Positions 1-64,000 of a DNA stretch of 64,000 bases are shown here, in pieces. Each line of letters opens with the position of its first letter. Within the stretch, counting starts at the first letter, position 1. The notes under the pieces are model-generated. The model did no database searches. It saw nothing but the letters and a program-made list of their open reading frames with translations, and had not been told where the DNA came from. The stretch is from the sequence record NZ_CP137560.1; one strand, 5' to 3'. The position numbers were made by a program, and so were the translations under genes. Origin of the DNA: a plasmid.

Positions 1-1
1 T

Positions 2-172
2 TATTTTGAATTGAATAAGGATGATATGTTTGCCAGTCGTCATCTTTTACATACAGTATTCTCATTTGGTCGCTTTGAGAAATTTGACCAAAATGCAATC
101 TGCGAAAATCAGAAGGATGCTATTTTAGATATAGCCAAGCGAATACATGAAGTTGAACCTTTATTAAATTAA
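2..172 (+). CDS. C-terminal fragment of an upstream hypothetical gene (open frame from the window edge to TAA at 170-172); ends 6 nt before the DUF262 gene, so probably the same operon
   Basis: Manual translation of the frame gives ...ILDIAKRIHEVEPLLN* with no internal stop from position 2. Not in the ORF track because it is short and has no start. Confidence 0.3.
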   Translation, partial: YFELNKDDMFASRHLLHTVFSFGRFEKFDQNAICENQKDAILDIAKRIHEVEPLLN

Positions 173-178
173 ACAAAA

Positions 179-2551
179 ATGAATGACATTAATGAAAAGA
201 TTGGATATAAACTCCAATCCAGCCATTTATACAATATGGAAGGGTTGTTTGTAAATTCAGACAATGCCAAAATAGTCATACCCGATTTGCAAAGAGAATA
301 TTGTTGGGGTACCGTTGGAAGTTTAGTTTCAGACTTTGTTTCAAATTTAATTACGCATTTCACTAATAATAAGTCCGAAGAACTTATTATGGGACTCATT
401 TATGGATATTACGAAAAAGAGCGTCCATACTTACAATTATGTGATGGTCAACAGCGTTTGACTACACTATATTTGCTAATGGGCATGCTCAATCTATATT
501 CATTAAAAAATGAATTTAAAGATTATCTTATTTCTGATTTTGAGTTAAAAGACGATGATAAGGAACCTACTTTGTTGTATGCAATAAGAGATTCCTCATT
601 ATATTTTTTGTCAGATTTAGTATGCCATTTTTTTATTGATTCAGATTTTGTTAGCAATGAATCTCCATCAGATTATATTATGAGTAGACCATGGTGGTTT
701 GTAGAATATAATGAAGACCCAACTATAAAAAGCATGTTAGCTGCATTAAATACAATACAGACTTTGATAAAAGAAAACTTTTCTGACGATATAAATAAGA
801 TAAGTCTTTTTGGTCATTATGTTGCTAGCCAGCTTCTTTTTATCTATTATGATATGGGAGGCCGTGAAGAAGGAGAGGAAACTTTCGTGATCATCAACAC
901 TACAGGTGAGCCATTGTCCTCAACTGAGAACTTAAAACCTCTTGTTGTGACAAATGGAACAGAGAATGAAAAAGTTTGGAAGAAGAATAGTGCAATTTGG
1001 GAAAAAATTGACAACTATTTTTGGCAATATGAAAACCGAGCAGAAAATTCTGACACATCAGATGCCGGAATGTACGAGTTTTTGAGGATTGTTGCAGCTC
1101 TATACAATCCCATGGATGCTATGCTTGAATATTTATCTGAGGATAAGTATTTTTTCCCATACAAAGATATTACTGTGGATATGATAGATTCTGTTTTTTC
1201 AGTATATAAGTCTATTGCTGATAATCCTGCATTGAAGGAAAATTGTGACCTTTTGAATCTCTCAGATAAAGCAATTGTGGGGAAAAAGAAGACTTTGAAG
1301 GATTATTTTGTTGTTTTACCAGTTTTGGCCTTTATGCTTCATGCGAAAAATCCTTCAGATTTAGATATAGAGAGAGTATATAGACTATTTGAAAATATGA
1401 CTCGTTATACAGATATAAATAGTAAATCAAATCAAATTGCAGATGCAATATTGTTGATGGAATATTTCAAGAATATTGCCAATTGTGATGTTTGTACATT
1501 ACTTGATGATACAAGCATTCATGCAAAGAAGATTCTTTCTCCTGAAGAGAGGATGCGTTTAGCTATTTATCGAAAAAATCCGAATTGTCGCCAACAAATA
1601 GAATCAATATTTAACAACCTATCAAGTAGATATTCTAATCTTCTGAAAGGGCGTGTCTCAAATCTTGTAAAATGGTCAGGGGCGCTTTGTTCTGATAATT
1701 TCTTTAGCATTCATGATTTCAAAGTAATCACAGAGAAGTTCGAGAAGATTTTCTTTAATTATAACCAAACTGTATCAGATTTAACGGCCATTTCATATGC
1801 TTGCTTTGCAAATATGAAAGATTATCCTGTTAGCACAAACAGTACAAACTATTCGTTCTTGTATCATTTGACCGATTGGAATGAACGTCTTTTCTCAGAG
1901 AAAAGCAATCTATCACAATTGGCATCAAATTTTGGTGAGTATTTGAATTCTCTTTCCGAGAATAATATTCATGAATCCCAAATCATGATGATTACAAATT
2001 GGTTAAATCAAACTTCTAATGCTTCTAGTGATTTATATTTCTTTATAAAATATTTTGAGAGCATGAACTTCTTTAATGATAATCAGGGAAATATTAAATT
2101 TAATGATGGTTTTTGGGGAAGACAGCTTTGCATAAAAGATCCGAGATTCTGTCAAATTATTTATAGTTCTTATAATAATTATAGGGATATATACTTGTAT
2201 GGCAATGATTGGATTGTGAGTGGTGAAAAAGCTTCAAATTGGAAAATCATTAACTGTTACAATGAAAATTCGTATGTGTGCCTCTTCACAGATCATAAAA
2301 AATATGATATAGCCATTGATTTAACTCTAAGTGATGATGCAAGAAATGGTCAAATTTATTTGTTTAAACGTGGTGATATTAATCGTAAACATTTTGATTT
2401 AAGTAAGATTTTTGAATTACCAATGTTTAAGGGCTCAACATCCGAGGATAATGGTCGGAAAACTGTTTTGATGCCAACAACCGAGGTCTTAGCTAATTTC
2501 TCTAAGATAAAAGATGAGATAGACAATGGCTTATCTTGTAAAATTAGTTAA
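179..2551 (+). CDS. DUF262 (ParB-like nuclease N-terminal domain) protein, 790 aa; candidate modification-dependent restriction or defence protein (GmrSD/SspE/DndB-like family)
   Basis: N-terminal motifs IPDLQREYCWG and LCDGQQRLTTLYLL match the DUF262 signature (QR-x-Y-x-W and DGQQR). No clear DUF1524/HNH motif was seen in the C-terminal part. Confidence 0.6.
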   Translation: MNDINEKIGYKLQSSHLYNMEGLFVNSDNAKIVIPDLQREYCWGTVGSLVSDFVSNLITHFTNNKSEELIMGLIYGYYEKERPYLQLCDGQQRLTTLYLLMGMLNLYSLKNEFKDYLISDFELKDDDKEPTLLYAIRDSSLYFLSDLVCHFFIDSDFVSNESPSDYIMSRPWWFVEYNEDPTIKSMLAALNTIQTLIKENFSDDINKISLFGHYVASQLLFIYYDMGGREEGEETFVIINTTGEPLSSTENLKPLVVTNGTENEKVWKKNSAIWEKIDNYFWQYENRAENSDTSDAGMYEFLRIVAALYNPMDAMLEYLSEDKYFFPYKDITVDMIDSVFSVYKSIADNPALKENCDLLNLSDKAIVGKKKTLKDYFVVLPVLAFMLHAKNPSDLDIERVYRLFENMTRYTDINSKSNQIADAILLMEYFKNIANCDVCTLLDDTSIHAKKILSPEERMRLAIYRKNPNCRQQIESIFNNLSSRYSNLLKGRVSNLVKWSGALCSDNFFSIHDFKVITEKFEKIFFNYNQTVSDLTAISYACFANMKDYPVSTNSTNYSFLYHLTDWNERLFSEKSNLSQLASNFGEYLNSLSENNIHESQIMMITNWLNQTSNASSDLYFFIKYFESMNFFNDNQGNIKFNDGFWGRQLCIKDPRFCQIIYSSYNNYRDIYLYGNDWIVSGEKASNWKIINCYNENSYVCLFTDHKKYDIAIDLTLSDDARNGQIYLFKRGDINRKHFDLSKIFELPMFKGSTSEDNGRKTVLMPTTEVLANFSKIKDEIDNGLSCKIS

Positions 2552-2738
2552 TAGAATAATGTTACATACATCCATCAACCTGCTGGTTTCAATTAACATC
2601 AAATGTAATGAAGAATATGTTTTTCAAATGTTCTTAGATGTGAGGGAAATATAATATACAGCTTTAAAGACTACTATCTGTGTTCAATGTAAATTTGAAC
2701 TAGATGGTAGTCTTTTTCAAACATTTTTTGGAAATCCA

Positions 2739-3470
2739 TCATTTAAAAGGTTTATCACGTTGTTGTTTGGATCGTTCAGCACTAACGTTATGTGAGCAAT
2801 AATCAGCGTCTCTAAAAATTCCATCATTGCCAGGAATGTGATAATATATATCTGTATTTCTGGCTCTACAATATTGACTCTTTTCCATCAATATCTTCAC
2901 GGCTTTTCGTGCTACTTTTGGATCTTGAGAGAATTTGCCATATTGCATTTCTTGTCTCCAAGGTGTCTGTTCTAACTCATAATTGAAAGTATCACTCAGC
3001 TGAACTGGGATGGCAGTTGTTGCTTCTATGCCGTAGCACCCATAGAAAAAGTGACGCAAAAGGTTGATGACTCGTTTAAAGATACCTTTACCTCTAAATT
3101 CAGGAAGGACTTCTATCTTATTAATTACCAATATATTGGAATTCATTTGGCATTCAAAAACAAGATTCTCATACTTTTCATTCAAGTTAGTTGTATTTGG
3201 ATCAAAAAATTCCTTATAAACTTGGAACTGATTGGATTCCATAAATGACTGCATGAGTACGTCTGGCTCTTTGTATTTTTGCGCTCGTTCAACGAGATAC
3301 AGTCCAACTGATCCTTTACCGGCTACCTCTTCGAAGTTCGGGTCATTCGGCTGGAGATCCTTATTACAATAAATAATCTCAAAATTGTAATGATTATAGT
3401 GGTCTTCCATGATATCATCTTCAGTGATTCCTGTTGAAATTTTAAGTTGAATTGCCATTGATTTATACAT
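2739..3470 (-). CDS. hypothetical protein, possible GNAT-like acyltransferase
   Basis: 243-aa ORF. The segment VINKIEVLPEFRGKGIFKRVI resembles a GNAT acetyl-CoA binding motif (R-x-x-G-x-G). Weak. Confidence 0.35.
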   Translation of the reverse strand: MYKSMAIQLKISTGITEDDIMEDHYNHYNFEIIYCNKDLQPNDPNFEEVAGKGSVGLYLVERAQKYKEPDVLMQSFMESNQFQVYKEFFDPNTTNLNEKYENLVFECQMNSNILVINKIEVLPEFRGKGIFKRVINLLRHFFYGCYGIEATTAIPVQLSDTFNYELEQTPWRQEMQYGKFSQDPKVARKAVKILMEKSQYCRARNTDIYYHIPGNDGIFRDADYCSHNVSAERSKQQRDKPFK

Positions 3471-4182
3471 TTAAGTGAATACTTTGTTATTCAGCTTATT
3501 AAAGCCTTATAACTTATCGGGTACAAAGGTAGTGGGTATAGTTCTATCCACCAAAATTCGCAGAATTAATCCCCTAATTTAACACTTTTGAATGTTTTGG
3601 TCTGAAAGAGGGTGGCTATAAGTTTAGCAATATTTATTTGAACTACCCACAAGCTAAAGACTTGTGGGATTCCGACTTCTTCAAGGAATGTTTGCATGCA
3701 AGTCTTACGCACTCTCCATCGGTGTAATCGACAGTTCCTGCCGATATCCTTGAAGCTAAAGATACAATCTGCGCAGAATATGAGGAAGCTTGTAATAAGA
3801 AATTTGAAGAAGAGATAAAAACATTTATCAATACAAATTTCCAAGAGCAAAAACCAGAGATAGGTGACAACATTGTTTGTACCTTTAGTTACAATGGAGT
3901 TTTAATGTTAGTCCACCCTATGTGTTGTGATGGGGGAATGGAGTATTAAAGCTTCTGTTAAAGGAAACCAAGGAAGCATCAAACCTGCACAGGAATTGTT
4001 CAGAAAACTTAGAGGAAATACCAAAACTGGTTATTTATTAGTCTCAGAAGACACTGTTGCTTCTAAGATAGAACTGGCGTTATCCTTTTCTGACGGATAT
4101 GTAGGGAATCTTAAATAGCTAAAATTTGTCCCGAAGACATTTTTGCTCCTCTCTTTTGAGATTAAAGAGAGGAGTTATCTTT

Positions 4183-5316
4183 TTATGCTTGCGTTTTTAC
4201 CTTTTGGAGTCGGTCTACTACCTTATAGCCCCTTCCATATCGTTTTCCTTTAATTCCTATGAGACCACCTTCATAGTAGTTTACGATGGAACTTCTATGT
4301 AGTTTACCAATGATGGCTTTGAGGCTATCTTCCTTGATATCTGGTCTATATTGGATGATGTCATTTAAGATGGATTCTCTTGTTTGTGGCTGATTGTATT
4401 TGGTCAATACTATTTCTACCGCTTTGGCTATGGAGATGCTTTGTGTTTCCAGTTCCTTTTCAGTGAGTGTAATTCCTTCAGGAGTTGCAGCGATAAGCTC
4501 TTCTTTTTTGGCTAGCAAGGTGAAAGAAATTGTATCGATGTCAAGATTGATGCCAAGAATGTCGGAAATGATACTTTTAAGGACGAATATAAAGAGTTCG
4601 CTATCTTTTCCTTTCAAGGATGTTTCCATTTTCCAATATCGTTTTTTGAAAGATAAACTGGTGAGGTCATCTAACTGCTCTTTGGTAACTTCTGCTTTAC
4701 CTAAAAGACGGTTGTTTGCGACATTTAAGAATGATGTGAAAGAAAATGAGGCAAACTGATTAGGGATAAGTAGGGTATAGATATGGTCATCATTCTCCTG
4801 AGCTTTTGGCTTTTTTAAGTTAATCATGCTCATACCTTTGACCAAAGCGATTAAAAATGCCATGCTTGCATAAGAGAGGGATGTTTGTTCATCAAGGCAG
4901 ATTCCTTTGTAATCAATGTTCTTCTCAGAAATATAATTCATGGAGAATAGGCCATAGCTTGGCCATTGTGAGGAATGGAGCAAGGAAATGAGATTGGCAT
5001 CATCAGGAAGACCAAGACCTCTATTGACGCTATCCACATATCGGCGCATGTTCTCCACCTCATCCCAAGTGGAAGGTAGCTCAGCTTCTGATGGGGCTGA
5101 TTCTCTTATTCCTGCAATGATACCCATTCTGATAACATCTGGAGATGTGGAGATTTGCAGGTAATTTACGAGTTTTGCAAACAAATTTGGCTGCCAGTTC
5201 ATTGACTCACCTGGTGCTTGATCAAAGAAATCGTCAAGATTGCTATCGTATTCTATATAATTTTGGCCCATAAAATAATTTTGTGATCTTGTACTAATAA
5301 TGTTTTCTTGGTGCAA
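4183..5316 (-). CDS. hypothetical protein (377 aa)
   Basis: Long clean ORF with no motif I can name. Sits next to the DUF262 gene. Confidence 0.4.
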   Translation of the reverse strand: MHQENIISTRSQNYFMGQNYIEYDSNLDDFFDQAPGESMNWQPNLFAKLVNYLQISTSPDVIRMGIIAGIRESAPSEAELPSTWDEVENMRRYVDSVNRGLGLPDDANLISLLHSSQWPSYGLFSMNYISEKNIDYKGICLDEQTSLSYASMAFLIALVKGMSMINLKKPKAQENDDHIYTLLIPNQFASFSFTSFLNVANNRLLGKAEVTKEQLDDLTSLSFKKRYWKMETSLKGKDSELFIFVLKSIISDILGINLDIDTISFTLLAKKEELIAATPEGITLTEKELETQSISIAKAVEIVLTKYNQPQTRESILNDIIQYRPDIKEDSLKAIIGKLHRSSIVNYYEGGLIGIKGKRYGRGYKVVDRLQKVKTQA

Positions 5317-5787
5317 AAGTAATAAAAATGAATGAGAATGCCAAGCTTATAGCTAAGTTTTTATCCGTCTTACCCTCTTTGCCAGAATTCCTTTTTAACA
5401 ATCTGACTTCAAATCAGATCGTGAAGAGTCCGCAAACAACGGATGACCATGATATACCTTCCCTGATAAGGCTATTATCTTTGTGACGGGTTAGATCTCT
5501 TTTACAAATTAACTTCATGTCATGGGAGGCTATGGAAGTCAGTATGGGTAAAACTCGAACAGGAAAGTATACTGAAAGTGACATTTGCGCTTTTACGCAA
5601 GTGCAGTATGTAGTGTGCCTGCCAATACTGTTTTTTACTTATTCCTCCAATTATAGTTACCCTATGCGAGGGAAATCTTTTTCGTTTTATAGAAAATACT
5701 TTGAATCTAAACACGAAATAAGCTTTTTTTATATGGATTGAAAAGAAATAACCAAATAAGGGTGTGTCATAAGTCCATGACGCACCC

Positions 5788-8505
5788 TTATTTGGTTATC
5801 GAGTGTTTAGTTTTCAAGGCATGATGAGGACTAGGAAGTTCATTGGATGACTCCTTATTAGCTCCTTGCTTGTTATCGGCAGCCAAGTTCTCTTGGCTTT
5901 CCACGATGCCATTGCCATCTACATCTTGCTCGATGGGAGTGGTACTTCTTAGGTCAATGCTTTTTCCATAGTTCTCCGATGTGCTTGCCTTTTCTGCATA
6001 CTGAAAGATGATTCCAGTGGAGCGTTCGGCTGCCGCAAGAGCATTCTTGGTGAACGATGGATTATCTTGGAGGAGTTCTTTCCAAAACTTATTATGGCTC
6101 AAGCTTCGTACCTCAAACTGATACTTCTGGCCAATCATGGCACTACCGATATGGGCAAGCAAATCTTCCTTAACCAGATTCTCATAACTAGTTATCTGGC
6201 TCTCCCTGATTCTAGTACTTCTCATAAGGCCTATCGAGAGGTCTCTATAAAAGTCATCCTGTCTATCATAGCAGTGTTGAGGTGACAGATGGATACAATC
6301 TTCCTTACTGCTATAGCTGGCAATATCCTTTTTACCATCAAAGTGGATGTTGGCAGGGTAGGATCCCACCTCCTTCAATCTTAAAAGGGAAGACACACTT
6401 GCCTGGTCTTGCTGGCCAAAGCGTGATTTCAACCATTCCCATCTTGACGGGTCTCTCTGGGGAAGGTCAGTTTGCTCTATATTATACAGCAGCAGGATGC
6501 CCTGTCCTGTGATGAGAGGAAACGGCTCTTTTCTCATATCAACTCTTAAGTTCGCCTTTTGTATCTCTTCTTGGGTGACATACAAAGGTAATTCGTAGCC
6601 TTCCTTTTCCGCCAAAAGTGCCAAGACAAGAGCATCTTTCCCGTGATAGGCATCACCATGAGAAGTGTGAGGTATGGCCTTTGGAGCTTGCAACCAAGGA
6701 ATTTCCGGATAGGTTAATTGCAAGTTTAACTTCTCTGCTATAAGTTTACCATATCGAATATAGGCCTCTTTTTGCTTGAAATCATCAGTGTGCCATCGTC
6801 CTTTCTCCGGAGAAACGAAGGCTTCTGAGAGTTCATGAAGTTGGATAACTTTTTGCCGTGGAGCAGGGGAGGCTGCGTCTTGAGAAAGTCCCTGATAAGC
6901 TTCCACAAGAGACATTACCTTATTCTTATAGTTCGTATAGCTTTGGTTGATTTTGTCTTCCAAATCCTTTCTGTCCTCTGGGCAGAGGAAGCAAACACTA
7001 CCATAATACTCTTCCTCAAGTGATTCATATCGGCTATATAAGTTACTCACCTCACTGCCAGATAAGAGTAGTTCAACGTCTCCTGAAAGGGCATTGCTCT
7101 TGTCTTTCAAGGAGTCAAAGTAGGGTTTGATGTCTTTGATCTCCTCTTTTGTATTATCGTGAACAGGAATGAGTTGTCGCTTTTGTTCCTCCTGAATCCT
7201 CTTCTGTTGAAACTCAAACTTACTCATACGCTTATTCAGTTCATCTTGCCCGCCTAGAATCAAGGATAATTCCTTGGTAAGCATTTGCAGACGTTCTGAA
7301 TGAGCTTTGCTTTCTCTGTTCAAGAGTTTGATTTCTCTTAAACCTTCATCTATCAGCCCCTCACGAATAGACGGATTATCATCTAAAGTAAGGGGTACTT
7401 CTTCATGGTTAGGATTCTTGAAGGCCGACAACTTTCTATTGGAAGATAAAACCAAACCATCAATCATGCCATGAGAAGTAGCGATATGATGGCTTTCCTT
7501 GAGCGCAACAATTGTAATATCACCAATCTTATTACCCATCAAAGTGGTTAGCTTATCCAATTGCGCATCCAAATTCTCTCTGTTAACCAAATTTTTGACG
7601 GCATTGATGAGCTCTTGATAGAGATAAGCATTGCTTGCATTGATGTTAACATGGTGAACTTTGTCACACTTCTCAGCCATATATACTCCAACAACCACCT
7701 CAGAATCACCCGAAAGCGTCCACATTTGAGGAATAATATTTTTTCCAAAATGTTTAGAATAAAGAACTTCTTGCAAGTCTGCTGAGAATGAACCACCTAG
7801 GGTAGGAGGATAGCTACGCCCTATGTCCTTGATTAGTTGTTTGAGTTCAGAGCCAGCTATCCCAATCTTCTCCCTCTCTTGTTTCCATTCCGTGGATTCT
7901 TTATGAGATAAACGCTTGAACTTTTGGGATGATAGCATCGCCTGAAACTCCGCCAATGTCAATTCTTGAAGCTTTGGATTTGAAGCAGGATTGTCATAAG
8001 ATGAGATTGAAACAGTAGGCCCCTTCTGCATATCCCGATGATAGACATCCACCATTATCACAGGATTTGTCTTGCTGCTTGAATTTTTAAAAAACTTACC
8101 AACCAAATCAGTTCCCACCTTATCCTCGATGATGGTTTCATAGTGTGAGGGGATATGATAGCCTTCTACCTTCAAAATTTGCAAACGTTCAGCTTGCCTT
8201 GTCTTTGTGTCAGCTTGCGGGACTCCATCAATCCAGGTGGTGAGAATACCATCCTTCCATTTTACTCCAGGCAGTTTCTTATCCCATTGAGCCTTATCTC
8301 TAGCCCATTTGCTCAACTGAATCGCCCATTTTTCCAGGATATTCAGCTCTTCCGTGGAAGAAGAGAGAAAATCTACTTCCTCAGAAGAAAAGAAGTGATC
8401 CTTGGGAAAAGGTTTCTTCTCACCGGTTGCTTCGCCTTTACCAAAGATAGACTGCCATCCCATGACGAACCGTTCCCCCAAACTTTTATTCATTGTATTG
8501 TTCAT
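5788..8505 (-). CDS. hypothetical large protein (905 aa), coiled-coil rich; possibly conjugative-element associated
   Basis: Long ORF. The central part is predicted coiled coil (EEQKRQ..., LKDKSNALS). No catalytic motif recognised. Confidence 0.4.
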   Translation of the reverse strand: MNNTMNKSLGERFVMGWQSIFGKGEATGEKKPFPKDHFFSSEEVDFLSSSTEELNILEKWAIQLSKWARDKAQWDKKLPGVKWKDGILTTWIDGVPQADTKTRQAERLQILKVEGYHIPSHYETIIEDKVGTDLVGKFFKNSSSKTNPVIMVDVYHRDMQKGPTVSISSYDNPASNPKLQELTLAEFQAMLSSQKFKRLSHKESTEWKQEREKIGIAGSELKQLIKDIGRSYPPTLGGSFSADLQEVLYSKHFGKNIIPQMWTLSGDSEVVVGVYMAEKCDKVHHVNINASNAYLYQELINAVKNLVNRENLDAQLDKLTTLMGNKIGDITIVALKESHHIATSHGMIDGLVLSSNRKLSAFKNPNHEEVPLTLDDNPSIREGLIDEGLREIKLLNRESKAHSERLQMLTKELSLILGGQDELNKRMSKFEFQQKRIQEEQKRQLIPVHDNTKEEIKDIKPYFDSLKDKSNALSGDVELLLSGSEVSNLYSRYESLEEEYYGSVCFLCPEDRKDLEDKINQSYTNYKNKVMSLVEAYQGLSQDAASPAPRQKVIQLHELSEAFVSPEKGRWHTDDFKQKEAYIRYGKLIAEKLNLQLTYPEIPWLQAPKAIPHTSHGDAYHGKDALVLALLAEKEGYELPLYVTQEEIQKANLRVDMRKEPFPLITGQGILLLYNIEQTDLPQRDPSRWEWLKSRFGQQDQASVSSLLRLKEVGSYPANIHFDGKKDIASYSSKEDCIHLSPQHCYDRQDDFYRDLSIGLMRSTRIRESQITSYENLVKEDLLAHIGSAMIGQKYQFEVRSLSHNKFWKELLQDNPSFTKNALAAAERSTGIIFQYAEKASTSENYGKSIDLRSTTPIEQDVDGNGIVESQENLAADNKQGANKESSNELPSPHHALKTKHSITK

Positions 8506-8616
8506 ACTTGCTTTATGCGAAAGAGCAGATAGGGATGATTGCCAAAGCTATGGTAGGGACCATTATGACGAGGCAAGCATTTCCCTATCTGGAAGTTATA
8601 TGTTCTTTAAAACTTG

Positions 8617-9231
8617 CTAATTAGCATTCCCGGAAACGTTTAAGTCCCAAGGGCAGATGGTGGAAACACGACAACCTATCTGCAGACTGTTCTTATATAC
8701 GTCTAACAACAAATCACCATGAACTTCCACATACTCACCAGCCTTGGCTGCATAATCAAGGAATTGGTTCAAGGTGAACTTAACCCAAGTGAAGGCACGT
8801 TTTTCGCCATCCTTATCGGCAGAGAATGCAGAGAAAGTCTTGAACGTTCCGCCGTTCTTGGTAGGGTAGCTCTCCAAGCCTTTTTTGCCAATTTTACCCT
8901 TAAACTCCATCTTGCCCTCAATCTTGTCGGCCTGTGATGTATCATTCTCTTTGATATCACCTTCTGCTCTTAGATTATAGTAGAGGGTATCTTCTACTTT
9001 CTTGATGTAGAGATTGCCTTGGATGGTGACCTTTTTACCAGCTGCATATTTGGCTGCAGTTGACGCATTACCTTCGGTTGTTACACCAATATGGAGCTCT
9101 TTTACACTCTTGTCTCGTCCCTCTATAGGAACCACGATAGTGAAGGCGAGGAACTTGCCACCTTTCTTGTTAGTTTTTTCCTGGGCACTGCTTACAATGA
9201 TGCCACAGGCTGTGATGTTACATTTGATCAT
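8617..9231 (-). CDS. hypothetical protein (204 aa), two internally similar beta-rich halves, possible OB-fold/ssDNA-binding type
   Basis: Repeated pattern GKFLAFTIVVPIEG... and GEKRAFTWVKFTLNQ... No firm family assignment. Confidence 0.35.
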   Translation of the reverse strand: MIKCNITACGIIVSSAQEKTNKKGGKFLAFTIVVPIEGRDKSVKELHIGVTTEGNASTAAKYAAGKKVTIQGNLYIKKVEDTLYYNLRAEGDIKENDTSQADKIEGKMEFKGKIGKKGLESYPTKNGGTFKTFSAFSADKDGEKRAFTWVKFTLNQFLDYAAKAGEYVEVHGDLLLDVYKNSLQIGCRVSTICPWDLNVSGNAN

Positions 9232-9266
9232 TATTCTTAGTCTATTAAATGATGAATATTCAATTA

Positions 9267-10703
9267 TTACACTTGCTTGAGAGAATGCGTTTGCTTTTCC
9301 TCAGGACACTCTGTCTCAAAATAAGTACTTGCCTGGAGTTGGAGCTTGGATGCGTCCACTTTTTCCCTATCACGTTTTACTATATTTTCCTCATCCTTGG
9401 ACAGCGCCTGCTCATTTTCCTCTTGGATACGACTTGATGCTTTGATGGCCTCTGAAATCTTAATCCTTGCTGCTATTGTCAGCGCTGCTGAGAATAATGT
9501 TGAGATAAGTTCCGAGAAGGCATCCTGGTTATTATTCTGCTCACCATTCATCTCCTTCAAGCAGGAAAGCCACTTGGTGGGGTCGTTAGAGTTGGTTATC
9601 TGAGCCAACAGTTGTTTGGACATATCCGCCTGTGGATAAGTAACCGGCTGCTTGATATATTGAGAACGATACTCAGCGAGAATGTCTTTTCCATCCTTCA
9701 TGAGGGGTATGGAATTTCCAGTCTCGCCTTCAATGGCAGCAAGATACTCACGTGGGTCAAATCTTTCCCATTTACCCTGAGAGTTAAGCAACTTGGTCTC
9801 AAAGTGAAGGTGTGGTCCAGAGGAGCGGCCTGTATTGCCAGAGATACCAATCTGTTGGCCGGCTTGCACGATGTCGCCCTTTTTCACATCTCTTTTACTC
9901 AAATGCATATATACACATTGAAGTTTGCTACCGTCTTCTTTAGTATATTCGACCGTTATCATGTTACCTGTAGCATTGCCTTTACAGGAGGCGACAACCT
10001 TTCCGTTGTTCTCGGTGGCATACACGGGTAAGTTCTTGTGACCAGTGGCGATGTCTATACCTCCATGCAGATGGTCACCTCTGTTTTCCTTGAACAATCC
10101 TGTAGCTTTAAGCCCCTGCATGTTGATTGGAAGGGCACAAGAAATTGTTTGTATAGGAAGTGAGGCTCCCATATTCTGAGCAAAGCCTATGGTTTTACCC
10201 ATTTTTTGAGCATAATCCCAAGCCATTTTATCATATCTGTCCAAATGATATCTCTCAATTTCTCCCACCAGGGCTTCCTTATAGCTTGGATTACTAGCAT
10301 AGCCGCCTCTGCAAATACCATCCGCCCATCCCTTGTAATCGAGCGGGCTTCGTGCAGCGCAATACTTTTGGTATCGCTGCAGCATGAGAACCTTGGAGTG
10401 GTCTTCTACACTTGCCCTCACATCACTATATACCCTGAAAGGCTCTGGATATTTATGGTCATCCAAATGATAACTGACAGGTCCGTTCCAAGAACTTCCT
10501 TTTTTTACGCCAAAAAAGTTAGAGTCATTCCTGGCTAACTTAGATGTTCCGAAGCTGCTCTCAAATCCCATCTGTGCCAGGGTGATGGATGCTGGTATGC
10601 CATACTTGATCTGTTGTTCGATGGCCACCGCTGCATATTTTTCGTAAAATGCTTTTTTGTCTATTGCCATGTTACTATGATTTTGTTGTCCATGAGATGG
10701 CAC
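9267..10703 (-). CDS. peptidoglycan hydrolase: N-terminal glucosaminidase (FlgJ/mannosyl-glycoprotein endo-beta-N-acetylglucosaminidase-like) plus C-terminal M23 peptidase
   Basis: N-terminal GIPASITLAQMGFESSFGTSKLARNDSNFFGVK is a glucosaminidase signature. M23 motifs HLHGGIDIATG...GNTGRSSGPHLHFE are present. This domain pair is typical of conjugative-element lysozymes. Confidence 0.8.
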   Translation of the reverse strand: MPSHGQQNHSNMAIDKKAFYEKYAAVAIEQQIKYGIPASITLAQMGFESSFGTSKLARNDSNFFGVKKGSSWNGPVSYHLDDHKYPEPFRVYSDVRASVEDHSKVLMLQRYQKYCAARSPLDYKGWADGICRGGYASNPSYKEALVGEIERYHLDRYDKMAWDYAQKMGKTIGFAQNMGASLPIQTISCALPINMQGLKATGLFKENRGDHLHGGIDIATGHKNLPVYATENNGKVVASCKGNATGNMITVEYTKEDGSKLQCVYMHLSKRDVKKGDIVQAGQQIGISGNTGRSSGPHLHFETKLLNSQGKWERFDPREYLAAIEGETGNSIPLMKDGKDILAEYRSQYIKQPVTYPQADMSKQLLAQITNSNDPTKWLSCLKEMNGEQNNNQDAFSELISTLFSAALTIAARIKISEAIKASSRIQEENEQALSKDEENIVKRDREKVDASKLQLQASTYFETECPEEKQTHSLKQV

Positions 10704-10924
10704 GAGGCCAACCCTATGGACTTATATTATCGGTGAAAACCTCTGGAGGGGGTATTCTCCTTGACTTCTTCCTTTTCCTCTTTGACTGCAGGAATTTGTT
10801 CTTGCTTGAGATTCTCATCTGCCTTCACAGAGTTTTTTTGCTCCACTTGCACTTCCTTGTTGACTGTAGGGATAAAACTTACGGCTGCAACAGCTTTCTT
10901 ATAGGCTGCCATATCATCTGCAAG

Positions 10925-13900
10925 TCACAGATTATACCATTGTTGCTTAGAGATAGTCTGTCTCTTTTGTTCACCATCAATGGTGGCAATAACAACCTTC
11001 ACTTTAGGATTTTCCTTGTCTGAGGTAATTCTTACCTTTTCCACACGGCTCAAATCTATGCCTTTTGTGTTTGGCATAATGAGTTCCTGCTTGGAATCAG
11101 GATAGGTTGAAGCCATCTCATAATATTTCCGTGCCAAGGCATTATGCATCTGATTCTTATTTTCCTTGCCCATGACACTGAAATATGAGTTGAGATGTTC
11201 CTTCATCGGATAGACGGAGAAGGATGGCTCATTCTCAGGTTTAATAAAGAATGCATACTTGCCCATATGATCCTGGATTGCCTGGAACTTCAATATTTTG
11301 GTCTCTTGCTTCTCGTTGACCTTACTCGCCACATCAATAGTCTGGTTGGTAAGCAGCGTATATTGTTTGAGTCTGCTCACGGTAACCTCCTTGTCCTTGT
11401 AGTAGCTGTTTGGCTGTTTCAAAGCAAGGCTACCGCCTGCATTGTAGAAGCTCACCTCTTTGATTCCTTCTTTTCCAAGAGCGATACCAACACGTCTTTT
11501 ATTCATACCAGGAACCTCATTGTTTACCTGCAAAGATGCACCAGCAGGCAATATGACATCGGCGGTCTTGTTCTGTCTATCCATGACCACCACAAGTTCC
11601 TTGGTGTCAATGCTAGGTAACTTGTTGAGTTCACGAGATATGGAAAAATCATTAGAGCAAGAGAGCAAGTCTTTGTTAGGCAGTTCTCCCTTAATCGCCT
11701 CATAATTTACCTTTCTGCTAGCCATGAGGTTGTCAATGGTCTCAAGGGCATTGTTAACATCCCTCTCAAGGATACCTACCAGTTTGCTATTCTCCTTGAT
11801 TTCTCGCTCCCAGTAAGGAATCTGCTTTTGACTTTCTTGGGAGAAGGTAGCCGGTAATCCCTGACGAGCCATCATCACACCTGCCGTAAGTTCTCTGACT
11901 AGCAACTCATGCTTGGCATCATCAGCTGGCAAAAGATTATTTCTGCCTGTGCGGTCCAATCTATGTTCATGACCAGTAGAACCCACAACGGCACGATAGA
12001 TATCATTGGCTTTAAGGATGGCTTTAACCTCCTCATTACCGCCCTTTGGACTCATGCCGCTGACAATGATCTTGTCCTGGACTTTATCATATTGTGCATC
12101 TTGCAACACCATAACTCTCTCATACCCAATACCAGATGACTTCGCAACCTGCGATGCCGTTTGATAGGCAGTGGACAAGATTTTCTGAGCAGAAGGAACG
12201 TCCTTGCTCATCTTTGCGACATCTTGACCATCATTCATGGCAATGCGATTACCTGCTCTGATAAGTTTTGGCAAGCAATTATCCAATGCATGATAAGGAA
12301 AGGCTGCATAGCTTATCTTTTTTCCACCCACATCCTTGGTGGATGCAGGAAGGCCAAGGACTTTTCCCATCACATCTGCCTTCTCTCCATAAGTCTCATA
12401 GAAATCCTTGTTTCTGATGAGGATAATGGCATCAGGATGTTTCTTCTCTTGCTCCATGACATATGAAACGGCAGTCTCAGCAGAAAGCTCTTTTGCATGA
12501 TCTTTACTGAAATTCTTGATCTGCTCTCCTTTTTCACGGACCAAAGAGCCATAACCTTCCACATCATTTGCAGGCATGACCGTCTGGTCTATGTTATACA
12601 TATGGAAACGCTGACGAGTAGCATGAATCGCGTAATTGGTCTTTTCTGCATCACTCAATTCTGCATATTGCTCCTTTGAAATTGTATCGTTTGGATTAGT
12701 CACGTTTTGGTATTCCCATTTTGTCCAGTTGAAAGGCAATGATGTCTGTCCTCTCATCACCGGCATATCGTTATCCTTGGCAGGGTTAAAAGAGGTGTAA
12801 ACATTGGTCTTATAACCTTGCAAGTCAGAGTTCAAGTTCATCATCAGGTTGTTGAACGGCGTAATAGGCTTCTTGAAATGCAAGAACTCAGCATTGCTTT
12901 TACCCTTACCATTCATCCAAACTCCATCATGAGACTTGGCCATTTCGAGTGCACCAAGAAGAATGGATGCATGGGTAGCAGCTTTAGCTGTACTAATCTG
13001 TTCATCTTTAGCTGTCTCCTCACTTACCTTTGGTAAAACATCTTGCTTTGCCTCCTTTTCCACTTGGTGATAAGCTGCATGTTGCTCATCATCAGAGATT
13101 GCCTTGGCTTCTTTCTCAGCCACGTGCATAGGTACTCCAGTGTGGGCAATCTGTTCTGCTTTACCTGCAACATCGGTTTGGATGTTACTATCCTCATGGG
13201 CCGGCTGTTCTTCTTGATGTTGAGAGTTCTCTGGCTTTTCCTCCATAACCGCTTCTTCCTCAACCGTCTGATATTCGGGCATTTCAGAAAGGTTATCAAT
13301 GACAGCATCCAAATTTCTCTCCCAAGTAGCTCCATGATCATATGGGAAACTGTGCTTTACCATGAGTCCGATATTGCTCACGGTACCCACGTCAATGGAA
13401 TCCTTCTCCTTGTTATATTCAAAATGAAGGAGGTCTCCATTTGGCATGGTGAATGCAGGTGTTTTATCTCTGAGTTTTAGTGTCATCTCTTCCTCGGCCA
13501 TGTTCTTGGCTACCTCCACTACTGCTTCAGAGGCATCTTTCTCCAATCCATAGCTATCGATGGACATTCTCAGATCATTCTCACTCACTCTGCGAAGTAG
13601 TTCATAGGTACCACCCACACTGTTGTTATATACTACTGCGTAGTTTTCATTTTCCGCTAACAAGCTATCACCTGAATTACTTGTTGCACTTTTAGTGATT
13701 TGGGACTGTGTTAGAGCATCACCAGGGTCATACTCTTGAGCCAGATTGAGCAACTGATCCCATTTCTCTTTAGTATTCAAGTCATCGAACTCCTGAGTAT
13801 CATCAGTACTCTGCAAATACTGGTATGAGAAGTAATACGGCTTACCCTGTTGAGTATCCTTTATTTCATGCGAGTTATTCTTAGAATCGTTCATATTCTG

Positions 13901-15301
13901 TTCTTTGTTCGTATTTTGTTCTGTCACTATGTTTGGAAGAAGGGAAGCTCCTGCCGTCAAAAGCTGCTCATCTGTAGCATTTTGAATCCATGAGCCAAAT
14001 ACTTCATGCTCCTTATAATAGTCTCGCAGTTCTGATAGACTTTTGACCTGTAAGACGGTATGCTCACTGTTCTTGTCAGAAACTATGTTATGGATAAGTG
14101 CCGTAAAATGGTTCTCAGCTGGACTGACCGAAGATACTTGTGTTTCTTGTGGGGCATCTTTTTCCTGAGAAATCTGGTCAAGTTTGATTTGCTCAAACTG
14201 TTCCTTATTCTTGAGCTGTTCCTCAATACCATCGAGGTTACCTTCCATAAGTGGCTTTTCACCCAACTTTACCTTCTGCTTATCAATCTCTTCCAAAATC
14301 ATTCGAGAAGCCTTGTTGACATCGGACATGACTGTGACGATATACTTTGGCTCTTCACGCAATTTTTGTATCCACCAATCTACATAAGCTGCATTATTGT
14401 CTGAGATTCTATTGGAAAATCCCATCGCATTGCCGATGACAAAGGCAGTAGTCTCTGCCACAAGTTCTTCTTTAGCATATTCCTGCGAACCGAACTGAGC
14501 TTCTGGCAAACGGTCAAGTCTACTAGAATGTCCCGTGGAGTGCGCCATTTCGTGCATAGCAGAGGAATAATACTCCTGTCCATCCATGAAGATTTCCTCA
14601 AGTTCATCGTGAATGTTGAACTGTGCCTTCATAGGCACCACAATAGAGTCTTTCTTCGCATTGTAAACAGCTCCCTTTGCCTCTTGATCCACTTGGATAG
14701 GACAAAGCCATTCCTGTTTGTCAAACATACGATCAAGAGCTTCATTCTTATACATACCCTTATCATCCTTGATAGGCGGGAATTGGAATCGGGAGAGGAT
14801 GGCTTGGTATTTCTCGTTATTATCCTCTTCAAAAGTGGTTTGGTCTATGTTCCATTCGTTGAAAACCTTCAAATAGGGACGTACTTGACATTTGTTTTGC
14901 TCATCCTTGGATAAGTCACGAAAAGCATCCTCAGACAAACGCTTTCCATTTTCATCCTTGATATTGAGTCCCCACTTGAATACAGGAACAGAATGCTCAC
15001 CTTTTTTTATATGAACACCATTCTCCTTCATCTGTGTTCTCGTCATGTAGACTGGAACATGGAAACCCCTCATGGAAGTGTGAACCTGAAGCAAAAAGGC
15101 ATTGCCACCTACATAAGTTCTGCCAGTGATGTTCTGCGGAAGGCCACCAAAGCCATGTGAACCTTCTGTCCATCCTTGTTCCCAGTCCTTTTTTTTGCTG
15201 TTTTCCAAACGCTGAATCATCAGGTCGGCGAACTTTTGGATGGCACGGTCGATTCGGGTGCCTTCCGTTTCCTCTTGTTTGTTGATTTCTTTGTTATCCA
15301 T
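10925..15301 (-). CDS. ArdC-like (DUF1738 ssDNA-binding plus zincin-like HExxH metallopeptidase) giant conjugative-element protein, 1458 aa, with a second ArdC-N-like repeat
   Basis: N-terminal ...GGNAFLLQVH...HVPVYMTRTQMKENGVHIKKGEHS matches the ArdC N domain. HEMAHSTGH is a zincin motif. A second ArdC-N-like segment (NNLMMNLNSDLQGYKTNVYTSFNPAKDNDMPVMRGQ) follows. Confidence 0.7.
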   Translation of the reverse strand: MDNKEINKQEETEGTRIDRAIQKFADLMIQRLENSKKKDWEQGWTEGSHGFGGLPQNITGRTYVGGNAFLLQVHTSMRGFHVPVYMTRTQMKENGVHIKKGEHSVPVFKWGLNIKDENGKRLSEDAFRDLSKDEQNKCQVRPYLKVFNEWNIDQTTFEEDNNEKYQAILSRFQFPPIKDDKGMYKNEALDRMFDKQEWLCPIQVDQEAKGAVYNAKKDSIVVPMKAQFNIHDELEEIFMDGQEYYSSAMHEMAHSTGHSSRLDRLPEAQFGSQEYAKEELVAETTAFVIGNAMGFSNRISDNNAAYVDWWIQKLREEPKYIVTVMSDVNKASRMILEEIDKQKVKLGEKPLMEGNLDGIEEQLKNKEQFEQIKLDQISQEKDAPQETQVSSVSPAENHFTALIHNIVSDKNSEHTVLQVKSLSELRDYYKEHEVFGSWIQNATDEQLLTAGASLLPNIVTEQNTNKEQNMNDSKNNSHEIKDTQQGKPYYFSYQYLQSTDDTQEFDDLNTKEKWDQLLNLAQEYDPGDALTQSQITKSATSNSGDSLLAENENYAVVYNNSVGGTYELLRRVSENDLRMSIDSYGLEKDASEAVVEVAKNMAEEEMTLKLRDKTPAFTMPNGDLLHFEYNKEKDSIDVGTVSNIGLMVKHSFPYDHGATWERNLDAVIDNLSEMPEYQTVEEEAVMEEKPENSQHQEEQPAHEDSNIQTDVAGKAEQIAHTGVPMHVAEKEAKAISDDEQHAAYHQVEKEAKQDVLPKVSEETAKDEQISTAKAATHASILLGALEMAKSHDGVWMNGKGKSNAEFLHFKKPITPFNNLMMNLNSDLQGYKTNVYTSFNPAKDNDMPVMRGQTSLPFNWTKWEYQNVTNPNDTISKEQYAELSDAEKTNYAIHATRQRFHMYNIDQTVMPANDVEGYGSLVREKGEQIKNFSKDHAKELSAETAVSYVMEQEKKHPDAIILIRNKDFYETYGEKADVMGKVLGLPASTKDVGGKKISYAAFPYHALDNCLPKLIRAGNRIAMNDGQDVAKMSKDVPSAQKILSTAYQTASQVAKSSGIGYERVMVLQDAQYDKVQDKIIVSGMSPKGGNEEVKAILKANDIYRAVVGSTGHEHRLDRTGRNNLLPADDAKHELLVRELTAGVMMARQGLPATFSQESQKQIPYWEREIKENSKLVGILERDVNNALETIDNLMASRKVNYEAIKGELPNKDLLSCSNDFSISRELNKLPSIDTKELVVVMDRQNKTADVILPAGASLQVNNEVPGMNKRRVGIALGKEGIKEVSFYNAGGSLALKQPNSYYKDKEVTVSRLKQYTLLTNQTIDVASKVNEKQETKILKFQAIQDHMGKYAFFIKPENEPSFSVYPMKEHLNSYFSVMGKENKNQMHNALARKYYEMASTYPDSKQELIMPNTKGIDLSRVEKVRITSDKENPKVKVVIATIDGEQKRQTISKQQWYNL

Positions 15302-15961
15302 ATTGAATTATTGATAGTTATACAGCTTTTTGGGTACAAAGTAAATGAAATCCATTAGGATAGAGACAATTGGAAAAATTGAATTTTATTTTTAACTTAA
15401 ATCGGGCATTTTACGGCAAAAATCGTCTGAAAAGTGTTAAAAAGGAATGATAATTGATGATTTCTTATAATTAGGCAATAACATCGGAGTTGACCCAAAT
15501 ACCTAAAAAAATGAGCAACCTAATTAGGCTGCTCATTTTCATTATATGAGTCCCATTAAAAGGGGGGCTCAATATATTATAATTAATTGTTATCGTCTGT
15601 TATTACCAAACGGGGCTGATACTGCATTCTTCGTTGTATTTTCCATTATATATATCATAAAATTTGCTTGCGAACATGAGACACCATATCTTGCCTTTCC
15701 CTTTCTGTGTGGATGTCCAGTACATTCCCGTTTCATTCTTCTTGAAAACTTCACTACAGGTGAATTTACATCCAGAGGCAGAAAAATATATGGTTTCCAT
15801 TAGGACCGATTACGCGATATCCGTAAATGAATTTTTGTCGTTTTACAAGCAAAATCCCACGAAACCCTATAGGTTGCGGATTTGAGGTTAATAATCATTT
15901 TTCGTGTCCACTTTGGTGAGCTGCTACAATGGTTATTATTGTGATAAAACTCTCAAACATC

Positions 15962-16042
15962 CAAATTTCGTATTTTCAAAGGATTTTGCAATATGAATTT
16001 GCGTATTTTCGTATATTTCATGGAAATAAATTTGCGTATTTT
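15962..16042. repeat. three direct copies of AATTT(C/G)CGTATTTTC upstream of the AAA ATPase gene
   Basis: Copies at 15962-15976, 15995-16009 and 16027-16042, read directly from the sequence. Confidence 0.5.
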
Positions 16043-16120
16043 CAATATCATTCGTATCTTTGCACTGCGTAAGTATCAAATAGTCAGTAACTTTTATATA
16101 AAAAATAAAGAAAAGAATAT

Positions 16121-17452
16121 ATGAATAGAATATTTAAGCGCAAATTGTATGATAGATTGCTTCAATGGAAGGCTACAAGGGATGGTAAAACTGCTATTCT
16201 TGTAGAGGGGGCACGCCGTGTAGGTAAGTCTACTTTGGTGGAACAGTTTGCACAAAAAGAGTATGAATCATACATCCTTATAGACTTCAATAAGGCATCA
16301 AAACGAGTTGTTTCCTTGTTTGATGATTTGATGGATATTGATTTTATCTTCCTTCAGTTGCAAACCATATATAAAACCATCTTGACCAATAGGCGTTCTG
16401 TCATCATCTTTGATGAAGTTCAGTCTTGTCCTAAGGCAAGACAAGCCATCAAGTATTTGGTGGCTGATGGGCGTTATGACTACATTGAGACGGGCTCGCT
16501 TATCAGTATTACTAAGAATACAAAAAACATCACTATTCCCAGTGAGGAAGAACGGGTTGCCTTGTATCCTATGGATTATGAAGAGTTCAGATGGGCATTG
16601 GGTGATTACGCTTCTATACCTCTTCTAAAGCAGTTCTTCGACAAACGCCTGTCACTCGGACAAGCCCATAGAGACAAGATGAGAGAACTCCGGCTATATG
16701 CACTCATAGGAGGGATGCCACAAGCTGTAAACGAATATCTGGTGTCGAATAATCTGAGTATGGTGGATCTCGTGAAACGTGATATCATTCGTCTGTATCT
16801 CGATGATTTCCAAAAGATAGATCCTTCGCGTAGAATAGAGCAATTGTTTAAGAATATTCCTGCTCAGTTGTCTCAAAATAGCAATCGTTATAAGCCATAT
16901 TCAGTCTTAGGAAATGTGGAGGATCACAAGCTGCAGGGGCTGTTGCGAGAGATGGAGGATAGCAAGACCGTATTGTTTGCCAGTCATGCCAATGAGCCTA
17001 ATGTAGGTATGTCGCTTCATAAAGATACCAATAAGTTCAAGCTCTTCTGTGCAGACACAGGCCTTTTTATAACTCTGGCGTTTTGGGACAAGGAATTTAC
17101 AGATAATGTCATCTACGATAAGCTACTAGGCGATAAGTTGAGTGCCAATTTAGGTTATGTATATGAGAACTTAGTGGCACAGATGCTGACGGCTTCTGGC
17201 AATGAACTTTTTTACTACACTTGGCCTAAGGATGCTACTCACAATTATGAGATAGACTTTTTGGTGTCTCGTGGTTCCAAGATTTGTCCGATAGAGGTTA
17301 AATCTTCGGGGTATAAGTCGCATGCCTCACTTGATGCCTTTAGTGAGAAGTTCTCGAAAGTTGTCTTGCAAAAATACCTGTTTTATGGCAAGGATTTGCA
17401 GAAGGATGGCAACACTCTTTTGCTACCATTCTATATGACTCCTTTCGTCTAA
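16121..17452 (+). CDS. AAA+ ATPase, DUF4143-type (AAA_14 N-terminal, DUF4143 C-terminal)
   Basis: Walker A GARRVGKST and Walker B IIFDEVQ are present. The overall layout is that of the widespread Bacteroidales ATP-binding protein family. Confidence 0.8.
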   Translation: MNRIFKRKLYDRLLQWKATRDGKTAILVEGARRVGKSTLVEQFAQKEYESYILIDFNKASKRVVSLFDDLMDIDFIFLQLQTIYKTILTNRRSVIIFDEVQSCPKARQAIKYLVADGRYDYIETGSLISITKNTKNITIPSEEERVALYPMDYEEFRWALGDYASIPLLKQFFDKRLSLGQAHRDKMRELRLYALIGGMPQAVNEYLVSNNLSMVDLVKRDIIRLYLDDFQKIDPSRRIEQLFKNIPAQLSQNSNRYKPYSVLGNVEDHKLQGLLREMEDSKTVLFASHANEPNVGMSLHKDTNKFKLFCADTGLFITLAFWDKEFTDNVIYDKLLGDKLSANLGYVYENLVAQMLTASGNELFYYTWPKDATHNYEIDFLVSRGSKICPIEVKSSGYKSHASLDAFSEKFSKVVLQKYLFYGKDLQKDGNTLLLPFYMTPFV

Positions 17453-17819
17453 ATCCAAAAGAAAGTGTTAAGTCTTGAGCCCATTTAAAAAGTCATTTTT
17501 ACGAAAATGTGCTATTGATTGTCAATAAGTTACAAAGACAAAAAATATGATTCGGGACTTTTTCAATTGGACTCAGTTTAAAATAATATAGTACCTTTGC
17601 GTAGTCAAAATCTATGTTGTGTAGAAATCAAAAGAATCCTTTGTGGATAAGTTTTTCTGATGTGAAGCCAACATAATTGACTACGCAACATATTAAATAT
17701 TATGTTGTACACAACATAACAACTCAATATGAACGAACACATCGGTCTGATTGTTGTATGAAAAAAAAGAGAGGCAATAGGTTTCTTGATTACAGCCTAT
17801 GACTCTCTTCTTATTTTGA

Positions 17820-19898
17820 TTATCTAATACCCATAACCTTGGTGTTGGATTCTTCTTTGTTGAGCGTTCTGTCAAACTCTCTTTCAGCTAAAGCCTGGTT
17901 CTCATCATGTTTTTTGAGAACGGCATTTGATAAGGTTGAAAGAGGCAAATAGCCTTTTTCATAAGCATCAATGGCATTTTCAGAAATACCAATGACGCAG
18001 GGCTTACCATCAATATTAGCTATCATTGAGCCTCCCTTTATAACTGGTGAAGTGATGCGAGGATTCAATGATTCTTCCTCATATTGCTTATATGTTTTTC
18101 TTGGCTCACTACTTGTCCTGGCCTGACCAAGAGCAGCATGCCCTGCATTATTGAGCAAGTTGGCTCCGCCGAATCCCAACAAAAGCATTTTGAGCAATGG
18201 ATTCTTGATGAACAAGCCACCGAATATGGAAGCCAAAGGTAATAAGTTGTCCTCTAACTGCAGGTTAGGATTCTTACCCGTAAACATACCAATAATCATG
18301 TCAGGGAGCATGGCAAGTACATAGCCTAAATTCTTGGTCACATCACTAAAGTCAGACAAACCTGCATGTTGCAAGGCATTTCCCCAGCCCTCTGTCAACT
18401 CCGTTGGAAAGGCACTAAAAATACCATTACCAGCATCAAGAGTGTTTGGAGTTTGAGAGAAAGGCGAGTTCTGTACCGCTGAAAAGGAAGGTGTATAACC
18501 AGAGTTATTTGTGTTAGTTGGGCCTGGCATATTGTTTTGCTGATTGAAACTATCCATATTTGGATCTCTATTATCATTTTTTTTAGCCCTTGCTGTATAT
18601 GAACCTTGCCTTTTCTCACAAACTTGTGCTGCTGCAGCGTAGTCATAGGCTCGTTGGCTCACTTGCTTGAGAGTCATTCTTTTACCTCCAATACTTATCC
18701 ATGCCTTACTTTCTCTGGACATTTCCATCGCAATGGAATAAAATCCTGATGCACATTGCTGGCATCTTTTCGTCCCAAGCTTGAGCATCCATTGAGGAAC
18801 CTTGCTAGAAGCATCGAATGGAATAGCCTGTTTTGAAAAACTCGTTCTTATCATGTTTAGCAATTTGCCAGTTTGATTCTTATGCTGGCTATAAACATGA
18901 TCCATATCCTTTTTGGTTCTATCAGAGAAGGATGGGATAAAGGTCTTGATTTTTCTTTCAAGTTGACCATTGAGTTTGTATATCCCTACAGTATTGGCAC
19001 GCTTGATATTATCACTTCCTTCTTGGATGTGCCTCTGAGCATCCTGATCACCTAACAAATTCTTACAATCCTCTTTGGCATATTTCTCGTTTTGCCATGT
19101 ATTTTCATGGTGGATGGCAAAGCCCGTCCTTAATCCGCCATCTATTACGGCTCCACTCCAAGCTGAGTTTAAAAATGCTGCTGCTTTAGGTGTAACGTTG
19201 ATGCCAGCTTTGGTGGCACCTTTCACCAGAAGTGAACTACCGCTGCCATATCCACCTGTCAAGCCAGCATCTATCATCATGGATCCCCCTATGGCAGTTG
19301 CTTTTTCGGCGATGTTGGGGCTATAGATATCATCCGCTTTTTTCTCAATGGTATCATCCAATTCTCCTTTTTTAGGGCCAATACTGGGCAATAACCCCAA
19401 AAGGCTATCTTCCATGGCTCTCTTAGCGATATAGGCAGCACTGTTTTTGGGGACTTGCTCCCTTGCCAGTTGTTCAACGATAAGACCTTGGAATCTATTG
19501 GCAACATATTTTTCTGCAAATACAGCCAGCTTTTCATTTTCCTTGCCTCCATGCATTCTGACCAACTCCCTATAGAAAGAGTTGAGAAAAGTTTGATAGT
19601 CCTTGGCGAACTTAGTATCCTTTCCCCATCTATCCTTGCAAAACTTAATCACATCATCTGAAGACTTCTTATACCATTTACCTGCAGCCTTAAGCTGCAG
19701 GTCCGTATTTTGAAGTTGTACATTCACAGGAACAAAGGGTGAGGCATTCTTTTGAAGTTGCTCAGTAAATTCCTTAATCTGATTATGCTTAAGCTGTCGG
19801 GTTTCCTTGATAAGCGTAGGCGCCAAGTACTTGCTAAAGTACTGGCGCATGCAATAGTCAATCTCCGATAAATTCTTGTAATCGTAGTCCTTTGCCAT
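17820..19898 (-). CDS. hypothetical protein (692 aa), Gly/Ser-rich central region; last gene of a compact minus-strand operon
   Basis: Long ORF, tightly packed behind the 94-aa and M23 genes. Confidence 0.4.
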   Translation of the reverse strand: MAKDYDYKNLSEIDYCMRQYFSKYLAPTLIKETRQLKHNQIKEFTEQLQKNASPFVPVNVQLQNTDLQLKAAGKWYKKSSDDVIKFCKDRWGKDTKFAKDYQTFLNSFYRELVRMHGGKENEKLAVFAEKYVANRFQGLIVEQLAREQVPKNSAAYIAKRAMEDSLLGLLPSIGPKKGELDDTIEKKADDIYSPNIAEKATAIGGSMMIDAGLTGGYGSGSSLLVKGATKAGINVTPKAAAFLNSAWSGAVIDGGLRTGFAIHHENTWQNEKYAKEDCKNLLGDQDAQRHIQEGSDNIKRANTVGIYKLNGQLERKIKTFIPSFSDRTKKDMDHVYSQHKNQTGKLLNMIRTSFSKQAIPFDASSKVPQWMLKLGTKRCQQCASGFYSIAMEMSRESKAWISIGGKRMTLKQVSQRAYDYAAAAQVCEKRQGSYTARAKKNDNRDPNMDSFNQQNNMPGPTNTNNSGYTPSFSAVQNSPFSQTPNTLDAGNGIFSAFPTELTEGWGNALQHAGLSDFSDVTKNLGYVLAMLPDMIIGMFTGKNPNLQLEDNLLPLASIFGGLFIKNPLLKMLLLGFGGANLLNNAGHAALGQARTSSEPRKTYKQYEEESLNPRITSPVIKGGSMIANIDGKPCVIGISENAIDAYEKGYLPLSTLSNAVLKKHDENQALAEREFDRTLNKEESNTKVMGIR

Positions 19899-19910
19899 AT
19901 AAAATGGTGT

Positions 19911-20195
19911 TTAAAATGAAAGTAATTGTTGACGTGCCTGCTCAATGGCCTTATGATAGACCGACATTTGCTTAGGATAGAATCGGGTAAGCCAGTCATT
20001 TTGCGAAATCTCGTCATTGATGAACTTGATGGCCAGCATTCGCGTAATCTCAATTGCTTTCTCACCCTTTTCCCTTCCATTGAACCAGGCTTTGGTCCAA
20101 CATCTTCTGCCAGATGAGTCAAAATAGACGTAGGCTTCATGCTTGATATCAAAGCTCTCTACATCTATAGCCAAATCTGAAAGCGGGTCAATCAC
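19911..20195 (-). CDS. hypothetical small protein (94 aa)
   Basis: Its start overlaps the stop of the M23 gene by 1 nt, which suggests translational coupling. Confidence 0.3.
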   Translation of the reverse strand: MIDPLSDLAIDVESFDIKHEAYVYFDSSGRRCWTKAWFNGREKGEKAIEITRMLAIKFINDEISQNDWLTRFYPKQMSVYHKAIEQARQQLLSF

Positions 20196-21043
20196 TAAGC
20201 CGTCTGAGGCAACTTGATCAGAAAGTTTTTTTTTTGAGTTTCTGTCCAGGAAGCAGGGTATGCATCGTGTCGAAGCATCACATAGCTCAAGAAATCCTCA
20301 ATCAAAAGATTTTGTACTTTCTCGGCAAGAGGGACGCTCCTCTCTGATAATCCTAAAGGATTCCCCATATTGGGCATCTTCTCAAAGAGATAATTTCTGT
20401 TGGCTGCCTCTGAGAAAATATGGCGCAGGTGCGTCTGCATTCTCTCTGGTGGCTGATAGCTGCCAGTACGAAGCTCATTCATATAGCTCGGCAGCCATCG
20501 CAACATCATCATGAGAATTTCATCCTGCTCCTTGTCATAGTTTGTCTTGACCTCTTGGTTTCCCAGTTTCTCTGGCTTAGGCATATTGCTAATACCCATC
20601 GCTGCCAGTTGTTGTATGTTAGCCCAAATCATACCCAAGAACTCCATCGGGTCAATGCTCACTCCATCAAATCGTACTTCCAGATGGAGGAACTTGCCGC
20701 TTTTCCCCACTTCCTGACCTGCTCTGATGCTTGTTCCATAAGGACAGTAAGCTTCTTCAACATGACCATACTTTACCTCATACTTTCCGTATTTGGCAAC
20801 AATATAGTTTCCATGGATGGAATCATGTCCAGCACCGATAATCGTACCAGTGGCAATGGCATAAAGACTTTTACCATTCGTTAGTAAATCCACCCCTTGG
20901 TGGTGGAACTGATTTCCATTGGATGGATGTCTTTGCTCACCATATCCCAGCGTGGTCTGCAATTCTTCATCGTCGCCCAGAGCGAAGGGCATCATAAATC
21001 CACTTCCTGACTCCAGGAGCATATCTTGATAATTCTTTTTCAT
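20195..21043 (-). CDS. M23 family metallopeptidase
   Basis: Motifs HHQGVDLLTNGKSLYAIATGTII and GKSGKFLHLEVRFDG match the M23 signature (HxxxD ... HxH). Confidence 0.7.
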   Translation of the reverse strand: MKKNYQDMLLESGSGFMMPFALGDDEELQTTLGYGEQRHPSNGNQFHHQGVDLLTNGKSLYAIATGTIIGAGHDSIHGNYIVAKYGKYEVKYGHVEEAYCPYGTSIRAGQEVGKSGKFLHLEVRFDGVSIDPMEFLGMIWANIQQLAAMGISNMPKPEKLGNQEVKTNYDKEQDEILMMMLRWLPSYMNELRTGSYQPPERMQTHLRHIFSEAANRNYLFEKMPNMGNPLGLSERSVPLAEKVQNLLIEDFLSYVMLRHDAYPASWTETQKKNFLIKLPQTA

Positions 21044-21073
21044 TGTTCTCTAAATTAAATTATTATTCATTGA

Positions 21074-22609
21074 CTAAAGCCCCATACCTCTTGGGCGTTG
21101 AACGATATCCTCTTCTGCGTCTTGTGACACACTCGAGGACGGGATGCTAACTGCAGACTGCAAATAGCCATTAGGTGGTGAAGCTTGCTGATAGCCTTGG
21201 CTTGGGGGTTGTTGGATAGGCATTTGTTGATAGCCTGCCTGACGGTGGTTGATATTCTTAAGAGTCATACCACCCAGCAATAAGCTGGCAGCCTTGCCCA
21301 ACCACCCAAATCTTCCAAACATCATATAGGAAGCTACGGCTAGACTCAAGATGTTCATCTTAGAGACACTGCCGCCTGTTATTTCATTTACGGCATGGTT
21401 CATGCCGCTCATAACCTTATTCAGCATACCATCCTGCCCATAACCTTGTGGGGTATTCTGATAAGGATTGCTCACTTGATAAGGATTCTGGTAGGGGTTT
21501 GGGTAAGATTGTGTACTTGGATCCGAATAGCCACCTTGGTCATTCTCGACCATGCCATTACCAACATAGTCTTTTCCTATTTGATACAAATTAGCACCTT
21601 CGTCAGCTACACCAGCCACAGTTCCTTTTCCTGTCTGATAAAGGTTCACACCTTCATCCACTACTGCTCCTGCAGCATCGGTTACCTTATTATATATGTC
21701 TGGGGCATTATCACCAGCTACAGCTTGTCCTACCATACCACCAAGTCCATTCTCTGAGGCGTTACTTCCACCCAATACATATAAAAGAGGTTTCAGGAAG
21801 CCATCTCCTGAAGCGATGCCATATGCTCCAAGAGCGAAAGCTGAGTGCCATCCCAATGTTTTTGGGTTCTTTGCATAGAATCTTGCTGTCTTCTTTAAGG
21901 TACTTTCTTTCTTGGCGGCTTCCTTGGCAGTTTCTTTTTCAGCCTCCTTGGCGTTCTTTACTTTCTCAGCTGCCTTTTCGGTTGTCTTCGGAGCTTCCTT
22001 AGTTGCTTGTTTTGTGCTGGATTTCATTTCCTCAGCAACTTTCTTTTCTGCTTTGATCGTTTCTTCAGCTACATCCTTCTTTCCCCTGATAGCTTCTTTT
22101 GCCTTAGCTATAGGGTGGAAATTCGGTTTAAAAGATGCCTTTGGCAATGAATTCTCCCAAGAAAGATAACCGCTGTCTTTAAAGATGGGGTTTCTTGCGG
22201 GTTTCATCGAAGGCATCACTTGTGAAGTCTGCTCCGTTACAGAAGGTTTTGGAGAAAATCTATGAAACCAATTCTTCATTCTATCCGTAAAGGAGAGGGT
22301 AGGAGTTGCCTTTTGTACTGTCATAGGAACTTCCTTTGGGGTTCTTTTCCACAAATTATTCCAAGTATCCTTCATGGAAAAATTTAACCTACCATTGAAG
22401 GAAGGAATGAAGTTAAACTTCGGCAATGATCTCTCCTTTGAGATAGGTGATAGGGCTGCCTTACCTTTTTCAGCACCTAAAGGACTGACCTTGGCACCCT
22501 TGACGATGGCTTCTGTCTCTTTTGTGGCATGTAGGGCTTGTTTTCCTCCACGGAAGAAACTCTTGCCTTTTTCCAAGGCTGCCACGCCCAATTCTTTCCA
22601 AAATGCCAT
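21074..22609 (-). CDS. hypothetical protein (511 aa) with Lys/Ala/Glu-rich and Gly/Tyr/Gln-rich low-complexity regions and a C-terminal hydrophobic segment
   Basis: ORF in the compact operon. No recognisable catalytic motif. Confidence 0.4.
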   Translation of the reverse strand: MAFWKELGVAALEKGKSFFRGGKQALHATKETEAIVKGAKVSPLGAEKGKAALSPISKERSLPKFNFIPSFNGRLNFSMKDTWNNLWKRTPKEVPMTVQKATPTLSFTDRMKNWFHRFSPKPSVTEQTSQVMPSMKPARNPIFKDSGYLSWENSLPKASFKPNFHPIAKAKEAIRGKKDVAEETIKAEKKVAEEMKSSTKQATKEAPKTTEKAAEKVKNAKEAEKETAKEAAKKESTLKKTARFYAKNPKTLGWHSAFALGAYGIASGDGFLKPLLYVLGGSNASENGLGGMVGQAVAGDNAPDIYNKVTDAAGAVVDEGVNLYQTGKGTVAGVADEGANLYQIGKDYVGNGMVENDQGGYSDPSTQSYPNPYQNPYQVSNPYQNTPQGYGQDGMLNKVMSGMNHAVNEITGGSVSKMNILSLAVASYMMFGRFGWLGKAASLLLGGMTLKNINHRQAGYQQMPIQQPPSQGYQQASPPNGYLQSAVSIPSSSVSQDAEEDIVQRPRGMGL

Positions 22610-22626
22610 AATGATGTATTGTGAAG

Positions 22627-23301
22627 TTAATGAACTGGATAATTGATTCTAACAATGGCACGAGCTTTATGAATCTCGGTCTTTGGTGTCTCTATAATAC
22701 CTCCACCGGTAGTGGAGCATAACCATGCCTGATAGCCTGGATTCTCCTTGACCTCTGTAGAGGTCCAGTACCAAGTATCATCTGTTTTATCAATGGGGAT
22801 TCCACCCAGTTTCTCAATGATACCATTGATATAAGCTGCACTTTTTACCAATAGGCATTGTTCTGCCACGCTAGGTATATAGTCACTTTGCCCTCCGCTG
22901 TGAAAATGAAACATGGTTTCTGCAATTGGGCAGCCCTTACCTGTTTTTTTAAACTTGCTTTGGAACATGGCGATGGTATTGGTATGCCCATCGAAAGCGG
23001 AAATATCCTGGCTTGTACCATTCTCCAGCCCCAGAGAGTCACAAAATGCCCCCCGGGTTTCTTGGAGCATCACAGCAAGGGCAGGATGCTCATCCGTGGC
23101 CTCGGCAAAAATGACACCCACCGCTTTCTTGGTGGATTGACTGAAATAAGTTTGAGTATCCATACAGCTGTGGTCATCACACAGAACATAGCCAACATGT
23201 AATTGATGGTCAGTTGGCTCATGCTCATCACACGAGACCAACAGACTTTGTAAAATGATAGCAAACAGCCCGCAAAAAATAGAAAAATATGTTCTTCTCA
23301 T
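22627..23301 (-). CDS. lipoprotein with a DUF1566 (Lcl C-terminal-like) domain
   Basis: Signal peptide plus Cys (LLVSCDE). The C-terminal pattern DYIPSVAEQCLL ... WYWTSTE...AW...G...KARAIVRINY resembles the DUF1566 signature. Confidence 0.45.
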   Translation of the reverse strand: MRRTYFSIFCGLFAIILQSLLVSCDEHEPTDHQLHVGYVLCDDHSCMDTQTYFSQSTKKAVGVIFAEATDEHPALAVMLQETRGAFCDSLGLENGTSQDISAFDGHTNTIAMFQSKFKKTGKGCPIAETMFHFHSGGQSDYIPSVAEQCLLVKSAAYINGIIEKLGGIPIDKTDDTWYWTSTEVKENPGYQAWLCSTTGGGIIETPKTEIHKARAIVRINYPVH

Positions 23302-23311
23302 TGTCTTTTAA

Positions 23312-23836
23312 TTATAATGGAATCTTAACTCCCAGTGAAACACCAGTCTTGAACCGATCTTTAGCTCTAATGGTAATGTCTTCCTTGATAGCAAAGAATA
23401 CACTCCAACCATCATATAGGTTATAAGTATGTTCATACCCCAAATGAGCAGCACCTATAGCTTTCTCAAAATCACTACCAGCACTGGCACCGATTCTTAA
23501 GCTACCGTGATGGTTGCGGCCTCTTGTTACACAGGGCTTATAAGCAACGCCAATCATCCAGGTGTTATAATGATGCCAAAATGATTTCGGAGTAATGTGT
23601 CCAGCTTCCGGGTCATCTGCATATTGAATGGAGTAACTACCAAAGTACTCCCAGGCATGATGATAGTCACCTTCCTTCTCATAGGCCAGAGTAGCTTCCA
23701 TGGTCTTTGGATATAAGACACCCAAGGAAACTTGAAGGTGGCTTCCATGACTTTGTGCCACCATACTGGTAGGAATACCTATGACCATAAAGGACATAAG
23801 CACTGCTTTTTTGAACTTCTTGATTATTTTGTCCAT
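23312..23836 (-). CDS. signal-peptide, beta-rich small protein; possibly TraO-like conjugative transposon outer-membrane protein
   Basis: N-terminal signal peptide, His/aromatic-rich beta-strand composition, size about 19 kDa. It is the first gene downstream of the prophage insertion in the operon that carries TraN/TraM-like genes on the other side. Confidence 0.3.
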   Translation of the reverse strand: MDKIIKKFKKAVLMSFMVIGIPTSMVAQSHGSHLQVSLGVLYPKTMEATLAYEKEGDYHHAWEYFGSYSIQYADDPEAGHITPKSFWHHYNTWMIGVAYKPCVTRGRNHHGSLRIGASAGSDFEKAIGAAHLGYEHTYNLYDGWSVFFAIKEDITIRAKDRFKTGVSLGVKIPL

Positions 23837-24002
23837 GTGCTATAGTTACTTTATTGTTCTCTTAATAGAATGGAGTCGAAGGAATCCGCAGCAAGCAAAT
23901 CCTCATAGTCCAGATTGATGGATATATTTCTACCGCTAATTTGCTTTTCACTCAGAGAGATGCTCAATACCTTGTCGTTAGGAAAGGTCATCTTTATAAT
24001 CC

Positions 24003-24078
24003 GCAAAACGAAATGTTCGTCAATCGTAAAACGAAACGATATATTTTCAAAACGAAACGTATATTTTTCGTTTCTCCC
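24003..24078. repeat. left-end subterminal transposase-binding-site array: three direct AAAACGAAA(Y)G units and one inverted unit
   Basis: gcAAAACGAAAtg, taAAAACGAAAcg and tcAAAACGAAAcg, then ttTTTCGTTTctcc. Read from outside inward, the outermost unit GCAAAACGAAATGTT matches the right end GCAAAACGAAACGTT. Confidence 0.5.
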
Positions 24079-24091
24079 TCCATTACACAAA

Positions 24092-24134
24092 TAATGTGAT
24101 TATAATCGCTTTTTAACGGCATTATAATCACATT
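24092..24134. terminator. perfect 14-bp inverted repeat AATGTGATTATAAT / ATTATAATCACATT immediately downstream of the amidase stop and followed by T7 on the + strand; possible bidirectional terminator or protein-binding palindrome
   Basis: Palindrome read from the sequence. The stem is AT-rich and therefore weak. Confidence 0.35.
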
Positions 24135-24140
24135 ATTTTT

Positions 24141-24599
24141 TTATATATCCTCATACTCTGACTTAGCGTCGAAACAAGGACACCATTTCTTCCATTTTTG
24201 GGGGTCGCTACCCCAAATATCTCTATGTCCCATAATTTGTGCGCCAGGGTATTGACGATGCAGCTCTATAAGCAATGATCTTAAAGCTATTTTTTGCGCT
24301 TCCGTTCGATTATCAACAGGCTTACCCTTACTATCAATACCACCCACGTATGCTACATTAATGGCAGTGGAGTTGTAGCCTTGTACTCCGTTACTGACCT
24401 TACTAATATCTAATAACTGATGCACAACACCATCCTCGGTCACTACCTTGTGATACCCTGGGTTCTTCCAGCCTTTCGCTCTGAACTCTGCAAGGAGTTC
24501 CTTAACTCCCCATTTCTGGCTCGAAGCCGTACAATGAACGAATATTCTTTCAATCTTTCTCATTTTACATAAAAATAAAATAATTAATAAGACTTCCAA
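24141..24599 (-). CDS. N-acetylmuramoyl-L-alanine amidase (Amidase_2/PGRP-type endolysin); likely true start at M13 (24563)
   Basis: Motifs IFVHCTAS..., HRDIWGSD and WCPCFD are characteristic of phage amidase_2 endolysins. Starting at M13 (24563) removes the overlap with the upstream small gene. Confidence 0.8.
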   Translation of the reverse strand: MEVLLIILFLCKMRKIERIFVHCTASSQKWGVKELLAEFRAKGWKNPGYHKVVTEDGVVHQLLDISKVSNGVQGYNSTAINVAYVGGIDSKGKPVDNRTEAQKIALRSLLIELHRQYPGAQIMGHRDIWGSDPQKWKKWCPCFDAKSEYEDI

Positions 24600-24789
24600 A
24601 CACTATCACTACCGAATACCTTATCACGTCTTCCCACTCGAAATGTGAGAGGCAATAATGCTTATATTGATACATTTCTCTGCTTACCATTACAAGCAAA
24701 GCAAACAATCCTGTCAATATACCCATCAGTAGCCAACAAGCAAGACCGATACAGTCTCGCTTGTTGAGAGTAAATAACCTTTTCAGCAT
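24565..24789 (-). CDS. small single-TM protein (74 aa), holin/spanin-like candidate
   Basis: Internal start MLKRLF... of ORF 24565..24954, with one transmembrane segment (LACWLLMGILTGLFALLVMV). Fits with 1-nt gaps between the upstream membrane protein gene and the amidase gene. Confidence 0.4.
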   Translation of the reverse strand: MLKRLFTLNKRDCIGLACWLLMGILTGLFALLVMVSREMYQYKHYCLSHFEWEDVIRYSVVIVFGSLINYFIFM

Positions 24790-25307
24790 ACGCAAAGCCA
24801 ATAGGTAAGATATACATCGAGGAATGCCGCCACCTCTGCCCAATAGCATCCGACAGCTTTCGGCTTTGCAGCAGGAGGGAAATAGATAATAAGCACCGCA
24901 ATAGCTAATAGTAGAGTAGGGGCAAGATTGACGCTTGAACACCAGCCTACACACCCGATAGCTGCCACAATAGCGCCACCTTTATGAATAGGGTAGGTGT
25001 CCTTATCTATATAATTAGGCGCTGCGCCTACAAACATTAATCCAGCGCACCCCAAGAAGACAAGGCATTGAATACCCTTATCAGAGCCGAGCAGAGGAAT
25101 GAGCATGAGAATAACACTCGTGAACATGACAAGCGTGAACACCCAACCATAATTGCACTTGCGTTTACCTCCGACAATCTCACTGTCAGCACAATTCTGC
25201 AACTGATAATACACATCGCTCACCATATCCGGAACACCGAACCGCATAGCTGCGAGAAGAAGAAATCCTCCAAGCAAGAGGAATGAAATAATACTTAATA
25301 CATACAT
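24783..25307 (-). CDS. multi-pass membrane protein (174 aa), putative holin-like lysis protein
   Basis: Four hydrophobic segments. Sits immediately upstream of the small TM protein and the amidase. Confidence 0.45.
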   Translation of the reverse strand: MYVLSIISFLLLGGFLLLAAMRFGVPDMVSDVYYQLQNCADSEIVGGKRKCNYGWVFTLVMFTSVILMLIPLLGSDKGIQCLVFLGCAGLMFVGAAPNYIDKDTYPIHKGGAIVAAIGCVGWCSSVNLAPTLLLAIAVLIIYFPPAAKPKAVGCYWAEVAAFLDVYLTYWLCVC

Positions 25308-25367
25308 AATTTTTCATTTTATTTAGTTAAACATCACTATCATTTTCCCAATGCCAGGGAAATGATA

Positions 25368-25964
25368 TTATATTTTTAGATTGAGCTTTTCAGGATAGCC
25401 CGTCTTGTAATCATAGGCTTTCACCTCTTCGATGGTCGTCAACTTATTAACCTCTGCCTGATGAGTTGCGGTCACATTGTAGCAATCTTTTGCATACACC
25501 TCAATAGTACAGATAAGGTCTTGAGCCGCTGCGATGGGCATGACTAAACACTTTCCATCAAGCCAGAGACTCGTTTCTTCTCGACCCTTATAAGCAATTC
25601 TCTCATTACCGGCAAATACACGATCTCTCAGGTTGAAGTCGAGCCAGTGCTGCTCCCCGTTAAGGTAAAACGCATTGACGGCAGGAGATTTGTCGTAGGC
25701 AGTAATCTCTGCTATCTTATCAGCCTTTGCCTGTTCAAGTTTCAGTGCATCCATCTTAACCGAAAATTCAACAAATGCCTTCTGTATTTCTTCCTCGTCA
25801 AAGGCAGAAACTGCCATGGAGCACTCATAACATTCGTATGCGCCTAATTCCTTATTAAGCGCTTCCCCGATATGATAAATCATCAAGCTTCCAAGCTCAT
25901 ATTGCTTTTTGAAAGCTGCTTCCGGGATAATTGTCCTAATAAAATTAATCTTCATAATCGACAT
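25368..25964 (-). CDS. hypothetical phage protein (198 aa)
   Basis: Clean ORF between the RT and the lysis genes. Confidence 0.45.
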   Translation of the reverse strand: MSIMKINFIRTIIPEAAFKKQYELGSLMIYHIGEALNKELGAYECYECSMAVSAFDEEEIQKAFVEFSVKMDALKLEQAKADKIAEITAYDKSPAVNAFYLNGEQHWLDFNLRDRVFAGNERIAYKGREETSLWLDGKCLVMPIAAAQDLICTIEVYAKDCYNVTATHQAEVNKLTTIEEVKAYDYKTGYPEKLNLKI

Positions 25965-25972
25965 TTTTATAA

Positions 25973-27130
25973 TTAAACCTTAAATTTATTCATAATCTTG
26001 ATAACCTTCATATTCTTACAATAGAGTCTGTCTTTGTGTGGCATCATCATCCAGGCTTTGCGCCTTATGTGATAGCTGTCACAATAGGCAAGCAGTCCCA
26101 TCAGACTATTGATGCGTCCGACGTATCGTTTTAAGACCTGGCTCGTGGGATTTTCGATCATCCCGAGCTCGTCTATCACGGCATACAGTCGTTCCACTGT
26201 CTGTCTGTTAGGAACAAGTCTGTGAGGTCTTATCATCGTGCCGATGAATCGAACGCCATTGCTCACTCTCTGCAAGGAGATTTTGCGAGGATGTAGCGTC
26301 AATCCTAATTCGTCTCTCAGATATATCCTGCCATCTTGCAGGATGCGATGAAGCAGTCTTCTATCCCTGTTGATGACGATGAAGTCGTCGACATATCTGC
26401 CATATCCACCGTCCGTACCCACCGCCGAGACCATCATCTTATCGAAGTCGGACAACAGCAAATTGGCAAGCAACTGACTTGGAAGATTACCGATAGGAAG
26501 GCCCTTATTCTTGTCACATGTGAACAGCGACTTATTTTTGGGCAGTATATCGAATAACTTCAGGTTGCCGGTCTTGACGCAGTTCTTTGTTGGATCATGC
26601 AACACCACTATCTTCCACAACCATAGCCACCACTCGATATCCTTACCACGATACTTCGTCCTAATCAGCCGTTCCAGTTTGTCATATAACATTTTTCTAT
26701 CGATACTCATGAAAAAGCCCTGAAGGTCGCACTTAAGAACCCAAGCCTCCCGAGTATAGCCTTCGCTCACCCGTTCCATCTGGGCCTTAACCTGCTCGAC
26801 ACCGTAAAGAACACCCTTACCTTGCCTACAAGCAAATGCGCTATCGGTCAGTTCGTCCTCAAGAATATCTCCAAACTTCAACGCAAGAAGATGATGCACG
26901 ACTCTGTCGCGGAAATGAACACAGAACACCTCCCTCAACTTTGGACGAGTCACACAGAAAGCCTTGCTTGGACCTATCTTGTAGGTCAGCCGGTTAAGGT
27001 CTGCGTACAGCTGATAGTTGTTGATTATCGCCTCTGCCTGATAGCTTACACAATCGTCGGTCGAAGTCTTATGCTTGCAGCAGTCGATATACGCCTGTCT
27101 AATATCCTCGATGGAGACATACTCTTGCAT
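25973..27130 (-). CDS. diversity-generating retroelement reverse transcriptase
   Basis: Motif LPIGNLPSQLLANLL is the DGR-type I/LGxxxSQ that replaces QGxxxSP. YGRYVDDFIVI is the YxDD catalytic motif. Size is about 385 aa. Sits next to a TR/avd/VR set. Confidence 0.9.
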   Translation of the reverse strand: MQEYVSIEDIRQAYIDCCKHKTSTDDCVSYQAEAIINNYQLYADLNRLTYKIGPSKAFCVTRPKLREVFCVHFRDRVVHHLLALKFGDILEDELTDSAFACRQGKGVLYGVEQVKAQMERVSEGYTREAWVLKCDLQGFFMSIDRKMLYDKLERLIRTKYRGKDIEWWLWLWKIVVLHDPTKNCVKTGNLKLFDILPKNKSLFTCDKNKGLPIGNLPSQLLANLLLSDFDKMMVSAVGTDGGYGRYVDDFIVINRDRRLLHRILQDGRIYLRDELGLTLHPRKISLQRVSNGVRFIGTMIRPHRLVPNRQTVERLYAVIDELGMIENPTSQVLKRYVGRINSLMGLLAYCDSYHIRRKAWMMMPHKDRLYCKNMKVIKIMNKFKV

Positions 27131-27197
27131 GATAATTTGATTGTTAGATATACAGAAGGATGGCGAAAAGAATCGGGCATCATCAATATGTGATAAT

Positions 27198-27289
27198 CGA
27201 AAACTGGCAGTACGACGTTGCTGTTCGTCTTGTTGTTGTTGTTCGCACCACTGTTGTAGATCCAGGCGTTACCAGCGCCGTTCTGCGTT
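27198..27289 (-). repeat. DGR template repeat (TR)
   Basis: 92 bp aligning with 27881-27972. The 8 mismatches are at 27225, 27239, 27242, 27243, 27261, 27282, 27288 and 27289. All are T on the + strand, i.e. A on the sense (minus) strand. Lies between avd and the RT gene. Confidence 0.85.
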
Positions 27290-27402
27290 ACCGATGCCTT
27301 CTCCCTTTAAGGTCTGACCACTTCTTCTGAAGAAGTTGCGTGGCGGCATCCCTTGTCATCATCTGATGGCGGCACTCCCACGTTGCCTTAGCTTCGTGGC
27401 TC

Positions 27403-27759
27403 TCACCTCTGCGAAGATCCGAGAGAACTCCTTCGCCATCCGTATGCAAATTGTAGCAGCCTGTCTGTGAGTTTCGTCAGGTTTGTGGCCTTTCGAACAT
27501 CAAGATAGGCGAGGTCGTCGAAAATGCCGACGAATGTGCGTATCTCCCGGACAATCATGATATACTCGTCTATATATTCCACACGTCTTGCCATGCTGCC
27601 GTTTGCCAGATACACCAAGTCCAAGGCTCTTGCTGACTTCTCTGTCATCCGTTCGTAGATACCATATCTCACCACCTTGCTAACATTCCTTCCGTATTCC
27701 AACAACAGCTTGCAGAGCAAGCGTGTATCCTTGTATATTCCCAATCCTTCCGCTAACAT
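27403..27759 (-). CDS. accessory variability determinant (Avd)
   Basis: 118 aa, predicted helical and basic. In the canonical position between the target gene and TR-RT. Confidence 0.7.
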   Translation of the reverse strand: MLAEGLGIYKDTRLLCKLLLEYGRNVSKVVRYGIYERMTEKSARALDLVYLANGSMARRVEYIDEYIMIVREIRTFVGIFDDLAYLDVRKATNLTKLTDRLLQFAYGWRRSSLGSSQR

Positions 27760-27869
27760 CCTTCTGTTTTATTTATGTTAATTAATTCACTAAAATTCAC
27801 GCCCCTTGCCGTTGCCTCTTTTTACTCCTTAGTGAGCTGGGGTTGTCAAGAGGTAAAGAGGCGAAGAGG

Positions 27870-29627
27870 TCAAGGGCAAGCGAAAACTGGCAGTACGACG
27901 TTGCTGTACGTCTTGTTGTTGCTGCCCGCACCACTGTTGTAGACCCAGGCGTTACCAGCGCCGTACTGCGAACTGGTCCATCGCCAATTGCTCATGACGA
28001 ACTTGTAGTAGGCGTTTCCCACGTCCTCGCCATACAATATGGTCAGTATCTGTTTGATAGGACTCGCATTCGCCATGTGGATAAATTCCTGTCCTGCCGA
28101 CATTTTGAACCCATGCAGCTCCTGACCACCAATACTGAATATCTGGTTGTAGGCGTAGTCTGCCGCCGGCACGGAAAGGCTTCGCTCCTGTGCCTCCTGC
28201 CGGATGAGAAAAGTGCCCGACTCGCCATTGTAGTAGTTGGCGTCTGAGCTAACATTGCCGTTTGAGGCGATGCTTGTAAACAGCAGCTGCTGTGTACACC
28301 ATGGCAGCTTGGGCAACTTGGACATATTTCTAAGGTCGGAGGTTCTAATCATGAACGTACCCTTATTGATCATCAAGGTGGAGTCCGCCACCTTTAGTGC
28401 CACAACATCCTCGCTGTCTCTGCCAGTCGCGACCCAACTGTCGATGTAATACTCGTTGAGATCACCATCCACTACAAAGACGCCTGCCTTAAATTGATAC
28501 ATCCTGTAATCCAATAATCTTTGCGGAACCGCCGCCGTGTAGGTCCTTGTGTTTTTGTTGAAACTGACATAGTAACCTTCTTGATTCTCGACCTTGACGG
28601 TATATTCCTTGCCGTAAGGCACATAGACTGTCACCTGTCCCTTGCTGTCAGAGTGATACTCAACGATCTTCTTGTCATAGGTTACCGACACAGGGATACC
28701 CTCGTAAGCGACGGCCTGGTTGTCTGCCCCATACTTGGTGACCGTCACCACCACCTTCTCACTTGAATCCTCGTCGTATGGCAGATAGCTTAGGTTAATA
28801 TCTCGACTCTCCAATACGGCGGTGAATCCCACAGGAGAGATTGGCTGCGCATTTCCATACTGAGGCACGCTCAGTTCATAATACTCACCTCTATGAACCT
28901 TGAAAACAGCCTTGCCATCATCATCGGTAACGAACGTCTGCGGCGTGGTGCCGTGGTTGTATCTCACAGCTATCGAGATGCCGCCTACCTTTACGCTCTC
29001 CACCGACGAAGTGATTGTCACCGTCACCACCTCATCGATGTCGCCCAAGTTGATACTCTTCACCTCCCCTTGCCGGTTGGTCACGGTAAGCACGTGATCA
29101 ACGAGGTCTGCGTTGACATTCTCGGCTGCCGACAGGGCGGTCTTGGCGTTCTTCGAAGCCTCGCTCGCTGTGTCCGCCGCTCTCTGAGCTGCATCCACAA
29201 GTCCTTTCGCCTGCGAGATGAGTTGCTCTAATTCCACGCTTGGAGGCAGTATCACCAAGGAGGTGTCCATCTCTACGCTGTTGTCTCCTTCGTCAGTTTC
29301 TCCAAACTCGGTGTCGCCGTCCTTATTGTACTCCACGATGGCTATCTGCTCGTATTCCTTGCTCTGCCATGCGTTGCCCAATTTTCTGCCGCTCACCACG
29401 AGCGAATAGACATCCTTCTTAACGCGGTCGCCCTTTACTTCAGCGATGATTACGTTGTCGTGCTCAATGTCGAGCGTGTAGGCGAGGGTAAGGATGGAGA
29501 AGCTGCCCACCAGCTGCACCTTAATGTCAGTACACCCTGTCAATGGGAACGGCACGATGTCGCCGTTTACTTTCTTCGACACCGGAATCTTCAGTGCGAA
29601 GTCATTTCCTTTCACTATTTTTTTCAT
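27870..29627 (-). CDS. DGR target protein, tail-fibre/receptor-binding-like, with a C-terminal variable C-type-lectin-like region
   Basis: The VR occupies the last about 30 codons (...WTSSQYGAGNAWVYNSGAGSNNKTYSNVVLPVFACP). The rest of the protein is beta-rich. Confidence 0.8.
   Translation of the reverse strand: MKKIVKGNDFALKIPVSKKVNGDIVPFPLTGCTDIKVQLVGSFSILTLAYTLDIEHDNVIIAEVKGDRVKKDVYSLVVSGRKLGNAWQSKEYEQIAIVEYNKDGDTEFGETDEGDNSVEMDTSLVILPPSVELEQLISQAKGLVDAAQRAADTASEASKNAKTALSAAENVNADLVDHVLTVTNRQGEVKSINLGDIDEVVTVTITSSVESVKVGGISIAVRYNHGTTPQTFVTDDDGKAVFKVHRGEYYELSVPQYGNAQPISPVGFTAVLESRDINLSYLPYDEDSSEKVVVTVTKYGADNQAVAYEGIPVSVTYDKKIVEYHSDSKGQVTVYVPYGKEYTVKVENQEGYYVSFNKNTRTYTAAVPQRLLDYRMYQFKAGVFVVDGDLNEYYIDSWVATGRDSEDVVALKVADSTLMINKGTFMIRTSDLRNMSKLPKLPWCTQQLLFTSIASNGNVSSDANYYNGESGTFLIRQEAQERSLSVPAADYAYNQIFSIGGQELHGFKMSAGQEFIHMANASPIKQILTILYGEDVGNAYYKFVMSNWRWTSSQYGAGNAWVYNSGAGSNNKTYSNVVLPVFACP
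27881..27972 (-). repeat. DGR variable repeat (VR) at the 3-prime end of the target gene
   Basis: Cognate of the TR. Differs only at TR-adenine positions. Confidence 0.85.
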
Positions 29628-29645
29628 AAGCTTATATAAAATTTA

Positions 29646-32600
29646 TTATGGACGATAATTCATGAATTGCAGTTGCCAAGCCCCACGGATAAAAACAAGG
29701 ATAGTAAACTGTCCTATCGTTCCCGAATAGAATCTATTGCCGGTATCGTATCTCGTCTGACCACCCCAATATATCGTATCGCCTTTAGGAGGAACGATAT
29801 ATACCCTTTTGTCATTACCTTGAATAATTATCAGCGTCTGACCATCAACAGGATTGGCAGGAAGTGTTAACGTCATATCAGAAGGATTTGTGCAAATAAC
29901 GATTCCGACGCCGTTTGATATTTGCTGAGTATCACTAATAATCTCTGTGTTCGGTGCTAACGCTCCTCGTATAGCGCCGTTTGTCTGTATAGCCGTTGGT
30001 GTACCCGAAAAACCCTTGGCAATAACATTTATAGCCAACGCAGGCGACTCTTGTTTACTCTGTTCAGAATAAATATACTGCACTGGTTCGTATTGGGTAT
30101 TATAATCATAATTTGTTGGAAGATTTACGTTGTTTACCGAACCTTTACAGACAATTCTTGCAGCATCTCCAAACCACACGGCATTAAAATAATTTAGAGT
30201 TGACTGATATGAAAACTCCGTACAGGACGCACCTACGCGAAAATAAGCAGTATTAGGTGAACCACCTCGGACAAATAACGGGCAATACTGAATACCAGTT
30301 ACAACAGTTGCACCATTATATTCTGTACACTCCGCTTGCATAATATCCCCCCAATTATCATCCTTTTTAATGCTCCATATTCCGATTTTGCTATCTCCTG
30401 TGACATTAAGCTTAGTAGCTGTAATCACCTGAGCATTGATACCTTTAGCTACGACGTCTCCTGCGTTGATGAATTTCGCATTGAGCTTTCCATTTTGAAA
30501 CATAGCAGCTTCGTCATAACCCTCTGAAGGATTGGCTTTCGGGGTTTTTACCTGTACTTTGTTTCCGTACAAGGTAACTTGGTCGCTCGTAATCTCTATA
30601 CCTGCTGCCTTCAGGCTCGCCTTATCCACAAGGTCACTTTTGCGCTCGGTGTATTCGGTAACAACCGCACCAGCTTCGAGCTTCGGCTGAGCAATGTAGC
30701 AGTTAGTTATAGGTGCATCACCTTCGCTGCTCTGTATCGTTCTGTTGAGTCTCAAAAGGACATACTTGTGCGAGCTGTCTGATGGTCGCCAATGTACCCA
30801 ATATTTTTTCCAATCGCTCGTCAGTTGGAAATTTGCTGCTCCATCTACTCTCGTAGCTGTTTCTCCTAAAGAGCTCTCAACGAATACGTCTGTCTCAGGG
30901 CTGTAGAAGTATGCTGTCAACTTACCAGTTCCCTTAGCCATGAACGAGAAAACGTAATCCTTGTTAGCCTCCAAGCCGAAAGGAACGAATCCCCCCGATT
31001 CTAATTTTCTCCATTCAAGAACATTATAATAGTAATCATTACCGACACTCTCAAACTCGCTGCCGTTGTACCTGTAGCATATTTCGGTATTACGTACACA
31101 GTATGTATCACCATACACGTTTCCCGAAGATGGGAGCTGGCTAAAGCTATTAACAGTTCCTTTCAGCACATAAGAGAACGACTTGTATATAGACGTGCTC
31201 TCGCCAAATCCTGCTGGAGTCAGCGAACCGTTAACATCGTATAGTGTACCCGACTTATCGAGCGACAATGTATTATCGAGCATGTTGCCACCTACGTAAT
31301 CGTAATCCTCTGTCGATAGCGTCCAGCCATTATAGGTATCGCCTTCCTCGACCATCGGGCGACAAATCCAAGCTTCAATACGACCATAATTGCCGTTGTT
31401 ATATTCAAAAAAGTTGAAGGCAATATAGTCATACTCCGCATCGGTTGTATCTATAATCGCCACGAATAATTCCCACTTATTCGCACTTTTGCAACGGAAA
31501 GAACTATTTGTGAGATATTTTGGACCTCCCATTCTTTGCGCGTTCGTCTGCTTGTCTGTATATAATGCTTCAAGGCAAAAGATTCCATTTGTGTCATTCG
31601 TCTTACAATAGCATGATATAACGTACTTCTTGCCCTTTGTTATCTTCACACTCTTACCTCCTTGCGAACCATCCCAGAAAGCGCCACAATAATGCGGTGT
31701 CCCATCCGTATCATCAATAATCTTGGCGCAGTTTGTACCCTGATAGCCAGAATTTATCTCGATACTTGCGGCATAGTTTAGAATACGATTATTATCATCA
31801 CGCAGGAACGCACTACCTATAAGTAGGTTTCTTCTGTCGATTATCTTCTCGCTTACCGAAAGTGAGATTTCCCTTGCGGTCTGCTCAAATTTCGACGTTG
31901 CGTCCTCCAGCTCGTCTTTAGTTGCAGCATTCTTTGACAATTCATCAAATTGTATCTTGTAGCTCTTATTATTAACAACCACAGAACCCGTAAACTTCGC
32001 AACATTGACCTGTACGTTGACCGTAGCCCACACAAGGGTGCTCCGTTCTCCGAACACATCAATCGGGAACGAAATCTGTCCGCTCGACTTGCTTACCATT
32101 ACATCTTCGCTAATAGTTTCCGTCCCTATGCTTGAGATGGTAATTCTTGCCTCTCCATCAACATTAGAAATATCACCTTCCACGTTTGTGGATTTTTTCG
32201 TCTCATGATTACTTGGAAGAGAAAGATTATTTGCACTTATCTTTTGATTACCCTTATAGACAGTCACAGTCGCATATTTACCGCTTAATGTAGCTGAATC
32301 AACAAGACCGTTATCGTCTGTATCGAACACGAGGGTGGCTGGAGATACTTCTACTCTGTAGGCATCCTCGCCAGGTGTACCATCCTCGCCTGTTATCTTC
32401 ACAGGTTCTGACCAAGGAAGTACAGCCTTTCCGTCTTTCAAAGTGGCTTGGCTCATCCACACCGTAGATGGCATAGAGACGAGATTGTCGGATAGGTCGA
32501 AGCGGAATAAGCCATAGTCTCCGTTGCTATTACCACTGCTGTCCTTACAATAGGAGACATAGAAGAAATGCTGTCCTGCCGTAGTGACATGGTAAGAATA

Positions 32601-34910
32601 TGAAGTTTCTATTCCATTACCAGATATATATGCAACACCCTTCTTTTGAAGGTTGTTTGAACCAGTTATCTCTGTATCAAGTTCATGAACTTGAACGAAG
32701 TCAAAGTTAGCCTCGGAATAAGCCTTAATAACAGCATTAACGTCCAAATTATCTACATTTGTAGAGAAAGACACTTTCATTATTGCCCATCCATAGCTAT
32801 CAGACAACCCAGCAGGAGATTTTCGCCATGTTTCTCCACTATCAGAAACTTCCGACCACTCCGAGGTACTATATCCGCTCGTAGTGCTATCGACGCTGTA
32901 ATTTCCGTAGCTAACGTTGCTCACCTTGTTATAAGACCCACCTTCCCGAGGTGTGCGAGACCATCCGCCAGACAGCTGAGACAAATCTTCAACGGTTGGT
33001 TTTGAAGGTTGAGACGTAGCGTTTTTGTATGCCATGACCACACCCTCACCGCTCTGACCGAGAGTAAACGAGGCAGCAGCGAGCTTTGTCGTATGATTTG
33101 CATCATCATACAACTCGACGGTAATGTGAGATTTCCCTTCTATCTCGGAAGGGAAAGCGTTATAAATGTCAATATAACTAACATTACTACCATTAAGTCT
33201 GTTGGTCATGCCGTCACTCACTGCGTCATCAACATAAACAACACAGCTACTATCAGGGAGTCCTATCTGTTCCCTCGTGCCGCTCGTAATATCTGAGCCA
33301 ACAGACTTTGTATAGGTTACATACAAAACCTTTCGGTCTGCACCAGCAATACTTCGTGACGCTGTGTACAACTGGATTCCGTAAGATACAGCATCATCAC
33401 CTTTCTCGCCCTTACCTCCGACAAGAACCTTTTTCCAGTTAGGCGAGCTATCTAAAGGCTCATCGGTGACACCAACACCAGAGTTGGCAACACATACCCA
33501 CACGGCATTATCATGATTTACTTGGTCGTTCTTGTGGTAGGTGTTTCCGTCCACCCAATCGCCACGATAGTTGATGATGTTGATAGTGCTGCCATCATCG
33601 GAAATCCACTCGAAACGAGAAGAATTGATTTTCGTTCCTCCTTTTGGAGAGGTCTCAAACACCGACAGAGACACCTCTTTATCACTACCATTTACACTTT
33701 TCGTAAAAGTATGCTTATATTCTGTGATATTGGCAAAACAAGCGATACGAGGGGCATAGTCACCCGTAGTCTCTAAGACGATTACATTCTGTCTGTCCGT
33801 CTTGTCGTATTCCTGCTGACCATTACGATGTCTGTTTCCATCAAGCACGATTGTGTCACCCTCGGCAGGAATGCCTTTTGTCTCAGTAGGTGCTTTATCC
33901 TCTGTAGTATATCCGTCGATGTCTTCAGAATGCTTACCTATGACAATCCATGCGAACGCCTGCCCATCATACAGTTCCACCTGCACTTCCCTTGTCTGCT
34001 CGTTGCCATCCTCATCGCGATAAGTCTCCGTCTTAGTGCCGTATATCTTCTCGTTCTGCGTAGATATACCACCATCAGGGATAGTTCGCCAGTAGCTCTT
34101 GTTGCTTGCATCGTTGTACGTTCCACCAGACGTAATTTCGCCAATAGTCTTGCAGCGCACTTGGTCCCCCTCCTGCCAGTAATTCATCGTAGCAGTAGTT
34201 CCGTCGTCAGCCAAGAGATAGCACTTCCAGCCAACGCATTCCGCATCATCCTCAGTTGTTTCTACCCAAGTTTTCACACCACCATCCGATACCGATTGCT
34301 TGACAGGCACAACCTTGATAAGCTTGCTGCCTGCGCCCGATAGATAGATATTGCCTCCCGAATAAGACAGTTTACGCACCTCTAACTCATGGAATATCGC
34401 CTTGCCCCAAATGGTGAGGTTGGAGAAGAAGGCATGATACTTGCCACTCTTCTCCTTCTCGATAGAAAAACCCTGCTCAGCCGCATTATCGTAATCAATG
34501 GATTTGATAGCGTCAAACACCGCTTCACCCAGCTTAGTAATCTTTGCATTATTGCCGAACTTTGCGCCCATCATTAAATCTGCAAGACCTTTAGCAATAA
34601 GACCTTTCGCAAAGATCACCATACCCTTTACTACCTGAGGATCCACAGTATCTTTCAGACTCAAATACTGCTGTAATATTTCCGCATCCTCATGAAGGTT
34701 GCCCGCCTCAGAGGCGTAGACTGCATTCTGTGCCGATGCAGCCGTACCTGCATAGGTTGCCTGATCTGCAACTTCTGCCCGCTTGGTCTTATCAGCCCTG
34801 GCAGCGTGCTCAGCTTCAGATATAACTCCGGATATATACTTAGTCGAGGAAGATGATCCGGACGAACCTCCCGTCTTCTTTGGCTTGGCAAAAGTCTTAA
34901 TTTCTATCAT
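29646..34910 (-). CDS. giant tail fibre / host-specificity-like structural protein (1754 aa)
   Basis: Multi-domain beta-rich protein with a short collagen-like GGKGEKGDD stretch. Positioned in the tail module downstream of the tape measure protein and the 906-aa tail protein. Confidence 0.55.
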   Translation of the reverse strand: MIEIKTFAKPKKTGGSSGSSSSTKYISGVISEAEHAARADKTKRAEVADQATYAGTAASAQNAVYASEAGNLHEDAEILQQYLSLKDTVDPQVVKGMVIFAKGLIAKGLADLMMGAKFGNNAKITKLGEAVFDAIKSIDYDNAAEQGFSIEKEKSGKYHAFFSNLTIWGKAIFHELEVRKLSYSGGNIYLSGAGSKLIKVVPVKQSVSDGGVKTWVETTEDDAECVGWKCYLLADDGTTATMNYWQEGDQVRCKTIGEITSGGTYNDASNKSYWRTIPDGGISTQNEKIYGTKTETYRDEDGNEQTREVQVELYDGQAFAWIVIGKHSEDIDGYTTEDKAPTETKGIPAEGDTIVLDGNRHRNGQQEYDKTDRQNVIVLETTGDYAPRIACFANITEYKHTFTKSVNGSDKEVSLSVFETSPKGGTKINSSRFEWISDDGSTINIINYRGDWVDGNTYHKNDQVNHDNAVWVCVANSGVGVTDEPLDSSPNWKKVLVGGKGEKGDDAVSYGIQLYTASRSIAGADRKVLYVTYTKSVGSDITSGTREQIGLPDSSCVVYVDDAVSDGMTNRLNGSNVSYIDIYNAFPSEIEGKSHITVELYDDANHTTKLAAASFTLGQSGEGVVMAYKNATSQPSKPTVEDLSQLSGGWSRTPREGGSYNKVSNVSYGNYSVDSTTSGYSTSEWSEVSDSGETWRKSPAGLSDSYGWAIMKVSFSTNVDNLDVNAVIKAYSEANFDFVQVHELDTEITGSNNLQKKGVAYISGNGIETSYSYHVTTAGQHFFYVSYCKDSSGNSNGDYGLFRFDLSDNLVSMPSTVWMSQATLKDGKAVLPWSEPVKITGEDGTPGEDAYRVEVSPATLVFDTDDNGLVDSATLSGKYATVTVYKGNQKISANNLSLPSNHETKKSTNVEGDISNVDGEARITISSIGTETISEDVMVSKSSGQISFPIDVFGERSTLVWATVNVQVNVAKFTGSVVVNNKSYKIQFDELSKNAATKDELEDATSKFEQTAREISLSVSEKIIDRRNLLIGSAFLRDDNNRILNYAASIEINSGYQGTNCAKIIDDTDGTPHYCGAFWDGSQGGKSVKITKGKKYVISCYCKTNDTNGIFCLEALYTDKQTNAQRMGGPKYLTNSSFRCKSANKWELFVAIIDTTDAEYDYIAFNFFEYNNGNYGRIEAWICRPMVEEGDTYNGWTLSTEDYDYVGGNMLDNTLSLDKSGTLYDVNGSLTPAGFGESTSIYKSFSYVLKGTVNSFSQLPSSGNVYGDTYCVRNTEICYRYNGSEFESVGNDYYYNVLEWRKLESGGFVPFGLEANKDYVFSFMAKGTGKLTAYFYSPETDVFVESSLGETATRVDGAANFQLTSDWKKYWVHWRPSDSSHKYVLLRLNRTIQSSEGDAPITNCYIAQPKLEAGAVVTEYTERKSDLVDKASLKAAGIEITSDQVTLYGNKVQVKTPKANPSEGYDEAAMFQNGKLNAKFINAGDVVAKGINAQVITATKLNVTGDSKIGIWSIKKDDNWGDIMQAECTEYNGATVVTGIQYCPLFVRGGSPNTAYFRVGASCTEFSYQSTLNYFNAVWFGDAARIVCKGSVNNVNLPTNYDYNTQYEPVQYIYSEQSKQESPALAINVIAKGFSGTPTAIQTNGAIRGALAPNTEIISDTQQISNGVGIVICTNPSDMTLTLPANPVDGQTLIIIQGNDKRVYIVPPKGDTIYWGGQTRYDTGNRFYSGTIGQFTILVFIRGAWQLQFMNYRP

Positions 34911-34944
34911 ATTATAATCCTTTTATAACACTATTAAAATCACT

Positions 34945-37665
34945 TTAGAACAACTCTCTCATCGTCACCACAGCAGTACCCTCAGCGAGATTCCTGTCCA
35001 TACCCTGCACATAGAACCGTTTACCGATCACAGGAACACTAAAGATGCTCGCAAAGCTAAGCCCCTTCTTTGGCTCGATGACGTTCTGCGTCATCACCAC
35101 CCTCGGTTCGTGCCATTCCTGCCAGTATGCATCCACATACAACTTCTCCGGCTTATCCGCCAAGTTCTGGTTGCGGTCATAGATGCCGACAAGTGCATTC
35201 TTGGTCGCCTCGTTCTGTGGAGATGATAGTTTCACCGCATTATTTACCCCTAACGCCTTGCACTCCTTCGAGGTGAGCGCGGTGGTAAACCGAAACTCCA
35301 GGTCATCCTTTCGGTTGACGAAGTTTTCGCCGGTATCACTCTTATATACGATATCCTTTTCATCACTTACCGCACCTATCTTGCCGTTGTCGCTGACCAC
35401 CTCTATCTTGAACTCCTTCAGCATGATGCTATTGATCTCCTGCAGGAGAAGATGACTATCCTGATACCACTTGGTGTGTCGCCAGAAAGAAGGGTGCCTT
35501 CTCGTTATCTCATTCCATTCCGCATTTACGGGCCCGAGTATTTTAAACTGCACACTGCCGCTTATGTGGTCAGACATGCGGATAGGTATCGCAGTACCCT
35601 CTGCAGTAATACCCTTTGTATATGGAGCATTCTTGCGGATCTCAAACTCCGTGCCTATAATTTTGTCCCTTAACTTCGGGTCAATGCCGATAGTGAAGCT
35701 CTGTGCGTAGTACTCGTCATCCGTTGCGCATTCGCTCCGCTCCTTGTATTTCTTCCATACAAAATCATTCGTATCGCCTTCGCCCTGACTCGTGCCGCCT
35801 ACCGCATTCTTATCGCCCTTATTGCATTCTACGACGCATTTATCGCCGATAATGAGCATACAGGATATAAGGCCCACTCGCTTGATCGTATCAGTAGCAG
35901 TACCAACTGCACTATACTTATATTCATGCTCCTGAGGACCTGTGCCTGTATAAGGATAGAAGGAATGAGAACTTTCTATTTCATTAGCCTTACCATACAC
36001 CGGTTCCTGGTTCCACTGTTCAGAATACCAATACTTGCGGGTATAATACCTTCCGTCACCATTATTGCGGCTCGGTACGGTCTTATGCCAATAAGAATTA
36101 GGATTCTGAAGTGTCGGTTTCCAGTATCCATCAAGCACCATGTGACCATATATATCCGTAACATTCATTACAGGATTAAGGACCATTTTGCCGCTAATCA
36201 CGATATAATTAATCGTGTCGCTATCAGCAGGCGAAAAAGTACCTCCGCTCTTGTTTCCCGTATATTCCGCTACAGGGCACGACGCAAGAATCTCCTCCTC
36301 GGTTGGGTGTCCACTTCTGCCCATGGTAGAAATGATCAGATAGTTATCCATACTCACCGAAGTAACGAGGGAAGACGAGTTGCCGCCATTTTTGCGTTCT
36401 ATCTTGCCGAAAGCACACACACAAGCACCGATACCAGCTGTAAGACCATTATTCAAGATATCCTGCTGTTTGGTTCCGTCTGCGGGGTATTTCTCGTACA
36501 TATCTATACGACTGCCGTTTTCTATTCCGTAGAACTTCCAGTTCGTTACAGCCTTCGGCCAGCAGAACCAGTCCACCTGACTGGCATCCTGCCAGTCTGT
36601 TTTCTCCCTTCCCGTCGTCATAGCTTTCATGCTATTGTATGCGGTTTTCCCTTCACCTTCAGCTATATACTCGGTCATGTATTTCTGGAAGTTTCCTGCA
36701 GCAATCAGCGAATTATCATCGAGCGGACTTTCTATCATGTCATCCACCTCTGTCACGTTATCAGTAAGCAGCAACTCGTTGTATGTTTCACCAATACTGA
36801 TTTTCGTATCACAGTCAGCCACCTCGATATCCTTACCAACCCGATATGTAGGTATCTCAATACTCTTCTCGGTGCCTTTATCTATTCTATATAAATTCAA
36901 ATAAGAATTTTTCCGTATCGACTCCCAGGAGAATATATAGAAGACAGTACCTTCCTGCACAATATGCAGATTGAGATACTTCAGTATTTCGTTGAGTACG
37001 TCTTCCTGCGTCCACATGTCATCCTCCTTGTCACCAAAGAACAGCAATTCGTTGATACTGATATTCTGGAATATATTATATATTTCGTCACCCGTTCCGT
37101 CACTCAACGCTTTCGAGCCATCATACATTATCTTAAACGTACCTCCTCCCATATAATTAGCCGCTTCGCCTACATCATTCAGTATTTCTGCGATGATATC
37201 ATAGAAAGTACGCTGCGCCGCCTTACCTTTGAGCGCATCATAAAGAACCGCTGCAGCTCCCACATTCCGATAGTTGGAATAAGAGAGGGCAGAAAGGCAG
37301 TCGATACAGGTCAGCTCCACCTCGTCATAGTCTTCATTATAGCCCTGGCTAAACGCCTGCGGCTCTATATACCCTGCAAAAATACATTCCTCGTTTCTGA
37401 GGATATTCACCACAGCATCACGGCAGGAATTACAGAAGAAGTCCGGCACGAAATTCTTGCACAACAGGCGTACACTTGCCTGATAGCAAAGGAGGTGATC
37501 AAACGTATCGTTTACCTGCGAAGTAATCTCCACAGGGTCATCGGTAAAGAATATACCATCCTTTTCGTTGCCAATTTCCACTCTTTGAGAATCATCACCA
37601 TTCGTAATGATGATTACCGTAATCTTATCTTCCCGATTATTATAAAAATCTCCTTCAAAAAGCAT
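34945..37665 (-). CDS. tail protein (906 aa), distal tail/baseplate-type
   Basis: Located immediately downstream of the tape measure gene. Large beta-rich protein. Confidence 0.5.
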   Translation of the reverse strand: MLFEGDFYNNREDKITVIIITNGDDSQRVEIGNEKDGIFFTDDPVEITSQVNDTFDHLLCYQASVRLLCKNFVPDFFCNSCRDAVVNILRNEECIFAGYIEPQAFSQGYNEDYDEVELTCIDCLSALSYSNYRNVGAAAVLYDALKGKAAQRTFYDIIAEILNDVGEAANYMGGGTFKIMYDGSKALSDGTGDEIYNIFQNISINELLFFGDKEDDMWTQEDVLNEILKYLNLHIVQEGTVFYIFSWESIRKNSYLNLYRIDKGTEKSIEIPTYRVGKDIEVADCDTKISIGETYNELLLTDNVTEVDDMIESPLDDNSLIAAGNFQKYMTEYIAEGEGKTAYNSMKAMTTGREKTDWQDASQVDWFCWPKAVTNWKFYGIENGSRIDMYEKYPADGTKQQDILNNGLTAGIGACVCAFGKIERKNGGNSSSLVTSVSMDNYLIISTMGRSGHPTEEEILASCPVAEYTGNKSGGTFSPADSDTINYIVISGKMVLNPVMNVTDIYGHMVLDGYWKPTLQNPNSYWHKTVPSRNNGDGRYYTRKYWYSEQWNQEPVYGKANEIESSHSFYPYTGTGPQEHEYKYSAVGTATDTIKRVGLISCMLIIGDKCVVECNKGDKNAVGGTSQGEGDTNDFVWKKYKERSECATDDEYYAQSFTIGIDPKLRDKIIGTEFEIRKNAPYTKGITAEGTAIPIRMSDHISGSVQFKILGPVNAEWNEITRRHPSFWRHTKWYQDSHLLLQEINSIMLKEFKIEVVSDNGKIGAVSDEKDIVYKSDTGENFVNRKDDLEFRFTTALTSKECKALGVNNAVKLSSPQNEATKNALVGIYDRNQNLADKPEKLYVDAYWQEWHEPRVVMTQNVIEPKKGLSFASIFSVPVIGKRFYVQGMDRNLAEGTAVVTMRELF

Positions 37666-37670
37666 AGTTT

Positions 37671-40331
37671 CTAAATTTTAATGTTACTACGTCTGCGATT
37701 GTTTCTCGTTTCGTTCGCTACCGCCATCACTATATCACGCCCACGGAGTCGGCCGCTGATGCCAAGAGTTGCGCTCATGCCGCTACCGATGCCCTGCAGT
37801 CCTGCAGTATTCACCGACACACCCTGTACCGCTGCACCGTTGGCAATGGCAAAGAGTCGTGCCTGCTGGGCTGCATTCAGGATCATCTCGCCAGAGTTAA
37901 CCCTTACCAAGACCTTATCGCCCGATGTCTGATTGCCGCCAACAATACCACCAGTGGCAAACTGACTGATGGTGGATATGATGCTCGTAAGTTGTGCCGT
38001 TCCCGAAATACCGAAAGCAAGCCACTCTATCCAGGTCTTACAGGTACTCATGGCCTGCGCAAAGGAAAGAACAAACTGGCCGATGGCTGCAGCCACCATT
38101 CCCGCCTTGGCCGCTGCTGAGTCTCCACCCAACTGCTGCAGGGCAGAACCAAACATCTCACAACTGGCTCCAGCCGCCGCCATACCCTTGGCAGTAGAAT
38201 CGCTTATGCCGTTGATATCGGCCAAGCCGGTACGCACACTCTCAAAGTTGCTTACGTCTATATTGAAGAGCGAGGAGATATGGTCATAATCCCGTGCCTT
38301 GGCTTCCACTTCTGTGTTGATGACAAGTGGCTTATCTGACAGCCTCTGGCGCATTGTCTCCATTTCTTCATCCAGCTGAGCCTTCAGGTTGATTGCAAAA
38401 GCCTTTACGTCAACCTTCGGAACATCCTCGATACCGACATCCACCTTCAGCATATATAGCTGGCGCTGGAGTCCTTCTATTTCTGCATTCAGAGCACGGG
38501 CAGTCGCCTTGTCGGCTGTGGCGTTGAGCTCCTTCTGCTTCTCGTTGATTTTCTCCTCATACCAGTCGATACTACCTTCTAAGGCTTTCTTGTCCTCAGT
38601 TACTCCAGGAGTATTCCCCGTGTTGGTATTACCGCTGCCTCCGGCATTACCGGTCGAACCGGTTGAGGCATTAAAAGAAGGAGGTGTTGCACTATACCCT
38701 GCAGTATGCTTATAGCTGATATTCTGGTTCTGCTTGACAAGGGCTTCCATACGCTTCTTGATGTTCTGTTCCTGCCGATACAGATTGGTCACCACCTTGT
38801 CCGCCTCTGCCTTCTGGCTGGTGCCAGGCAAGATTTGAAGCCCCTCACCCTTAACATATCCTATTTTATCCCTATTATCAAACTTTTTAACCTTTCCGTT
38901 TTTATCGTGCGTATAGTCGTATCGTTGCTGCTGCAGGTCGGCTGCCCGGTTGGCAAGATTACGGATGGTAATCTCGCTGATCATCTGATTACAGTAAGCC
39001 TTAGAGTTGGCGGTAAGCGCCTGATACCATTGGCTCACGGTAGAGTAGTAGCCCATCGCTTCACCATACTTGGTGTTCATCTGCTGCACCATGGCCTTCT
39101 CCTGTTCCTTGCTTCCCTTGAAGTTCTTCAGGGTAGCGATGTTCTGCGTCATCTCGCTGCGCACGCTCGCCATCTGCTGCGCCGTCTGCTGATGAGCTAT
39201 CTTTGCCCGCTGCTCTGCCTCCGAAAGATTATCTACACTCTTGACCGCATCATCACTGCTATTCATGAGGTAGTTGATAGCCTCGGTAAGCGCCACGATA
39301 GCGATACCTACACCCGTGGAAATCAGCAGGCTTTTGACCGCCACTCCCAATGCCCTCGTTGCTACAGCTGCAGTTGTAGCTCCAACCGCTTCTCCATGCA
39401 TTGTCGCCGTCAGCACCCTCACTACCGCCGTCATACCCACCTTTGCCCTGCTCGTTGCCTCGGTCACCACCGTCAGAGTACTGAAGGCCTTGATGGCAGC
39501 ATACAGCGAAGTAGTGAGCTTTACCACACCCGTTATAGTAATGGTTATCTGCGAAGCCATGGTGACGTATGGCGCGATTCCCTGTACGAGTGCGCCCATC
39601 TGTTCCTTAATATCACCAAGAGTATTCTCCAGTTGCTTCTGCTTGCCTGCATCTGTCTTGGCCAGCTCGGCATTCATGTTGCCTACATTTTGTGTGATAA
39701 CCTTAGCAAGCATGGCTGCACGCTCACTCTCGGTACCATACTGGAGCACTTTCTTCTGGGATTCATCAAAGGTAATACCGACACGCTGCAATACTTCCAC
39801 CTGTCCCTGCATTGCCTTACCCATCATATTTCCGATGCTTACGGCATCCTGATTGGTGGCATTCAGTCCGTTCTGCTGCGCCACAAGGTTATTCATGGCA
39901 GGAATAAGTACGTCGAGACTTCGTTTATTTTGCAGAAAGGTAGCCATCTGCTGCGCACCACTCAACTGCACCTCGTCGCCTATTACACCCAACTCCTGCT
40001 GTGCCGAACAGAGATTTTTTATGCTCTGTATCTGCTCATCGGTGGCTGCCATGCGTTGGCGCATGATAGTCTCTATTTGGGTTTCTGCCACGAGCTGAAC
40101 CTGATAAGCAGAGGTTAAGTCGCTTACCACACCCTGCAACTCACCGATAGAGCTTTGTAGCACATCAATAGCTTGCGATGTTTCCGCCCAGGTCAGCACG
40201 CTGCGTTTAGCCTTCTCGCTCTCATCTTGCACGGATCGTACAGCTCTGCCCAGTTGTTCTGCATCCATGGTTACCTTCTTAAAGGTCCCCCTGTCATCCA
40301 GTTTTATCGTAAAACTTACTTCCTTTGCCAT
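37671..40331 (-). CDS. tail tape measure protein
   Basis: 886 aa. Long coiled-coil N-terminal two-thirds, hydrophobic helices in the middle, Gly-rich C-terminus. Preceded by a chaperone pair carrying a slippery run. Confidence 0.75.
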   Translation of the reverse strand: MAKEVSFTIKLDDRGTFKKVTMDAEQLGRAVRSVQDESEKAKRSVLTWAETSQAIDVLQSSIGELQGVVSDLTSAYQVQLVAETQIETIMRQRMAATDEQIQSIKNLCSAQQELGVIGDEVQLSGAQQMATFLQNKRSLDVLIPAMNNLVAQQNGLNATNQDAVSIGNMMGKAMQGQVEVLQRVGITFDESQKKVLQYGTESERAAMLAKVITQNVGNMNAELAKTDAGKQKQLENTLGDIKEQMGALVQGIAPYVTMASQITITITGVVKLTTSLYAAIKAFSTLTVVTEATSRAKVGMTAVVRVLTATMHGEAVGATTAAVATRALGVAVKSLLISTGVGIAIVALTEAINYLMNSSDDAVKSVDNLSEAEQRAKIAHQQTAQQMASVRSEMTQNIATLKNFKGSKEQEKAMVQQMNTKYGEAMGYYSTVSQWYQALTANSKAYCNQMISEITIRNLANRAADLQQQRYDYTHDKNGKVKKFDNRDKIGYVKGEGLQILPGTSQKAEADKVVTNLYRQEQNIKKRMEALVKQNQNISYKHTAGYSATPPSFNASTGSTGNAGGSGNTNTGNTPGVTEDKKALEGSIDWYEEKINEKQKELNATADKATARALNAEIEGLQRQLYMLKVDVGIEDVPKVDVKAFAINLKAQLDEEMETMRQRLSDKPLVINTEVEAKARDYDHISSLFNIDVSNFESVRTGLADINGISDSTAKGMAAAGASCEMFGSALQQLGGDSAAAKAGMVAAAIGQFVLSFAQAMSTCKTWIEWLAFGISGTAQLTSIISTISQFATGGIVGGNQTSGDKVLVRVNSGEMILNAAQQARLFAIANGAAVQGVSVNTAGLQGIGSGMSATLGISGRLRGRDIVMAVANETRNNRRRSNIKI

Positions 40332-40408
40332 ATTTATATCAATTTTGTTTGGTCGTTTCTAATTTTATGTTTATATTTGCAGCGTGTCACGTATTAAACA
40401 ATAACACA

Positions 40409-40654
40409 ATGGATAAAAAAACTAAAGTCGTCATCAGGAAAAGAGTCCCAAAGAATAAGATTCCAAAGGGTCTCACACGGATAATGTTCACCCTGGCAAT
40501 ATTCTTCTTTATACTCTGCCAGTGGCAGACCAAGGTATTCTTCGATGGAAAACATTCTTTCGAGGTAGTGGCTGCCATGATGGTTTTCGGCAGTCTGTCC
40601 GGATTATCCCTTCTATTCTTTCTCGGGCTTCTCGTTAGCAAACTGGGCGACTGA
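40409..40654 (+). CDS. small two-TM membrane protein (82 aa) on the opposite strand within the tail operon; moron candidate
   Basis: Clean ORF MDKKTKVV... with two hydrophobic helices. A Bacteroides -7-like element TATATTTG lies at 40372-40379. Confidence 0.4.
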   Translation: MDKKTKVVIRKRVPKNKIPKGLTRIMFTLAIFFFILCQWQTKVFFDGKHSFEVVAAMMVFGSLSGLSLLFFLGLLVSKLGD

Positions 40655-40669
40655 ATTATTTAATCCTGG

Positions 40670-40993
40670 TTATCTTAATCCCGCCCGCTTTTTGGCAGCC
40701 CGATACCTCTCCATGATTTCCTCACGGCTCATCGGCTTTTTGTTCTTCACTCCTTCCTCTTCACTCTTCCCTCGTTCCTCCCACGGGAACCTCATGATGT
40801 CCTGTGGCGTAAGCTTCGACTTAGAGTAAGGCTGCATACTGCAGAGACACTGCATCCTTATGCGTTCCCATCTGCCTCGCTCCCTGCTTGTCTGCATCTC
40901 ATTCCATGCCTCATACGCTGCGTAAAACTCCGAAGGGGTGCATCGGCAAAAGTCATCCATACTCATACCAATACACCCCATCGCGATACCCAA
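40670..40993 (-). CDS. tail assembly chaperone, downstream (T-like) part; expressed mainly as a -1 frameshift fusion with the upstream ORF
   Basis: Its frame is open upstream through the A9 run and is -1 relative to 41038..41349. Sits immediately upstream of the tape measure gene. Confidence 0.5.
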   Translation of the reverse strand: MGIAMGCIGMSMDDFCRCTPSEFYAAYEAWNEMQTSRERGRWERIRMQCLCSMQPYSKSKLTPQDIMRFPWEERGKSEEEGVKNKKPMSREEIMERYRAAKKRAGLR

Positions 40994-41037
40994 CAGATGT
41001 TCCGCATCCGTAGGTTCATATTTCTCCGAGTCAGAGC

Positions 41038-41349
41038 CTATGGCTTCGTCTCGGCTTTTTTTTTCTCACTCTCTTCGTTCATTGCCGCATTCCAGGCACT
41101 CACGTCGTCCGGAGTGATCAGACAACAGAAAGTCTCGAAATCGACATCAAACTCCACTCCGTCGGCCTTACAGGCACTCACGACACAACACCACATGAAC
41201 ATCAGTAACTCTTCTATGTTGTTAGCGTCCATGTCGCTCACGTCTTTCTGCAGATTTCTCTTAAACAGGAGCATCGCTCCCATCGAGAGGCGGCAAGGCA
41301 ATTCCTTGCCGCCTACATTGATCAGCGTTTTTTTCATTAATACATACAA
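41038..41349 (-). CDS. tail assembly chaperone (G-like)
   Basis: 103 aa, acidic. Located between the tail tube gene and the tape measure gene. Its 3-prime end contains GAG AAA AAA AAA GCC. Confidence 0.5.
   Translation of the reverse strand: MYVLMKKTLINVGGKELPCRLSMGAMLLFKRNLQKDVSDMDANNIEELLMFMWCCVVSACKADGVEFDVDFETFCCLITPDDVSAWNAAMNEESEKKKAETKP
41056..41064 (-). other. A9 slippery run (T9 on the + strand), candidate programmed -1 ribosomal frameshift site
   Basis: A -1 slip gives ...EKKK then SRDEAIGSDSEKYEPTDAEHLLGIAMGC..., continuing without a stop into ORF 40670..40993. Checked by manual translation. Confidence 0.5.
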
Positions 41350-41378
41350 TATTTAAAGAAAAATGAAAACAGTATCTT

Positions 41379-41867
41379 TTAACTCAATTCTTCAGAATGG
41401 CCTGTAGCACTGCTTGCGCTACCACTCTGCAAACCGTCGGTCTGTTTCTCCACCTTGCCGTAGTTCTCCAGCTGTACGGTGTACTTGGCATCATCGCCCG
41501 CCTGACCGTCCAGATCGAGAGAGGTAATAATGTACTTACCCTTATATCCACCAGCCGTCTTGCCGGTACGCTTGCCAGCCTCACGGATATTATAGCTGCA
41601 GGTTACAGGTGTGCTACTCAGCATCAGGTCCTTCAACTGGTCGTAGGTAGGAGCACCCGTATCAGCGTCCGTACAAACCAAGCCGTCGGCAGAGATACTC
41701 TCCGAGAAACTCTTCACGTACTTCTCTTTCCACTTCGCACCTGCAGCCTCCTTGGTCATACGTTCACCCGTCTCGGCAGAGGTGGTAATCTTACAACCTG
41801 TACTGAAGGCCAATGCGCCATCATTTACGGAGAGGATAAGATCAGTACCGTCCAATATATTTTCCAT
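41379..41867 (-). CDS. major tail (tube) protein candidate
   Basis: 162 aa. Position is immediately upstream of the G/GT chaperone pair, matching the conserved order tube - G - GT - tape measure. Confidence 0.45.
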   Translation of the reverse strand: MENILDGTDLILSVNDGALAFSTGCKITTSAETGERMTKEAAGAKWKEKYVKSFSESISADGLVCTDADTGAPTYDQLKDLMLSSTPVTCSYNIREAGKRTGKTAGGYKGKYIITSLDLDGQAGDDAKYTVQLENYGKVEKQTDGLQSGSASSATGHSEELS

Positions 41868-41872
41868 ATTGA

Positions 41873-42448
41873 TTACTTTTTATGATAACTTACTAATAGA
41901 TAACCCGCAAGGGCTACCCCTAACCACACACAAATTAATATGATCAACGAACCCTTACCACGTTCGGGAGGTTTCTTCTCTTCCACGCTTTCTACGCTAT
42001 TATAATTGCTTTCTAACGCCGTTCGCCTGACCTTAGAAGAAGAATTTGCCGAAGTAGTACAGGAGTTATTTTCGCCTTCGAGTTTAGCTTGAGCTTTCGC
42101 CGTACCATATCCCTCGATGCTATACCCGCCGCCTTCCAATGGCTTGATGAGCCACGTCTGCTGCCACTGCTGGTCAGTCGTCAGATTTTCCGTTGTCAGA
42201 CTCGTCACCTGTGCCGTGTCGCGGCTTACGCTGCTGTCTCGACTTACGCTGCTTACCAGCCCCGTCTGCTGCGTCTGTGTCACCATCGTCTTCTTGGTTC
42301 TGCAGTTCACCACTAACAGGACAAGAAGCACGATGAGGACAAAGCTGAATGGCCTCGATAGCCCGTGTGAGCCTATTGAGCGCATAGCGGGTGCGGGCAT
42401 TCTCCTTGTTGAGTTCCTCGATAGCTTTTGCATTATCTTCTGCTGCAT
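41873..42448 (-). CDS. hypothetical protein with N- and C-terminal hydrophobic segments; true start uncertain because it overlaps 42174..42635
   Basis: ORF track entry. Overlaps the next ORF by 275 nt. Confidence 0.25.
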   Translation of the reverse strand: MQQKIMQKLSRNSTRRMPAPAMRSIGSHGLSRPFSFVLIVLLVLLVVNCRTKKTMVTQTQQTGLVSSVSRDSSVSRDTAQVTSLTTENLTTDQQWQQTWLIKPLEGGGYSIEGYGTAKAQAKLEGENNSCTTSANSSSKVRRTALESNYNSVESVEEKKPPERGKGSLIILICVWLGVALAGYLLVSYHKK

Positions 42449-42635
42449 CGTTCAGTTCTTTTTGTTTAGCGAGGAGTTCCTTACTCACGTCGCCATACAT
42501 CTCCTTGAAGGTGTCATGTATGCGCTTCGCCTGCTCAGCCTCCTTCACCTTTCGGTTGGCTATCCAGGCGATGGCAGCACCAATGCCGCCCGATGGGATA
42601 GCCCACTGCAGTATGTTTAGTATGATGTCTGTCAT
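42174..42635 (-). CDS. hypothetical protein: N-terminal TM helix plus coiled coil and an acidic tail
   Basis: ORF track entry. Layout resembles i-spanin-like or head-tail joining proteins; cannot discriminate. Confidence 0.3.
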   Translation of the reverse strand: MTDIILNILQWAIPSGGIGAAIAWIANRKVKEAEQAKRIHDTFKEMYGDVSKELLAKQKELNDAAEDNAKAIEELNKENARTRYALNRLTRAIEAIQLCPHRASCPVSGELQNQEDDGDTDAADGAGKQRKSRQQRKPRHGTGDESDNGKSDD

Positions 42636-42697
42636 CGCCTTTCAACCATTTTAACTAATAACTAACTTATAATATAATGAAGATTTGAAGCCTTTTT

Positions 42698-43756
42698 TTA
42701 AGCCTGATGGCCGCTGTAGATGACACCACCGGCATCCTCCTTCTTAGGCATACAGATGAAGTAATGGCGATAAGAAAGCAGGTTGCGCTGATACTGAGGG
42801 TCGTTCTCTGCAGGACTGTAGTACATCTTGGTAGTACCTGTAGCCTTGAACACACGAGGCACATGGAAAGCAAATGAGCACTGGAACTCACCCGCCTTAG
42901 GCGTTGCGCCCACTGCATTCTTCACACCTGCAGTACTGTAGGTAGGGCAAGCGCCATACTCGTAGATATCGAAGCCATAGAGGCGACCTACGGTGCCGTC
43001 ATTGCGGTTGATGTTATACTGCTCCTTAAATGCCTGATCGATCTCCAAGAGGTCGTTCACATGGTCAGTACAGAGCACAAGGCGGCGGTCAGTCACTGGC
43101 ACGCCTAATGCGTCGAGCTTACGCTTGAGGGCTACAATGTCGTCAATACAGAGCTTAATACGCTTGGTAGCAGTATCCACCGCACCGGTAGTTACGAGCA
43201 CAGGAGTCTTGTCCGTATTCTTGGTAGGACAGAGCGCATGAGCAGCCTTGGCGTACTTAGCGTCATTCAGGGCGTTGGCACAGCTTTCCTTCACGCGCGA
43301 CATCTTGTCGTAGGAGAGTGCATACAACTCATCGTCGGTCACTGGTACCACCTTAGTCTGGAACTTATCGAGCGAGAAGGTCTTGTCGCCGTCCTCTAAC
43401 TCCTGAATATCCAATGGGTACGTGGTGTTATTGATGAGCACCTGCGGATCTGCACCCACATCTACAAGGTGGATCACGTCATTATTGACGATAGAACTCT
43501 GGTCTGGCACACCGTTGAGCCATGATGCATCCAGCTTTCCACGGAGAGCCCTAATCAGCTCACCCGTCCATACTTCCTTCAACACACCCTCACATGCTGC
43601 ATCCTCAGGCATAAAGCCAGGGAGAGCAATGGCGATAAGACAAGCCACAGCTGCACCACCCAAAGGACTACAACCCAACAACACAGCAATAACTCCACCC
43701 ACGATGGCATTAAAAAGCAATGCCGATGTAATCTTGATAAATGTTTTCTTATTCAT
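42698..43756 (-). CDS. major capsid protein candidate (Mu gpT-like position)
   Basis: About 350 aa, directly downstream of the protease/scaffold gene and upstream of the head-tail and tail genes. The true start may be the internal M (MPEDAA...). Confidence 0.5.
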   Translation of the reverse strand: MNKKTFIKITSALLFNAIVGGVIAVLLGCSPLGGAAVACLIAIALPGFMPEDAACEGVLKEVWTGELIRALRGKLDASWLNGVPDQSSIVNNDVIHLVDVGADPQVLINNTTYPLDIQELEDGDKTFSLDKFQTKVVPVTDDELYALSYDKMSRVKESCANALNDAKYAKAAHALCPTKNTDKTPVLVTTGAVDTATKRIKLCIDDIVALKRKLDALGVPVTDRRLVLCTDHVNDLLEIDQAFKEQYNINRNDGTVGRLYGFDIYEYGACPTYSTAGVKNAVGATPKAGEFQCSFAFHVPRVFKATGTTKMYYSPAENDPQYQRNLLSYRHYFICMPKKEDAGGVIYSGHQA

Positions 43757-43806
43757 AGTTATATTTTAGCATTTAAAATTTCTCATTTGTCATTTGTCAT
43801 TTCTCA

Positions 43807-44802
43807 TTATCGAGCGGGTTCAAATCCATACTCCGCCTTATAGAGTCGCACGAATTCGTCGTGGTGATTGTCGTGCAGATCCATCATCACGTTGGCAGGC
43901 ACGGCGCTCAGCTTCTCATACTTGGAGTAGTCTTGTGGTTCTGCCACGATATTGCCCTTATCGGTTCGGTGCAGGGTAGCCGTAATCTTACCCTGAGGCT
44001 GCATGGCAGACAGAGTGATGTTCAACTGATCCAGACCCAACTTCTTACCCAATTCCACGAAGTGATCCTTCATGCCTGCAGCAAGACGTTTCTCGGTAAT
44101 GGCAGTTTCCACCGCACGTGTGATAGCAGCCAACTCCACCGCCTGCTGCTGTGCCTGGAGCGTCTGTACCTGAGTCTCCAAGGCGGTTACCTTACCTGCC
44201 GCGAGACCGAGACTCACGAGCTTCTGATTCACTTCTTCTTCTGTTGCGGTCTCCTTCAGACCCAACTTGATCGCTAAATCTTTTAATTCCATTTCTTTCT
44301 TTTTTAATGGGGTTTTACTTACATTATCTAATAGAGGAAGAACACCGTCGATGGAGTCCTGTCCTGCTGAAAGTGAGATTGTCTTACCTTCATGAGTGAG
44401 CACGATAGCGTCATCATTGCCACCAATATCCACCACACTCACCTCGATGAGCTTAGATTTCGTCACCGTAGGTCTCTGCTGTCCCTCTGCGAGCAACTGC
44501 TTGTCGTCGCTCATCTCTAAGATCTGAAAGTTAGCGCTCACCATTTTCACACTGCCGAACTCCCATTGCTTCTTCAGTTGCTTAGACAGTTCCGTAGCTT
44601 CATCGAACACCAGCTCACCCGTCACGTCCTGACCTTCCACCTTCAGATCCTTCACCATACCGATCACCTTGCCGCGCTCGTGCATATAGAGGAGCACGGG
44701 GTTGCGCTGGTACTGTGCCAGGTCTATACCCGGTGTAAGAATTCGAGTGCCGTAGCAGTTGACGCTCTCGTTACTGATTCTTACTCGTTTACCTTTAGCC
44801 AT
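43807..44802 (-). CDS. prohead protease / scaffold (Mu gpI-like); start at M61 of the ORF-track entry
   Basis: N-terminal protease-like region (MAKGKRVRISNESVNCYGTRIL...), C-terminal coiled-coil scaffold-like region. Placed immediately before the capsid gene. Confidence 0.5.
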   Translation of the reverse strand: MAKGKRVRISNESVNCYGTRILTPGIDLAQYQRNPVLLYMHERGKVIGMVKDLKVEGQDVTGELVFDEATELSKQLKKQWEFGSVKMVSANFQILEMSDDKQLLAEGQQRPTVTKSKLIEVSVVDIGGNDDAIVLTHEGKTISLSAGQDSIDGVLPLLDNVSKTPLKKKEMELKDLAIKLGLKETATEEEVNQKLVSLGLAAGKVTALETQVQTLQAQQQAVELAAITRAVETAITEKRLAAGMKDHFVELGKKLGLDQLNITLSAMQPQGKITATLHRTDKGNIVAEPQDYSKYEKLSAVPANVMMDLHDNHHDEFVRLYKAEYGFEPAR

Positions 44803-45056
44803 ATATACATATTTAAAAAAGTTTCTACTTTCTTTTTCCTGCGAATACCAGCGGAGCGTTCCGCCCGAATTCGACTGCAATATTACTAACTTTTCGCATA
44901 ACCTCCAAAAAAGTATGAAATGGTTGCACACTTCTATGAAACCGCTGCACACTATTTTTGCAGATTGCCCAAAAAGTCGCAATTTTGCAGTACCAAAACC
45001 CGCGAGGCATTAAGTACCTCAGCGGTTTTCTATTCACATTATAATAACATTCGAAT

Positions 45057-45536
45057 ATGACAAAAGCAGAATTAGAACGCAAGAAGAACCTCGCCCGAAC
45101 CCTCTATATGGCGGGTAAAGAACAGGCAGAGATAGCCGAACAGATAGAGGTATCCAGAGTAACAATATCCAAGTGGGCCAACACGGAAGGATGGAAAGAA
45201 CAGCGAGCCGCCAAGAACGTCACACGACCCGAACTGGTCAACAAACTACTCCTTACCATCGACACCCTCATCAGTCAGGTGAACGAGTCCGGCGACCCGG
45301 ATAAGATTTCCGGATTGGGCGACCGACTGGCCAAACTTTCGTCCGTCATTCAGAAACTCGACAAGAAGGCCAACGTGGTAGATGCCATCGAGGTGTTCAT
45401 GGCATTCTCGAAGTGGATGCAGTTCCGCGCACAGACCGACCCGAACATCACACCCGAACTTCTCAAGACATTCAACTATTACCAGGATCTCTTCATCTCC
45501 GACAAGATGAACAATGGCTTCAGCTGTGAGCTCTAA
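45057..45536 (+). CDS. small terminase subunit-like DNA-binding protein
   Basis: N-terminal HTH (EQAEIAEQIEVSRVTISKWAN). Sits immediately upstream of the large terminase. Confidence 0.5.
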   Translation: MTKAELERKKNLARTLYMAGKEQAEIAEQIEVSRVTISKWANTEGWKEQRAAKNVTRPELVNKLLLTIDTLISQVNESGDPDKISGLGDRLAKLSSVIQKLDKKANVVDAIEVFMAFSKWMQFRAQTDPNITPELLKTFNYYQDLFISDKMNNGFSCEL

Positions 45537-45560
45537 TACATAATAATAAAGCAAAGAAGG

Positions 45561-47126
45561 ATGGCAACACAAACTGAAAAGAAACAGGCCATCGAGGCAT
45601 GGCGGGAACACTGCAAGCAGATAGCAGCCCTCACCGACACCTCGCTCATGGCTCCCGAAAGCAAAACGGAGCGAAACAAACGTATTGCTTCCCTGCAGAG
45701 GGACTATGCTGCCTTCTGCGAATATTATTTTCCTCACTTCCTGCAGCTCAAGGACAAGACCACTGGCAAGGTACTGCGCACCATTCACAATGCGCCGTTC
45801 CACAACCAGGCAGCCCGCAAAGTGAAGTCAACGCCCAATCTGAAGGCGGTATTCATGTGGCCCCGTGGTCATGCCAAGAGTACCCATCTGGACGTTTTCC
45901 TGCCCCTGTGGCTCATGTTCCAGCCCCTCAGGCTCATCAACTTCATGGTCATCGTGGGCAAGAGCGAGGACGCTGCCTGCCGACTCCTGGGCGATATCCA
46001 GGCAGAGTTGGAATACAACGACCGACTCAAGGCGGATTTCGGAGAACAGAAACCATCCGGTGGCGACTGGACCGATGGTGAGTTCAAGGCACAGTGCGGG
46101 GTCAAGTTCCTCGCCTGCGGCCGTGGTCAGAGTCCTCGTGGTCTGCGCGACCGTGAGGCACGTCCTGACTATATCGTTATCGACGACCTCGATGATGATG
46201 AGCTCTGCAAGAACGAGAAACGTGTGCGCGAGCTTACCTCATGGGTCAAGTCAGCCCTCTTCGGATCCTTAGACGTGGGACGTGGCCGCTTCATCATGGT
46301 GGGCAACCTTATCTCCAAGAACTCCGTACTCTTCAATATTGCCCACACCAAGGGCGTATTCCTCTCCAAGGTCTATGCCGTGGATAAGAATGGCGACCCG
46401 ACATGGCAGGAGAAATGGACGCGCGAAGAGGTGGATGCTTATCGTGAGTTCGTAGGCTACCGAGACTGGAACAAGGAGATGATGCACAATCCTATCAAGG
46501 ACGGCACCATCTTCCGGCACGAATGGATTAAGTATAAGCGTATGCCGAAACTCTCGAAGTATGAGGCCTTAGTCTGCTATACTGATCCATCCTGGAAATC
46601 GACTACCGAGAACGACTACAAGGCGTGCCGACTCTGGGGCAGTATCGGCAAGGAACTGCACCTCATCGACTGCTTCGTGCGCCAGGACACCACGGGTGCC
46701 ATGGTAAGATGGCTCTACAATCTCTATGAGCGAAGCTTAGAAGAGGGAGCAAGCATCCAGTTCTACATGGAGGCAAACCTGATGCAGGATACTGCCCTCG
46801 ATGAGTTTGCTGCTGAAGGCGACCTGCGTGGCTATCAACTGCCTATCACGGCAGACAACCGCAAGAAGCCCGACAAACTGCAGCGTATCGAGTCCGTAGC
46901 TCCTCTCTGGGAGCGTGGTGTGGTTTTCTACAACGAGGCGCTCAAAGACTCTGAGGATATGCAGGTAGGCATCGACCAGACGCTTTCGCTCGAACATGGC
47001 AGCCGTGCGCACGATGATGCACCCGATGCCGACGAGGGTGCCATCTATATCCTCCAGAAGCAGGGCAGAGTAGCCGCCTTCGTTCCAAGAATAGTGAAGA
47101 GAATGCGCCCTAAAAATTCATGGTAG
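45561..47126 (+). CDS. terminase large subunit (Mu gp28-like)
   Basis: Walker-A-like PRGHAKST, ATPase core IVIDDLDDDE, and a C-terminal RNase-H-like nuclease region with conserved acidic residues (AHDDAPDADEGAIYIL). Confidence 0.8.
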   Translation: MATQTEKKQAIEAWREHCKQIAALTDTSLMAPESKTERNKRIASLQRDYAAFCEYYFPHFLQLKDKTTGKVLRTIHNAPFHNQAARKVKSTPNLKAVFMWPRGHAKSTHLDVFLPLWLMFQPLRLINFMVIVGKSEDAACRLLGDIQAELEYNDRLKADFGEQKPSGGDWTDGEFKAQCGVKFLACGRGQSPRGLRDREARPDYIVIDDLDDDELCKNEKRVRELTSWVKSALFGSLDVGRGRFIMVGNLISKNSVLFNIAHTKGVFLSKVYAVDKNGDPTWQEKWTREEVDAYREFVGYRDWNKEMMHNPIKDGTIFRHEWIKYKRMPKLSKYEALVCYTDPSWKSTTENDYKACRLWGSIGKELHLIDCFVRQDTTGAMVRWLYNLYERSLEEGASIQFYMEANLMQDTALDEFAAEGDLRGYQLPITADNRKKPDKLQRIESVAPLWERGVVFYNEALKDSEDMQVGIDQTLSLEHGSRAHDDAPDADEGAIYILQKQGRVAAFVPRIVKRMRPKNSW

Positions 47127-47136
47127 CAGCGCCAAC

Positions 47137-47173
47137 TCAATTTCTAATTTCTCATTTCTAATTTCTCATTAAA
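47137..47173. promoter_or_regulatory. direct repeat AATTTCTAATTTCTCATTTCTAATTTCTCATTAAAT, copy 1, upstream of the 141-aa gene
   Basis: Near-identical to 47601-47637. Related TTTCTCATTTGTCATTTGTCATTTCTCATT lies at 43769-43799, upstream of the capsid gene on the minus strand. Confidence 0.5.
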
Positions 47174-47175
47174 TT

Positions 47176-47601
47176 ATGAGTTTCATCACGCAGGAAGATT
47201 TCAAGGTCGTGAGCAGCGAAGCTTCGCTCAAGGCCATCACGGGTGCAGACCCGGACAACATCAGCAACGCCATCGCAGAGGCACAGGAGGAAGTGGCAGG
47301 GTATCTGCGCCCCAAGTATGATACCGACCGCATCTTTGCCACCGAAGGCGACGACCGCAACCGCCAGTTAGTCATGTACACCGCCGATATTGCACTCTAC
47401 AATATGATAGCATCGCTCCCCAACCGCATGGGCTACGAAACCCGCAAGGAACGCTACGAGCGTGCCATCAAGTGGCTCGAGGGCGTACAGGCGGGTAAGA
47501 TAGTACCCGACCTGCCCATCGCTACAGACGATACCGGCAACGATATCTCACAAGGCGGAGTCTTAGCATACGGCAACGGCCCCGACAACCACAGCTGGTA
47601 A
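47176..47601 (+). CDS. hypothetical head-module protein (141 aa)
   Basis: ORF between the large terminase and the portal gene. Confidence 0.4.
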   Translation: MSFITQEDFKVVSSEASLKAITGADPDNISNAIAEAQEEVAGYLRPKYDTDRIFATEGDDRNRQLVMYTADIALYNMIASLPNRMGYETRKERYERAIKWLEGVQAGKIVPDLPIATDDTGNDISQGGVLAYGNGPDNHSW

Positions 47602-47637
47602 AATTTCTAATTTCTCATTTCTAATTTCTCATTAAAT
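47601..47637. promoter_or_regulatory. direct repeat AATTTCTAATTTCTCATTTCTAATTTCTCATTAAAT, copy 2, upstream of the portal gene
   Basis: Second copy of the 36-bp motif. Confidence 0.5.
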
Positions 47638-48982
47638 GAAAATGAATATAAATAGAACAAAAGACCGCATAGAGGATGCCTGGAGAGCACTCCTCGGCCG
47701 ACCGCAGCTTTGGAGAACCAAATATGGTGATATCGAACTGGTAGGCAAGAACAACCGCCGACAGGTGGAAAGTATCATCGCCAAACTGCAGCGCACCACC
47801 GAGGCGCTCACCAAGGGCGACATCAAGAAGTGGCGACGTGCCTGGCAACTCGCCATCAGTGTGGAAAGTCCCAACCGTCAGGCACTCTACGACATCTACC
47901 GTGATACCGAGATAGACGCACACCTCTCCGGTTGTATCGACCAGCGCAAGGGCTTCGTCATGGAACGCTCGTTCAAGATAGAAGACAAGAACGGAACACC
48001 AGCCGAAGAACTCAATCACTTCCTCGAGCAGGAATGGTTCGTGGAGTTCTGTCGTCTCGTGCTTACTACTCCTTACTGGGGTCACTCACTCATCGAACTC
48101 GGAGACCTCGGAACCGATGGCGACGGATGCCTCGCTTATAACAATGTAACGTTGGTGGATCGCAAGTACGTCATACCCGAGCACCACCGCGTCATCACCG
48201 ACCTCGGACAGGACTGGACCACTGGCATCGACTACCATGAGCCGGAATGGATGGGCAATCTTGTTGAGGTGGGCAGACCCGACGACCTCGGACTTTTTCT
48301 CAAAGCTTCGCTCCACTGCATACCTAAGAAGAACGTATTGGCTGCATGGGACGTCTTCAGTGAAATCTTCGGTATGCCGCTGCGTGTTGCTACCACAGGA
48401 TCCAGAGACCAGAAGGAGGTGGACCGTATCAGTGACATGATGGAGCGCATGGGGCAGGCCGGCTATGCCGTACTGCCTACAGGTACGGAAATCCAAATCG
48501 TAGAAAGCGCCAAGAGCGACGCATTCAATGTTTACGATAAGCGTGTAGATCGCGCCAACTCCGAAATCTCCAAACTTATCATCGGTCAGACCATGACTAT
48601 CGAGGACGGTAGCAGCCTCTCGCAGAGCCAGACCCACCTGAAGGTGTTTGAGAACCTCGTAGAGAGCGATGCCAAGTTGCTCGCCAACACCATCAACAAC
48701 CAGCTCTTCCCTCGCATGATCAGCCATGGTTTCCCGCTCCAGGGTTATCACTTCGCATGGGACGATAGTCCAAGCTATACCCCGGAGCAGCAGATGGAGT
48801 ACGAGAAGATGATCTCCGACCGATACGAGGTGGACGGCAAGTACTTTGCCGACAAATACAACATGCCCGTAGGCAACCGCATTCAGCAGCCTTCACTCTT
48901 CGGTAGCGAACCTGCAGAAAAGAAAGAAGACCCAAAAGAAGACCCGGAAGACCAAAAGGATCTGAAGAATTTTTTCGATTAA
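47636..48982 (+). CDS. portal protein (Mu gp29-like / DUF935)
   Basis: 448 aa. Located between the large terminase and the MuF-like gene. Acidic C-terminus. Confidence 0.6.
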   Translation: MKMNINRTKDRIEDAWRALLGRPQLWRTKYGDIELVGKNNRRQVESIIAKLQRTTEALTKGDIKKWRRAWQLAISVESPNRQALYDIYRDTEIDAHLSGCIDQRKGFVMERSFKIEDKNGTPAEELNHFLEQEWFVEFCRLVLTTPYWGHSLIELGDLGTDGDGCLAYNNVTLVDRKYVIPEHHRVITDLGQDWTTGIDYHEPEWMGNLVEVGRPDDLGLFLKASLHCIPKKNVLAAWDVFSEIFGMPLRVATTGSRDQKEVDRISDMMERMGQAGYAVLPTGTEIQIVESAKSDAFNVYDKRVDRANSEISKLIIGQTMTIEDGSSLSQSQTHLKVFENLVESDAKLLANTINNQLFPRMISHGFPLQGYHFAWDDSPSYTPEQQMEYEKMISDRYEVDGKYFADKYNMPVGNRIQQPSLFGSEPAEKKEDPKEDPEDQKDLKNFFD

Positions 48983-49035
48983 GCCCCGAAGCTTATGAGG
49001 GGCTACACCTGAGATATAAGGAGATACTGAAGGGT

Positions 49036-50451
49036 ATGGACGTGCCCGACACTATTCAACTCATGGGCGAGAAACAATGGGAGGAGATTAAATCACGGCT
49101 CACTGGCAAGTTCAACAAGATGATAAAGGGCCTTTTCCGTCAGAAGGGAGCACAGCTCGACATCAACATTTTAGCAAGCGACGAGGCGCAAGAATTCATC
49201 ACCACCCATGCTGGTATCCTTGATGGCGGCTTCCAGAAGGTAGAGATGAGCGATAAGATGCGCGAGCGCCTTACCCGCTCCAATTATATCTTTTCGGGCA
49301 TCAAGACGTTCCACGAGCTCAACGAGGCTTTCCCTTCCATGCTCGATGAGAATGGCAATAAAAAGCCGTTCGAACGCTTTTTGAACGATGTCCAGAAAAT
49401 CAACGATACCTACAATGCCAACTATCTGCACGCCGAATACAACTTCGTACAGGCTTCTGCTACCATGGCGGCAAAGTGGGAACAGTTCAGCGAGGATGGC
49501 GACCGATACTATCTGCAGTACCGCACAGCCAAGGATGACAAGGTGCGTCCGGAACATGCCGCCCTCGATGGGGTAACACTCCCGATGAGTGATTCTTTCT
49601 GGGAAACCTATTACCCGCCGAATGGATGGAACTGCCGCTGTACCGTGGTACAGGTGCGCAAGCAGAAATATCCGGCCACAGAGCACGCTGAAGCCATGAG
49701 TAGGGGCGAAGAAGCCATGAACGGCGAACGGTATAACATTTTCCGTTTTAACAGTGGCAAGCAGGGCAAAACCATGCCCGACTACAATCCTTACACCATC
49801 AGGCGGTGTAATGACTGCGACGTGGCGAAAGGAGGTGGTGTAAAATTAGGGGCTTTTGTTCCTGATTACCAACTTTGCCGTAGCTGCGTAAAGATTAGAG
49901 AATGCTACGAAAATAGAGAAAAGGCTAATGGTGATCAGAATCTTACTAAGCGCACAAAAGAAGAGAAACATGTAATTTATTCCATGCCAATAGAGGAGCA
50001 ATTCGAAACCCTCTCAAAGAACAAGGAAGGTTATGAAGTATCTCGCCATATACTGAAGGATAAAAAAGAGATGGATTACAACCGTGTGCTTAATACTGCA
50101 AAGTTGCTATCTAAGTTTGATAACGTGAGAATACAGCCCGAGATACACGCCAGCGAGATTGATATAAGAAACCGCCTTGGACTTCCCGAAAAGAAGAACC
50201 CGGACTTGATGTTTGGAAATACTTTCGTGGATGTAAAGTCTCCGTTCTCCAGCAAGAACATTGTTACTAACGCAAACGATGCTTGTAAACAAAATGCCAT
50301 AGCTTGCATCACAGATCATCTTTGCCATATAGACAAAAACAAAATAGGTCTTTTGGCAAGAAAGGTATTAAGTGACAGGAACTACACAAAGGATACCGTA
50401 TTCTTTGTCGTGGAGAATAAACTTTATAAATATACAACAGCCGACCTTTAA
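49036..50451 (+). CDS. MuF-like head morphogenesis protein (SPP1 gp7 family) with a C-terminal extension of about 200 aa of distinct composition
   Basis: Motif YLQYRTAKDDKVRPEHAALDGVTLPMSDSFWETYYPPNGWNCRCTVVQV is the Phage_Mu_F signature. From about 49840 the gene becomes AT-rich (about 38% versus about 52% before). Confidence 0.75.
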   Translation: MDVPDTIQLMGEKQWEEIKSRLTGKFNKMIKGLFRQKGAQLDINILASDEAQEFITTHAGILDGGFQKVEMSDKMRERLTRSNYIFSGIKTFHELNEAFPSMLDENGNKKPFERFLNDVQKINDTYNANYLHAEYNFVQASATMAAKWEQFSEDGDRYYLQYRTAKDDKVRPEHAALDGVTLPMSDSFWETYYPPNGWNCRCTVVQVRKQKYPATEHAEAMSRGEEAMNGERYNIFRFNSGKQGKTMPDYNPYTIRRCNDCDVAKGGGVKLGAFVPDYQLCRSCVKIRECYENREKANGDQNLTKRTKEEKHVIYSMPIEEQFETLSKNKEGYEVSRHILKDKKEMDYNRVLNTAKLLSKFDNVRIQPEIHASEIDIRNRLGLPEKKNPDLMFGNTFVDVKSPFSSKNIVTNANDACKQNAIACITDHLCHIDKNKIGLLARKVLSDRNYTKDTVFFVVENKLYKYTTADL

Positions 50452-50624
50452 AAAAGATCGGCTGAGGTTTCCCAACTTCGCGGGCTGGTTCCAGTGGTCA
50501 TGACTCCCACGCTGCAAATATACAATAAACTTTTTAAACTCGCAAGAATATGAGCAAAAAAGAAGAAAAAAAGAGAAAAATCGAATGGAAACGACATTGC
50601 TTTGCCGTTTCCTTGGTAGCAAAT

Positions 50625-50939
50625 CTAAAGAAAGATTGCGATAATAGAGACCAACAGACTAATCACACCCACAACGGTTGCGATAATAACACTATAAAAC
50701 TGGATACGCTCACGTCGGTACTTAGCAACAAAACCACCGTTATCTACAAGAGCCTTACCCTTAAAGGTTATCTTGTAGTGATTGCGAGACTCTTCAAGGA
50801 GGCCTTCCTTCACAAGAAAGCGGATGGCATCGCCAAAGCCTTCTGGGGCATTGTGGAATAACACTTCGCCTGGCACCCATACGTCAGTTTTGAAGCTACT
50901 GATAGCCACGTCGAGTAATTCCGAAGAAAATTTAGTCAT
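50625..50939 (-). CDS. hypothetical small protein with a C-terminal TM anchor (104 aa); moron candidate
   Basis: ORF within the AT-rich island. It overlaps the + strand ORF 50550..50861, which looks less protein-like. Confidence 0.35.
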   Translation of the reverse strand: MTKFSSELLDVAISSFKTDVWVPGEVLFHNAPEGFGDAIRFLVKEGLLEESRNHYKITFKGKALVDNGGFVAKYRRERIQFYSVIIATVVGVISLLVSIIAIFL

Positions 50940-51010
50940 AATCTATAAATGTTTTAAGTTATACGATATACATATAACGCCAAAACGGCGACAATATTAT
51001 GCCATTCCAA

Positions 51011-51091
51011 TCCCTACTAAGGCCGAGCCTTCATCCCTACTACCGATGAGCCTCAGTCCCTATTAGGGATGGAGCCTCGTCCCTATAGGGA
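51011..51091. promoter_or_regulatory. cluster of TCCCTA half-sites: two direct (TCCCTACTAAGG, TCCCTACTACCG) and two palindromic (TCCCTATTAGGGA, TCCCTATAGGGA); candidate operator array
   Basis: Read from the sequence. Lies between the divergent 104-aa gene and the HU-like gene. Confidence 0.4.
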
Positions 51092-51156
51092 TGCAAAAAC
51101 GATATTCTAACGGTGTTCTATCACCATTATATTAACATTTTAATCTTAAAAAGTAA

Positions 51157-51741
51157 ATGATCAATTACAGTATTGCAATGATGGGCAACCCTGCCAAGAA
51201 GCAGGACCCAAAGAAAGCCTACGGTGTGGCTCAGTACACCGAGAAGATGACGCTCAGCGAATTCAGTGAGCATATCTCAAGCCACGGCAGCACATACGAT
51301 GCAGAAGACGTGGAAGCTATCCTCGGAAAAGCCGTGAAGTGTCTGCGCGAAATGCTCCTTGCCGGCAAGAAAGTGGAGTTAGGCAAGCTCGGAGAATTCT
51401 ACGTAACCCTGCACGGCAAGGGCACAGAACTCGCCAAAGACTACAACCCTGCCACCTGTGTGGAGAAGGTAAACGTGGTGTGGACTCCTGGAAGCCTCTT
51501 CGAGAACCTGAAGAAAGAGGCCACCTTCAGCTTCGTAGCAAGCCGCAACGAACAGGCAGAGGCTAAGCGAAAAGCAAAGGCACAGAACGGTGACACCAAT
51601 CCTGACAATACACCTGACCCCGGAAACAAAGAAAACCCGGACAACAAGGAGAACCCAGACGACAAGGGTAATACCGAGAATAAGGGCGACACTACCGATG
51701 GCACCGACACCGGTTCTGATGGAAGCTACGAGCTACACTAA
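51157..51741 (+). CDS. Bacteroidales-type HU-like DNA-binding protein with an acidic low-complexity C-terminal tail
   Basis: N-terminus MINYSIAMMGNPAKKQDPKKAYGVAQYTEKMTLSEFSEHISSHGSTYDAEDVEAILGKAV...VELGKLGEFYVTLHGKG matches the pattern of the Bacteroides HU family. Confidence 0.7.
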   Translation: MINYSIAMMGNPAKKQDPKKAYGVAQYTEKMTLSEFSEHISSHGSTYDAEDVEAILGKAVKCLREMLLAGKKVELGKLGEFYVTLHGKGTELAKDYNPATCVEKVNVVWTPGSLFENLKKEATFSFVASRNEQAEAKRKAKAQNGDTNPDNTPDPGNKENPDNKENPDDKGNTENKGDTTDGTDTGSDGSYELH

Positions 51742-51762
51742 TCCTCATACAAACAAGTAAAA

Positions 51763-51797
51763 GGGCTGCACCACGCTTGGTGCAGCCCTTCGTTTTC
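51763..51797. terminator. rho-independent terminator hairpin GGGCTGCACC-acgctt-GGTGCAGCCC followed by TCGTTTTCA, between convergent genes
   Basis: 10-bp GC-rich perfect stem followed by a T-rich tract on the + strand. Confidence 0.5.
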
Positions 51798-51892
51798 ACA
51801 CATATCCGGCATAATGAAACTCAAAAGTTTAAAAAATAAACCTAATAACTTAAAACAATTGAAATATAATATCTAAAAATAAGCGTATGCTC

Positions 51893-52318
51893 TTACCACG
51901 TTTTTAAATATTTTACCCTAAAGACATCCACATTCTCCAGCAGTTCCATGTGACTGTGATTGGTGTCTGTCATATAAGGATAGCTCACCTGATACTCAGC
52001 CCCCGGCTCTATGTCCTGCAGAGCTTCCCAGATACTTTCTCCTATCTCGAAGGAGGCGTGATAAGCTTCATCGTTCCAGTCGGTCACAAGATGAAGCCTG
52101 AGATCTCCAGCGCCTCTCACGCACTTCCCGAAACCGGCATCCTTCACTACGTCCCAGCTGATTGTACCGAACTCCACGAATACTGCAGGACGACTCCATT
52201 CACTTTCCTCATCTGCAAAGGCGACGTTCTCATTCCACAGGTCTATATGCTGCACTGCAGGCACCCCGTCTTCTATCGCCCTCTTGATGTCCTTATATAA
52301 GTTTTCTCTTGGATCCAT
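51893..52318 (-). CDS. hypothetical phage protein (141 aa)
   Basis: Clean ORF downstream of the Mu G-like gene. Confidence 0.4.
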   Translation of the reverse strand: MDPRENLYKDIKRAIEDGVPAVQHIDLWNENVAFADEESEWSRPAVFVEFGTISWDVVKDAGFGKCVRGAGDLRLHLVTDWNDEAYHASFEIGESIWEALQDIEPGAEYQVSYPYMTDTNHSHMELLENVDVFRVKYLKTW

Positions 52319-52341
52319 ATCTATGATGTATTAATTGATTT

Positions 52342-52899
52342 CTACTTTTTAAGATCAAGATGATTGAAGTATTCCTCAAGCTCATCCTCGATAATCTTTG
52401 TCACTTCTCTCTCTATTTCCGGAGCCATGCCCAAGAACTGGCGTTTCGGTATTTTGATGGTCTTACCCACCTTCATCAGCGCCATCGCCTTCCAGAATTC
52501 GGCATTGCTCGAGAGTTGCTGGTTCTTTTTGTTGTTCCGAAGTGAGCCGTTCTTTTTACGGCCAAACGACCCCGAAGCTTCGTAGTACTTATGCCAGAAA
52601 TACCGCTTCATCTTCTCCGTTACCTTAATCTCTCCACCTTCGTTATGGATGGCAGCATAGGGAGAGGAAGAGAAGAACGTGATAGAGGTAGCATCGCTCC
52701 GGCTCTGAACGCTCTTTCTCAGGTCGCCCGAGGCTACGAGGATATGCCCGTCGCCTCTTATCGGACTTTTCCGTCTTGCCCAAGCCTTGGTAAAGAACCC
52801 CTGACGCTCAAAGTTCTTGTCGAACTCGTCACCGATCTCCACCCTGATATCACTCAGAATATGTCTGATCACTACCGATAAATCATTATTTCCTGCCAT
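52342..52899 (-). CDS. phage virion morphogenesis protein (Mu G-like family)
   Basis: Pattern WARRKSPIRGDGHILVASGDLRKSVQSRS...SSSPYAAIHNEGG fits the virion morphogenesis family signature (W..RK...L..SG.L..S...SPYAAIH..GG). Confidence 0.55.
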   Translation of the reverse strand: MAGNNDLSVVIRHILSDIRVEIGDEFDKNFERQGFFTKAWARRKSPIRGDGHILVASGDLRKSVQSRSDATSITFFSSSPYAAIHNEGGEIKVTEKMKRYFWHKYYEASGSFGRKKNGSLRNNKKNQQLSSNAEFWKAMALMKVGKTIKIPKRQFLGMAPEIEREVTKIIEDELEEYFNHLDLKK

Positions 52900-52907
52900 G
52901 CCCTACC

Positions 52908-52939
52908 CATTCAACATTCAACACTCAACATTCAACATT
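52908..52939. promoter_or_regulatory. tandem CATTCAACA-type repeat between the Mor-like gene and the G-like gene
   Basis: cattcaacattcaacactcaacattcaacatt, read from the sequence. Confidence 0.4.
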
Positions 52940-52941
52940 TA

Positions 52942-53184
52942 TTATTCCCATCCTTCAAACTTCAGGAAGGGTTCGTCGTCTTTAGGAATCTCATTACGAG
53001 GGTCGGCGCTCGCATTCAGAATATTATATAGCTGCCGCTCACTGATGGCGTACTTCGGATAGATGTACCGCCTCCAGATTTCACGATTGGATATGCCCAT
53101 TTTGGCATATTCATCGTATATCGCATTGATGTCAGCTACCCGTTTCTTGTAGCTAAGTCCGTTCCTTTGATGAAATTTCCGCAA
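52942..53184 (-). CDS. Mor/C-family-like transcriptional activator (short, 80 aa)
   Basis: C-terminal segment GISNREIWRRYIYPKYAISERQLYNIL resembles the Mor/C HTH pattern (...N..ELA..FG.S.RQIYRII). Sits at the end of the early/middle operon. Confidence 0.45.
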   Translation of the reverse strand: MRKFHQRNGLSYKKRVADINAIYDEYAKMGISNREIWRRYIYPKYAISERQLYNILNASADPRNEIPKDDEPFLKFEGWE

Positions 53185-53240
53185 AACAACTTTCCCTTCC
53201 TTACTATTTACAAACGTTATAACATGGTCTCTCTTTATTT

Positions 53241-53996
53241 CTACTCTTCTTCAGAGCCTTCCTCCTCTGTCGCTTCCTTCTCGTTTTTCGGTGCGATGAA
53301 GATACGGCAGAAACTTGGCTCCATCCTGTGCCAGATGCCCAACTTCGGATCACGCTTGAAGAAGTAGTAATTGGTAGCATTCTTCTGCACCACATTCGAC
53401 TCCTTGAAAAGCGCCATGATTTCGGCGTATTCCTGGTCGTTGAATTTATCCTCCAACTCGTAGAGTTTACTGATACTCTTGTAGTCGAGATCTCCGGACT
53501 GGTTGCGCTCCAGGAGTGTCATCGCCAACTGATACATCGGGTCGTTCTGTCCCTTCTCGCTTCTCTGCATATACTCCTTCAGGAAGGTGACAAGGCGCTC
53601 GGCTGCAAGGTCTGCACGCTCATCGAAACCCTTCACCTTACTGCAGCTTACCAGGAGTCGGAAGTTTCCGTCCGTAATGGTGTAGTTGCGCTGGTCGTCA
53701 TTCTTTACCTGTCCATACTGTCTCATGATGGCCGTGAATGCCTCCACTTCGCGCTCAAGCCATTGTTTGAAGCTCTTGGTATCAGACATTACCGTGATAA
53801 GATTTTCCTCCACACGGTGCATAAAATCGGCTCGCAGACCCTCATAGGCATCACGCTTGTTGATACGTTCATTCTTGACCTCTGCGTTGAGTTGCTGGCG
53901 GAGCGCCTCTTTCTGTTCGTCACTCAATGATGAGATATCAAACTGTCCCTGCTGAGTATTGCCTTCAGCTGGGCTGATTTTTTCGTTCTTTTCCAT
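53241..53996 (-). CDS. hypothetical early-region protein (251 aa), acidic C-terminus
   Basis: ORF in the early operon of the Mu-like phage. Confidence 0.4.
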   Translation of the reverse strand: MEKNEKISPAEGNTQQGQFDISSLSDEQKEALRQQLNAEVKNERINKRDAYEGLRADFMHRVEENLITVMSDTKSFKQWLEREVEAFTAIMRQYGQVKNDDQRNYTITDGNFRLLVSCSKVKGFDERADLAAERLVTFLKEYMQRSEKGQNDPMYQLAMTLLERNQSGDLDYKSISKLYELEDKFNDQEYAEIMALFKESNVVQKNATNYYFFKRDPKLGIWHRMEPSFCRIFIAPKNEKEATEEEGSEEE

Positions 53997-54474
53997 AACC
54001 TAATAGTATTACTTGTGATTGATTAATATTTTGTTCTTTACTCCCAAAGGATTCTTTGCTCTTCACTCTTTCTTCTTCCCTCCCAAGTCCTCCCTTGCGC
54101 TTGATGGCTCTCAGTTTGCGTTCGAGAGCTTCGAGGTCAGGGATATCCAACTGGGCAAACACCTTGCCGCATATTCTCGGGTGAGAGCAGAAGTCATTGA
54201 TGCGCTGCCAGTCTCCGGTGTTGACCCCTAACTCCTGCATCAGACGCAGACAGATGGAGCGGTGCCGCTTGCGCTGATCTCCATACCCGCACATGTTCTC
54301 GAGAGCCTTGCACATGTCGGTATATTCTCTCGTCGTCATCTCGCGAAGATGTGAGGTGCGACCCTTCGTGTACGTTGAGACGAGGGATTCTTTCTGCTCT
54401 TCCTCATCTCCATAGTGCGGTACTTTCTTGAAGGCGGCATAAAAACGCCTGTAGTTCTTAACTGATCCTGCCAT
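53965..54474 (-). CDS. hypothetical early-region protein (169 aa), Cys/His-containing
   Basis: ORF in the early operon. Confidence 0.4.
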   Translation of the reverse strand: MAGSVKNYRRFYAAFKKVPHYGDEEEQKESLVSTYTKGRTSHLREMTTREYTDMCKALENMCGYGDQRKRHRSICLRLMQELGVNTGDWQRINDFCSHPRICGKVFAQLDIPDLEALERKLRAIKRKGGLGREEERVKSKESFGSKEQNINQSQVILLGYGKERKNQPS

Positions 54475-54557
54475 CCGTATTTCCCTTTAAATTGTACTAC
54501 GTATATCATTCGAAAGCCGTTTTAACGCTGTTCTTACATCTACGAAACCGTTTACCG

Positions 54558-54839
54558 CTAAGATTGAACGGTTATTGATCCGTCGTTCAGAAGACGGTAC
54601 TCTAAGTAATGTTCACGGGCGATCTCGAGTATATAGCCCACACCTCCAGCCAGGTCCATCTCTTGAAGGATTGGTATATTATCAAAACAGAGGTATATTT
54701 TGCCCTCAAATTCTCTCGCCTGCAAGCGGCTAAGTGCCTCACGTTTGATGTTTCGCTCGTGCTTGAGCATCTTCTGACGGTGAGCTTCTTCTGAGATCTT
54801 CTTCCACCATGCCTTAACGGCAAAAAACAATTTCTTCAT
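54558..54839 (-). CDS. hypothetical early-region protein (93 aa)
   Basis: ORF in the early operon. Confidence 0.35.
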   Translation of the reverse strand: MKKLFFAVKAWWKKISEEAHRQKMLKHERNIKREALSRLQAREFEGKIYLCFDNIPILQEMDLAGGVGYILEIAREHYLEYRLLNDGSITVQS

Positions 54840-54900
54840 AATTACAAGTATTATTATTAGTTTATAATTTTGTCGCAGCTTTAGCGCTGCATTGCCTTTA

Positions 54901-55086
54901 TCAAATCCCGTCGAGTATATAGTCCATACTGTTCAGGTATTCATTTTTCATCGCATCTGCATTCATATCGGACACCTTGCCCGCTACTTCCTCATAGATC
55001 TGCGACTGGTCCAGATAAGAGAAGTCTTTCGTCTTTCTCTTGATGTATTCTATGATTTCATTTACTACCTCTTCCATAATTCTCAA
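54901..55086 (-). CDS. hypothetical small acidic protein (61 aa)
   Basis: Its start overlaps the stop of the upstream ATPase gene as ATGA, which suggests translational coupling. Confidence 0.35.
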   Translation of the reverse strand: MRIMEEVVNEIIEYIKRKTKDFSYLDQSQIYEEVAGKVSDMNADAMKNEYLNSMDYILDGI

Positions 55087-55706
55087 ATATTATTACTTGC
55101 CTGGATGAGTCCATCCTCCCATACTCTGAAGGTAGCTCCGGCTTCTCCGATGAATCGACCCTGGCAGACTGCCTCGTAGCCGACTACTCTCACTTTCACG
55201 CCCGCCATATACTTCAGCCTGACTGCAGGCTTGCCCAATGGCTGGCTCTTCGCTTCCTGCGAGATGAAGATAAAACTCTTTCGGGGAAACTCATTCACCA
55301 AGGCTTCTACCTGTGCGTATTCCCAGTGAGAGTACTGGAAGGAGTCCACGATGATGAACTTCGGACCCTTGCGCTGCTTCAGCATTCTTTTCAGGTTCTC
55401 CAGGTCCGAATCGATGCAGACTCTAAACCTGCCTTGCTCTTCCTCCATGTGAAACCGCTCGATACGCTTCTTAAAGCTCATGCTCACTTTCTCTTCATAA
55501 GAACAGTAGAGCACCACGCCGTATTCGCAGAGTTTCTTGGCGAGCTGCATCACGAAAGAGCTCTTACCACCAGCCGAAGGTCCCGAGATAAACCAGGTAT
55601 CATACGTATCCGGCTGCCCGAAGCACCGCTCCCATTCTCCACCCCAGGGTATCGGCTTGTAAGTCATCTTCAGTATCTCCCTGGGACTGTATGCTCTTTT
55701 TGCCAT
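55083..55706 (-). CDS. P-loop NTPase (RecA-like/AAA-type small ATPase)
   Basis: Walker A GPSAGGKSS and Walker B KFIIVDSFQ. Confidence 0.55.
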   Translation of the reverse strand: MAKRAYSPREILKMTYKPIPWGGEWERCFGQPDTYDTWFISGPSAGGKSSFVMQLAKKLCEYGVVLYCSYEEKVSMSFKKRIERFHMEEEQGRFRVCIDSDLENLKRMLKQRKGPKFIIVDSFQYSHWEYAQVEALVNEFPRKSFIFISQEAKSQPLGKPAVRLKYMAGVKVRVVGYEAVCQGRFIGEAGATFRVWEDGLIQASNNI

Positions 55707-55762
55707 ATTTATCTAAAGCAAGAATGCTCTTTTTACTTTTTTACCTTTTTACTTTTTTACCT

Positions 55763-56641
55763 TTAAGAGATTTTCAGCTTCTCTATCTCGGTATATACTC
55801 GTCTCAATCCGCCTCGGGTCTGTCTCACGATGGTGGCGACGTCATATCCCTCCGGGGCATTCACCTTGGCCACGATGGCAGCCTGCTTCATCAGGAACTT
55901 CTCGCGCTCCTTACCGTCGTCGGGTGTCACCTTACAGTATCGCCCACCGTAACGGCTCAGCATCTCGGTATATCCCACCTTCTTGCAGTCGATGCTTCGG
56001 TTGATCTTCTCCTTCAGTCCGTCGGCTCCCATCATATACCAGCCGCAGCAGTGCTCGGTGGCGTTCCAGAGTGCCTTCAGTTCCAGGAATGCCTCATACT
56101 GCAGATCGCCTGCCTCGTCGAGGATAATAAGCGGTGAGTCGATGGAGCGGAGGTAGTAGGTGAGGTCTTCATATACATCTCCGTAGGTTCCCTTGCTGTC
56201 AAGTCCGAACTCTGCCGCTATCTTGCGTATCAGGCGGCGCTTGGTCTTCACCTGAGAGCAGTCTATATAGGCTGCGTTCTTGTGGCTCTGTACGTAATAC
56301 TTGGCGGTGTAGGTCTTGCCGATATTAGGCTCGTCGCAGAGGATCATCGAGAGAGCAGAGCTCTGTGCGGTCTCCAACTGCTTCGTCACGATGAGGAAGG
56401 TGTCGGTCTTGCCTGTCTTCCATTCTATCTCGTGACGCAGACTTACACCCAAGCGTCTGGCCAGGCGTATCCAGTTGCCGTCGCTGATGGTGCGGTCCGT
56501 CTGTCCCTGCTTTACCATGGAATAGACTGAGGTGGCCAAACCGAGCACCTTTGCGTGCTTGCTGTCACTGTCGAAGCGGACACGGTCTTGGGCCATCGCC
56601 GCCAAAATCTTCTTTTTCTGTTCTGTTGTTATCATTGCCAT
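55763..56641 (-). CDS. MuB-like transposition ATPase (AAA+)
   Basis: Walker A DEPNIGKTY and Walker B LIILDEAG. N-terminal DNA-binding region. Sits immediately downstream of the transposase, as in Mu A-B. Confidence 0.7.
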   Translation of the reverse strand: MAMITTEQKKKILAAMAQDRVRFDSDSKHAKVLGLATSVYSMVKQGQTDRTISDGNWIRLARRLGVSLRHEIEWKTGKTDTFLIVTKQLETAQSSALSMILCDEPNIGKTYTAKYYVQSHKNAAYIDCSQVKTKRRLIRKIAAEFGLDSKGTYGDVYEDLTYYLRSIDSPLIILDEAGDLQYEAFLELKALWNATEHCCGWYMMGADGLKEKINRSIDCKKVGYTEMLSRYGGRYCKVTPDDGKEREKFLMKQAAIVAKVNAPEGYDVATIVRQTRGGLRRVYTEIEKLKIS

Positions 56642-56657
56642 AAGTTTTTGAAGTTTT

Positions 56658-58691
56658 TTATATCATGTCGATCGCACGCTGCAGGATATCTTCCTCGGTC
56701 TCGTCGTCCGTAAAGACGTCCATCGGTTCCGTGTCTGGTAGTTCTGCAGTAAGTTCCTGTATCTCTTCCGGCTCATCTGCCTGGCTGTCGGTCTTGCCTA
56801 TATCCCTTTCTGCCTCCATCGTTCCGAGAGCGGGAACCATGTTGTTATCTACGTAGGTATTGAACTCCCTTACCTTCTTCTGCTGATGATAGAACTTTCT
56901 GCGGTCTTCCTCGGTCTGTTCTGCCATCACTCGGTTGTAGGTTTCTACCTTCTCCACCTGGTCGATGAATCTGTCGCCCTGGAAGATGAACACATCCTGT
57001 GGCTTCCCGTCCTCATCCGGCAGATAGTAGGCGGTCACCTTGTAGTTGTTAGGCGCTAAGCGCTCCAATACTTCGGGCTTGCTCAGCCACCAGTCTGCAT
57101 AGGCTACTCTTACCGTAGAGTTTCGCCTTACCGAGGTCTCCACCTTCTCGCCGATATATCGGGCAAGGGTAATGGCATCGAATGGGCGCAGATTCGGGTT
57201 GATATGCTCCATCAGCACGTCCCATCGGGTCATACCGGGATATTTCTTCTGATTAGGGTGCAGTGTATGGTTCCACTCGTAGTTGTCGCGGCGGTCGTCC
57301 GCCACAAGCTCATCGAATGAGTAATACTGCTTGTCTTCCCAGGTATCATTGCTCGCATCGCTTATCTTCTTGGATTCCACTCTGTATTTCCACTTGCCGT
57401 AGAATCGGCCGATACCTACGTGATTGCGGTGGATGATGCGCCGCTTCTTGGCTCCGTTGAGGTTTTCCGCCTGTTTCTCCTGCGAGTTGAGAGGCGCACA
57501 GTAGCGCACATAGCTGAACACCGTTCCTTCCTGGAGCAGGGTGTACTTGTATTCAGACATCAGGTGGTTCTCTACCTCAATACCTGCCGGAATGCCCCAG
57601 CCATGCTTGGCTATCAGCCTGAACATCTCTCTGAAGCATTCCTTCACCAGGTTCTGGTCCTTGTCCCTGGAATAGCTGGCGCCTAACACGCACTGGCTCA
57701 CCGAATCATAGGCATAGTAGGCTTTCACCCTCAGTTTCGTATCCTTCAGTTTGCGGGTCAGATCCACGTCATCCATGGTTATCTGGCTCAGCGAGTATTC
57801 TCCGGCATGGCGGTGCATGTGTGGCATACTCTCGTGCATGAAGGCGCTCCAGCTCAGCTGACTCTTATCCCAGATAAGCCTGTTCTTCGGCTTATTCAGG
57901 ATGTTTCTGATGGTACTGTCGCTCAAACTCTTCGGATTCCCATCCTTGTCACAGAAATCTTCCGGGTCGAACAGCTCTCCAGTCTGAACATCATAAACAT
58001 CAAGCTCGCCGCATACGAAGGAGTCATACAGTTCCTTTACCTGGGAGTTATAAGGCTTATTAGGAAGGCATTGCAGGCCGATGACCAGCTTCTCCGTCTT
58101 TACGTCAACCTTTCTGGTGTTCTGGTTGCCGAACTTGCCACTGATTAGTACGCCGTAGCCGCCAGCCTTATACTCATTTACCTTCTTCCTGAATCTCAGT
58201 GTCGATTCGGGTAGGGTATGATGATAGGTCTCCTTCAATATCTTGATGGTACTTGCCATCATGTCCCAGTCGTAGCGTTCGCCCATCAGCTTGCGGTAGG
58301 CGGAGGCTCGTTCGTAGAGCTTGATACAGGTATTGAGTACCGAAGCATTCACCACATACTCCTGGATCTTCTCCGCCGACAGGTCTAACCCTGTCTGCTG
58401 CCTGCTCTGAAAGTAGCACATGGCGTGCTGATCTACCTCATAATTGGAAGTAATCCATCCTCGCAGCCTTACTTCGGGACCTCCGGGGAACTCTACTTCC
58501 ACCGCCTTGCGGTATTTGGTAGGCAAGCTATCTACGGCAATAAGAGCCGTGCAGCCGCTTGCGCCACCGCCTCGACGTACCACATTTAATCTCTTGCGAT
58601 TCACCGAAGAGTCGTAGCAACTCTTGCTCATGATGCCCGTTCCAACAAGTTCTGTCGCAGATATACAAAGTGTATTGCCGTAATATTCCAT
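56658..58691 (-). CDS. MuA-like DDE transposase; probable true start MEYYGNT... at 58691 (ORF-track start 58742)
   Basis: About 680 aa. N-terminal winged-helix-like DNA-binding domain, central DDE-type core, acidic C-terminus. The start context TTATAGTTATGG is shared with the upstream paralogous fragment. Confidence 0.7.
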   Translation of the reverse strand: MEYYGNTLCISATELVGTGIMSKSCYDSSVNRKRLNVVRRGGGASGCTALIAVDSLPTKYRKAVEVEFPGGPEVRLRGWITSNYEVDQHAMCYFQSRQQTGLDLSAEKIQEYVVNASVLNTCIKLYERASAYRKLMGERYDWDMMASTIKILKETYHHTLPESTLRFRKKVNEYKAGGYGVLISGKFGNQNTRKVDVKTEKLVIGLQCLPNKPYNSQVKELYDSFVCGELDVYDVQTGELFDPEDFCDKDGNPKSLSDSTIRNILNKPKNRLIWDKSQLSWSAFMHESMPHMHRHAGEYSLSQITMDDVDLTRKLKDTKLRVKAYYAYDSVSQCVLGASYSRDKDQNLVKECFREMFRLIAKHGWGIPAGIEVENHLMSEYKYTLLQEGTVFSYVRYCAPLNSQEKQAENLNGAKKRRIIHRNHVGIGRFYGKWKYRVESKKISDASNDTWEDKQYYSFDELVADDRRDNYEWNHTLHPNQKKYPGMTRWDVLMEHINPNLRPFDAITLARYIGEKVETSVRRNSTVRVAYADWWLSKPEVLERLAPNNYKVTAYYLPDEDGKPQDVFIFQGDRFIDQVEKVETYNRVMAEQTEEDRRKFYHQQKKVREFNTYVDNNMVPALGTMEAERDIGKTDSQADEPEEIQELTAELPDTEPMDVFTDDETEEDILQRAIDMI

Positions 58692-58693
58692 AA

Positions 58694-58930
58694 CTATAAT
58701 TTCTTTGCGTTTTGATTTTCGTACTTGCCACTTACGAGACAAGCATAGCCATTTCTTTCGAACAAATTCATCTTTTCGCGAAGTCTCAAAGGAGATGCCG
58801 GCAACTTATGATCATAATCGGCTCTTAGCTCTTTTACAGCATCTGCCAAAGATATCCAGTCGAACTTATCTCCCATTAACGGCTGCCAATATATACCATG
58901 ATAATAAAGCTTTATACAACATCTCAGCAT
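58694..58930 (-). pseudogene. frameshifted fragment homologous to transposase residues about 125-200
   Basis: CIKLY... and DKFDWISLADAVKELRADYDHKLPASPLRLREKMNLFERNGYACLVSGKYENQNAKKL align with the transposase segment ERYDWDMMASTIKILKETYHHTLPESTLRFRKKVNEYKAGGYGVLISGKFGNQNTRKV. Confidence 0.5.
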
Positions 58931-59007
58931 TGACGCATTTGCTATGCATCTCGCCTTCGCTTCAACTGTCAGGTCCTTATCGAAAAAGAACTCAGAAGCT
59001 TTAGAGT

Positions 59008-59265
59008 CTATGCAAAGGTTTTCCTTAAGCCATTTTTTATTCTAAGCATATTGCCGCTTGGAATAACCGCTTCTAGTTTAAGGCGATACTTTACAGGTAG
59101 GCTATCAACTTCAACGAGAGCTGTATTTCCTTTTGCGCCACCGCCTCGACGTACCACGTTAATGCGGTTTCTTGTAGCCATCTTTTTGTAATTAGCCGGA
59201 CTCATAATGCCCGCCTCACAAAGTTCTGACACAGATATGCAAAGTGTATTGCCGTAATATTCCAT
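59008..59265 (-). CDS. paralog of the MuA N-terminal DNA-binding domain (85 aa); candidate transposition regulator or remnant of a partial duplication
   Basis: MEYYGNTLCISVSELCEAGIMS...NVVRRGGGAKGNTALVEVDSLPVKYR aligns with the transposase N-terminus MEYYGNTLCISATELVGTGIMS...NVVRRGGGASGCTALIAVDSLPTKYR. The first 45 nt around the start are nearly identical at nucleotide level. Confidence 0.5.
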   Translation of the reverse strand: MEYYGNTLCISVSELCEAGIMSPANYKKMATRNRINVVRRGGGAKGNTALVEVDSLPVKYRLKLEAVIPSGNMLRIKNGLRKTFA

Positions 59266-59380
59266 AACTATAACCTTTCTTTATTCTTCACTGGTGAAAT
59301 AATCCCAGTTTCTACCCATACAGATGCCTACAGAGAGACATACGATGACTGTAATCAGATACCAAGTAATGTCCATAACT

Positions 59381-59827
59381 CTATCCTCCAACTCTAAATC
59401 CACGTTCCAGACGTTCTCTCATGCCAGGATTGCCGATGATTTCGGCATCCTTCTGCTTCCACCTTGCTGCCATGATCTGAAGCGACGGCATCTCTCGGAC
59501 CAAGACATTGTCCGCAGATACCATTTCCTTACCCTTGAAGAAGATGGTAGCATTACCCGTCTTCTTGTCGAACTCCAGTACCGCTCCGTTGGAGAAGTAT
59601 TGTCTGAAGCTTCCTTCATGGTCGAAAAGCAAGGTATCACCCTTTTCGGCAACCACCGTCTCCACGCCACCGTTGATTTTGGCGTACTGGCGGATACGCT
59701 TTGCCTTGTCGCTCATGCCCCGCTTGGGGTCGAAGGTGAGAGCAAGCCAGATAGCTTGGTCTGACACCTTGAAGGTCTTGCGTATTCCTTCGCGTACCTT
59801 CGTGCTTACGTCTATTGCTCTTTTCAT
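59381..59827 (-). CDS. hypothetical protein, first gene of the early operon (148 aa)
   Basis: ORF at the Ner-equivalent position. No HTH recognised. Confidence 0.4.
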   Translation of the reverse strand: MKRAIDVSTKVREGIRKTFKVSDQAIWLALTFDPKRGMSDKAKRIRQYAKINGGVETVVAEKGDTLLFDHEGSFRQYFSNGAVLEFDKKTGNATIFFKGKEMVSADNVLVREMPSLQIMAARWKQKDAEIIGNPGMRERLERGFRVGG

Positions 59828-59854
59828 ATTCTAACAATATTATAATCCTTTTCT

Positions 59855-59885
59855 AATGGTGGAGGAAGGCGGAGTCGAACCGCCT
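59855..59885 (-). other. tRNA-like 3-prime fragment (T-arm, acceptor 3-prime strand and CCA)
   Basis: Minus strand reads GGCGG-TTCGACT-CCGCC-TTCCTCC-A-CCA. No complementary 5-prime acceptor strand, D-arm or anticodon arm could be found upstream. Confidence 0.3.
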
Positions 59886-60588
59886 TTCTGGCAAATCTTA
59901 CTATGCAGTTATCATGTAAGCTTATCCGTGCCTTTAATCCATTTTCGCTCACTCCGTGCGTCCTGCATTCCAACTACCTCCAAGTTGCCGGGATACGTTG
60001 CCCGGCTCGTTGTTAATCCTGATTCTTTCTACCTTATAAAAACTAAACTTATGGCAAACATTAAGTATTTTTCGCTCAAAATGCTTATCTTTGCATCGAA
60101 ATACATGTTTCACTAAAAATATATATAGCTTATGACAACAAATGAAATGATCCTCCAGGCACAGATTACTAGCCTGCGCCGCGTTGCAGATGTTCTTCTT
60201 CTTCATTTCTGGTCCGATGCGGAGAACAAGACTCAGCTTATCTGGTTCTCTCGCTATTTAAACTACAAATACGAGAGAGATATTCTTGCTTCTTCTGACT
60301 TCGGGCTAACCGATTCAGGACAGCAGCCTGAGCTTCTTGCTCGCAGACGTTACCATTTGCAGGTTCTGATGGACATTGCTTATCTGCAAGGTAATCTTGG
60401 AGAATTGAACATAGTTCGTCGAATTGCTCCTCAAGACGCTGCACTCGCAAATAAAGTTTTTGAGAGCTACGATGGTTTCGACGAATCGCTTTTCCGTGCG
60501 ATTGACGAAATTGACAAATAGACTTTTTCATCTTAATCTCTTTTTATCAGGAGGAGAACCTATCATTCTCCTCCCTTTGTTAAACACT

Positions 60589-60795
60589 CTATTTCTTCTC
60601 AACCTTGTAGCCCTTACCTCGAAGGTAAGTCGCTACATACTCATCATCGCCCACATCTTCGAGCACATCGAAGAGATACCCCTTCACATATTCAGCAACT
60701 GCGCTTGATGATGCAAGCTCGATGTTCTTGGAGATAAACTCCACTTTCTTTGTTCTACCAAGGCCATTGAAGGCCTTCTCTACATTTTCCATCAT
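60589..60795 (-). CDS. hypothetical small protein (68 aa), divergent from the repressor gene (Cro/Ner-like position)
   Basis: ORF. Separated from the repressor gene by 158 bp that contain palindromes. Confidence 0.3.
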   Translation of the reverse strand: MMENVEKAFNGLGRTKKVEFISKNIELASSSAVAEYVKGYLFDVLEDVGDDEYVATYLRGKGYKVEKK

Positions 60796-60852
60796 TATAA
60801 CTTTTTAAGTTCATAAATTTGCCCAGCTCGCGCTTTTTTAGTATCTTTGGCG

Positions 60853-60873
60853 CGGTGTTTATCTTAAACACGG
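60853..60873. promoter_or_regulatory. near-perfect palindrome CGGTGTTTA-tct-TAAACACGG in the divergent promoter region; candidate operator
   Basis: 9-bp arms with one mismatch. Confidence 0.3.
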
Positions 60874-60953
60874 TGCAAAGATAAGCAATTTGCGAATAAC
60901 TACCAAATTTTTTGGGAATTATTTTCGCATTTTGAATAAAATAATATCGCAAT

Positions 60954-61691
60954 ATGGATAAAAAAGGCATTTTAGAGGCATTGATCGCCCATTATACAGG
61001 TGGTAATAAGTCGCAATTTGCGAAAATGTTAGGTGTTAAACCCCAAACGATTAATACCTGGGATTCTCGCAGTACCTTTGATATTGAGTTAATATACTCA
61101 AAGTGCGAACATATTTCAGCAGATTGGCTCTTGACAGGCGAAGGACCAATGCTCAAAACGAGTACTTCCGGCGCTGATGAAGCACTATGTCCTGAAGAAA
61201 AGGAGAGAAAAACGGAGAAAAATGGAGAAAAACAGAGAAGACCAGAGAAAAATAGAGAATATTCTTCTCGAATCCATAAGCTGCCGGAGGGAAGCATTGA
61301 GGGAATTCCACTCATACCAGCTAGCGCAATGGCAGGAGCATTCACTTCCGACGTGTCTATAATGGAGTACGAATGCGAGCACTATATCATACCAGACTTC
61401 AAGGGCGCCGACTTCCTTATCAGGGTAAAAGGCGACTCTATGCAGCCTACATACTACTCTGGCGACCTCGTGGCTTGTCAGAAGATACCGATGAACGACG
61501 TCTTCTTCCAATGGAACAAAACCTATGTTCTCGACACCAACCAGGGACCAATCATCAAGCGAGTACTACCGGGCAAGGATGATGATCATATCTGCATCGT
61601 CTCTGATAACGAGAAATACCCACCATTCGAGTTGGAGAAGTCATATCTCCACGCCATCGCCCTCGTTAGGGGCATCATCCGTCTGGAGTAA
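60954..61691 (+). CDS. CI/LexA-like repressor: XRE-type HTH plus S24 peptidase
   Basis: N-terminal HTH (KSQFAKMLGVKPQTINTWDS). C-terminal S24 motifs GDSMQP (Ser nucleophile) and IIKRV (Lys). Confidence 0.8.
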   Translation: MDKKGILEALIAHYTGGNKSQFAKMLGVKPQTINTWDSRSTFDIELIYSKCEHISADWLLTGEGPMLKTSTSGADEALCPEEKERKTEKNGEKQRRPEKNREYSSRIHKLPEGSIEGIPLIPASAMAGAFTSDVSIMEYECEHYIIPDFKGADFLIRVKGDSMQPTYYSGDLVACQKIPMNDVFFQWNKTYVLDTNQGPIIKRVLPGKDDDHICIVSDNEKYPPFELEKSYLHAIALVRGIIRLE

Positions 61692-61950
61692 CCCCGTTTC
61701 ATACCCACCTCCAGGATGCGTATCATTTTCCCGGCTCTGGGAAGATGGTACACCCCCAAAAAGTACCCCCAGAGTGTTCCCCCTCCCCCTGGAAGGCGCT
61801 AAAATAGGCTTAAAAGCCCCTATATACTATATATAATAAGGTGTAAGCGCTAAAAACCGAAGTTCAAAAAGGGTATGTTTCCTGCACATAAAGTGGCAAA
61901 AGTGGTAGTTTTCCTACCCAAGCTATCGTTATGCCGTTTTACCCACTTTT

Positions 61951-62007
61951 GCAAGTCCAGTTTTTGAAAAATGCAAGTCCAGTTTGCAAGTCCACCTGCA
62001 AGTCCAC
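61951..62007. repeat. four tandem-ish copies of GCAAGTCCA near the right end of the prophage
   Basis: Copies at 61951, 61973, 61986 and 61999. Confidence 0.4.
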
Positions 62008-62032
62008 TACCCAAAAATGGCCATTTCGGGCA

Positions 62033-62059
62033 CAAAAAAGGGGAGCCGTAAAGCTCCCC
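62033..62059 (-). terminator. rho-independent terminator on the minus strand (GGGGAGC-tttacg-GCTCCCC followed by TTTTTTGTG)
   Basis: 7-bp GC stem. The U-tract lies on the minus strand (A7 on the + strand at 62034-62040). Confidence 0.5.
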
Positions 62060-62160
62060 GAATAACCCAAAATAATCCCAAAAATACCCCCAAAATCATC
62101 CCCGGCTTATAACATCATTCGAACACCGTCCGAATACCCTGTAATTTGCGTTCTAAGCCC

Positions 62161-62406
62161 TCATTCTTCCTCAGCTGATACATCACCCATTCGACCACCC
62201 GAAATGAGCGTAGATTGCTTTATTATAGCGCGTTTCGTGCATACTGTCCCGTTTCCTCCAAGCCCTGCGTGGAGCAGATATCCCTTGGTTGCACCCACCT
62301 CTTCAGCCGTCAGCACGGTATATACGGCCGAGATGGAACTGAAATAGAAGTCTTTCCGTCCTTCATGCTTGCCCACCAACAGGTGGACGTGTACTACTTT
62401 TGCCAT
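62161..62406 (-). CDS. hypothetical small protein (81 aa), own transcription unit bracketed by two terminators
   Basis: ORF MAKVVHVHLLVGKHEGRKDFYF.... An upstream -7-like TATATTTG is present. Confidence 0.35.
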   Translation of the reverse strand: MAKVVHVHLLVGKHEGRKDFYFSSISAVYTVLTAEEVGATKGYLLHAGLGGNGTVCTKRAIIKQSTLISGGRMGDVSAEEE

Positions 62407-62554
62407 TTCTTATCGTTTAAAGTTCCACATCGGGAGCCATGCATCATCTAAGCGCATCGCCCTCGTTATCGGTTGCAAATATACCAAATATTTATTATTT
62501 GGAATGTTTTTGCGTCTTAAATATTCCTAAACCCCTTATTTTTCCACACCATAA

Positions 62555-62583
62555 GGCACAAAAAAAGCGGCTCACAGCCGCCC
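62555..62583 (-). terminator. rho-independent terminator on the minus strand (GCGGCT-gtga-AGCCGC followed by T7)
   Basis: The + strand has A7 at 62560-62566 and then GCGGCTcacaGCCGC. Confidence 0.45.
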
Positions 62584-62704
62584 CGTATCATCATTAAGCC
62601 CTCACGCTCTTACAATCTTTCCTGCATCATCAACCCCCACACAGTCCGCCCCGGTACCTCAGATCCTCAAACAGGTCATTTACCCCATGTTAACCCCATG
62701 TTAA

Positions 62705-62791
62705 CCTAATGTAAACTTTCGCCCTATCTTTTCCACCTCCAGGCACTCCAAAATTAAACCAAAATTAAAGCTATGTAAACGTTTCGTTTTG
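62705..62791. repeat. right-end subterminal transposase-binding sites, inverted relative to the left end
   Basis: Read from outside inward: GCAAAACGAAACGTTTACATAG, ending at 62791, and a second site GGGCGAAAGTTTACATTAG at 62707-62725. Confidence 0.5.
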
Positions 62792-62838
62792 CACCCTCTT
62801 TTCCTCTCTATCTCTGTAACTCTCTGTTATTCATCGTC

Positions 62839-63600
62839 TTACCTCATTTTTCCTCTCATTCTTTTATATACGCTTCGTTTTGTGCCCTTTATCTTCTTCA
62901 ATACTGCAATATTACGATACCCTTTCTTGAAATTGCAACTTCTGTCTAGAAGCAGCGCAGGCTTTAACTCCAATGTTTGGCTATTAGTGGCCTTCTGCTG
63001 CTTCTTGTCCATGAGTTTAAAGCGCAGCTCGTCAATCTCGAATGGAAGATTTGTTTGATTTTCTACCGAGAAATCAACAAAGATATATTCGCCAACCACG
63101 TAAATGTTGTTAAGGCGCATCAGCATCTTGTTATGTTTAGTGAATGTACTTCTATATCTTGCTGGTGAGTTCCATACCTTCATGGCATAAGACACCATAT
63201 CAGTTGTGGACATGGAGACCTCAGGGTTATGGAAGGCGTTGCGCTCAATCAGTTCTACCTCTTTGTCCGTAACAGCCTCTTGCAGTTTACTTGTGTAAAC
63301 AAGGGCGTATTGAACTCTGTAGCGTTCCGTTATAATGGTAACAATCCCCATGAGCTCGCCATCTTTGTGATAACTTGAGGTAGGCTTGAGGCGTATGACA
63401 TTTTCCAGAGGCTTATCACCCACAATGGAGTCTGTAGAGATGTCCACCAGGCGAATTGGCTCAGAGGCCGTGATAATAGTGGATACATGCTCATTCACTG
63501 TAATTTGCTCCATGTCATAACTGGTTTTCTGTGCTTGTGCCGTAGCCACCGAAAGGCATGCAAACAGCAATGCCCATGCTTTATTCTTCAATTTTTTCAT
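62839..63600 (-). CDS. secreted protein, possibly TraN-like (DUF4138) conjugative transposon protein
   Basis: Signal peptide, 253 aa. Positioned after a TraM-like partial gene. Assignment is from memory of the family pattern only. Confidence 0.35.
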   Translation of the reverse strand: MKKLKNKAWALLFACLSVATAQAQKTSYDMEQITVNEHVSTIITASEPIRLVDISTDSIVGDKPLENVIRLKPTSSYHKDGELMGIVTIITERYRVQYALVYTSKLQEAVTDKEVELIERNAFHNPEVSMSTTDMVSYAMKVWNSPARYRSTFTKHNKMLMRLNNIYVVGEYIFVDFSVENQTNLPFEIDELRFKLMDKKQQKATNSQTLELKPALLLDRSCNFKKGYRNIAVLKKIKGTKRSVYKRMRGKMR

Positions 63601-63677
63601 ATTGTTCTACTTTATAATATGCGACAGAATCGATATCTTGTCGCAATTGATTTCAATTGATTTATAATTTTGTCGTA

Positions 63678-64000
63678 TTATTTATGAGATGAGTCTATCA
63701 AGTAAACCTTGGTACCATACTTGAGACGGATTCGGTTCTTCTTGATTCCCTTTCCCAGGGCACTCATGGCTTTTTGGGTAGCGTTAGACATAGCTTGGCT
63801 TGCCCAACTCTTGATACCAGCGCCTCCAGTACTGGATTCCGTCAGATTACTTCCCTGGGTGGCAGACGAGGCTATGTCCTTGGTTGTTTCACGAAAGTTA
63901 CTTTGTGGAACATAAAGTCCTTCCAATCCATCAGTATCATAAATGTTCAAGCTCACCCTATGAATCTCTTCTTCGAAGAAGATGTTTTCTACCTTTCCCT
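63678..64000 (-). CDS. partial gene (3-prime part) of the upstream operon protein, possibly TraM-like
   Basis: The open frame runs to the window edge. Only its last 92 residues are visible, as ORF 63678..63956. Confidence 0.25.
   Translation of the reverse strand, partial: GKVENIFFEEEIHRVSLNIYDTDGLEGLYVPQSNFRETTKDIASSATQGSNLTESSTGGAGIKSWASQAMSNATQKAMSALGKGIKKNRIRLKYGTKVYLIDSSHK

Follow-up and report, generated by a model that had tools for sequence, protein, structure and literature searches.

A probable Hankyphage-like transposable prophage within traN of a Bacteroidales conjugative element

Escherichia phage Mu pairs a transposase with an AAA+ target activator, carries a divergent repressor near one end and several transposase-binding repeats at each end, and inserts at near-random sites with a short target-site duplication (TSD). 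In the classic Mu insertions into F or RP4, the gene hit was inactivated and polarity was exerted on the conjugative replicon. Those were laboratory constructs in Enterobacteria, whereas the 64,000-nucleotide plasmid stretch analyzed here (NZ_CP137560.1, “the window”) holds a natural event in an ICE of gut Bacteroidales. Our search of the literature found no description of a Hankyphage-type phage insertion into a conjugative element.

The phage in the window shares with Mu the general organization outlined above, with a putative MuA-like transposase, and the portal, F, gp36, G, protease I and DUF3164 genes. It differs in its termini (5'-TA...TA-3' vs. TG...CA in Mu), its TSD (4 vs. 5 bp), a siphovirus-like rather than contractile tail, an inverted packaging block, and a diversity-generating retroelement (DGR) in place of the G-segment invertase that Mu uses for host-range variation. 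With Hankyphage p00 (BK010646) the agreement extends to gene order: a repressor and early region, MuA and MuB precede an inverted MuF-portal-gp36-TerL-TerS block, after which come the genes for the protease, capsid, tail and tape measure, and then the DGR target with its VR, the TR and the RT at the far end. The TA...TA termini, the G-rich and AATCCG motifs followed by AAACGA-type repeats, and random insertion sites are also common to both. The Hankyphage repeat was given as 5 bp by Benler et al. (2018; PMC6199706); we found 4 bp in two of three paired p00-type contigs, as in the window phage. The p00 genome is larger (42.8 vs. 38.9 kb) and encodes thymidylate synthase and a methyltransferase where the window phage has a terminal lysis amidase. 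Hankyphage variants have been called at >95% nucleotide identity to p00 (PMC6199706), and a megablast search of 52000–62890 against 50,697 GenBank phage records returned no match. Judged by sequence, the window phage is only distantly related to the Bacteroides Hankyphage and is not a p00-level variant.

The surrounding element is a conjugative transposon (CTn) of the CTnDOT/CTnERL kind (MPF-B T4SS). As in that group, the tra operon is on the minus strand and encodes, in the same order, a TraG/VirB4-type ATPase, a protein with a weak match to TraJ, and then TraM and TraN; large accessory genes of the ArdC and lytic-enzyme types are likewise shared. Unlike in CTnDOT/CTnERL, the genes after traN are not recognizable as TraO, TraP or TraQ and form a separate module conserved in ~50 species; TraN itself is only 53–63% identical to Bacteroides/Phocaeicola homologues from species-representative genomes. 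We consider it highly probable that a Hankyphage-like temperate phage entered traN at codon 236/237 by MuA/MuB-type DDE transposition in a Bacteroidales, probably Prevotellaceae, MPF-B element.

Insertion site and phage ends

The boundaries and end features of the prophage are as follows.

23995..62891, no strand: complete transposable prophage, 38,897 bp (alignment with the intact CTn; flank megablast)
23991..23994, no strand: left TSD copy, TCTT (alignment with the intact site)
62892..62895, no strand: right TSD copy, TCTT (alignment with the intact site)
24004..24059, plus strand: three direct copies of the end repeat CAAAACGAARYG (L1 24004, L2 24027, L3 24048), presumed transposase-binding sites
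62780..62882, minus strand: right-end repeats R1 (62871–62882) and R2 (62780–62791) (repeat scan)
62564..62584, minus strand: intrinsic terminator T1, 307 bp inside the right end, kept in relatives
62040..62059, minus strand: intrinsic terminator T2, 3' of the 81-aa gene, its stem kept and its loop variable in 53 related loci
24084..24147, minus strand: AT-rich hairpin past the amidase gene, inside the left end (RNA fold −20.7 kcal/mol, z −4.66)

The prophage is a very young insertion inside traN, and its exact empty site is known. When the flanks were compared by megablast with loci L002–L011, to which they are 98.5–100% identical, matches stopped at 23994 and 62891. The empty-site reference, L008, is 100.000% identical over 10,683 bp of left flank and 1,110 bp of right flank, and the uninterrupted site reads GGTCA-TCTT-CTTCAA. 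Because the flanks are 100% identical to an uninterrupted element, the event must be very recent. A preliminary description of the window had proposed that a transposable phage hopped into a tra operon, and the empty site and the TSD bear this out. Its contrast between a G+C-richer block and the flanks was also reproduced (47.3% for the insert vs. 42.1% and 42.2%). The ends it gave, 24003 and 62791, needed to be moved outward by 8 bp on the left and 100 bp on the right; position 62791 belongs to R2, an internal, presumed transposase-binding repeat.

The left terminus, 5'-TATAATCCGCAAAACG..., was kept in 70 IMG/VR contigs with unrelated flanks, and the right terminus, ...CGTTTTGTGCCCTTTA-3', in ~26 loci, where the phage T precedes in every case; homology to phage relatives stops at 62891. 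The window phage and 69 of 70 left ends have TA...TA termini, the one exception having TG. The repeat CAAAACGAARYG was matched six times in the window, where 1.19 matches were expected. Five of the six lie no more than 110 bp from one or the other phage end, with the three left-end and two right-end copies inversely oriented. Within the phage clade of the window, a 4-bp TSD was found in seven of eight paired ends.

A rival reading takes the contig for a chimera of CTn and phage reads, joined during assembly via short shared sequence. In its favor, gut metagenomes contain this phage family in great abundance and in polymorphic form, and a TSD was absent from 2 of 11 paired-end contigs, a sign that assemblies of this sort do contain mis-joins or rearrangements. 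However, both junctions fall at the same 4 bp of one target in a perfect duplication, the phage ends coincide exactly with the family-wide termini, and an independent Logan contig (L001) crosses the right junction with 100% identity over 1,745 bp. We regard an artefact of this kind as extremely improbable, and treat the junctions as those of a transposed phage.

The two minus-strand terminators that had been described inside the right end were recovered at 62584–62564 (T1) and 62059–62040 (T2). Going by their retention in relatives, both are conserved phage features, and T1 faces transcription arriving from traN. At the left end, the AT-rich hairpin, which did not pass a G+C-rich terminator scan, is possibly a weak terminator ahead of read-out into the CTn genes.

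Gene content of the prophage

The genes of the prophage, in the early, packaging, head and tail, DGR and lysis regions, are listed here.

60954..61691, plus strand: CI/LexA-type repressor with HTH and S24 peptidase (PF00717, E 8.8e-13; Phage_CI_repr)
62161..62406, minus strand: 81-aa end-proximal gene (phrog_10608)
56658..58691, minus strand: MuA-like transposase, 677 aa from ATG (phrog_310, E 3e-54)
55763..56641, minus strand: MuB-like AAA+ target-DNA activator (phrog_296, E 1.2e-34; AAA_22)
45057..51741, plus strand (opposite to the other blocks): packaging block with TerS, TerL, gp36-like adaptor, Portal_Mu, Mu F and a small DNA-binding protein (profile matches)
37671..44982, minus strand: head and tail genes (profile matches)
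43807–44982, minus strand: protease/scaffold
42698–43756, minus strand: major head protein
41379–41867, minus strand: major tail protein
37671–40331, minus strand: tape measure
25973..29627, minus strand: DGR (RVT_1, Avd, TR/VR pair)
27870–29627, minus strand: DGR target gene, with VR at 27878–27970
27403–27759, minus strand: Avd (phrog_3206)
27195–27287, minus strand: TR (93-nt TR/VR pair)
25973–27130, minus strand: RT (RVT_1)
24141..25307, minus strand: lysis region (PF01510 and translations)
24141–24599, minus strand: Amidase_2 endolysin (PF01510, E 4.3e-14)
24783–25307, minus strand: multi-pass membrane protein (translation)

The transposase is a putative MuA-family DDE enzyme. The mechanical ORF begins at a TTG at 58742, and homologues were called at 676–677 aa; at its N-terminus, over the first 30%, the protein is ~35% identical to the p00 product annotated as “Mu A-like transposase.” Unlike that of Mu, the protein went undetected by Pfam, which matched neither it nor any of 120 homologues, and by PDB sequence search, and hhalign against Mu MuA gave a probability of <1%. 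The core of its AF2/AlphaFold model is of low confidence (pLDDT <50); the top Foldseek matches of this model were TnsB (E 6.3e-4), IstA, retroviral integrases and the Mu transposase winged-helix domain 1tns. Directly downstream lies the gene for the MuB-like protein, whose best PDB sequence match was the Mu “ATP-dependent target DNA activator B” (8xvb, E 0.0018). The repressor gene is divergent from the early operon.

Mu-type genes in the window comprise Portal_Mu (E 3.6e-77), Phage_Mu_F, Mu-like_Pro, Phage_tail_S (Mu G) and DUF3164, and a Phage_Mu_Gp36 match was obtained in close relatives of the phage. The preliminary description had named MuA/MuB-like transposition genes and a complete virion and lysis set, and the genes matched were those for the MuA-like and MuB-like proteins, terminase, Portal_Mu, Mu F, protease, capsid, tail tube, tape measure and an amidase. 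The set is apparently complete, with a repressor, early transposition genes, a Mu-type head, a siphovirus-type tail, a DGR and lysis genes. In the 93-nt TR/VR pair, with VR at the 3' end of the target gene, seven of seven differences fall at coding-strand adenines, and the DGR appears to be active.

A decaying or co-opted remnant, kept for example for its DGR or as a tailocin, is an unlikely reading of this gene set. It would accord with the large tail-region proteins (1,754, 906 and 585 aa) that have no recognizable family, and with the defective particles that Hankyphages make in B. thetaiotaomicron according to one study (PMC12135933). Against it, coding is dense and uninterrupted with all core modules there, the ends and repeats are intact with a fresh TSD, the TR/VR differences look as they typically do in an active DGR, and the flanks have not diverged at all since insertion. 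An intact temperate phage is the more probable reading.

The interrupted tra operon

The CTn genes bordering the prophage are the following.

63678..64000, minus strand: 3' part of traM, the gene leaving the window (PF12508, E 4.8e-17)
62839..63600, minus strand: truncated traN, 236 native codons (63600–62893) followed by 17 phage-end codons (IKGTKRSVYKRMRGKMR, then a stop) (PF13595)
23851..23994, minus strand: stranded 3' traN remnant, codons 237–282 and the stop, 100% identical to the intact TraN C-terminus
17820..23836, minus strand: six CTn genes after traN, of 174, 224, 511, 282 (M23 peptidase), 94 and 692 aa (synteny)

The flanks had been described as carrying CTn genes, and matches were obtained to TraM (PF12508), TraN (PF13595), a giant ArdcN + MPTase-PolyVal + MutS_I protein and a glucosaminidase-M23 protein. 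TraM (414 aa in the reference loci) and TraN (TIGR03780/DUF4138) share one operon, and the reference loci 98.5–100% identical to the flanks encode, outside the window, P-loop_TraG, DUF5045, TraM and a weak TraJ match; in L010, tyrosine integrases adjoin the tra genes. The six-gene minus-strand block at 17820–23836 is, as described earlier, colinear with the uninterrupted reference elements, in which the six genes have the same sizes and order. In those intact elements, the 174-aa gene begins 14 bp past the stop of the 282-aa TraN in 10 of 10 places, and homologues of the 174-aa and 224-aa genes come after traN in ~50 species. The 174-aa gene had been labeled a TraO candidate, a label that Pfam and NCBIfam TraO models did not support; TraO/TraP/TraQ models from the same collections matched none of the six proteins downstream of TraN.

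The phage had also been placed in the spacer between traN and this “traO.” Comparison of the flanks with related elements did find the uninterrupted junction that was expected, but it lies within the traN coding sequence: intact TraN has 282 aa (238.6 bits against TIGR03780, cutoff 164.1), and the insertion splits the gene after nt 709 of 849, i.e., after codon 236 of 282. The truncated protein matches PF13595 with an E of 5.7e-39 over profile positions 1–209 of 245 only. MPF-B TraN is a VirB9 homologue, and traG-N have been reported as essential (PMC4027160). As a VirB9-like core component missing its last 46 residues, which are conserved, TraN would leave self-transfer reduced or lost, and the element's own transfer is probably crippled. 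The six downstream genes, which would normally be co-transcribed with traN across the 14-bp spacer, now lie 38.9 kb from the tra promoter side and would be uncoupled from that promoter because T1 would stop read-through. Late and lysis transcription of the phage runs in the same direction and could leak past the left end into the CTn.

When traN of CTnERL was disrupted by an insertion, transfer fell 100-fold, to ~1% of wild type, and was not abolished; disrupting genes downstream of traN raised transfer (PMC3809561). By this analogy the interrupted element may retain some mobility, and the composite could conjugate only rarely, or where a related element in the same cell provided the T4SS functions. 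Leyella stercorea MSK.21.24 carries three TraN-type loci in one genome; with several such elements per genome, complementation in trans is conceivable. Near-identical copies of this CTn family also occur across genera. These observations would fit a functional form of hitchhiking, in which the CTn still excises and conjugates, alone or helped, and carries the prophage to new species, thereby widening the host range of Hankyphage-type phages; the same possibility has been proposed for Hankyphage (PMC12135933). Nonetheless we consider this doubtful. The case is weakened by the damage to traN, which is cut within its conserved domain. Flanks identical to the empty site point to an insertion that took place very recently and has not spread since. 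The truncated TraN and its junction were found in one other assembly only and neither junction in JGI metagenome contigs, while uninterrupted copies of the site are common (117 blocks list the 174-aa gene, and 10 of 10 places inspected were intact). Finally, among the fetched loci of IMG/VR relatives of the phage, none was flanked by genes of this CTn.

The preferred account is simple transposition by a phage with little site preference. Assembly blocks with an identical MuB protein numbered 118. Those with an identical 81-aa protein numbered 3,119, and there the 81-aa gene adjoined a phage end every time. The neighbors in these blocks were ProRS, RimM/Dxr, RuvC, heme, SusC/D, ribosomal-protein and other genes. 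Close relatives thus sit at many different, unrelated chromosomal sites in gut metagenomes, so site choice is essentially random. We infer that insertion is near-random and that nesting in the CTn is an expected by-product of random transposition rather than an adaptation. The closest TraN is that of Leyella stercorea, homologues with a named source belong to Prevotella sp., Hoylesella and Phocaeicola oris, and the host family of the phage is likely Prevotellaceae rather than Bacteroides.

The window offers a clear-cut, naturally occurring example of one mobile element, a phage, sitting inside another, a conjugative element. That Hankyphage-type transposable phages use such elements as vehicles, with an ICE-borne prophage conjugating into species that the virion cannot infect and T4SS functions acting in trans where needed, is in our judgment improbable. 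If it were true, the window would be a snapshot of the first step of vehicle use, and a conjugative vehicle would go some way toward accounting for the range of hosts, unusually wide, in which Hankyphage-type phages occur.

The conjugative element and the insertion site in traN

The DNA on either side of the prophage is, on profile matches, that of a Bacteroidota conjugative element (CTn). On the right, a minus-strand ORF at 63678-63956 matched Transposon_TraM (E 4.8e-17) and another, at 62839-63600 on the same strand, matched DUF4138/TraN (E 5.7e-39), in agreement with the preliminary description of the genes at 62.8-64 kb as conjugation genes. The left flank encodes a 1,458-aa protein with ArdcN, MPTase-PolyVal and MutS_I domains, a glucosaminidase-M23 protein and a tightly packed block of six genes (17820-23836, minus strand). 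Mu-type phage genes lie between the two flanks, which bears out the earlier proposal of a Mu-like prophage within CTn DNA; G+C content is 47.3% between the flanks vs. 42.1 and 42.2% in the flanks themselves. At the left edge of the window, positions 1-5787 are low in G+C (34%) and include a gene (179-2551) for a 790-aa GmrSD_N-domain protein, a putative type IV restriction enzyme. Its presence suggests that this stretch is defence cargo or part of another genomic island.

An exact-protein look-up with the 174-aa gene, the first CTn gene after traN, returned ten long contigs carrying the uninterrupted element, and in all ten TraN is 282 aa long with its stop 14 bp before the 174-aa gene. To map the insertion site, an intact element and both junctions of the window were compared in a three-way alignment, and the proteins were aligned as well. 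TraN in the window has only 253 aa: it matches intact TraN up to residue 236 and then continues for 17 codons read from the phage end, while the remaining 46 traN codons and stop are stranded at 23851-23991, on the far side of the phage. Megablast alignment of the window with the reference loci stops at 23994 on the left and restarts at 62891 on the right, and one reference copy (L008) matches 10,683 bp of the left flank and 1,110 bp of the right with 100.000% identity. Together, these observations place the phage within traN, not between genes, and indicate a very recent event. The preliminary description had called the site intergenic and expected an uninterrupted element joined at a traN-traO spacer; uninterrupted copies do exist, and their flanks match perfectly in L008, but the join is an intact traN. 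An exact look-up of the 46-aa traN remnant gave no match. Intact TraN satisfies the NCBIfam equivalog TIGR03780 (238.6 bits vs. a cutoff of 164.1), and because this match spans residues 1-274, the lost segment is part of the conserved family domain.

The proteins of 174 and 224 aa encoded after traN matched no TraO, TraP, or TraQ model in Pfam or NCBIfam, so that the earlier label of TraO candidate for the 174-aa gene was a guess from position only. Both genes follow traN in elements of ∼50 species (Bacteroides, Phocaeicola, Prevotella, Alistipes, and others) and make up a conserved post-traN module, unannotated, in an ICE family with a very wide distribution. The 174-aa product has a signal peptide and is identical across many genera. 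Based on named homologues and the closest TraN among species-representative genomes (77%, Leyella stercorea), we infer the host to family level only, as Prevotellaceae and related Bacteroidales.

Phage termini and target-site duplication

Junctions and ends of the prophage (a slash marks the boundary)
23995-62891: prophage insert, 38,897 bp
23991-23994 and 62892-62895: target-site duplication (TSD), TCTT
Left junction: GGTCATCTT / TATAATCC
Right junction: CCCTTTA / TCTTCTTC
Empty site: GGTCATCTTCTTCAA
Conserved phage ends: TATAATCCGCAAAACGAAATG and GGGCACAAAACGAAGCGTAT

The left end given in the preliminary description was off by 8 bp, and its right end, 62791, corresponds to the inner of two right-end repeats. 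The same left terminus, TATAATCCGCAAAACGAAATGTTC, is found in 70 IMG/VR contigs, of which one begins TGTAATCC; their flanks diverge right up to the first T of the terminus. Read inward, the right terminus is T-A-[A/T/G]-AGGGCACAAAACGAAGCG in ∼26 loci, with flanks that vary from the base preceding the T; similarity to relatives stops at 62891, and both phage ends are in register if the right-end T is counted as phage. A 5-bp TSD, ATCTT, with an insert of 23995-62890 was rejected, since every relative has a T immediately outside that right end and the paired ends have only 4 bp in common. Among the eight contigs holding both ends, including the window, a 5-bp repeat was ruled out in at least three. 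The 12-nt motif CAAAACGAARYG occurs in three copies at the left end and two inverted copies at the right, and has six matches in the window vs. 1.19 expected.

Canonical Mu ends are TG...CA. The Bacteroides Hankyphage p00 starts with TA and finishes with TA. By these comparisons, 5′-TA...TA-3′ termini and a 4-bp target duplication hold for the phage group, the duplication being perfect in seven of the eight two-ended contigs of this clade and present in two of three paired p00-type contigs. A 5-bp repeat was reported for Hankyphage by Benler et al. (PMC6199706). Two two-ended contigs, IMG/VR 3300045988_093731 (L219/L314) and 3300045988_150546 (L353/L408), have unrelated 4-bp flanks and no duplication, which could reflect transposition-mediated rearrangement or chimeric assembly. 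The amidase was discarded as a left-end probe; it also occurs in unrelated phages, at none of whose loci was a phage end found.

Gene content, transposase, and relatives

Phage features
25973-29627, minus strand: diversity-generating retroelement (DGR), complete part set
25973-27130: reverse transcriptase (RT), RVT_1
27195-27287: template repeat (TR)
27403-27759: Avd
27878-27970: variable repeat (VR), 3′ end of a 585-aa gene
45057-51741, plus strand: packaging block of TerS, TerL, head-tail adaptor, Portal_Mu (E 3.6e-77), and Mu F
56658-58691, minus strand: transposase (phrog_310, E 3e-54)
61951-62006, plus strand: four copies of GCAAGTCCA (at 61951, 61973, 61986, and 61998)
62161-62406, minus strand: 81-aa end-proximal protein (phrog_10608)

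By profile matching, the region between the flanks is a Mu-type phage gene set. In addition to the listed features, the prophage encodes a MuB-like ATPase (phrog_296, E 1.2e-34; best PDB sequence match Mu protein B, 8xvb, E 0.0018), DUF3164 and Mu G-like proteins, an S24 repressor, a Mu-like protease I, major head, major tail and tape measure proteins, and an amidase. Its architecture is that of p00, in which MuA and MuB come first, MuF, portal, a small gene, TerL and TerS lie on the opposite strand (the counterpart of 45057-51741), and protease, capsid, tape measure and large tail proteins follow, with the DGR at the far end. The packaging block is on the strand opposite to all other structural genes of the window phage; as p00 shares this inversion, it is a family trait and not a local rearrangement. 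Each of the seven TR/VR differences is at a coding-strand adenine, a pattern that suggests an active DGR. The 585-aa VR-bearing gene matched no known family.

The transposase is the weakest link in the “Mu-like” label. Neither it nor any of 120 homologues had a Pfam match, a PDB sequence search was empty, and a family profile of 16 sequences, aligned with Mu MuA by hhalign, reached a probability below 1%. AlphaFold, run on 37 sequences, gave a model of mean pLDDT 60.6 whose presumed catalytic core (residues 280-500) was poorly predicted. In a Foldseek search of the PDB, this low-confidence model best matched TnsB of a CRISPR-associated transposon (E 6.3e-4), IstA, and retroviral integrases; because the core is unreliable, we take these matches as suggestive only. 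The modeled N-terminal domain resembles the winged-helix domains with which Mu transposase and Mu repressor bind DNA (target-normalised TM-score 0.61), and in tblastn the N-terminus matches Porphyromonas phage transposases and is ∼35% identical to the annotated “Mu A-like transposase” of p00. Taken with its MuB partner, the repeats at the ends, the target duplications, and the random choice of sites, the fold matches make the protein very likely a Mu/Tn7-family DDE enzyme. An invariant glutamate, E374 (in IEVEN), aligned with D336 of Mu MuA in the non-significant and unreliable hhalign alignment, a hint of a D-E-E instead of a D-D-E triad. The 694-aa version of the MuA ORF had no exact-protein match because the true ATG start lies 17 codons downstream.

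Relatives were numerous: 62 IMG/VR loci had transposases 52-97% identical, a large protein collection contained 4,059 transposase homologues, and identical copies of MuB and of the 81-aa protein were found in 118 and 3,119 assembly blocks, respectively. The early half of the phage had no megablast match in 50,697 GenBank phage records. The lineage is very abundant and without a close relative in those records. The relatives adjoin varied chromosomal genes (ProRS, RimM/Dxr, RuvC, heme synthesis, SusC/D, ribosomal proteins), a spread that near-random transposition yields. The 81-aa gene lies between two strong terminators, and its conservation is unusually strong for a phage accessory gene. The four GCAAGTCCA copies, in non-coding DNA between the repressor gene and the 81-aa gene, could be an operator or other protein-binding array.

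Possible consequences for transfer and phage spread

Terminators near the phage right end (minus strand)
62584-62564: T1, 307 bp inside the phage, met by transcription coming from traN
62059-62040: T2, after the 81-aa gene

For this class of type IV secretion system (T4SS), TraN is homologous to VirB9, and a need for traG-N in transfer has been reported (PMC4027160). In CTnERL, insertions in traN reduced transfer 100-fold and insertions in traO, traP, or traQ increased it (PMC3809561). The TraN of the window has 17 unrelated residues in place of its last 46. Given the 14-bp gap in the intact element, the six downstream genes are presumably co-transcribed with traN, from which they now lie 38.9 kb away. 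The two minus-strand terminators anticipated near the right end were found; both are conserved phage features (the T2 stem is kept, its loop variable) and thus not adaptations to the traN site. The late, DGR, and lysis genes share the direction of the tra operon. At their end is an AT-rich hairpin (−20.7 kcal/mol, z −4.66) whose U-tract is poor, so that some transcription may leave the phage at its left end and enter the CTn genes. A sigma-70 promoter scan was set aside because Bacteroidota promoters deviate from that consensus. The arrangement illustrates mobile elements harming each other, the phage truncating a VirB9-like T4SS component and severing six operon genes. Complementation in trans by a co-resident TraN-type element is conceivable, and such co-residence does occur, with three TraN-type loci in Leyella stercorea MSK.21.24.

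Spread of Hankyphage via insertion into plasmids or ICEs has been raised as a possibility only (PMC12135933), and our literature search found no paper documenting such a Hankyphage case. The window documents the insertion step of this hitchhiking idea. Only one assembly besides the window was found to carry the truncated TraN, a Logan contig of 3,961 bp (SRR29689121) with 100% identity across the right junction; neither junction was present in JGI metagenome contigs, and when all viral loci were searched with 19 CTn proteins by tblastn, no other fetched phage copy lay in this CTn. These results weigh against actual spread. Elsewhere, at 1225-3309 of locus L331, a related prophage copy adjoins a gene with BT4734-like, VapE-like, and DUF3874 domains, of a kind we take to be typical of Bacteroidales integrated mobile elements, and may be a second nested insertion.

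The arrangement is best explained if a Hankyphage-like DGR phage inserted recently, by Mu-type transposition and at an essentially random site. The insertion would harm the recipient element. Both kinds of element are known already, and a transposable phage in a conjugative element is to be expected occasionally. The window provides a natural, base-pair-resolved case of a transposable phage lying within a conjugative element of gut Bacteroidales, with a matching empty site, and revised parameters for the phage group, namely TA...TA ends, a 4-bp duplication, and a transposase family invisible to Pfam. It also offers a natural test case for phage hitchhiking, that is, for whether conjugation can carry such phages between species.

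Follow-up and report, generated by a model that had tools for sequence, protein, structure and literature searches.

Within a window of 64,000 nucleotides (the whole stretch of the plasmid record NZ_CP137560.1 analysed here), a cluster of minus-strand genes raises the question of whether a prophage carries a working diversity-generating retroelement (DGR), and, if so, which protein it diversifies. The original prediction described a complete cassette, with the target gene followed by avd, the template repeat (TR) and the reverse transcriptase (RT). We find these four components in that order, all on the minus strand, and we conclude with high confidence that they form a complete DGR within a siphovirus-type prophage that transposes in the manner of Mu; the element would rewrite roughly the last 25 codons of a fibre-like virion protein. 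DGRs on phages of gut Bacteroidales are well documented (PMC6199706, PMC8143477, PMC12135933). The type of system is well known, and the novelty lies in the undescribed phage lineage that carries it. The features of the locus are as follows.

27870–29627, minus strand: DGR target gene, 585 aa, fibre-like, with the variable repeat (VR) at its 3′ end
27881–27971, minus strand: VR, target codons 553–582; adenine-only differences from the TR
27870–27899, minus strand: candidate IMH-like element, VR 3′ end plus VR-specific flank (shared segment and conserved flanks)
27800–27882, minus strand: imperfect inverted repeat from the VR 3′ end, inner stem GCCTCTTT (27855–27862) / AAAGAGGC (27814–27821)
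27403–27759, minus strand: avd, encoding a divergent 118-aa accessory variability determinant; phrog_3206 'Avd protein of DGR', 2.2e-8
27198–27288, minus strand: TR, 91 nt, intergenic between avd and RT; adenine-only differences from the VR
25973–27130, minus strand: intact 385-aa ORF for the DGR reverse transcriptase; RVT_1 2.6e-14, phrog_1423 4e-76
25368–25964, minus strand: conserved ORF of 198 aa adjoining the RT downstream; a homologous ORF lies behind the RT in relatives

Reverse transcriptase and Avd

RTs of DGRs are recognized by the signature [I/V/L]GxxxSQ, which replaces QGxxxSP (PMC7826257). As predicted, the RT of this locus carries IGNLPSQ (residues 213–219), which fits the signature, and the catalytic YxDD motif as YVDD (residues 246–249). 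Its best match in a PDB search is the Bordetella bRT 8ub7 (1e-25, versus 7e-9 for group II intron RTs), and its residues R66 and I213 align with R74 and I181 of bRT, which promote adenine mutagenesis in that enzyme. Scores against the NCBIfam group II, retron and Drt models all fall far under the cut-offs; the best of them, to a group II intron RT, is 85.9 bits against a cut-off of 300 bits. By these sequence features, the product of 25973–27130 is a DGR-type RT. The adjoining 198-aa ORF has no Pfam, PHROG or NCBIfam match. Homologues lie behind the RT in locus L002, whose RT is 56% identical, and in L004–L006, and this ORF may belong to the DGR.

The 118-aa Avd is divergent in sequence: its match to Pfam bAvd is sub-threshold (E 0.13), the PDB holds no match at the sequence level, and hhalign gives no match to Bordetella bAvd. 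It does align over 110 columns with the Avd of Bacteroides phage F2 (hhalign E 2.9e-4). The AF2 model is a four-helix bundle (pLDDT 86.9), for which the top Foldseek matches are 2gsc, 2rld, 8ub7 chains B–E and 4dwl (Bordetella Avd), with TM scores of 0.75–0.83; the 23S-IVS family is included among the structural matches. On the strength of this model, the 118-aa product is assigned the Avd fold.

The template and variable repeats

An ungapped alignment of 27198–27289 with 27881–27972 (both minus strand, 92 columns) returns precisely the eight mismatches that had been listed, each falling on an adenine of the minus-strand TR sequence. In the VR, four of these adenines have become G (27239, 27242, 27243 and 27261) and four have become T (27225, 27282, 27288 and 27289), and the remaining columns are identical, also as claimed. 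The extent of the repeat, in contrast, needs revision. TR/VR homology ends at the 5′ edge, with 27290 and all positions upstream unrelated. At 27289 the base is T in all related VRs, and this eighth mismatch probably lies just outside the repeat. At 27288 the related VRs have A or T, mixed within lineages, and this position probably lies inside, giving six certain adenine mismatches and one probable. The TR is therefore best set at 27198–27288, with a length of 91 nt rather than 92 and seven adenine mismatches rather than eight. Similarly, the VR does sit at the C-terminal end of the target, but its span of codons 553–582 of 585 places it within the last 33 codons, not the last 30.

The same repeat pair was found again by an independent repeat finder, at an offset of 683 nt. 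When every A in the TR was replaced by N, the resulting pattern matched the window twice, at the TR and the VR, and matched none of 100 shuffles. The TR is non-coding, being overlapped between avd and the RT solely by short, unsupported ORFs in the ORF list, and it contains 29 adenines and, in the VR frame, nine AAC codons. With random placement, the probability that all mismatches fall on adenines is 6e-4 for the six in the unambiguous 90-nt core, 1.9e-4 for seven of seven and 6e-5 for eight of eight. The default thresholds of DiGReF are at least 7 adenine substitutions and at least 10 TR adenines (PMC6199706); the copy in NZ_CP137560.1 just reaches the former, with 7.

Related loci extend this pattern well beyond the window. 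Across 11 distinct metagenomic loci, TR adenines account for 69 of the 70 TR/VR mismatches (binomial P ~8e-36), and every lineage-specific non-adenine substitution in a TR (46/46) is present in the VR of the same locus. More distant relatives show adenine mismatches in 7/7 cases (L002/L003), 10/10 (a Leyella stercorea isolate) and 13/14 (a Bacteroidales MAG). The TR is almost invariant across relatives, its non-adenine changes being rare. Among 81 homologues of the target, the mean entropy is 0.81 bits at residues 546–585 versus 0.16 elsewhere, and the ten columns of highest entropy in the 585-aa protein (555, 559, 562, 564, 568–571, 574 and 576) are all adenine-containing TR codons in the VR, either AAC or ATC. 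Population data, which the original prediction had proposed as a check, thus confine hypervariation to the adenine codons of the VR while the TR is conserved. Both the flow of information from TR to VR and the VR-restricted hypervariation are shown at the level of the phage lineage. In sixteen proteins, identity to the target outside the VR is 93–95% and the VR is different in every one, which indicates recent DGR activity in the lineage. The DGR is probably active in the phage lineage, and the NZ_CP137560.1 copy presumably shares this activity.

Two other readings of the repeats have to be weighed against these data. The locus could be a real DGR that has become a silent relic in NZ_CP137560.1, its VR differences written in the past and no diversification taking place at present. 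Such a fate has precedents: in L005 and L006 the RT frames are interrupted, yet the TR/VR differences are still adenine-only and each of the two target proteins reappears without change on 8 contigs. Some members of the family are thus frozen, the RT frame being interrupted in at least two related loci. In L010 the TR equals the VR exactly, with adenines lost, and Hankyphage appears defective under laboratory conditions (PMC12135933). For the present copy we nevertheless judge this outcome quite improbable, given that the ORFs of the RT (with both YVDD and IGNLPSQ), Avd and target are all intact, that the TR retains 29 adenines, nine AAC codons among them, and that close relatives, each with its own VR, speak for a recently active lineage. 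The second reading, an ordinary duplication that drifted or was gene-converted, with a chance adenine bias and an RT from a retron, group II intron or defence system, is so improbable that it can be nearly dismissed. The window by itself offers just 6–8 mismatches, and the top NCBIfam match of the RT, though sub-threshold, is to a group II intron RT. However, even these mismatches yield a chance probability of ~6e-4 to 6e-5, and the population data from the related loci, with 69 of 70 mismatches at adenines, refute this reading. The variation is also one-sided, with a variable VR and a conserved TR; the RT falls short of the group II, retron and Drt cut-offs and finds its best PDB match in a DGR bRT; and an Rfam search gave no match, including none to an intron or retron RNA.

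The 3′ boundary of the repeats is sharp. The segment GTCGTACTGCCAGTTTTCG is common to TR and VR; after it the VR continues with CTTGCCCTTGA and the TR with ATTATCACATA, and the VR-specific and TR-specific flanks are each conserved among relatives. Adenines in the last 19 shared nucleotides show no mutation in the 11 loci (27211, 0/4; 27205, 0/11). By analogy with phage BPP-1, the VR 3′ end and its specific flank are a candidate IMH-like element that would set the direction of transfer. The inverted repeat that begins at the VR 3′ end is also present in relatives, where its inner stem is maintained, mostly by wobble pairs; its folding z-score is only −1.1 and several of its outer pairs are broken. 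Possible roles are those of a terminator or of a hairpin or cruciform for target recognition. No convincing conserved hairpin was found 3′ of the VR, and no conserved RNA structure downstream of the TR.

The prophage and its diversified protein

The Mu-like context proposed for the cassette is borne out by a MuA-type transposase (phrog_310, 3e-54), a MuB-like DNA transposition protein (phrog_296, 1e-34) and a CI-like repressor (phrog_4, 8e-27). MuF-like head morphogenesis families match a 471-aa ORF, and genes for TerL, the portal, major capsid, major tail and tape measure proteins and an amidase are present. The MuA, MuB and MuF-like proteins are homologous to those of Hankyphage p00. The DGR resides in this ~42-kb Mu-like transposable siphovirus-type prophage, whose lineage is present in human gut metagenomes, including Hadza samples. 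Judging from its relatives, the host clade is likely Bacteroidales, and probably Prevotellaceae rather than Bacteroides.

The target comprises an N-terminal β-sandwich, a coiled coil at about residues 133–167, Ig-like β domains and a C-terminal domain of ~185 aa that contains the VR. Its AF2 model has moderate confidence at residues 1–100 and 170–360 and is unusable past residue 361, with pLDDT below 40 for the VR-bearing domain. The protein has 2783 homologues. The VR-bearing domain occupies the extreme C-terminus in every member of its family, which forms 126 clusters among 1.84 billion representative proteins, and family members also bear Ig-like, collagen, fibritin_C and tail-fibre-repeat domains. 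This domain has no Pfam model and no PDB sequence match. In a profile–profile comparison with the Lcl_C-type (DUF1566) DGR target family of Bacteroides phage F2 it aligns over 111 columns (hhalign probability 81.7%, E 1.1e-5). From this one match, of moderate strength, a divergent lectin-like domain with a ligand-binding role appears probable. A bolder proposal would be that the 185-aa domain is a DGR scaffold not classified before, paired with an unusually divergent Avd in an undescribed Mu-like Prevotellaceae/Bacteroidales phage lineage; we regard this as doubtful. Such a scaffold could be a strongly diverged lectin-like offshoot of Lcl_C or a different fold.

The target gene closes the tail module distally and is preceded by the tape measure gene and by two large ORFs of that module. 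Its product has structural matches to BppU-N, tail-collar and minor tail proteins. From this position and the domain content of the family, it is reasonable to predict that the diversified product is a fibre-like virion protein that binds receptors. Alternatively, an active DGR might act on another surface-exposed adhesin, such as a mucus- or glycan-binding fibre, or on a protein with a role in the lysogen. No PHROG, Pfam or NCBIfam family assigns the target a function; its structural matches derive from a low-confidence model; the preceding 1754-aa ORF could be the main fibre instead; and mucus adherence was proposed by Benler et al. for the lectin-domain target of Hankyphage (PMC6199706). 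These observations are to be set against the distal position of the gene in the tail module and against the phage-fibre modules (collagen, fibritin_C and tail-fibre repeats) of its relatives. In addition, the conserved N-terminal domain, which occurs in many Bacteroidales phage proteins with other C-termini, resembles a virion-attachment module, and the experimentally studied phage DGRs, those of BPP-1 and Hankyphage, act on tail fibres (PMC6199706, PMC12135933). We therefore consider a target other than a receptor-binding tail fibre rather unlikely. Under the preferred reading of a receptor-binding fibre, the DGR would most likely serve to adapt adsorption to Bacteroidales hosts whose surface structures vary.

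Known DGRs and the proposed cycle

The cassette shares its order of target, avd, TR and RT with the BPP-1 DGR (mtd-avd-TR-brt), as well as the VR at the 3′ end of the target, adenine-only mismatches and AAC codons as the main mutable units. Likewise common to both are the [I/V/L]GxxxSQ and YxDD motifs of the RT with the R74/I181 equivalents, and an Avd fold that fits 4dwl and 8ub7. The two nevertheless differ in several respects: (i) The RTs are just ~27% identical, and Avd has no sequence-level similarity to bAvd. (ii) The TR is 134 nt long in BPP-1 and 91 nt here (PMC6199706). (iii) The spacer from TR to RT is merely 67 nt here, so any spacer RNA element would overlap the RT coding region. 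(iv) The target domain has no detectable similarity to Mtd. (v) BPP-1 is a podovirus of Bordetella, whereas the present phage is a Mu-like siphovirus of Bacteroidales.

Hankyphage (p00, BK010646) resembles the prophage as a whole. It too is a Mu-like transposable temperate phage of ~42 kb from gut Bacteroidales, with MuA, MuB and an ATPase, then MuF, portal and TerL on the opposite strand, the tail module and a distal DGR that acts on a fibre-like protein closing that module. Membership of the Hankyphage genus is set at an intergenomic similarity above 70% to p00 (PMC12135933). Megablast of 28 kb of the prophage against 50,697 phage records including BK010646 gave no match. In tblastn against p00, 12 of 29 proteins matched, backbone proteins at only 27–59% identity and none of them from the DGR; at E ≤ 1e-3 there was no match for the major capsid protein, protease, tail proteins, target, Avd or RT. 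The TR/VR of Hankyphage are 116–117 nt long, unrelated in sequence and contained in a ~2245-aa tail-fibre ORF, in contrast to the separate 585-aa target found here (PMC6199706). An identification as Hankyphage is therefore rejected, there being no nucleotide match to p00, an unrelated TR and no match for the DGR proteins; the two phages are syntenic but only distantly related.

Of the RTs in deposited phage genomes, the nearest, at 36–38% identity, are those of the Bacteroides uniformis siphophages F1, F2 and F4 (PMC8143477), in which target, avd, TR and RT are followed by an amidase, as they are here. The mismatches of F2 are also adenine-specific (13/14), and its Lcl_C (DUF1566) target aligns weakly with the VR-bearing domain, including the C-terminal motif W-[ST]-S-[ST]...AW...K...V-x-P. 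These phages differ in carrying an integrase-type recombinase in place of Mu-like transposition. The F2 target, a 253-aa protein, reaches 2.6e-8 against Pfam Lcl_C (just below the Pfam cut-off), whereas the family of the VR-bearing domain here has no Pfam match; against Pfam bAvd the F2 Avd reaches 4.7e-36, far better than the Avd of this locus.

The canonical DGR cycle is established in Bordetella phage BPP-1. For the present locus we infer the biochemical steps, the location of the target in the virion and its ligand. A complex of RT and Avd would bind a transcript that runs from the 3′ end of avd through the TR into the beginning of the RT gene. The RT would then synthesize cDNA from the TR, with misincorporation specific to template adenines, and the cDNA would take the place of the VR in the 3′-terminal part of the gene for the 585-aa target. 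Transfer would proceed from TR to VR only, in a direction probably set by the VR-specific 3′ flank. In this way nine AAC codons, one ATC codon and one TAC codon would be rewritten while the scaffold residues stay fixed, and by our own arithmetic ~6e11 protein variants (15^9 x 4 x 4) are possible.

Architecture of the cassette and its repeat pair

The original prediction of a complete diversity-generating retroelement (DGR) was correct as an observation and in its interpretation, requiring small corrections to the boundary of the template repeat (TR), the relationship to Hankyphage and the likely host. The open reading frames in the window follow the predicted order of target, avd (accessory variability determinant), TR and reverse transcriptase (RT), all on the minus strand, and the variable repeat (VR) occupies codons 553-582 of the 585-codon target ORF.

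Components of the DGR cassette
27870-29627, minus strand, target ORF, 585 aa
27403-27759, minus strand, Avd candidate ORF, 118 aa
27198-27288, minus strand, TR (probable extent), 91 nt with 29 adenines, between the 118-aa ORF and the RT
25973-27130, minus strand, RT, 385 aa

An ungapped alignment of TR and VR over 92 columns recovered the eight predicted mismatches at the same positions, and each is a TR adenine on the minus (coding) strand that is replaced by G or T in the VR. An independent repeat search also recovers the pair, at an offset of 683 nt. Were mismatches placed at random given the base composition of the repeat, all would fall on adenines with a probability of 6e-4 (the six of the unambiguous 90-nt core), 1.9e-4 (seven) or 6e-5 (eight). 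When every A in the TR is replaced by N, the resulting pattern matches only two sites in the 64-kb window, the TR and the VR, and none of 100 shuffles; a second VR elsewhere in the window was rejected on this basis. Scanning viral contigs with the same masked TR yielded no exact relatives.

The predicted 92-bp TR holds as a repeat, but its 5' boundary needs a small correction. Homology ends abruptly at this edge, with position 27290 and upstream sequence unrelated between the two copies. Every related VR has T at 27289, so this position probably lies beyond the repeat. At 27288, related VRs carry either A or T, with both bases occurring within lineages, so that position is probably part of it. 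On this comparison of sequences, the TR probably spans 27198-27288 and the VR 27881-27971, with seven adenine mismatches.

Diversification footprint in related loci

Homologues of the target number in the thousands in metagenomes, and the expected variation at adenine codons is borne out there. In an alignment of the query and 80 homologues, mean entropy is 0.81 bits at residues 546-585 versus 0.16 elsewhere in the target, and the ten highest-entropy columns (555, 559, 562, 564, 568-571, 574 and 576) all correspond to AAC or ATC codons in the TR frame. Within the closest target group, where identity with the query is 93-95% once the VR is excluded, 16/16 proteins have different VRs.

We also compared the cassette DNA from ten further distinct loci with that of the window over the 90-nt core. 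TR/VR mismatches occur at TR adenines in 69 of 70 cases (A>G, A>T and A>C), with a binomial P of ~8e-36 that is indicative only, as the loci are related. Lineage-specific non-adenine substitutions in the TR are mirrored in the VR of the same locus without exception (46/46). Repeated copying in one direction, from TR to VR, with errors specific to adenines would be expected to leave this footprint.

TR/VR mismatches at adenines in individual related loci
L002/L003: RT 56% identical; 7/7 mismatches at adenines
L015, Leyella stercorea isolate: target 61% identical; 10/10 mismatches at adenines
L021, Bacteroidales MAG: target 30% identical; 13/14 mismatches at adenines

Several relatives depart from this pattern or from the intact layout. 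The sole non-adenine mismatch in the close family, a G>C adjoining two mutated adenines (TR GCGAAC, VR GCCCTC), is found in the VRs of L001 (contig IMGVR_UViG_3300045988_168398) and L012 (ERZ1031885 NODE-92), and may reflect an error spanning several nucleotides where mutagenesis took place. At locus L010 (contig OIXQ01000142.1), the TR (6844-6933) is identical to the VR (6158-6247) across the 90-nt core and has AGC at five codons where its sister locus L011 has AAC, so that mutable adenines are lost. This TR looks to have been overwritten by VR-type sequence, through either gene conversion against the normal direction or an assembly artefact. The RT frame, 385 aa in the window, is interrupted in L005 (6490-7648; 199+192 aa) and L006 (6499-7656; 112+268 aa), and yet their VRs differ from the TR only at adenines. 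The corresponding target proteins, P0018 and P0065, recur unchanged in eight contigs each, and these loci may carry frozen VRs left after loss of the RT. Relatives such as these, in which the RT is broken or the TR eroded, could serve as natural controls.

Within the repeat, adenines in the last 19 nt shared by TR and VR are never changed across the 11 loci, and the sequence just 3' of the repeat is conserved across relatives yet different in VR and TR. Conserved but distinct 3' flanks are what an IMH/IMH*-type boundary, whose elements at the VR and TR 3' ends set the direction of transfer, would look like. In the VRs of these 11 loci, several TR adenines (window 27205-27284) show little or no change, namely those in CAG554, the first A of AAC564, AGT565, both As of AAG572, AGC575, GTA578 and CCA580. 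Lys572 is kept in 79 of 81 target proteins and Ser565 in 80 of 81. The fixed adenine codons CAG554, AGT565, AAG572 and AGC575 suggest purifying selection on putative scaffold residues; AAG572 could also mutate to a stop codon. A search for a hairpin after the VR gave a weak signal and none that is convincing, no conserved RNA structure is evident in the 160-nt spacer equivalent that follows the TR (consensus -2.2 kcal/mol), and Rfam gave no meaningful match on the cassette. Only 67 nt separate the TR from the start codon of the RT, so any spacer element has to extend into its coding sequence.

Reverse transcriptase, Avd and the diversified target

The RT matches RVT_1 and a phage RT PHROG (4e-76), and contains both predicted motifs, YVDD and IGNLPSQ, the latter fitting the [I/V/L]GxxxSQ signature that defines DGR RTs (PMC7826257). 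In a HMMER alignment, its Arg66 and Ile213 align with two residues of bRT, the Bordetella phage BPP-1 enzyme, that have a demonstrated role in promoting adenine mutagenesis, Arg74 and Ile181 (PMC7826257). The alternatives of a group II intron RT, a retron RT or a defence RT were rejected: the NCBIfam models all score far below their cut-offs, and of all solved structures the Bordetella DGR RT matches best (8ub7, E 1e-25), with group II intron RTs at 7e-9. An exact look-up of the RT protein returned no record, and a query of genome contigs returned no relative. The closest RTs in deposited phage genomes, at 36-38% identity, are those of the Bacteroides uniformis siphophages F1, F2 and F4 (PMC8143477); IMG/VR holds a near-identical uncultivated genome of 39,959 bp with a 95% identical RT. 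Directly after the RT lies a 198-aa ORF (25368-25964, minus strand) that keeps this position in relatives down to 56% RT identity (L002 and L004-L006) and has no match in Pfam, PHROG or NCBIfam; it may act as a DGR accessory not yet recognised as such, as a fibre chaperone or in lysis.

The 118-aa ORF is called Avd because of a PHROG match, its predicted fold and its gene position. It hits 'Avd protein of DGR' in PHROG (2.2e-8), and a confident model (pLDDT 86.9) is a four-helix bundle closest in structure to Xcc0516 (2gsc), BT_0352 of the 23S-IVS family (2rld) and Bordetella Avd chains (8ub7, 4dwl), with TM scores of 0.75-0.83. Its profile aligns with the Avd of phage F2 over 110 columns (E 2.9e-4), which itself matches Pfam bAvd at 4.7e-36. 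The ORF reaches Pfam bAvd at E 0.13 at best and has no match in the PDB by sequence or by profile, or to Bordetella bAvd by hhalign. This Avd is very divergent and counts as mildly new.

Because all of the parts are homologous to the BPP-1 system, we propose the same mechanism. An RT-Avd complex would reverse-transcribe TR-containing RNA, misincorporating opposite adenines; the resulting cDNA would replace the VR, and the VR-specific 3' end would set the direction of transfer. By our arithmetic, the eleven hypervariable codons (nine AAC, one ATC and one TAC; 15^9 x 4 x 4) encode ~6e11 possible proteins.

In an AF2 model of the full target, built from a 36-sequence alignment, the N-terminal part is beta-rich with a coiled-coil segment; its local structural matches to phage BppU-N, tail-collar and minor tail proteins are only a lead given the low overall model confidence. 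The C-terminal 225 residues have pLDDT <40, which makes the fold of the VR domain unreadable. Pfam gave only noise on the target at any threshold (SoxE, alanine zipper), with no match for the C-terminal domain, and that domain matched neither PDB sequences by profile (0 matches) nor the BPP-1 target Mtd by hhalign. Among 1.84 billion representative proteins, 126 have this 185-residue domain, in every case at the very C-terminal end, and the proteins that bear it also carry Ig-like, collagen, fibritin_C and tail-fibre-repeat modules. Profile-profile comparison aligned it with the DGR target family of phage F2 (probability 81.7%, E 1.1e-5, 111 columns), all members of which have Pfam Lcl_C/DUF1566, and the C-terminal motif W-[ST]-S-[ST]...AW...K...V-x-P lies in the aligned region. 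We infer that the diversified domain is most likely a diverged, lectin-like ligand-binding tip on a phage fibre. The domain family is missing from current domain libraries and is mildly new; because it lies outside Pfam, annotation pipelines relying on lectin-domain models would miss this class of target.

The shaft differs among relatives. Members of the sister target group P0081-P0120 are 742-773 aa long, with a collagen triple-helix insert (PF01391), and are 73-76% identical to the query over the aligned 76-77% of its length; the L002 target (689 aa) has a long coiled-coil insert instead of collagen. From these alignments, the fibre shaft is predicted to be modular, with a putative N-terminal anchor and the C-terminal VR domain kept.

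Phage lineage, host and genomic surroundings

Outside adaptive immunity, no natural system for the targeted hypermutation of proteins is known other than DGRs. Phages of gut Bacteroidales carry them very commonly, but few DGRs have been linked with a particular phage, target and host. The cassette leaves our understanding of how DGRs work unchanged and adds a clean, compact example, with a 585-aa target, a 91-nt TR and a Mu-like phage lineage, for which the diversification footprint is already visible in abundant metagenomic relatives and a cultured relative exists (Leyella stercorea isolate MSK.21.24, NZ_JAHQUY010000011).

A prophage of ~42 kb carries the cassette, at the distal end of its tail module. 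The predicted Mu-like character of this phage is confirmed by a MuA-like transposase, a MuB-like protein and an ATPase, alongside a CI-like repressor. Further prophage genes encode a MuF-like head protein, portal, TerL, protease, major capsid protein, major tail protein, tape measure protein and two very large tail-module ORFs, with an amidase and a peptidase after the DGR. Immediately upstream of the target is a 1754-aa ORF (29646-34910, minus strand), the C-terminal part of which is conserved in L002; it has no match at all in PHROG or Pfam and is probably the main tail fibre or a central fibre.

Earlier work has described DGRs on temperate phages of Bacteroidales, Mu-like phages among them, and has demonstrated their activity (PMC6199706, PMC12135933, PMC8143477). 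The comparison with Hankyphage (p00, BK010646) in the original prediction stands for a DGR-bearing, Mu-like phage; the two phages share their layout but are only distantly related. By tblastn, 12 of 29 prophage proteins match p00, at 27-59% identity, whereas the major capsid protein, tail proteins, target, Avd and RT are all without a match there. The Hankyphage TR (116 nt) is unrelated in sequence, and its VR occupies residues 2188-2225 within a giant ORF (PMC6199706), unlike the separate 585-aa target ORF here. Identity with Hankyphage was thus rejected. Megablast of the cassette and 24 kb of prophage against 50,697 phage records, p00 included, gave no match to p00 and nothing elsewhere but one 183-nt fragment, and tblastn of the target against phage records gave no match. 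The phage lineage is distinct from Hankyphage and mildly new. Genome matches to the target family include Leyella stercorea, Prevotella MAGs, Barnesiella and other Bacteroidales, and the likely host clade is therefore Bacteroidales, probably Prevotellaceae.

On either side of the Mu-like prophage (~20-62 kb) lie genes of the kinds usual in Bacteroidales conjugative transposons and in defence or anti-defence. The phage appears to have inserted itself by transposition in or next to a mobile element.

Genes flanking the prophage
179-2551, GmrSD-type restriction enzyme
5788-8505, anti-restriction-like 905-aa protein
9267-10703, glucosaminidase and M23 peptidase
10925-15301, 1458-aa protein with ArdC-N, MPTase-PolyVal and MutS_I domains
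62839-63600, DUF4138/TraN-like protein
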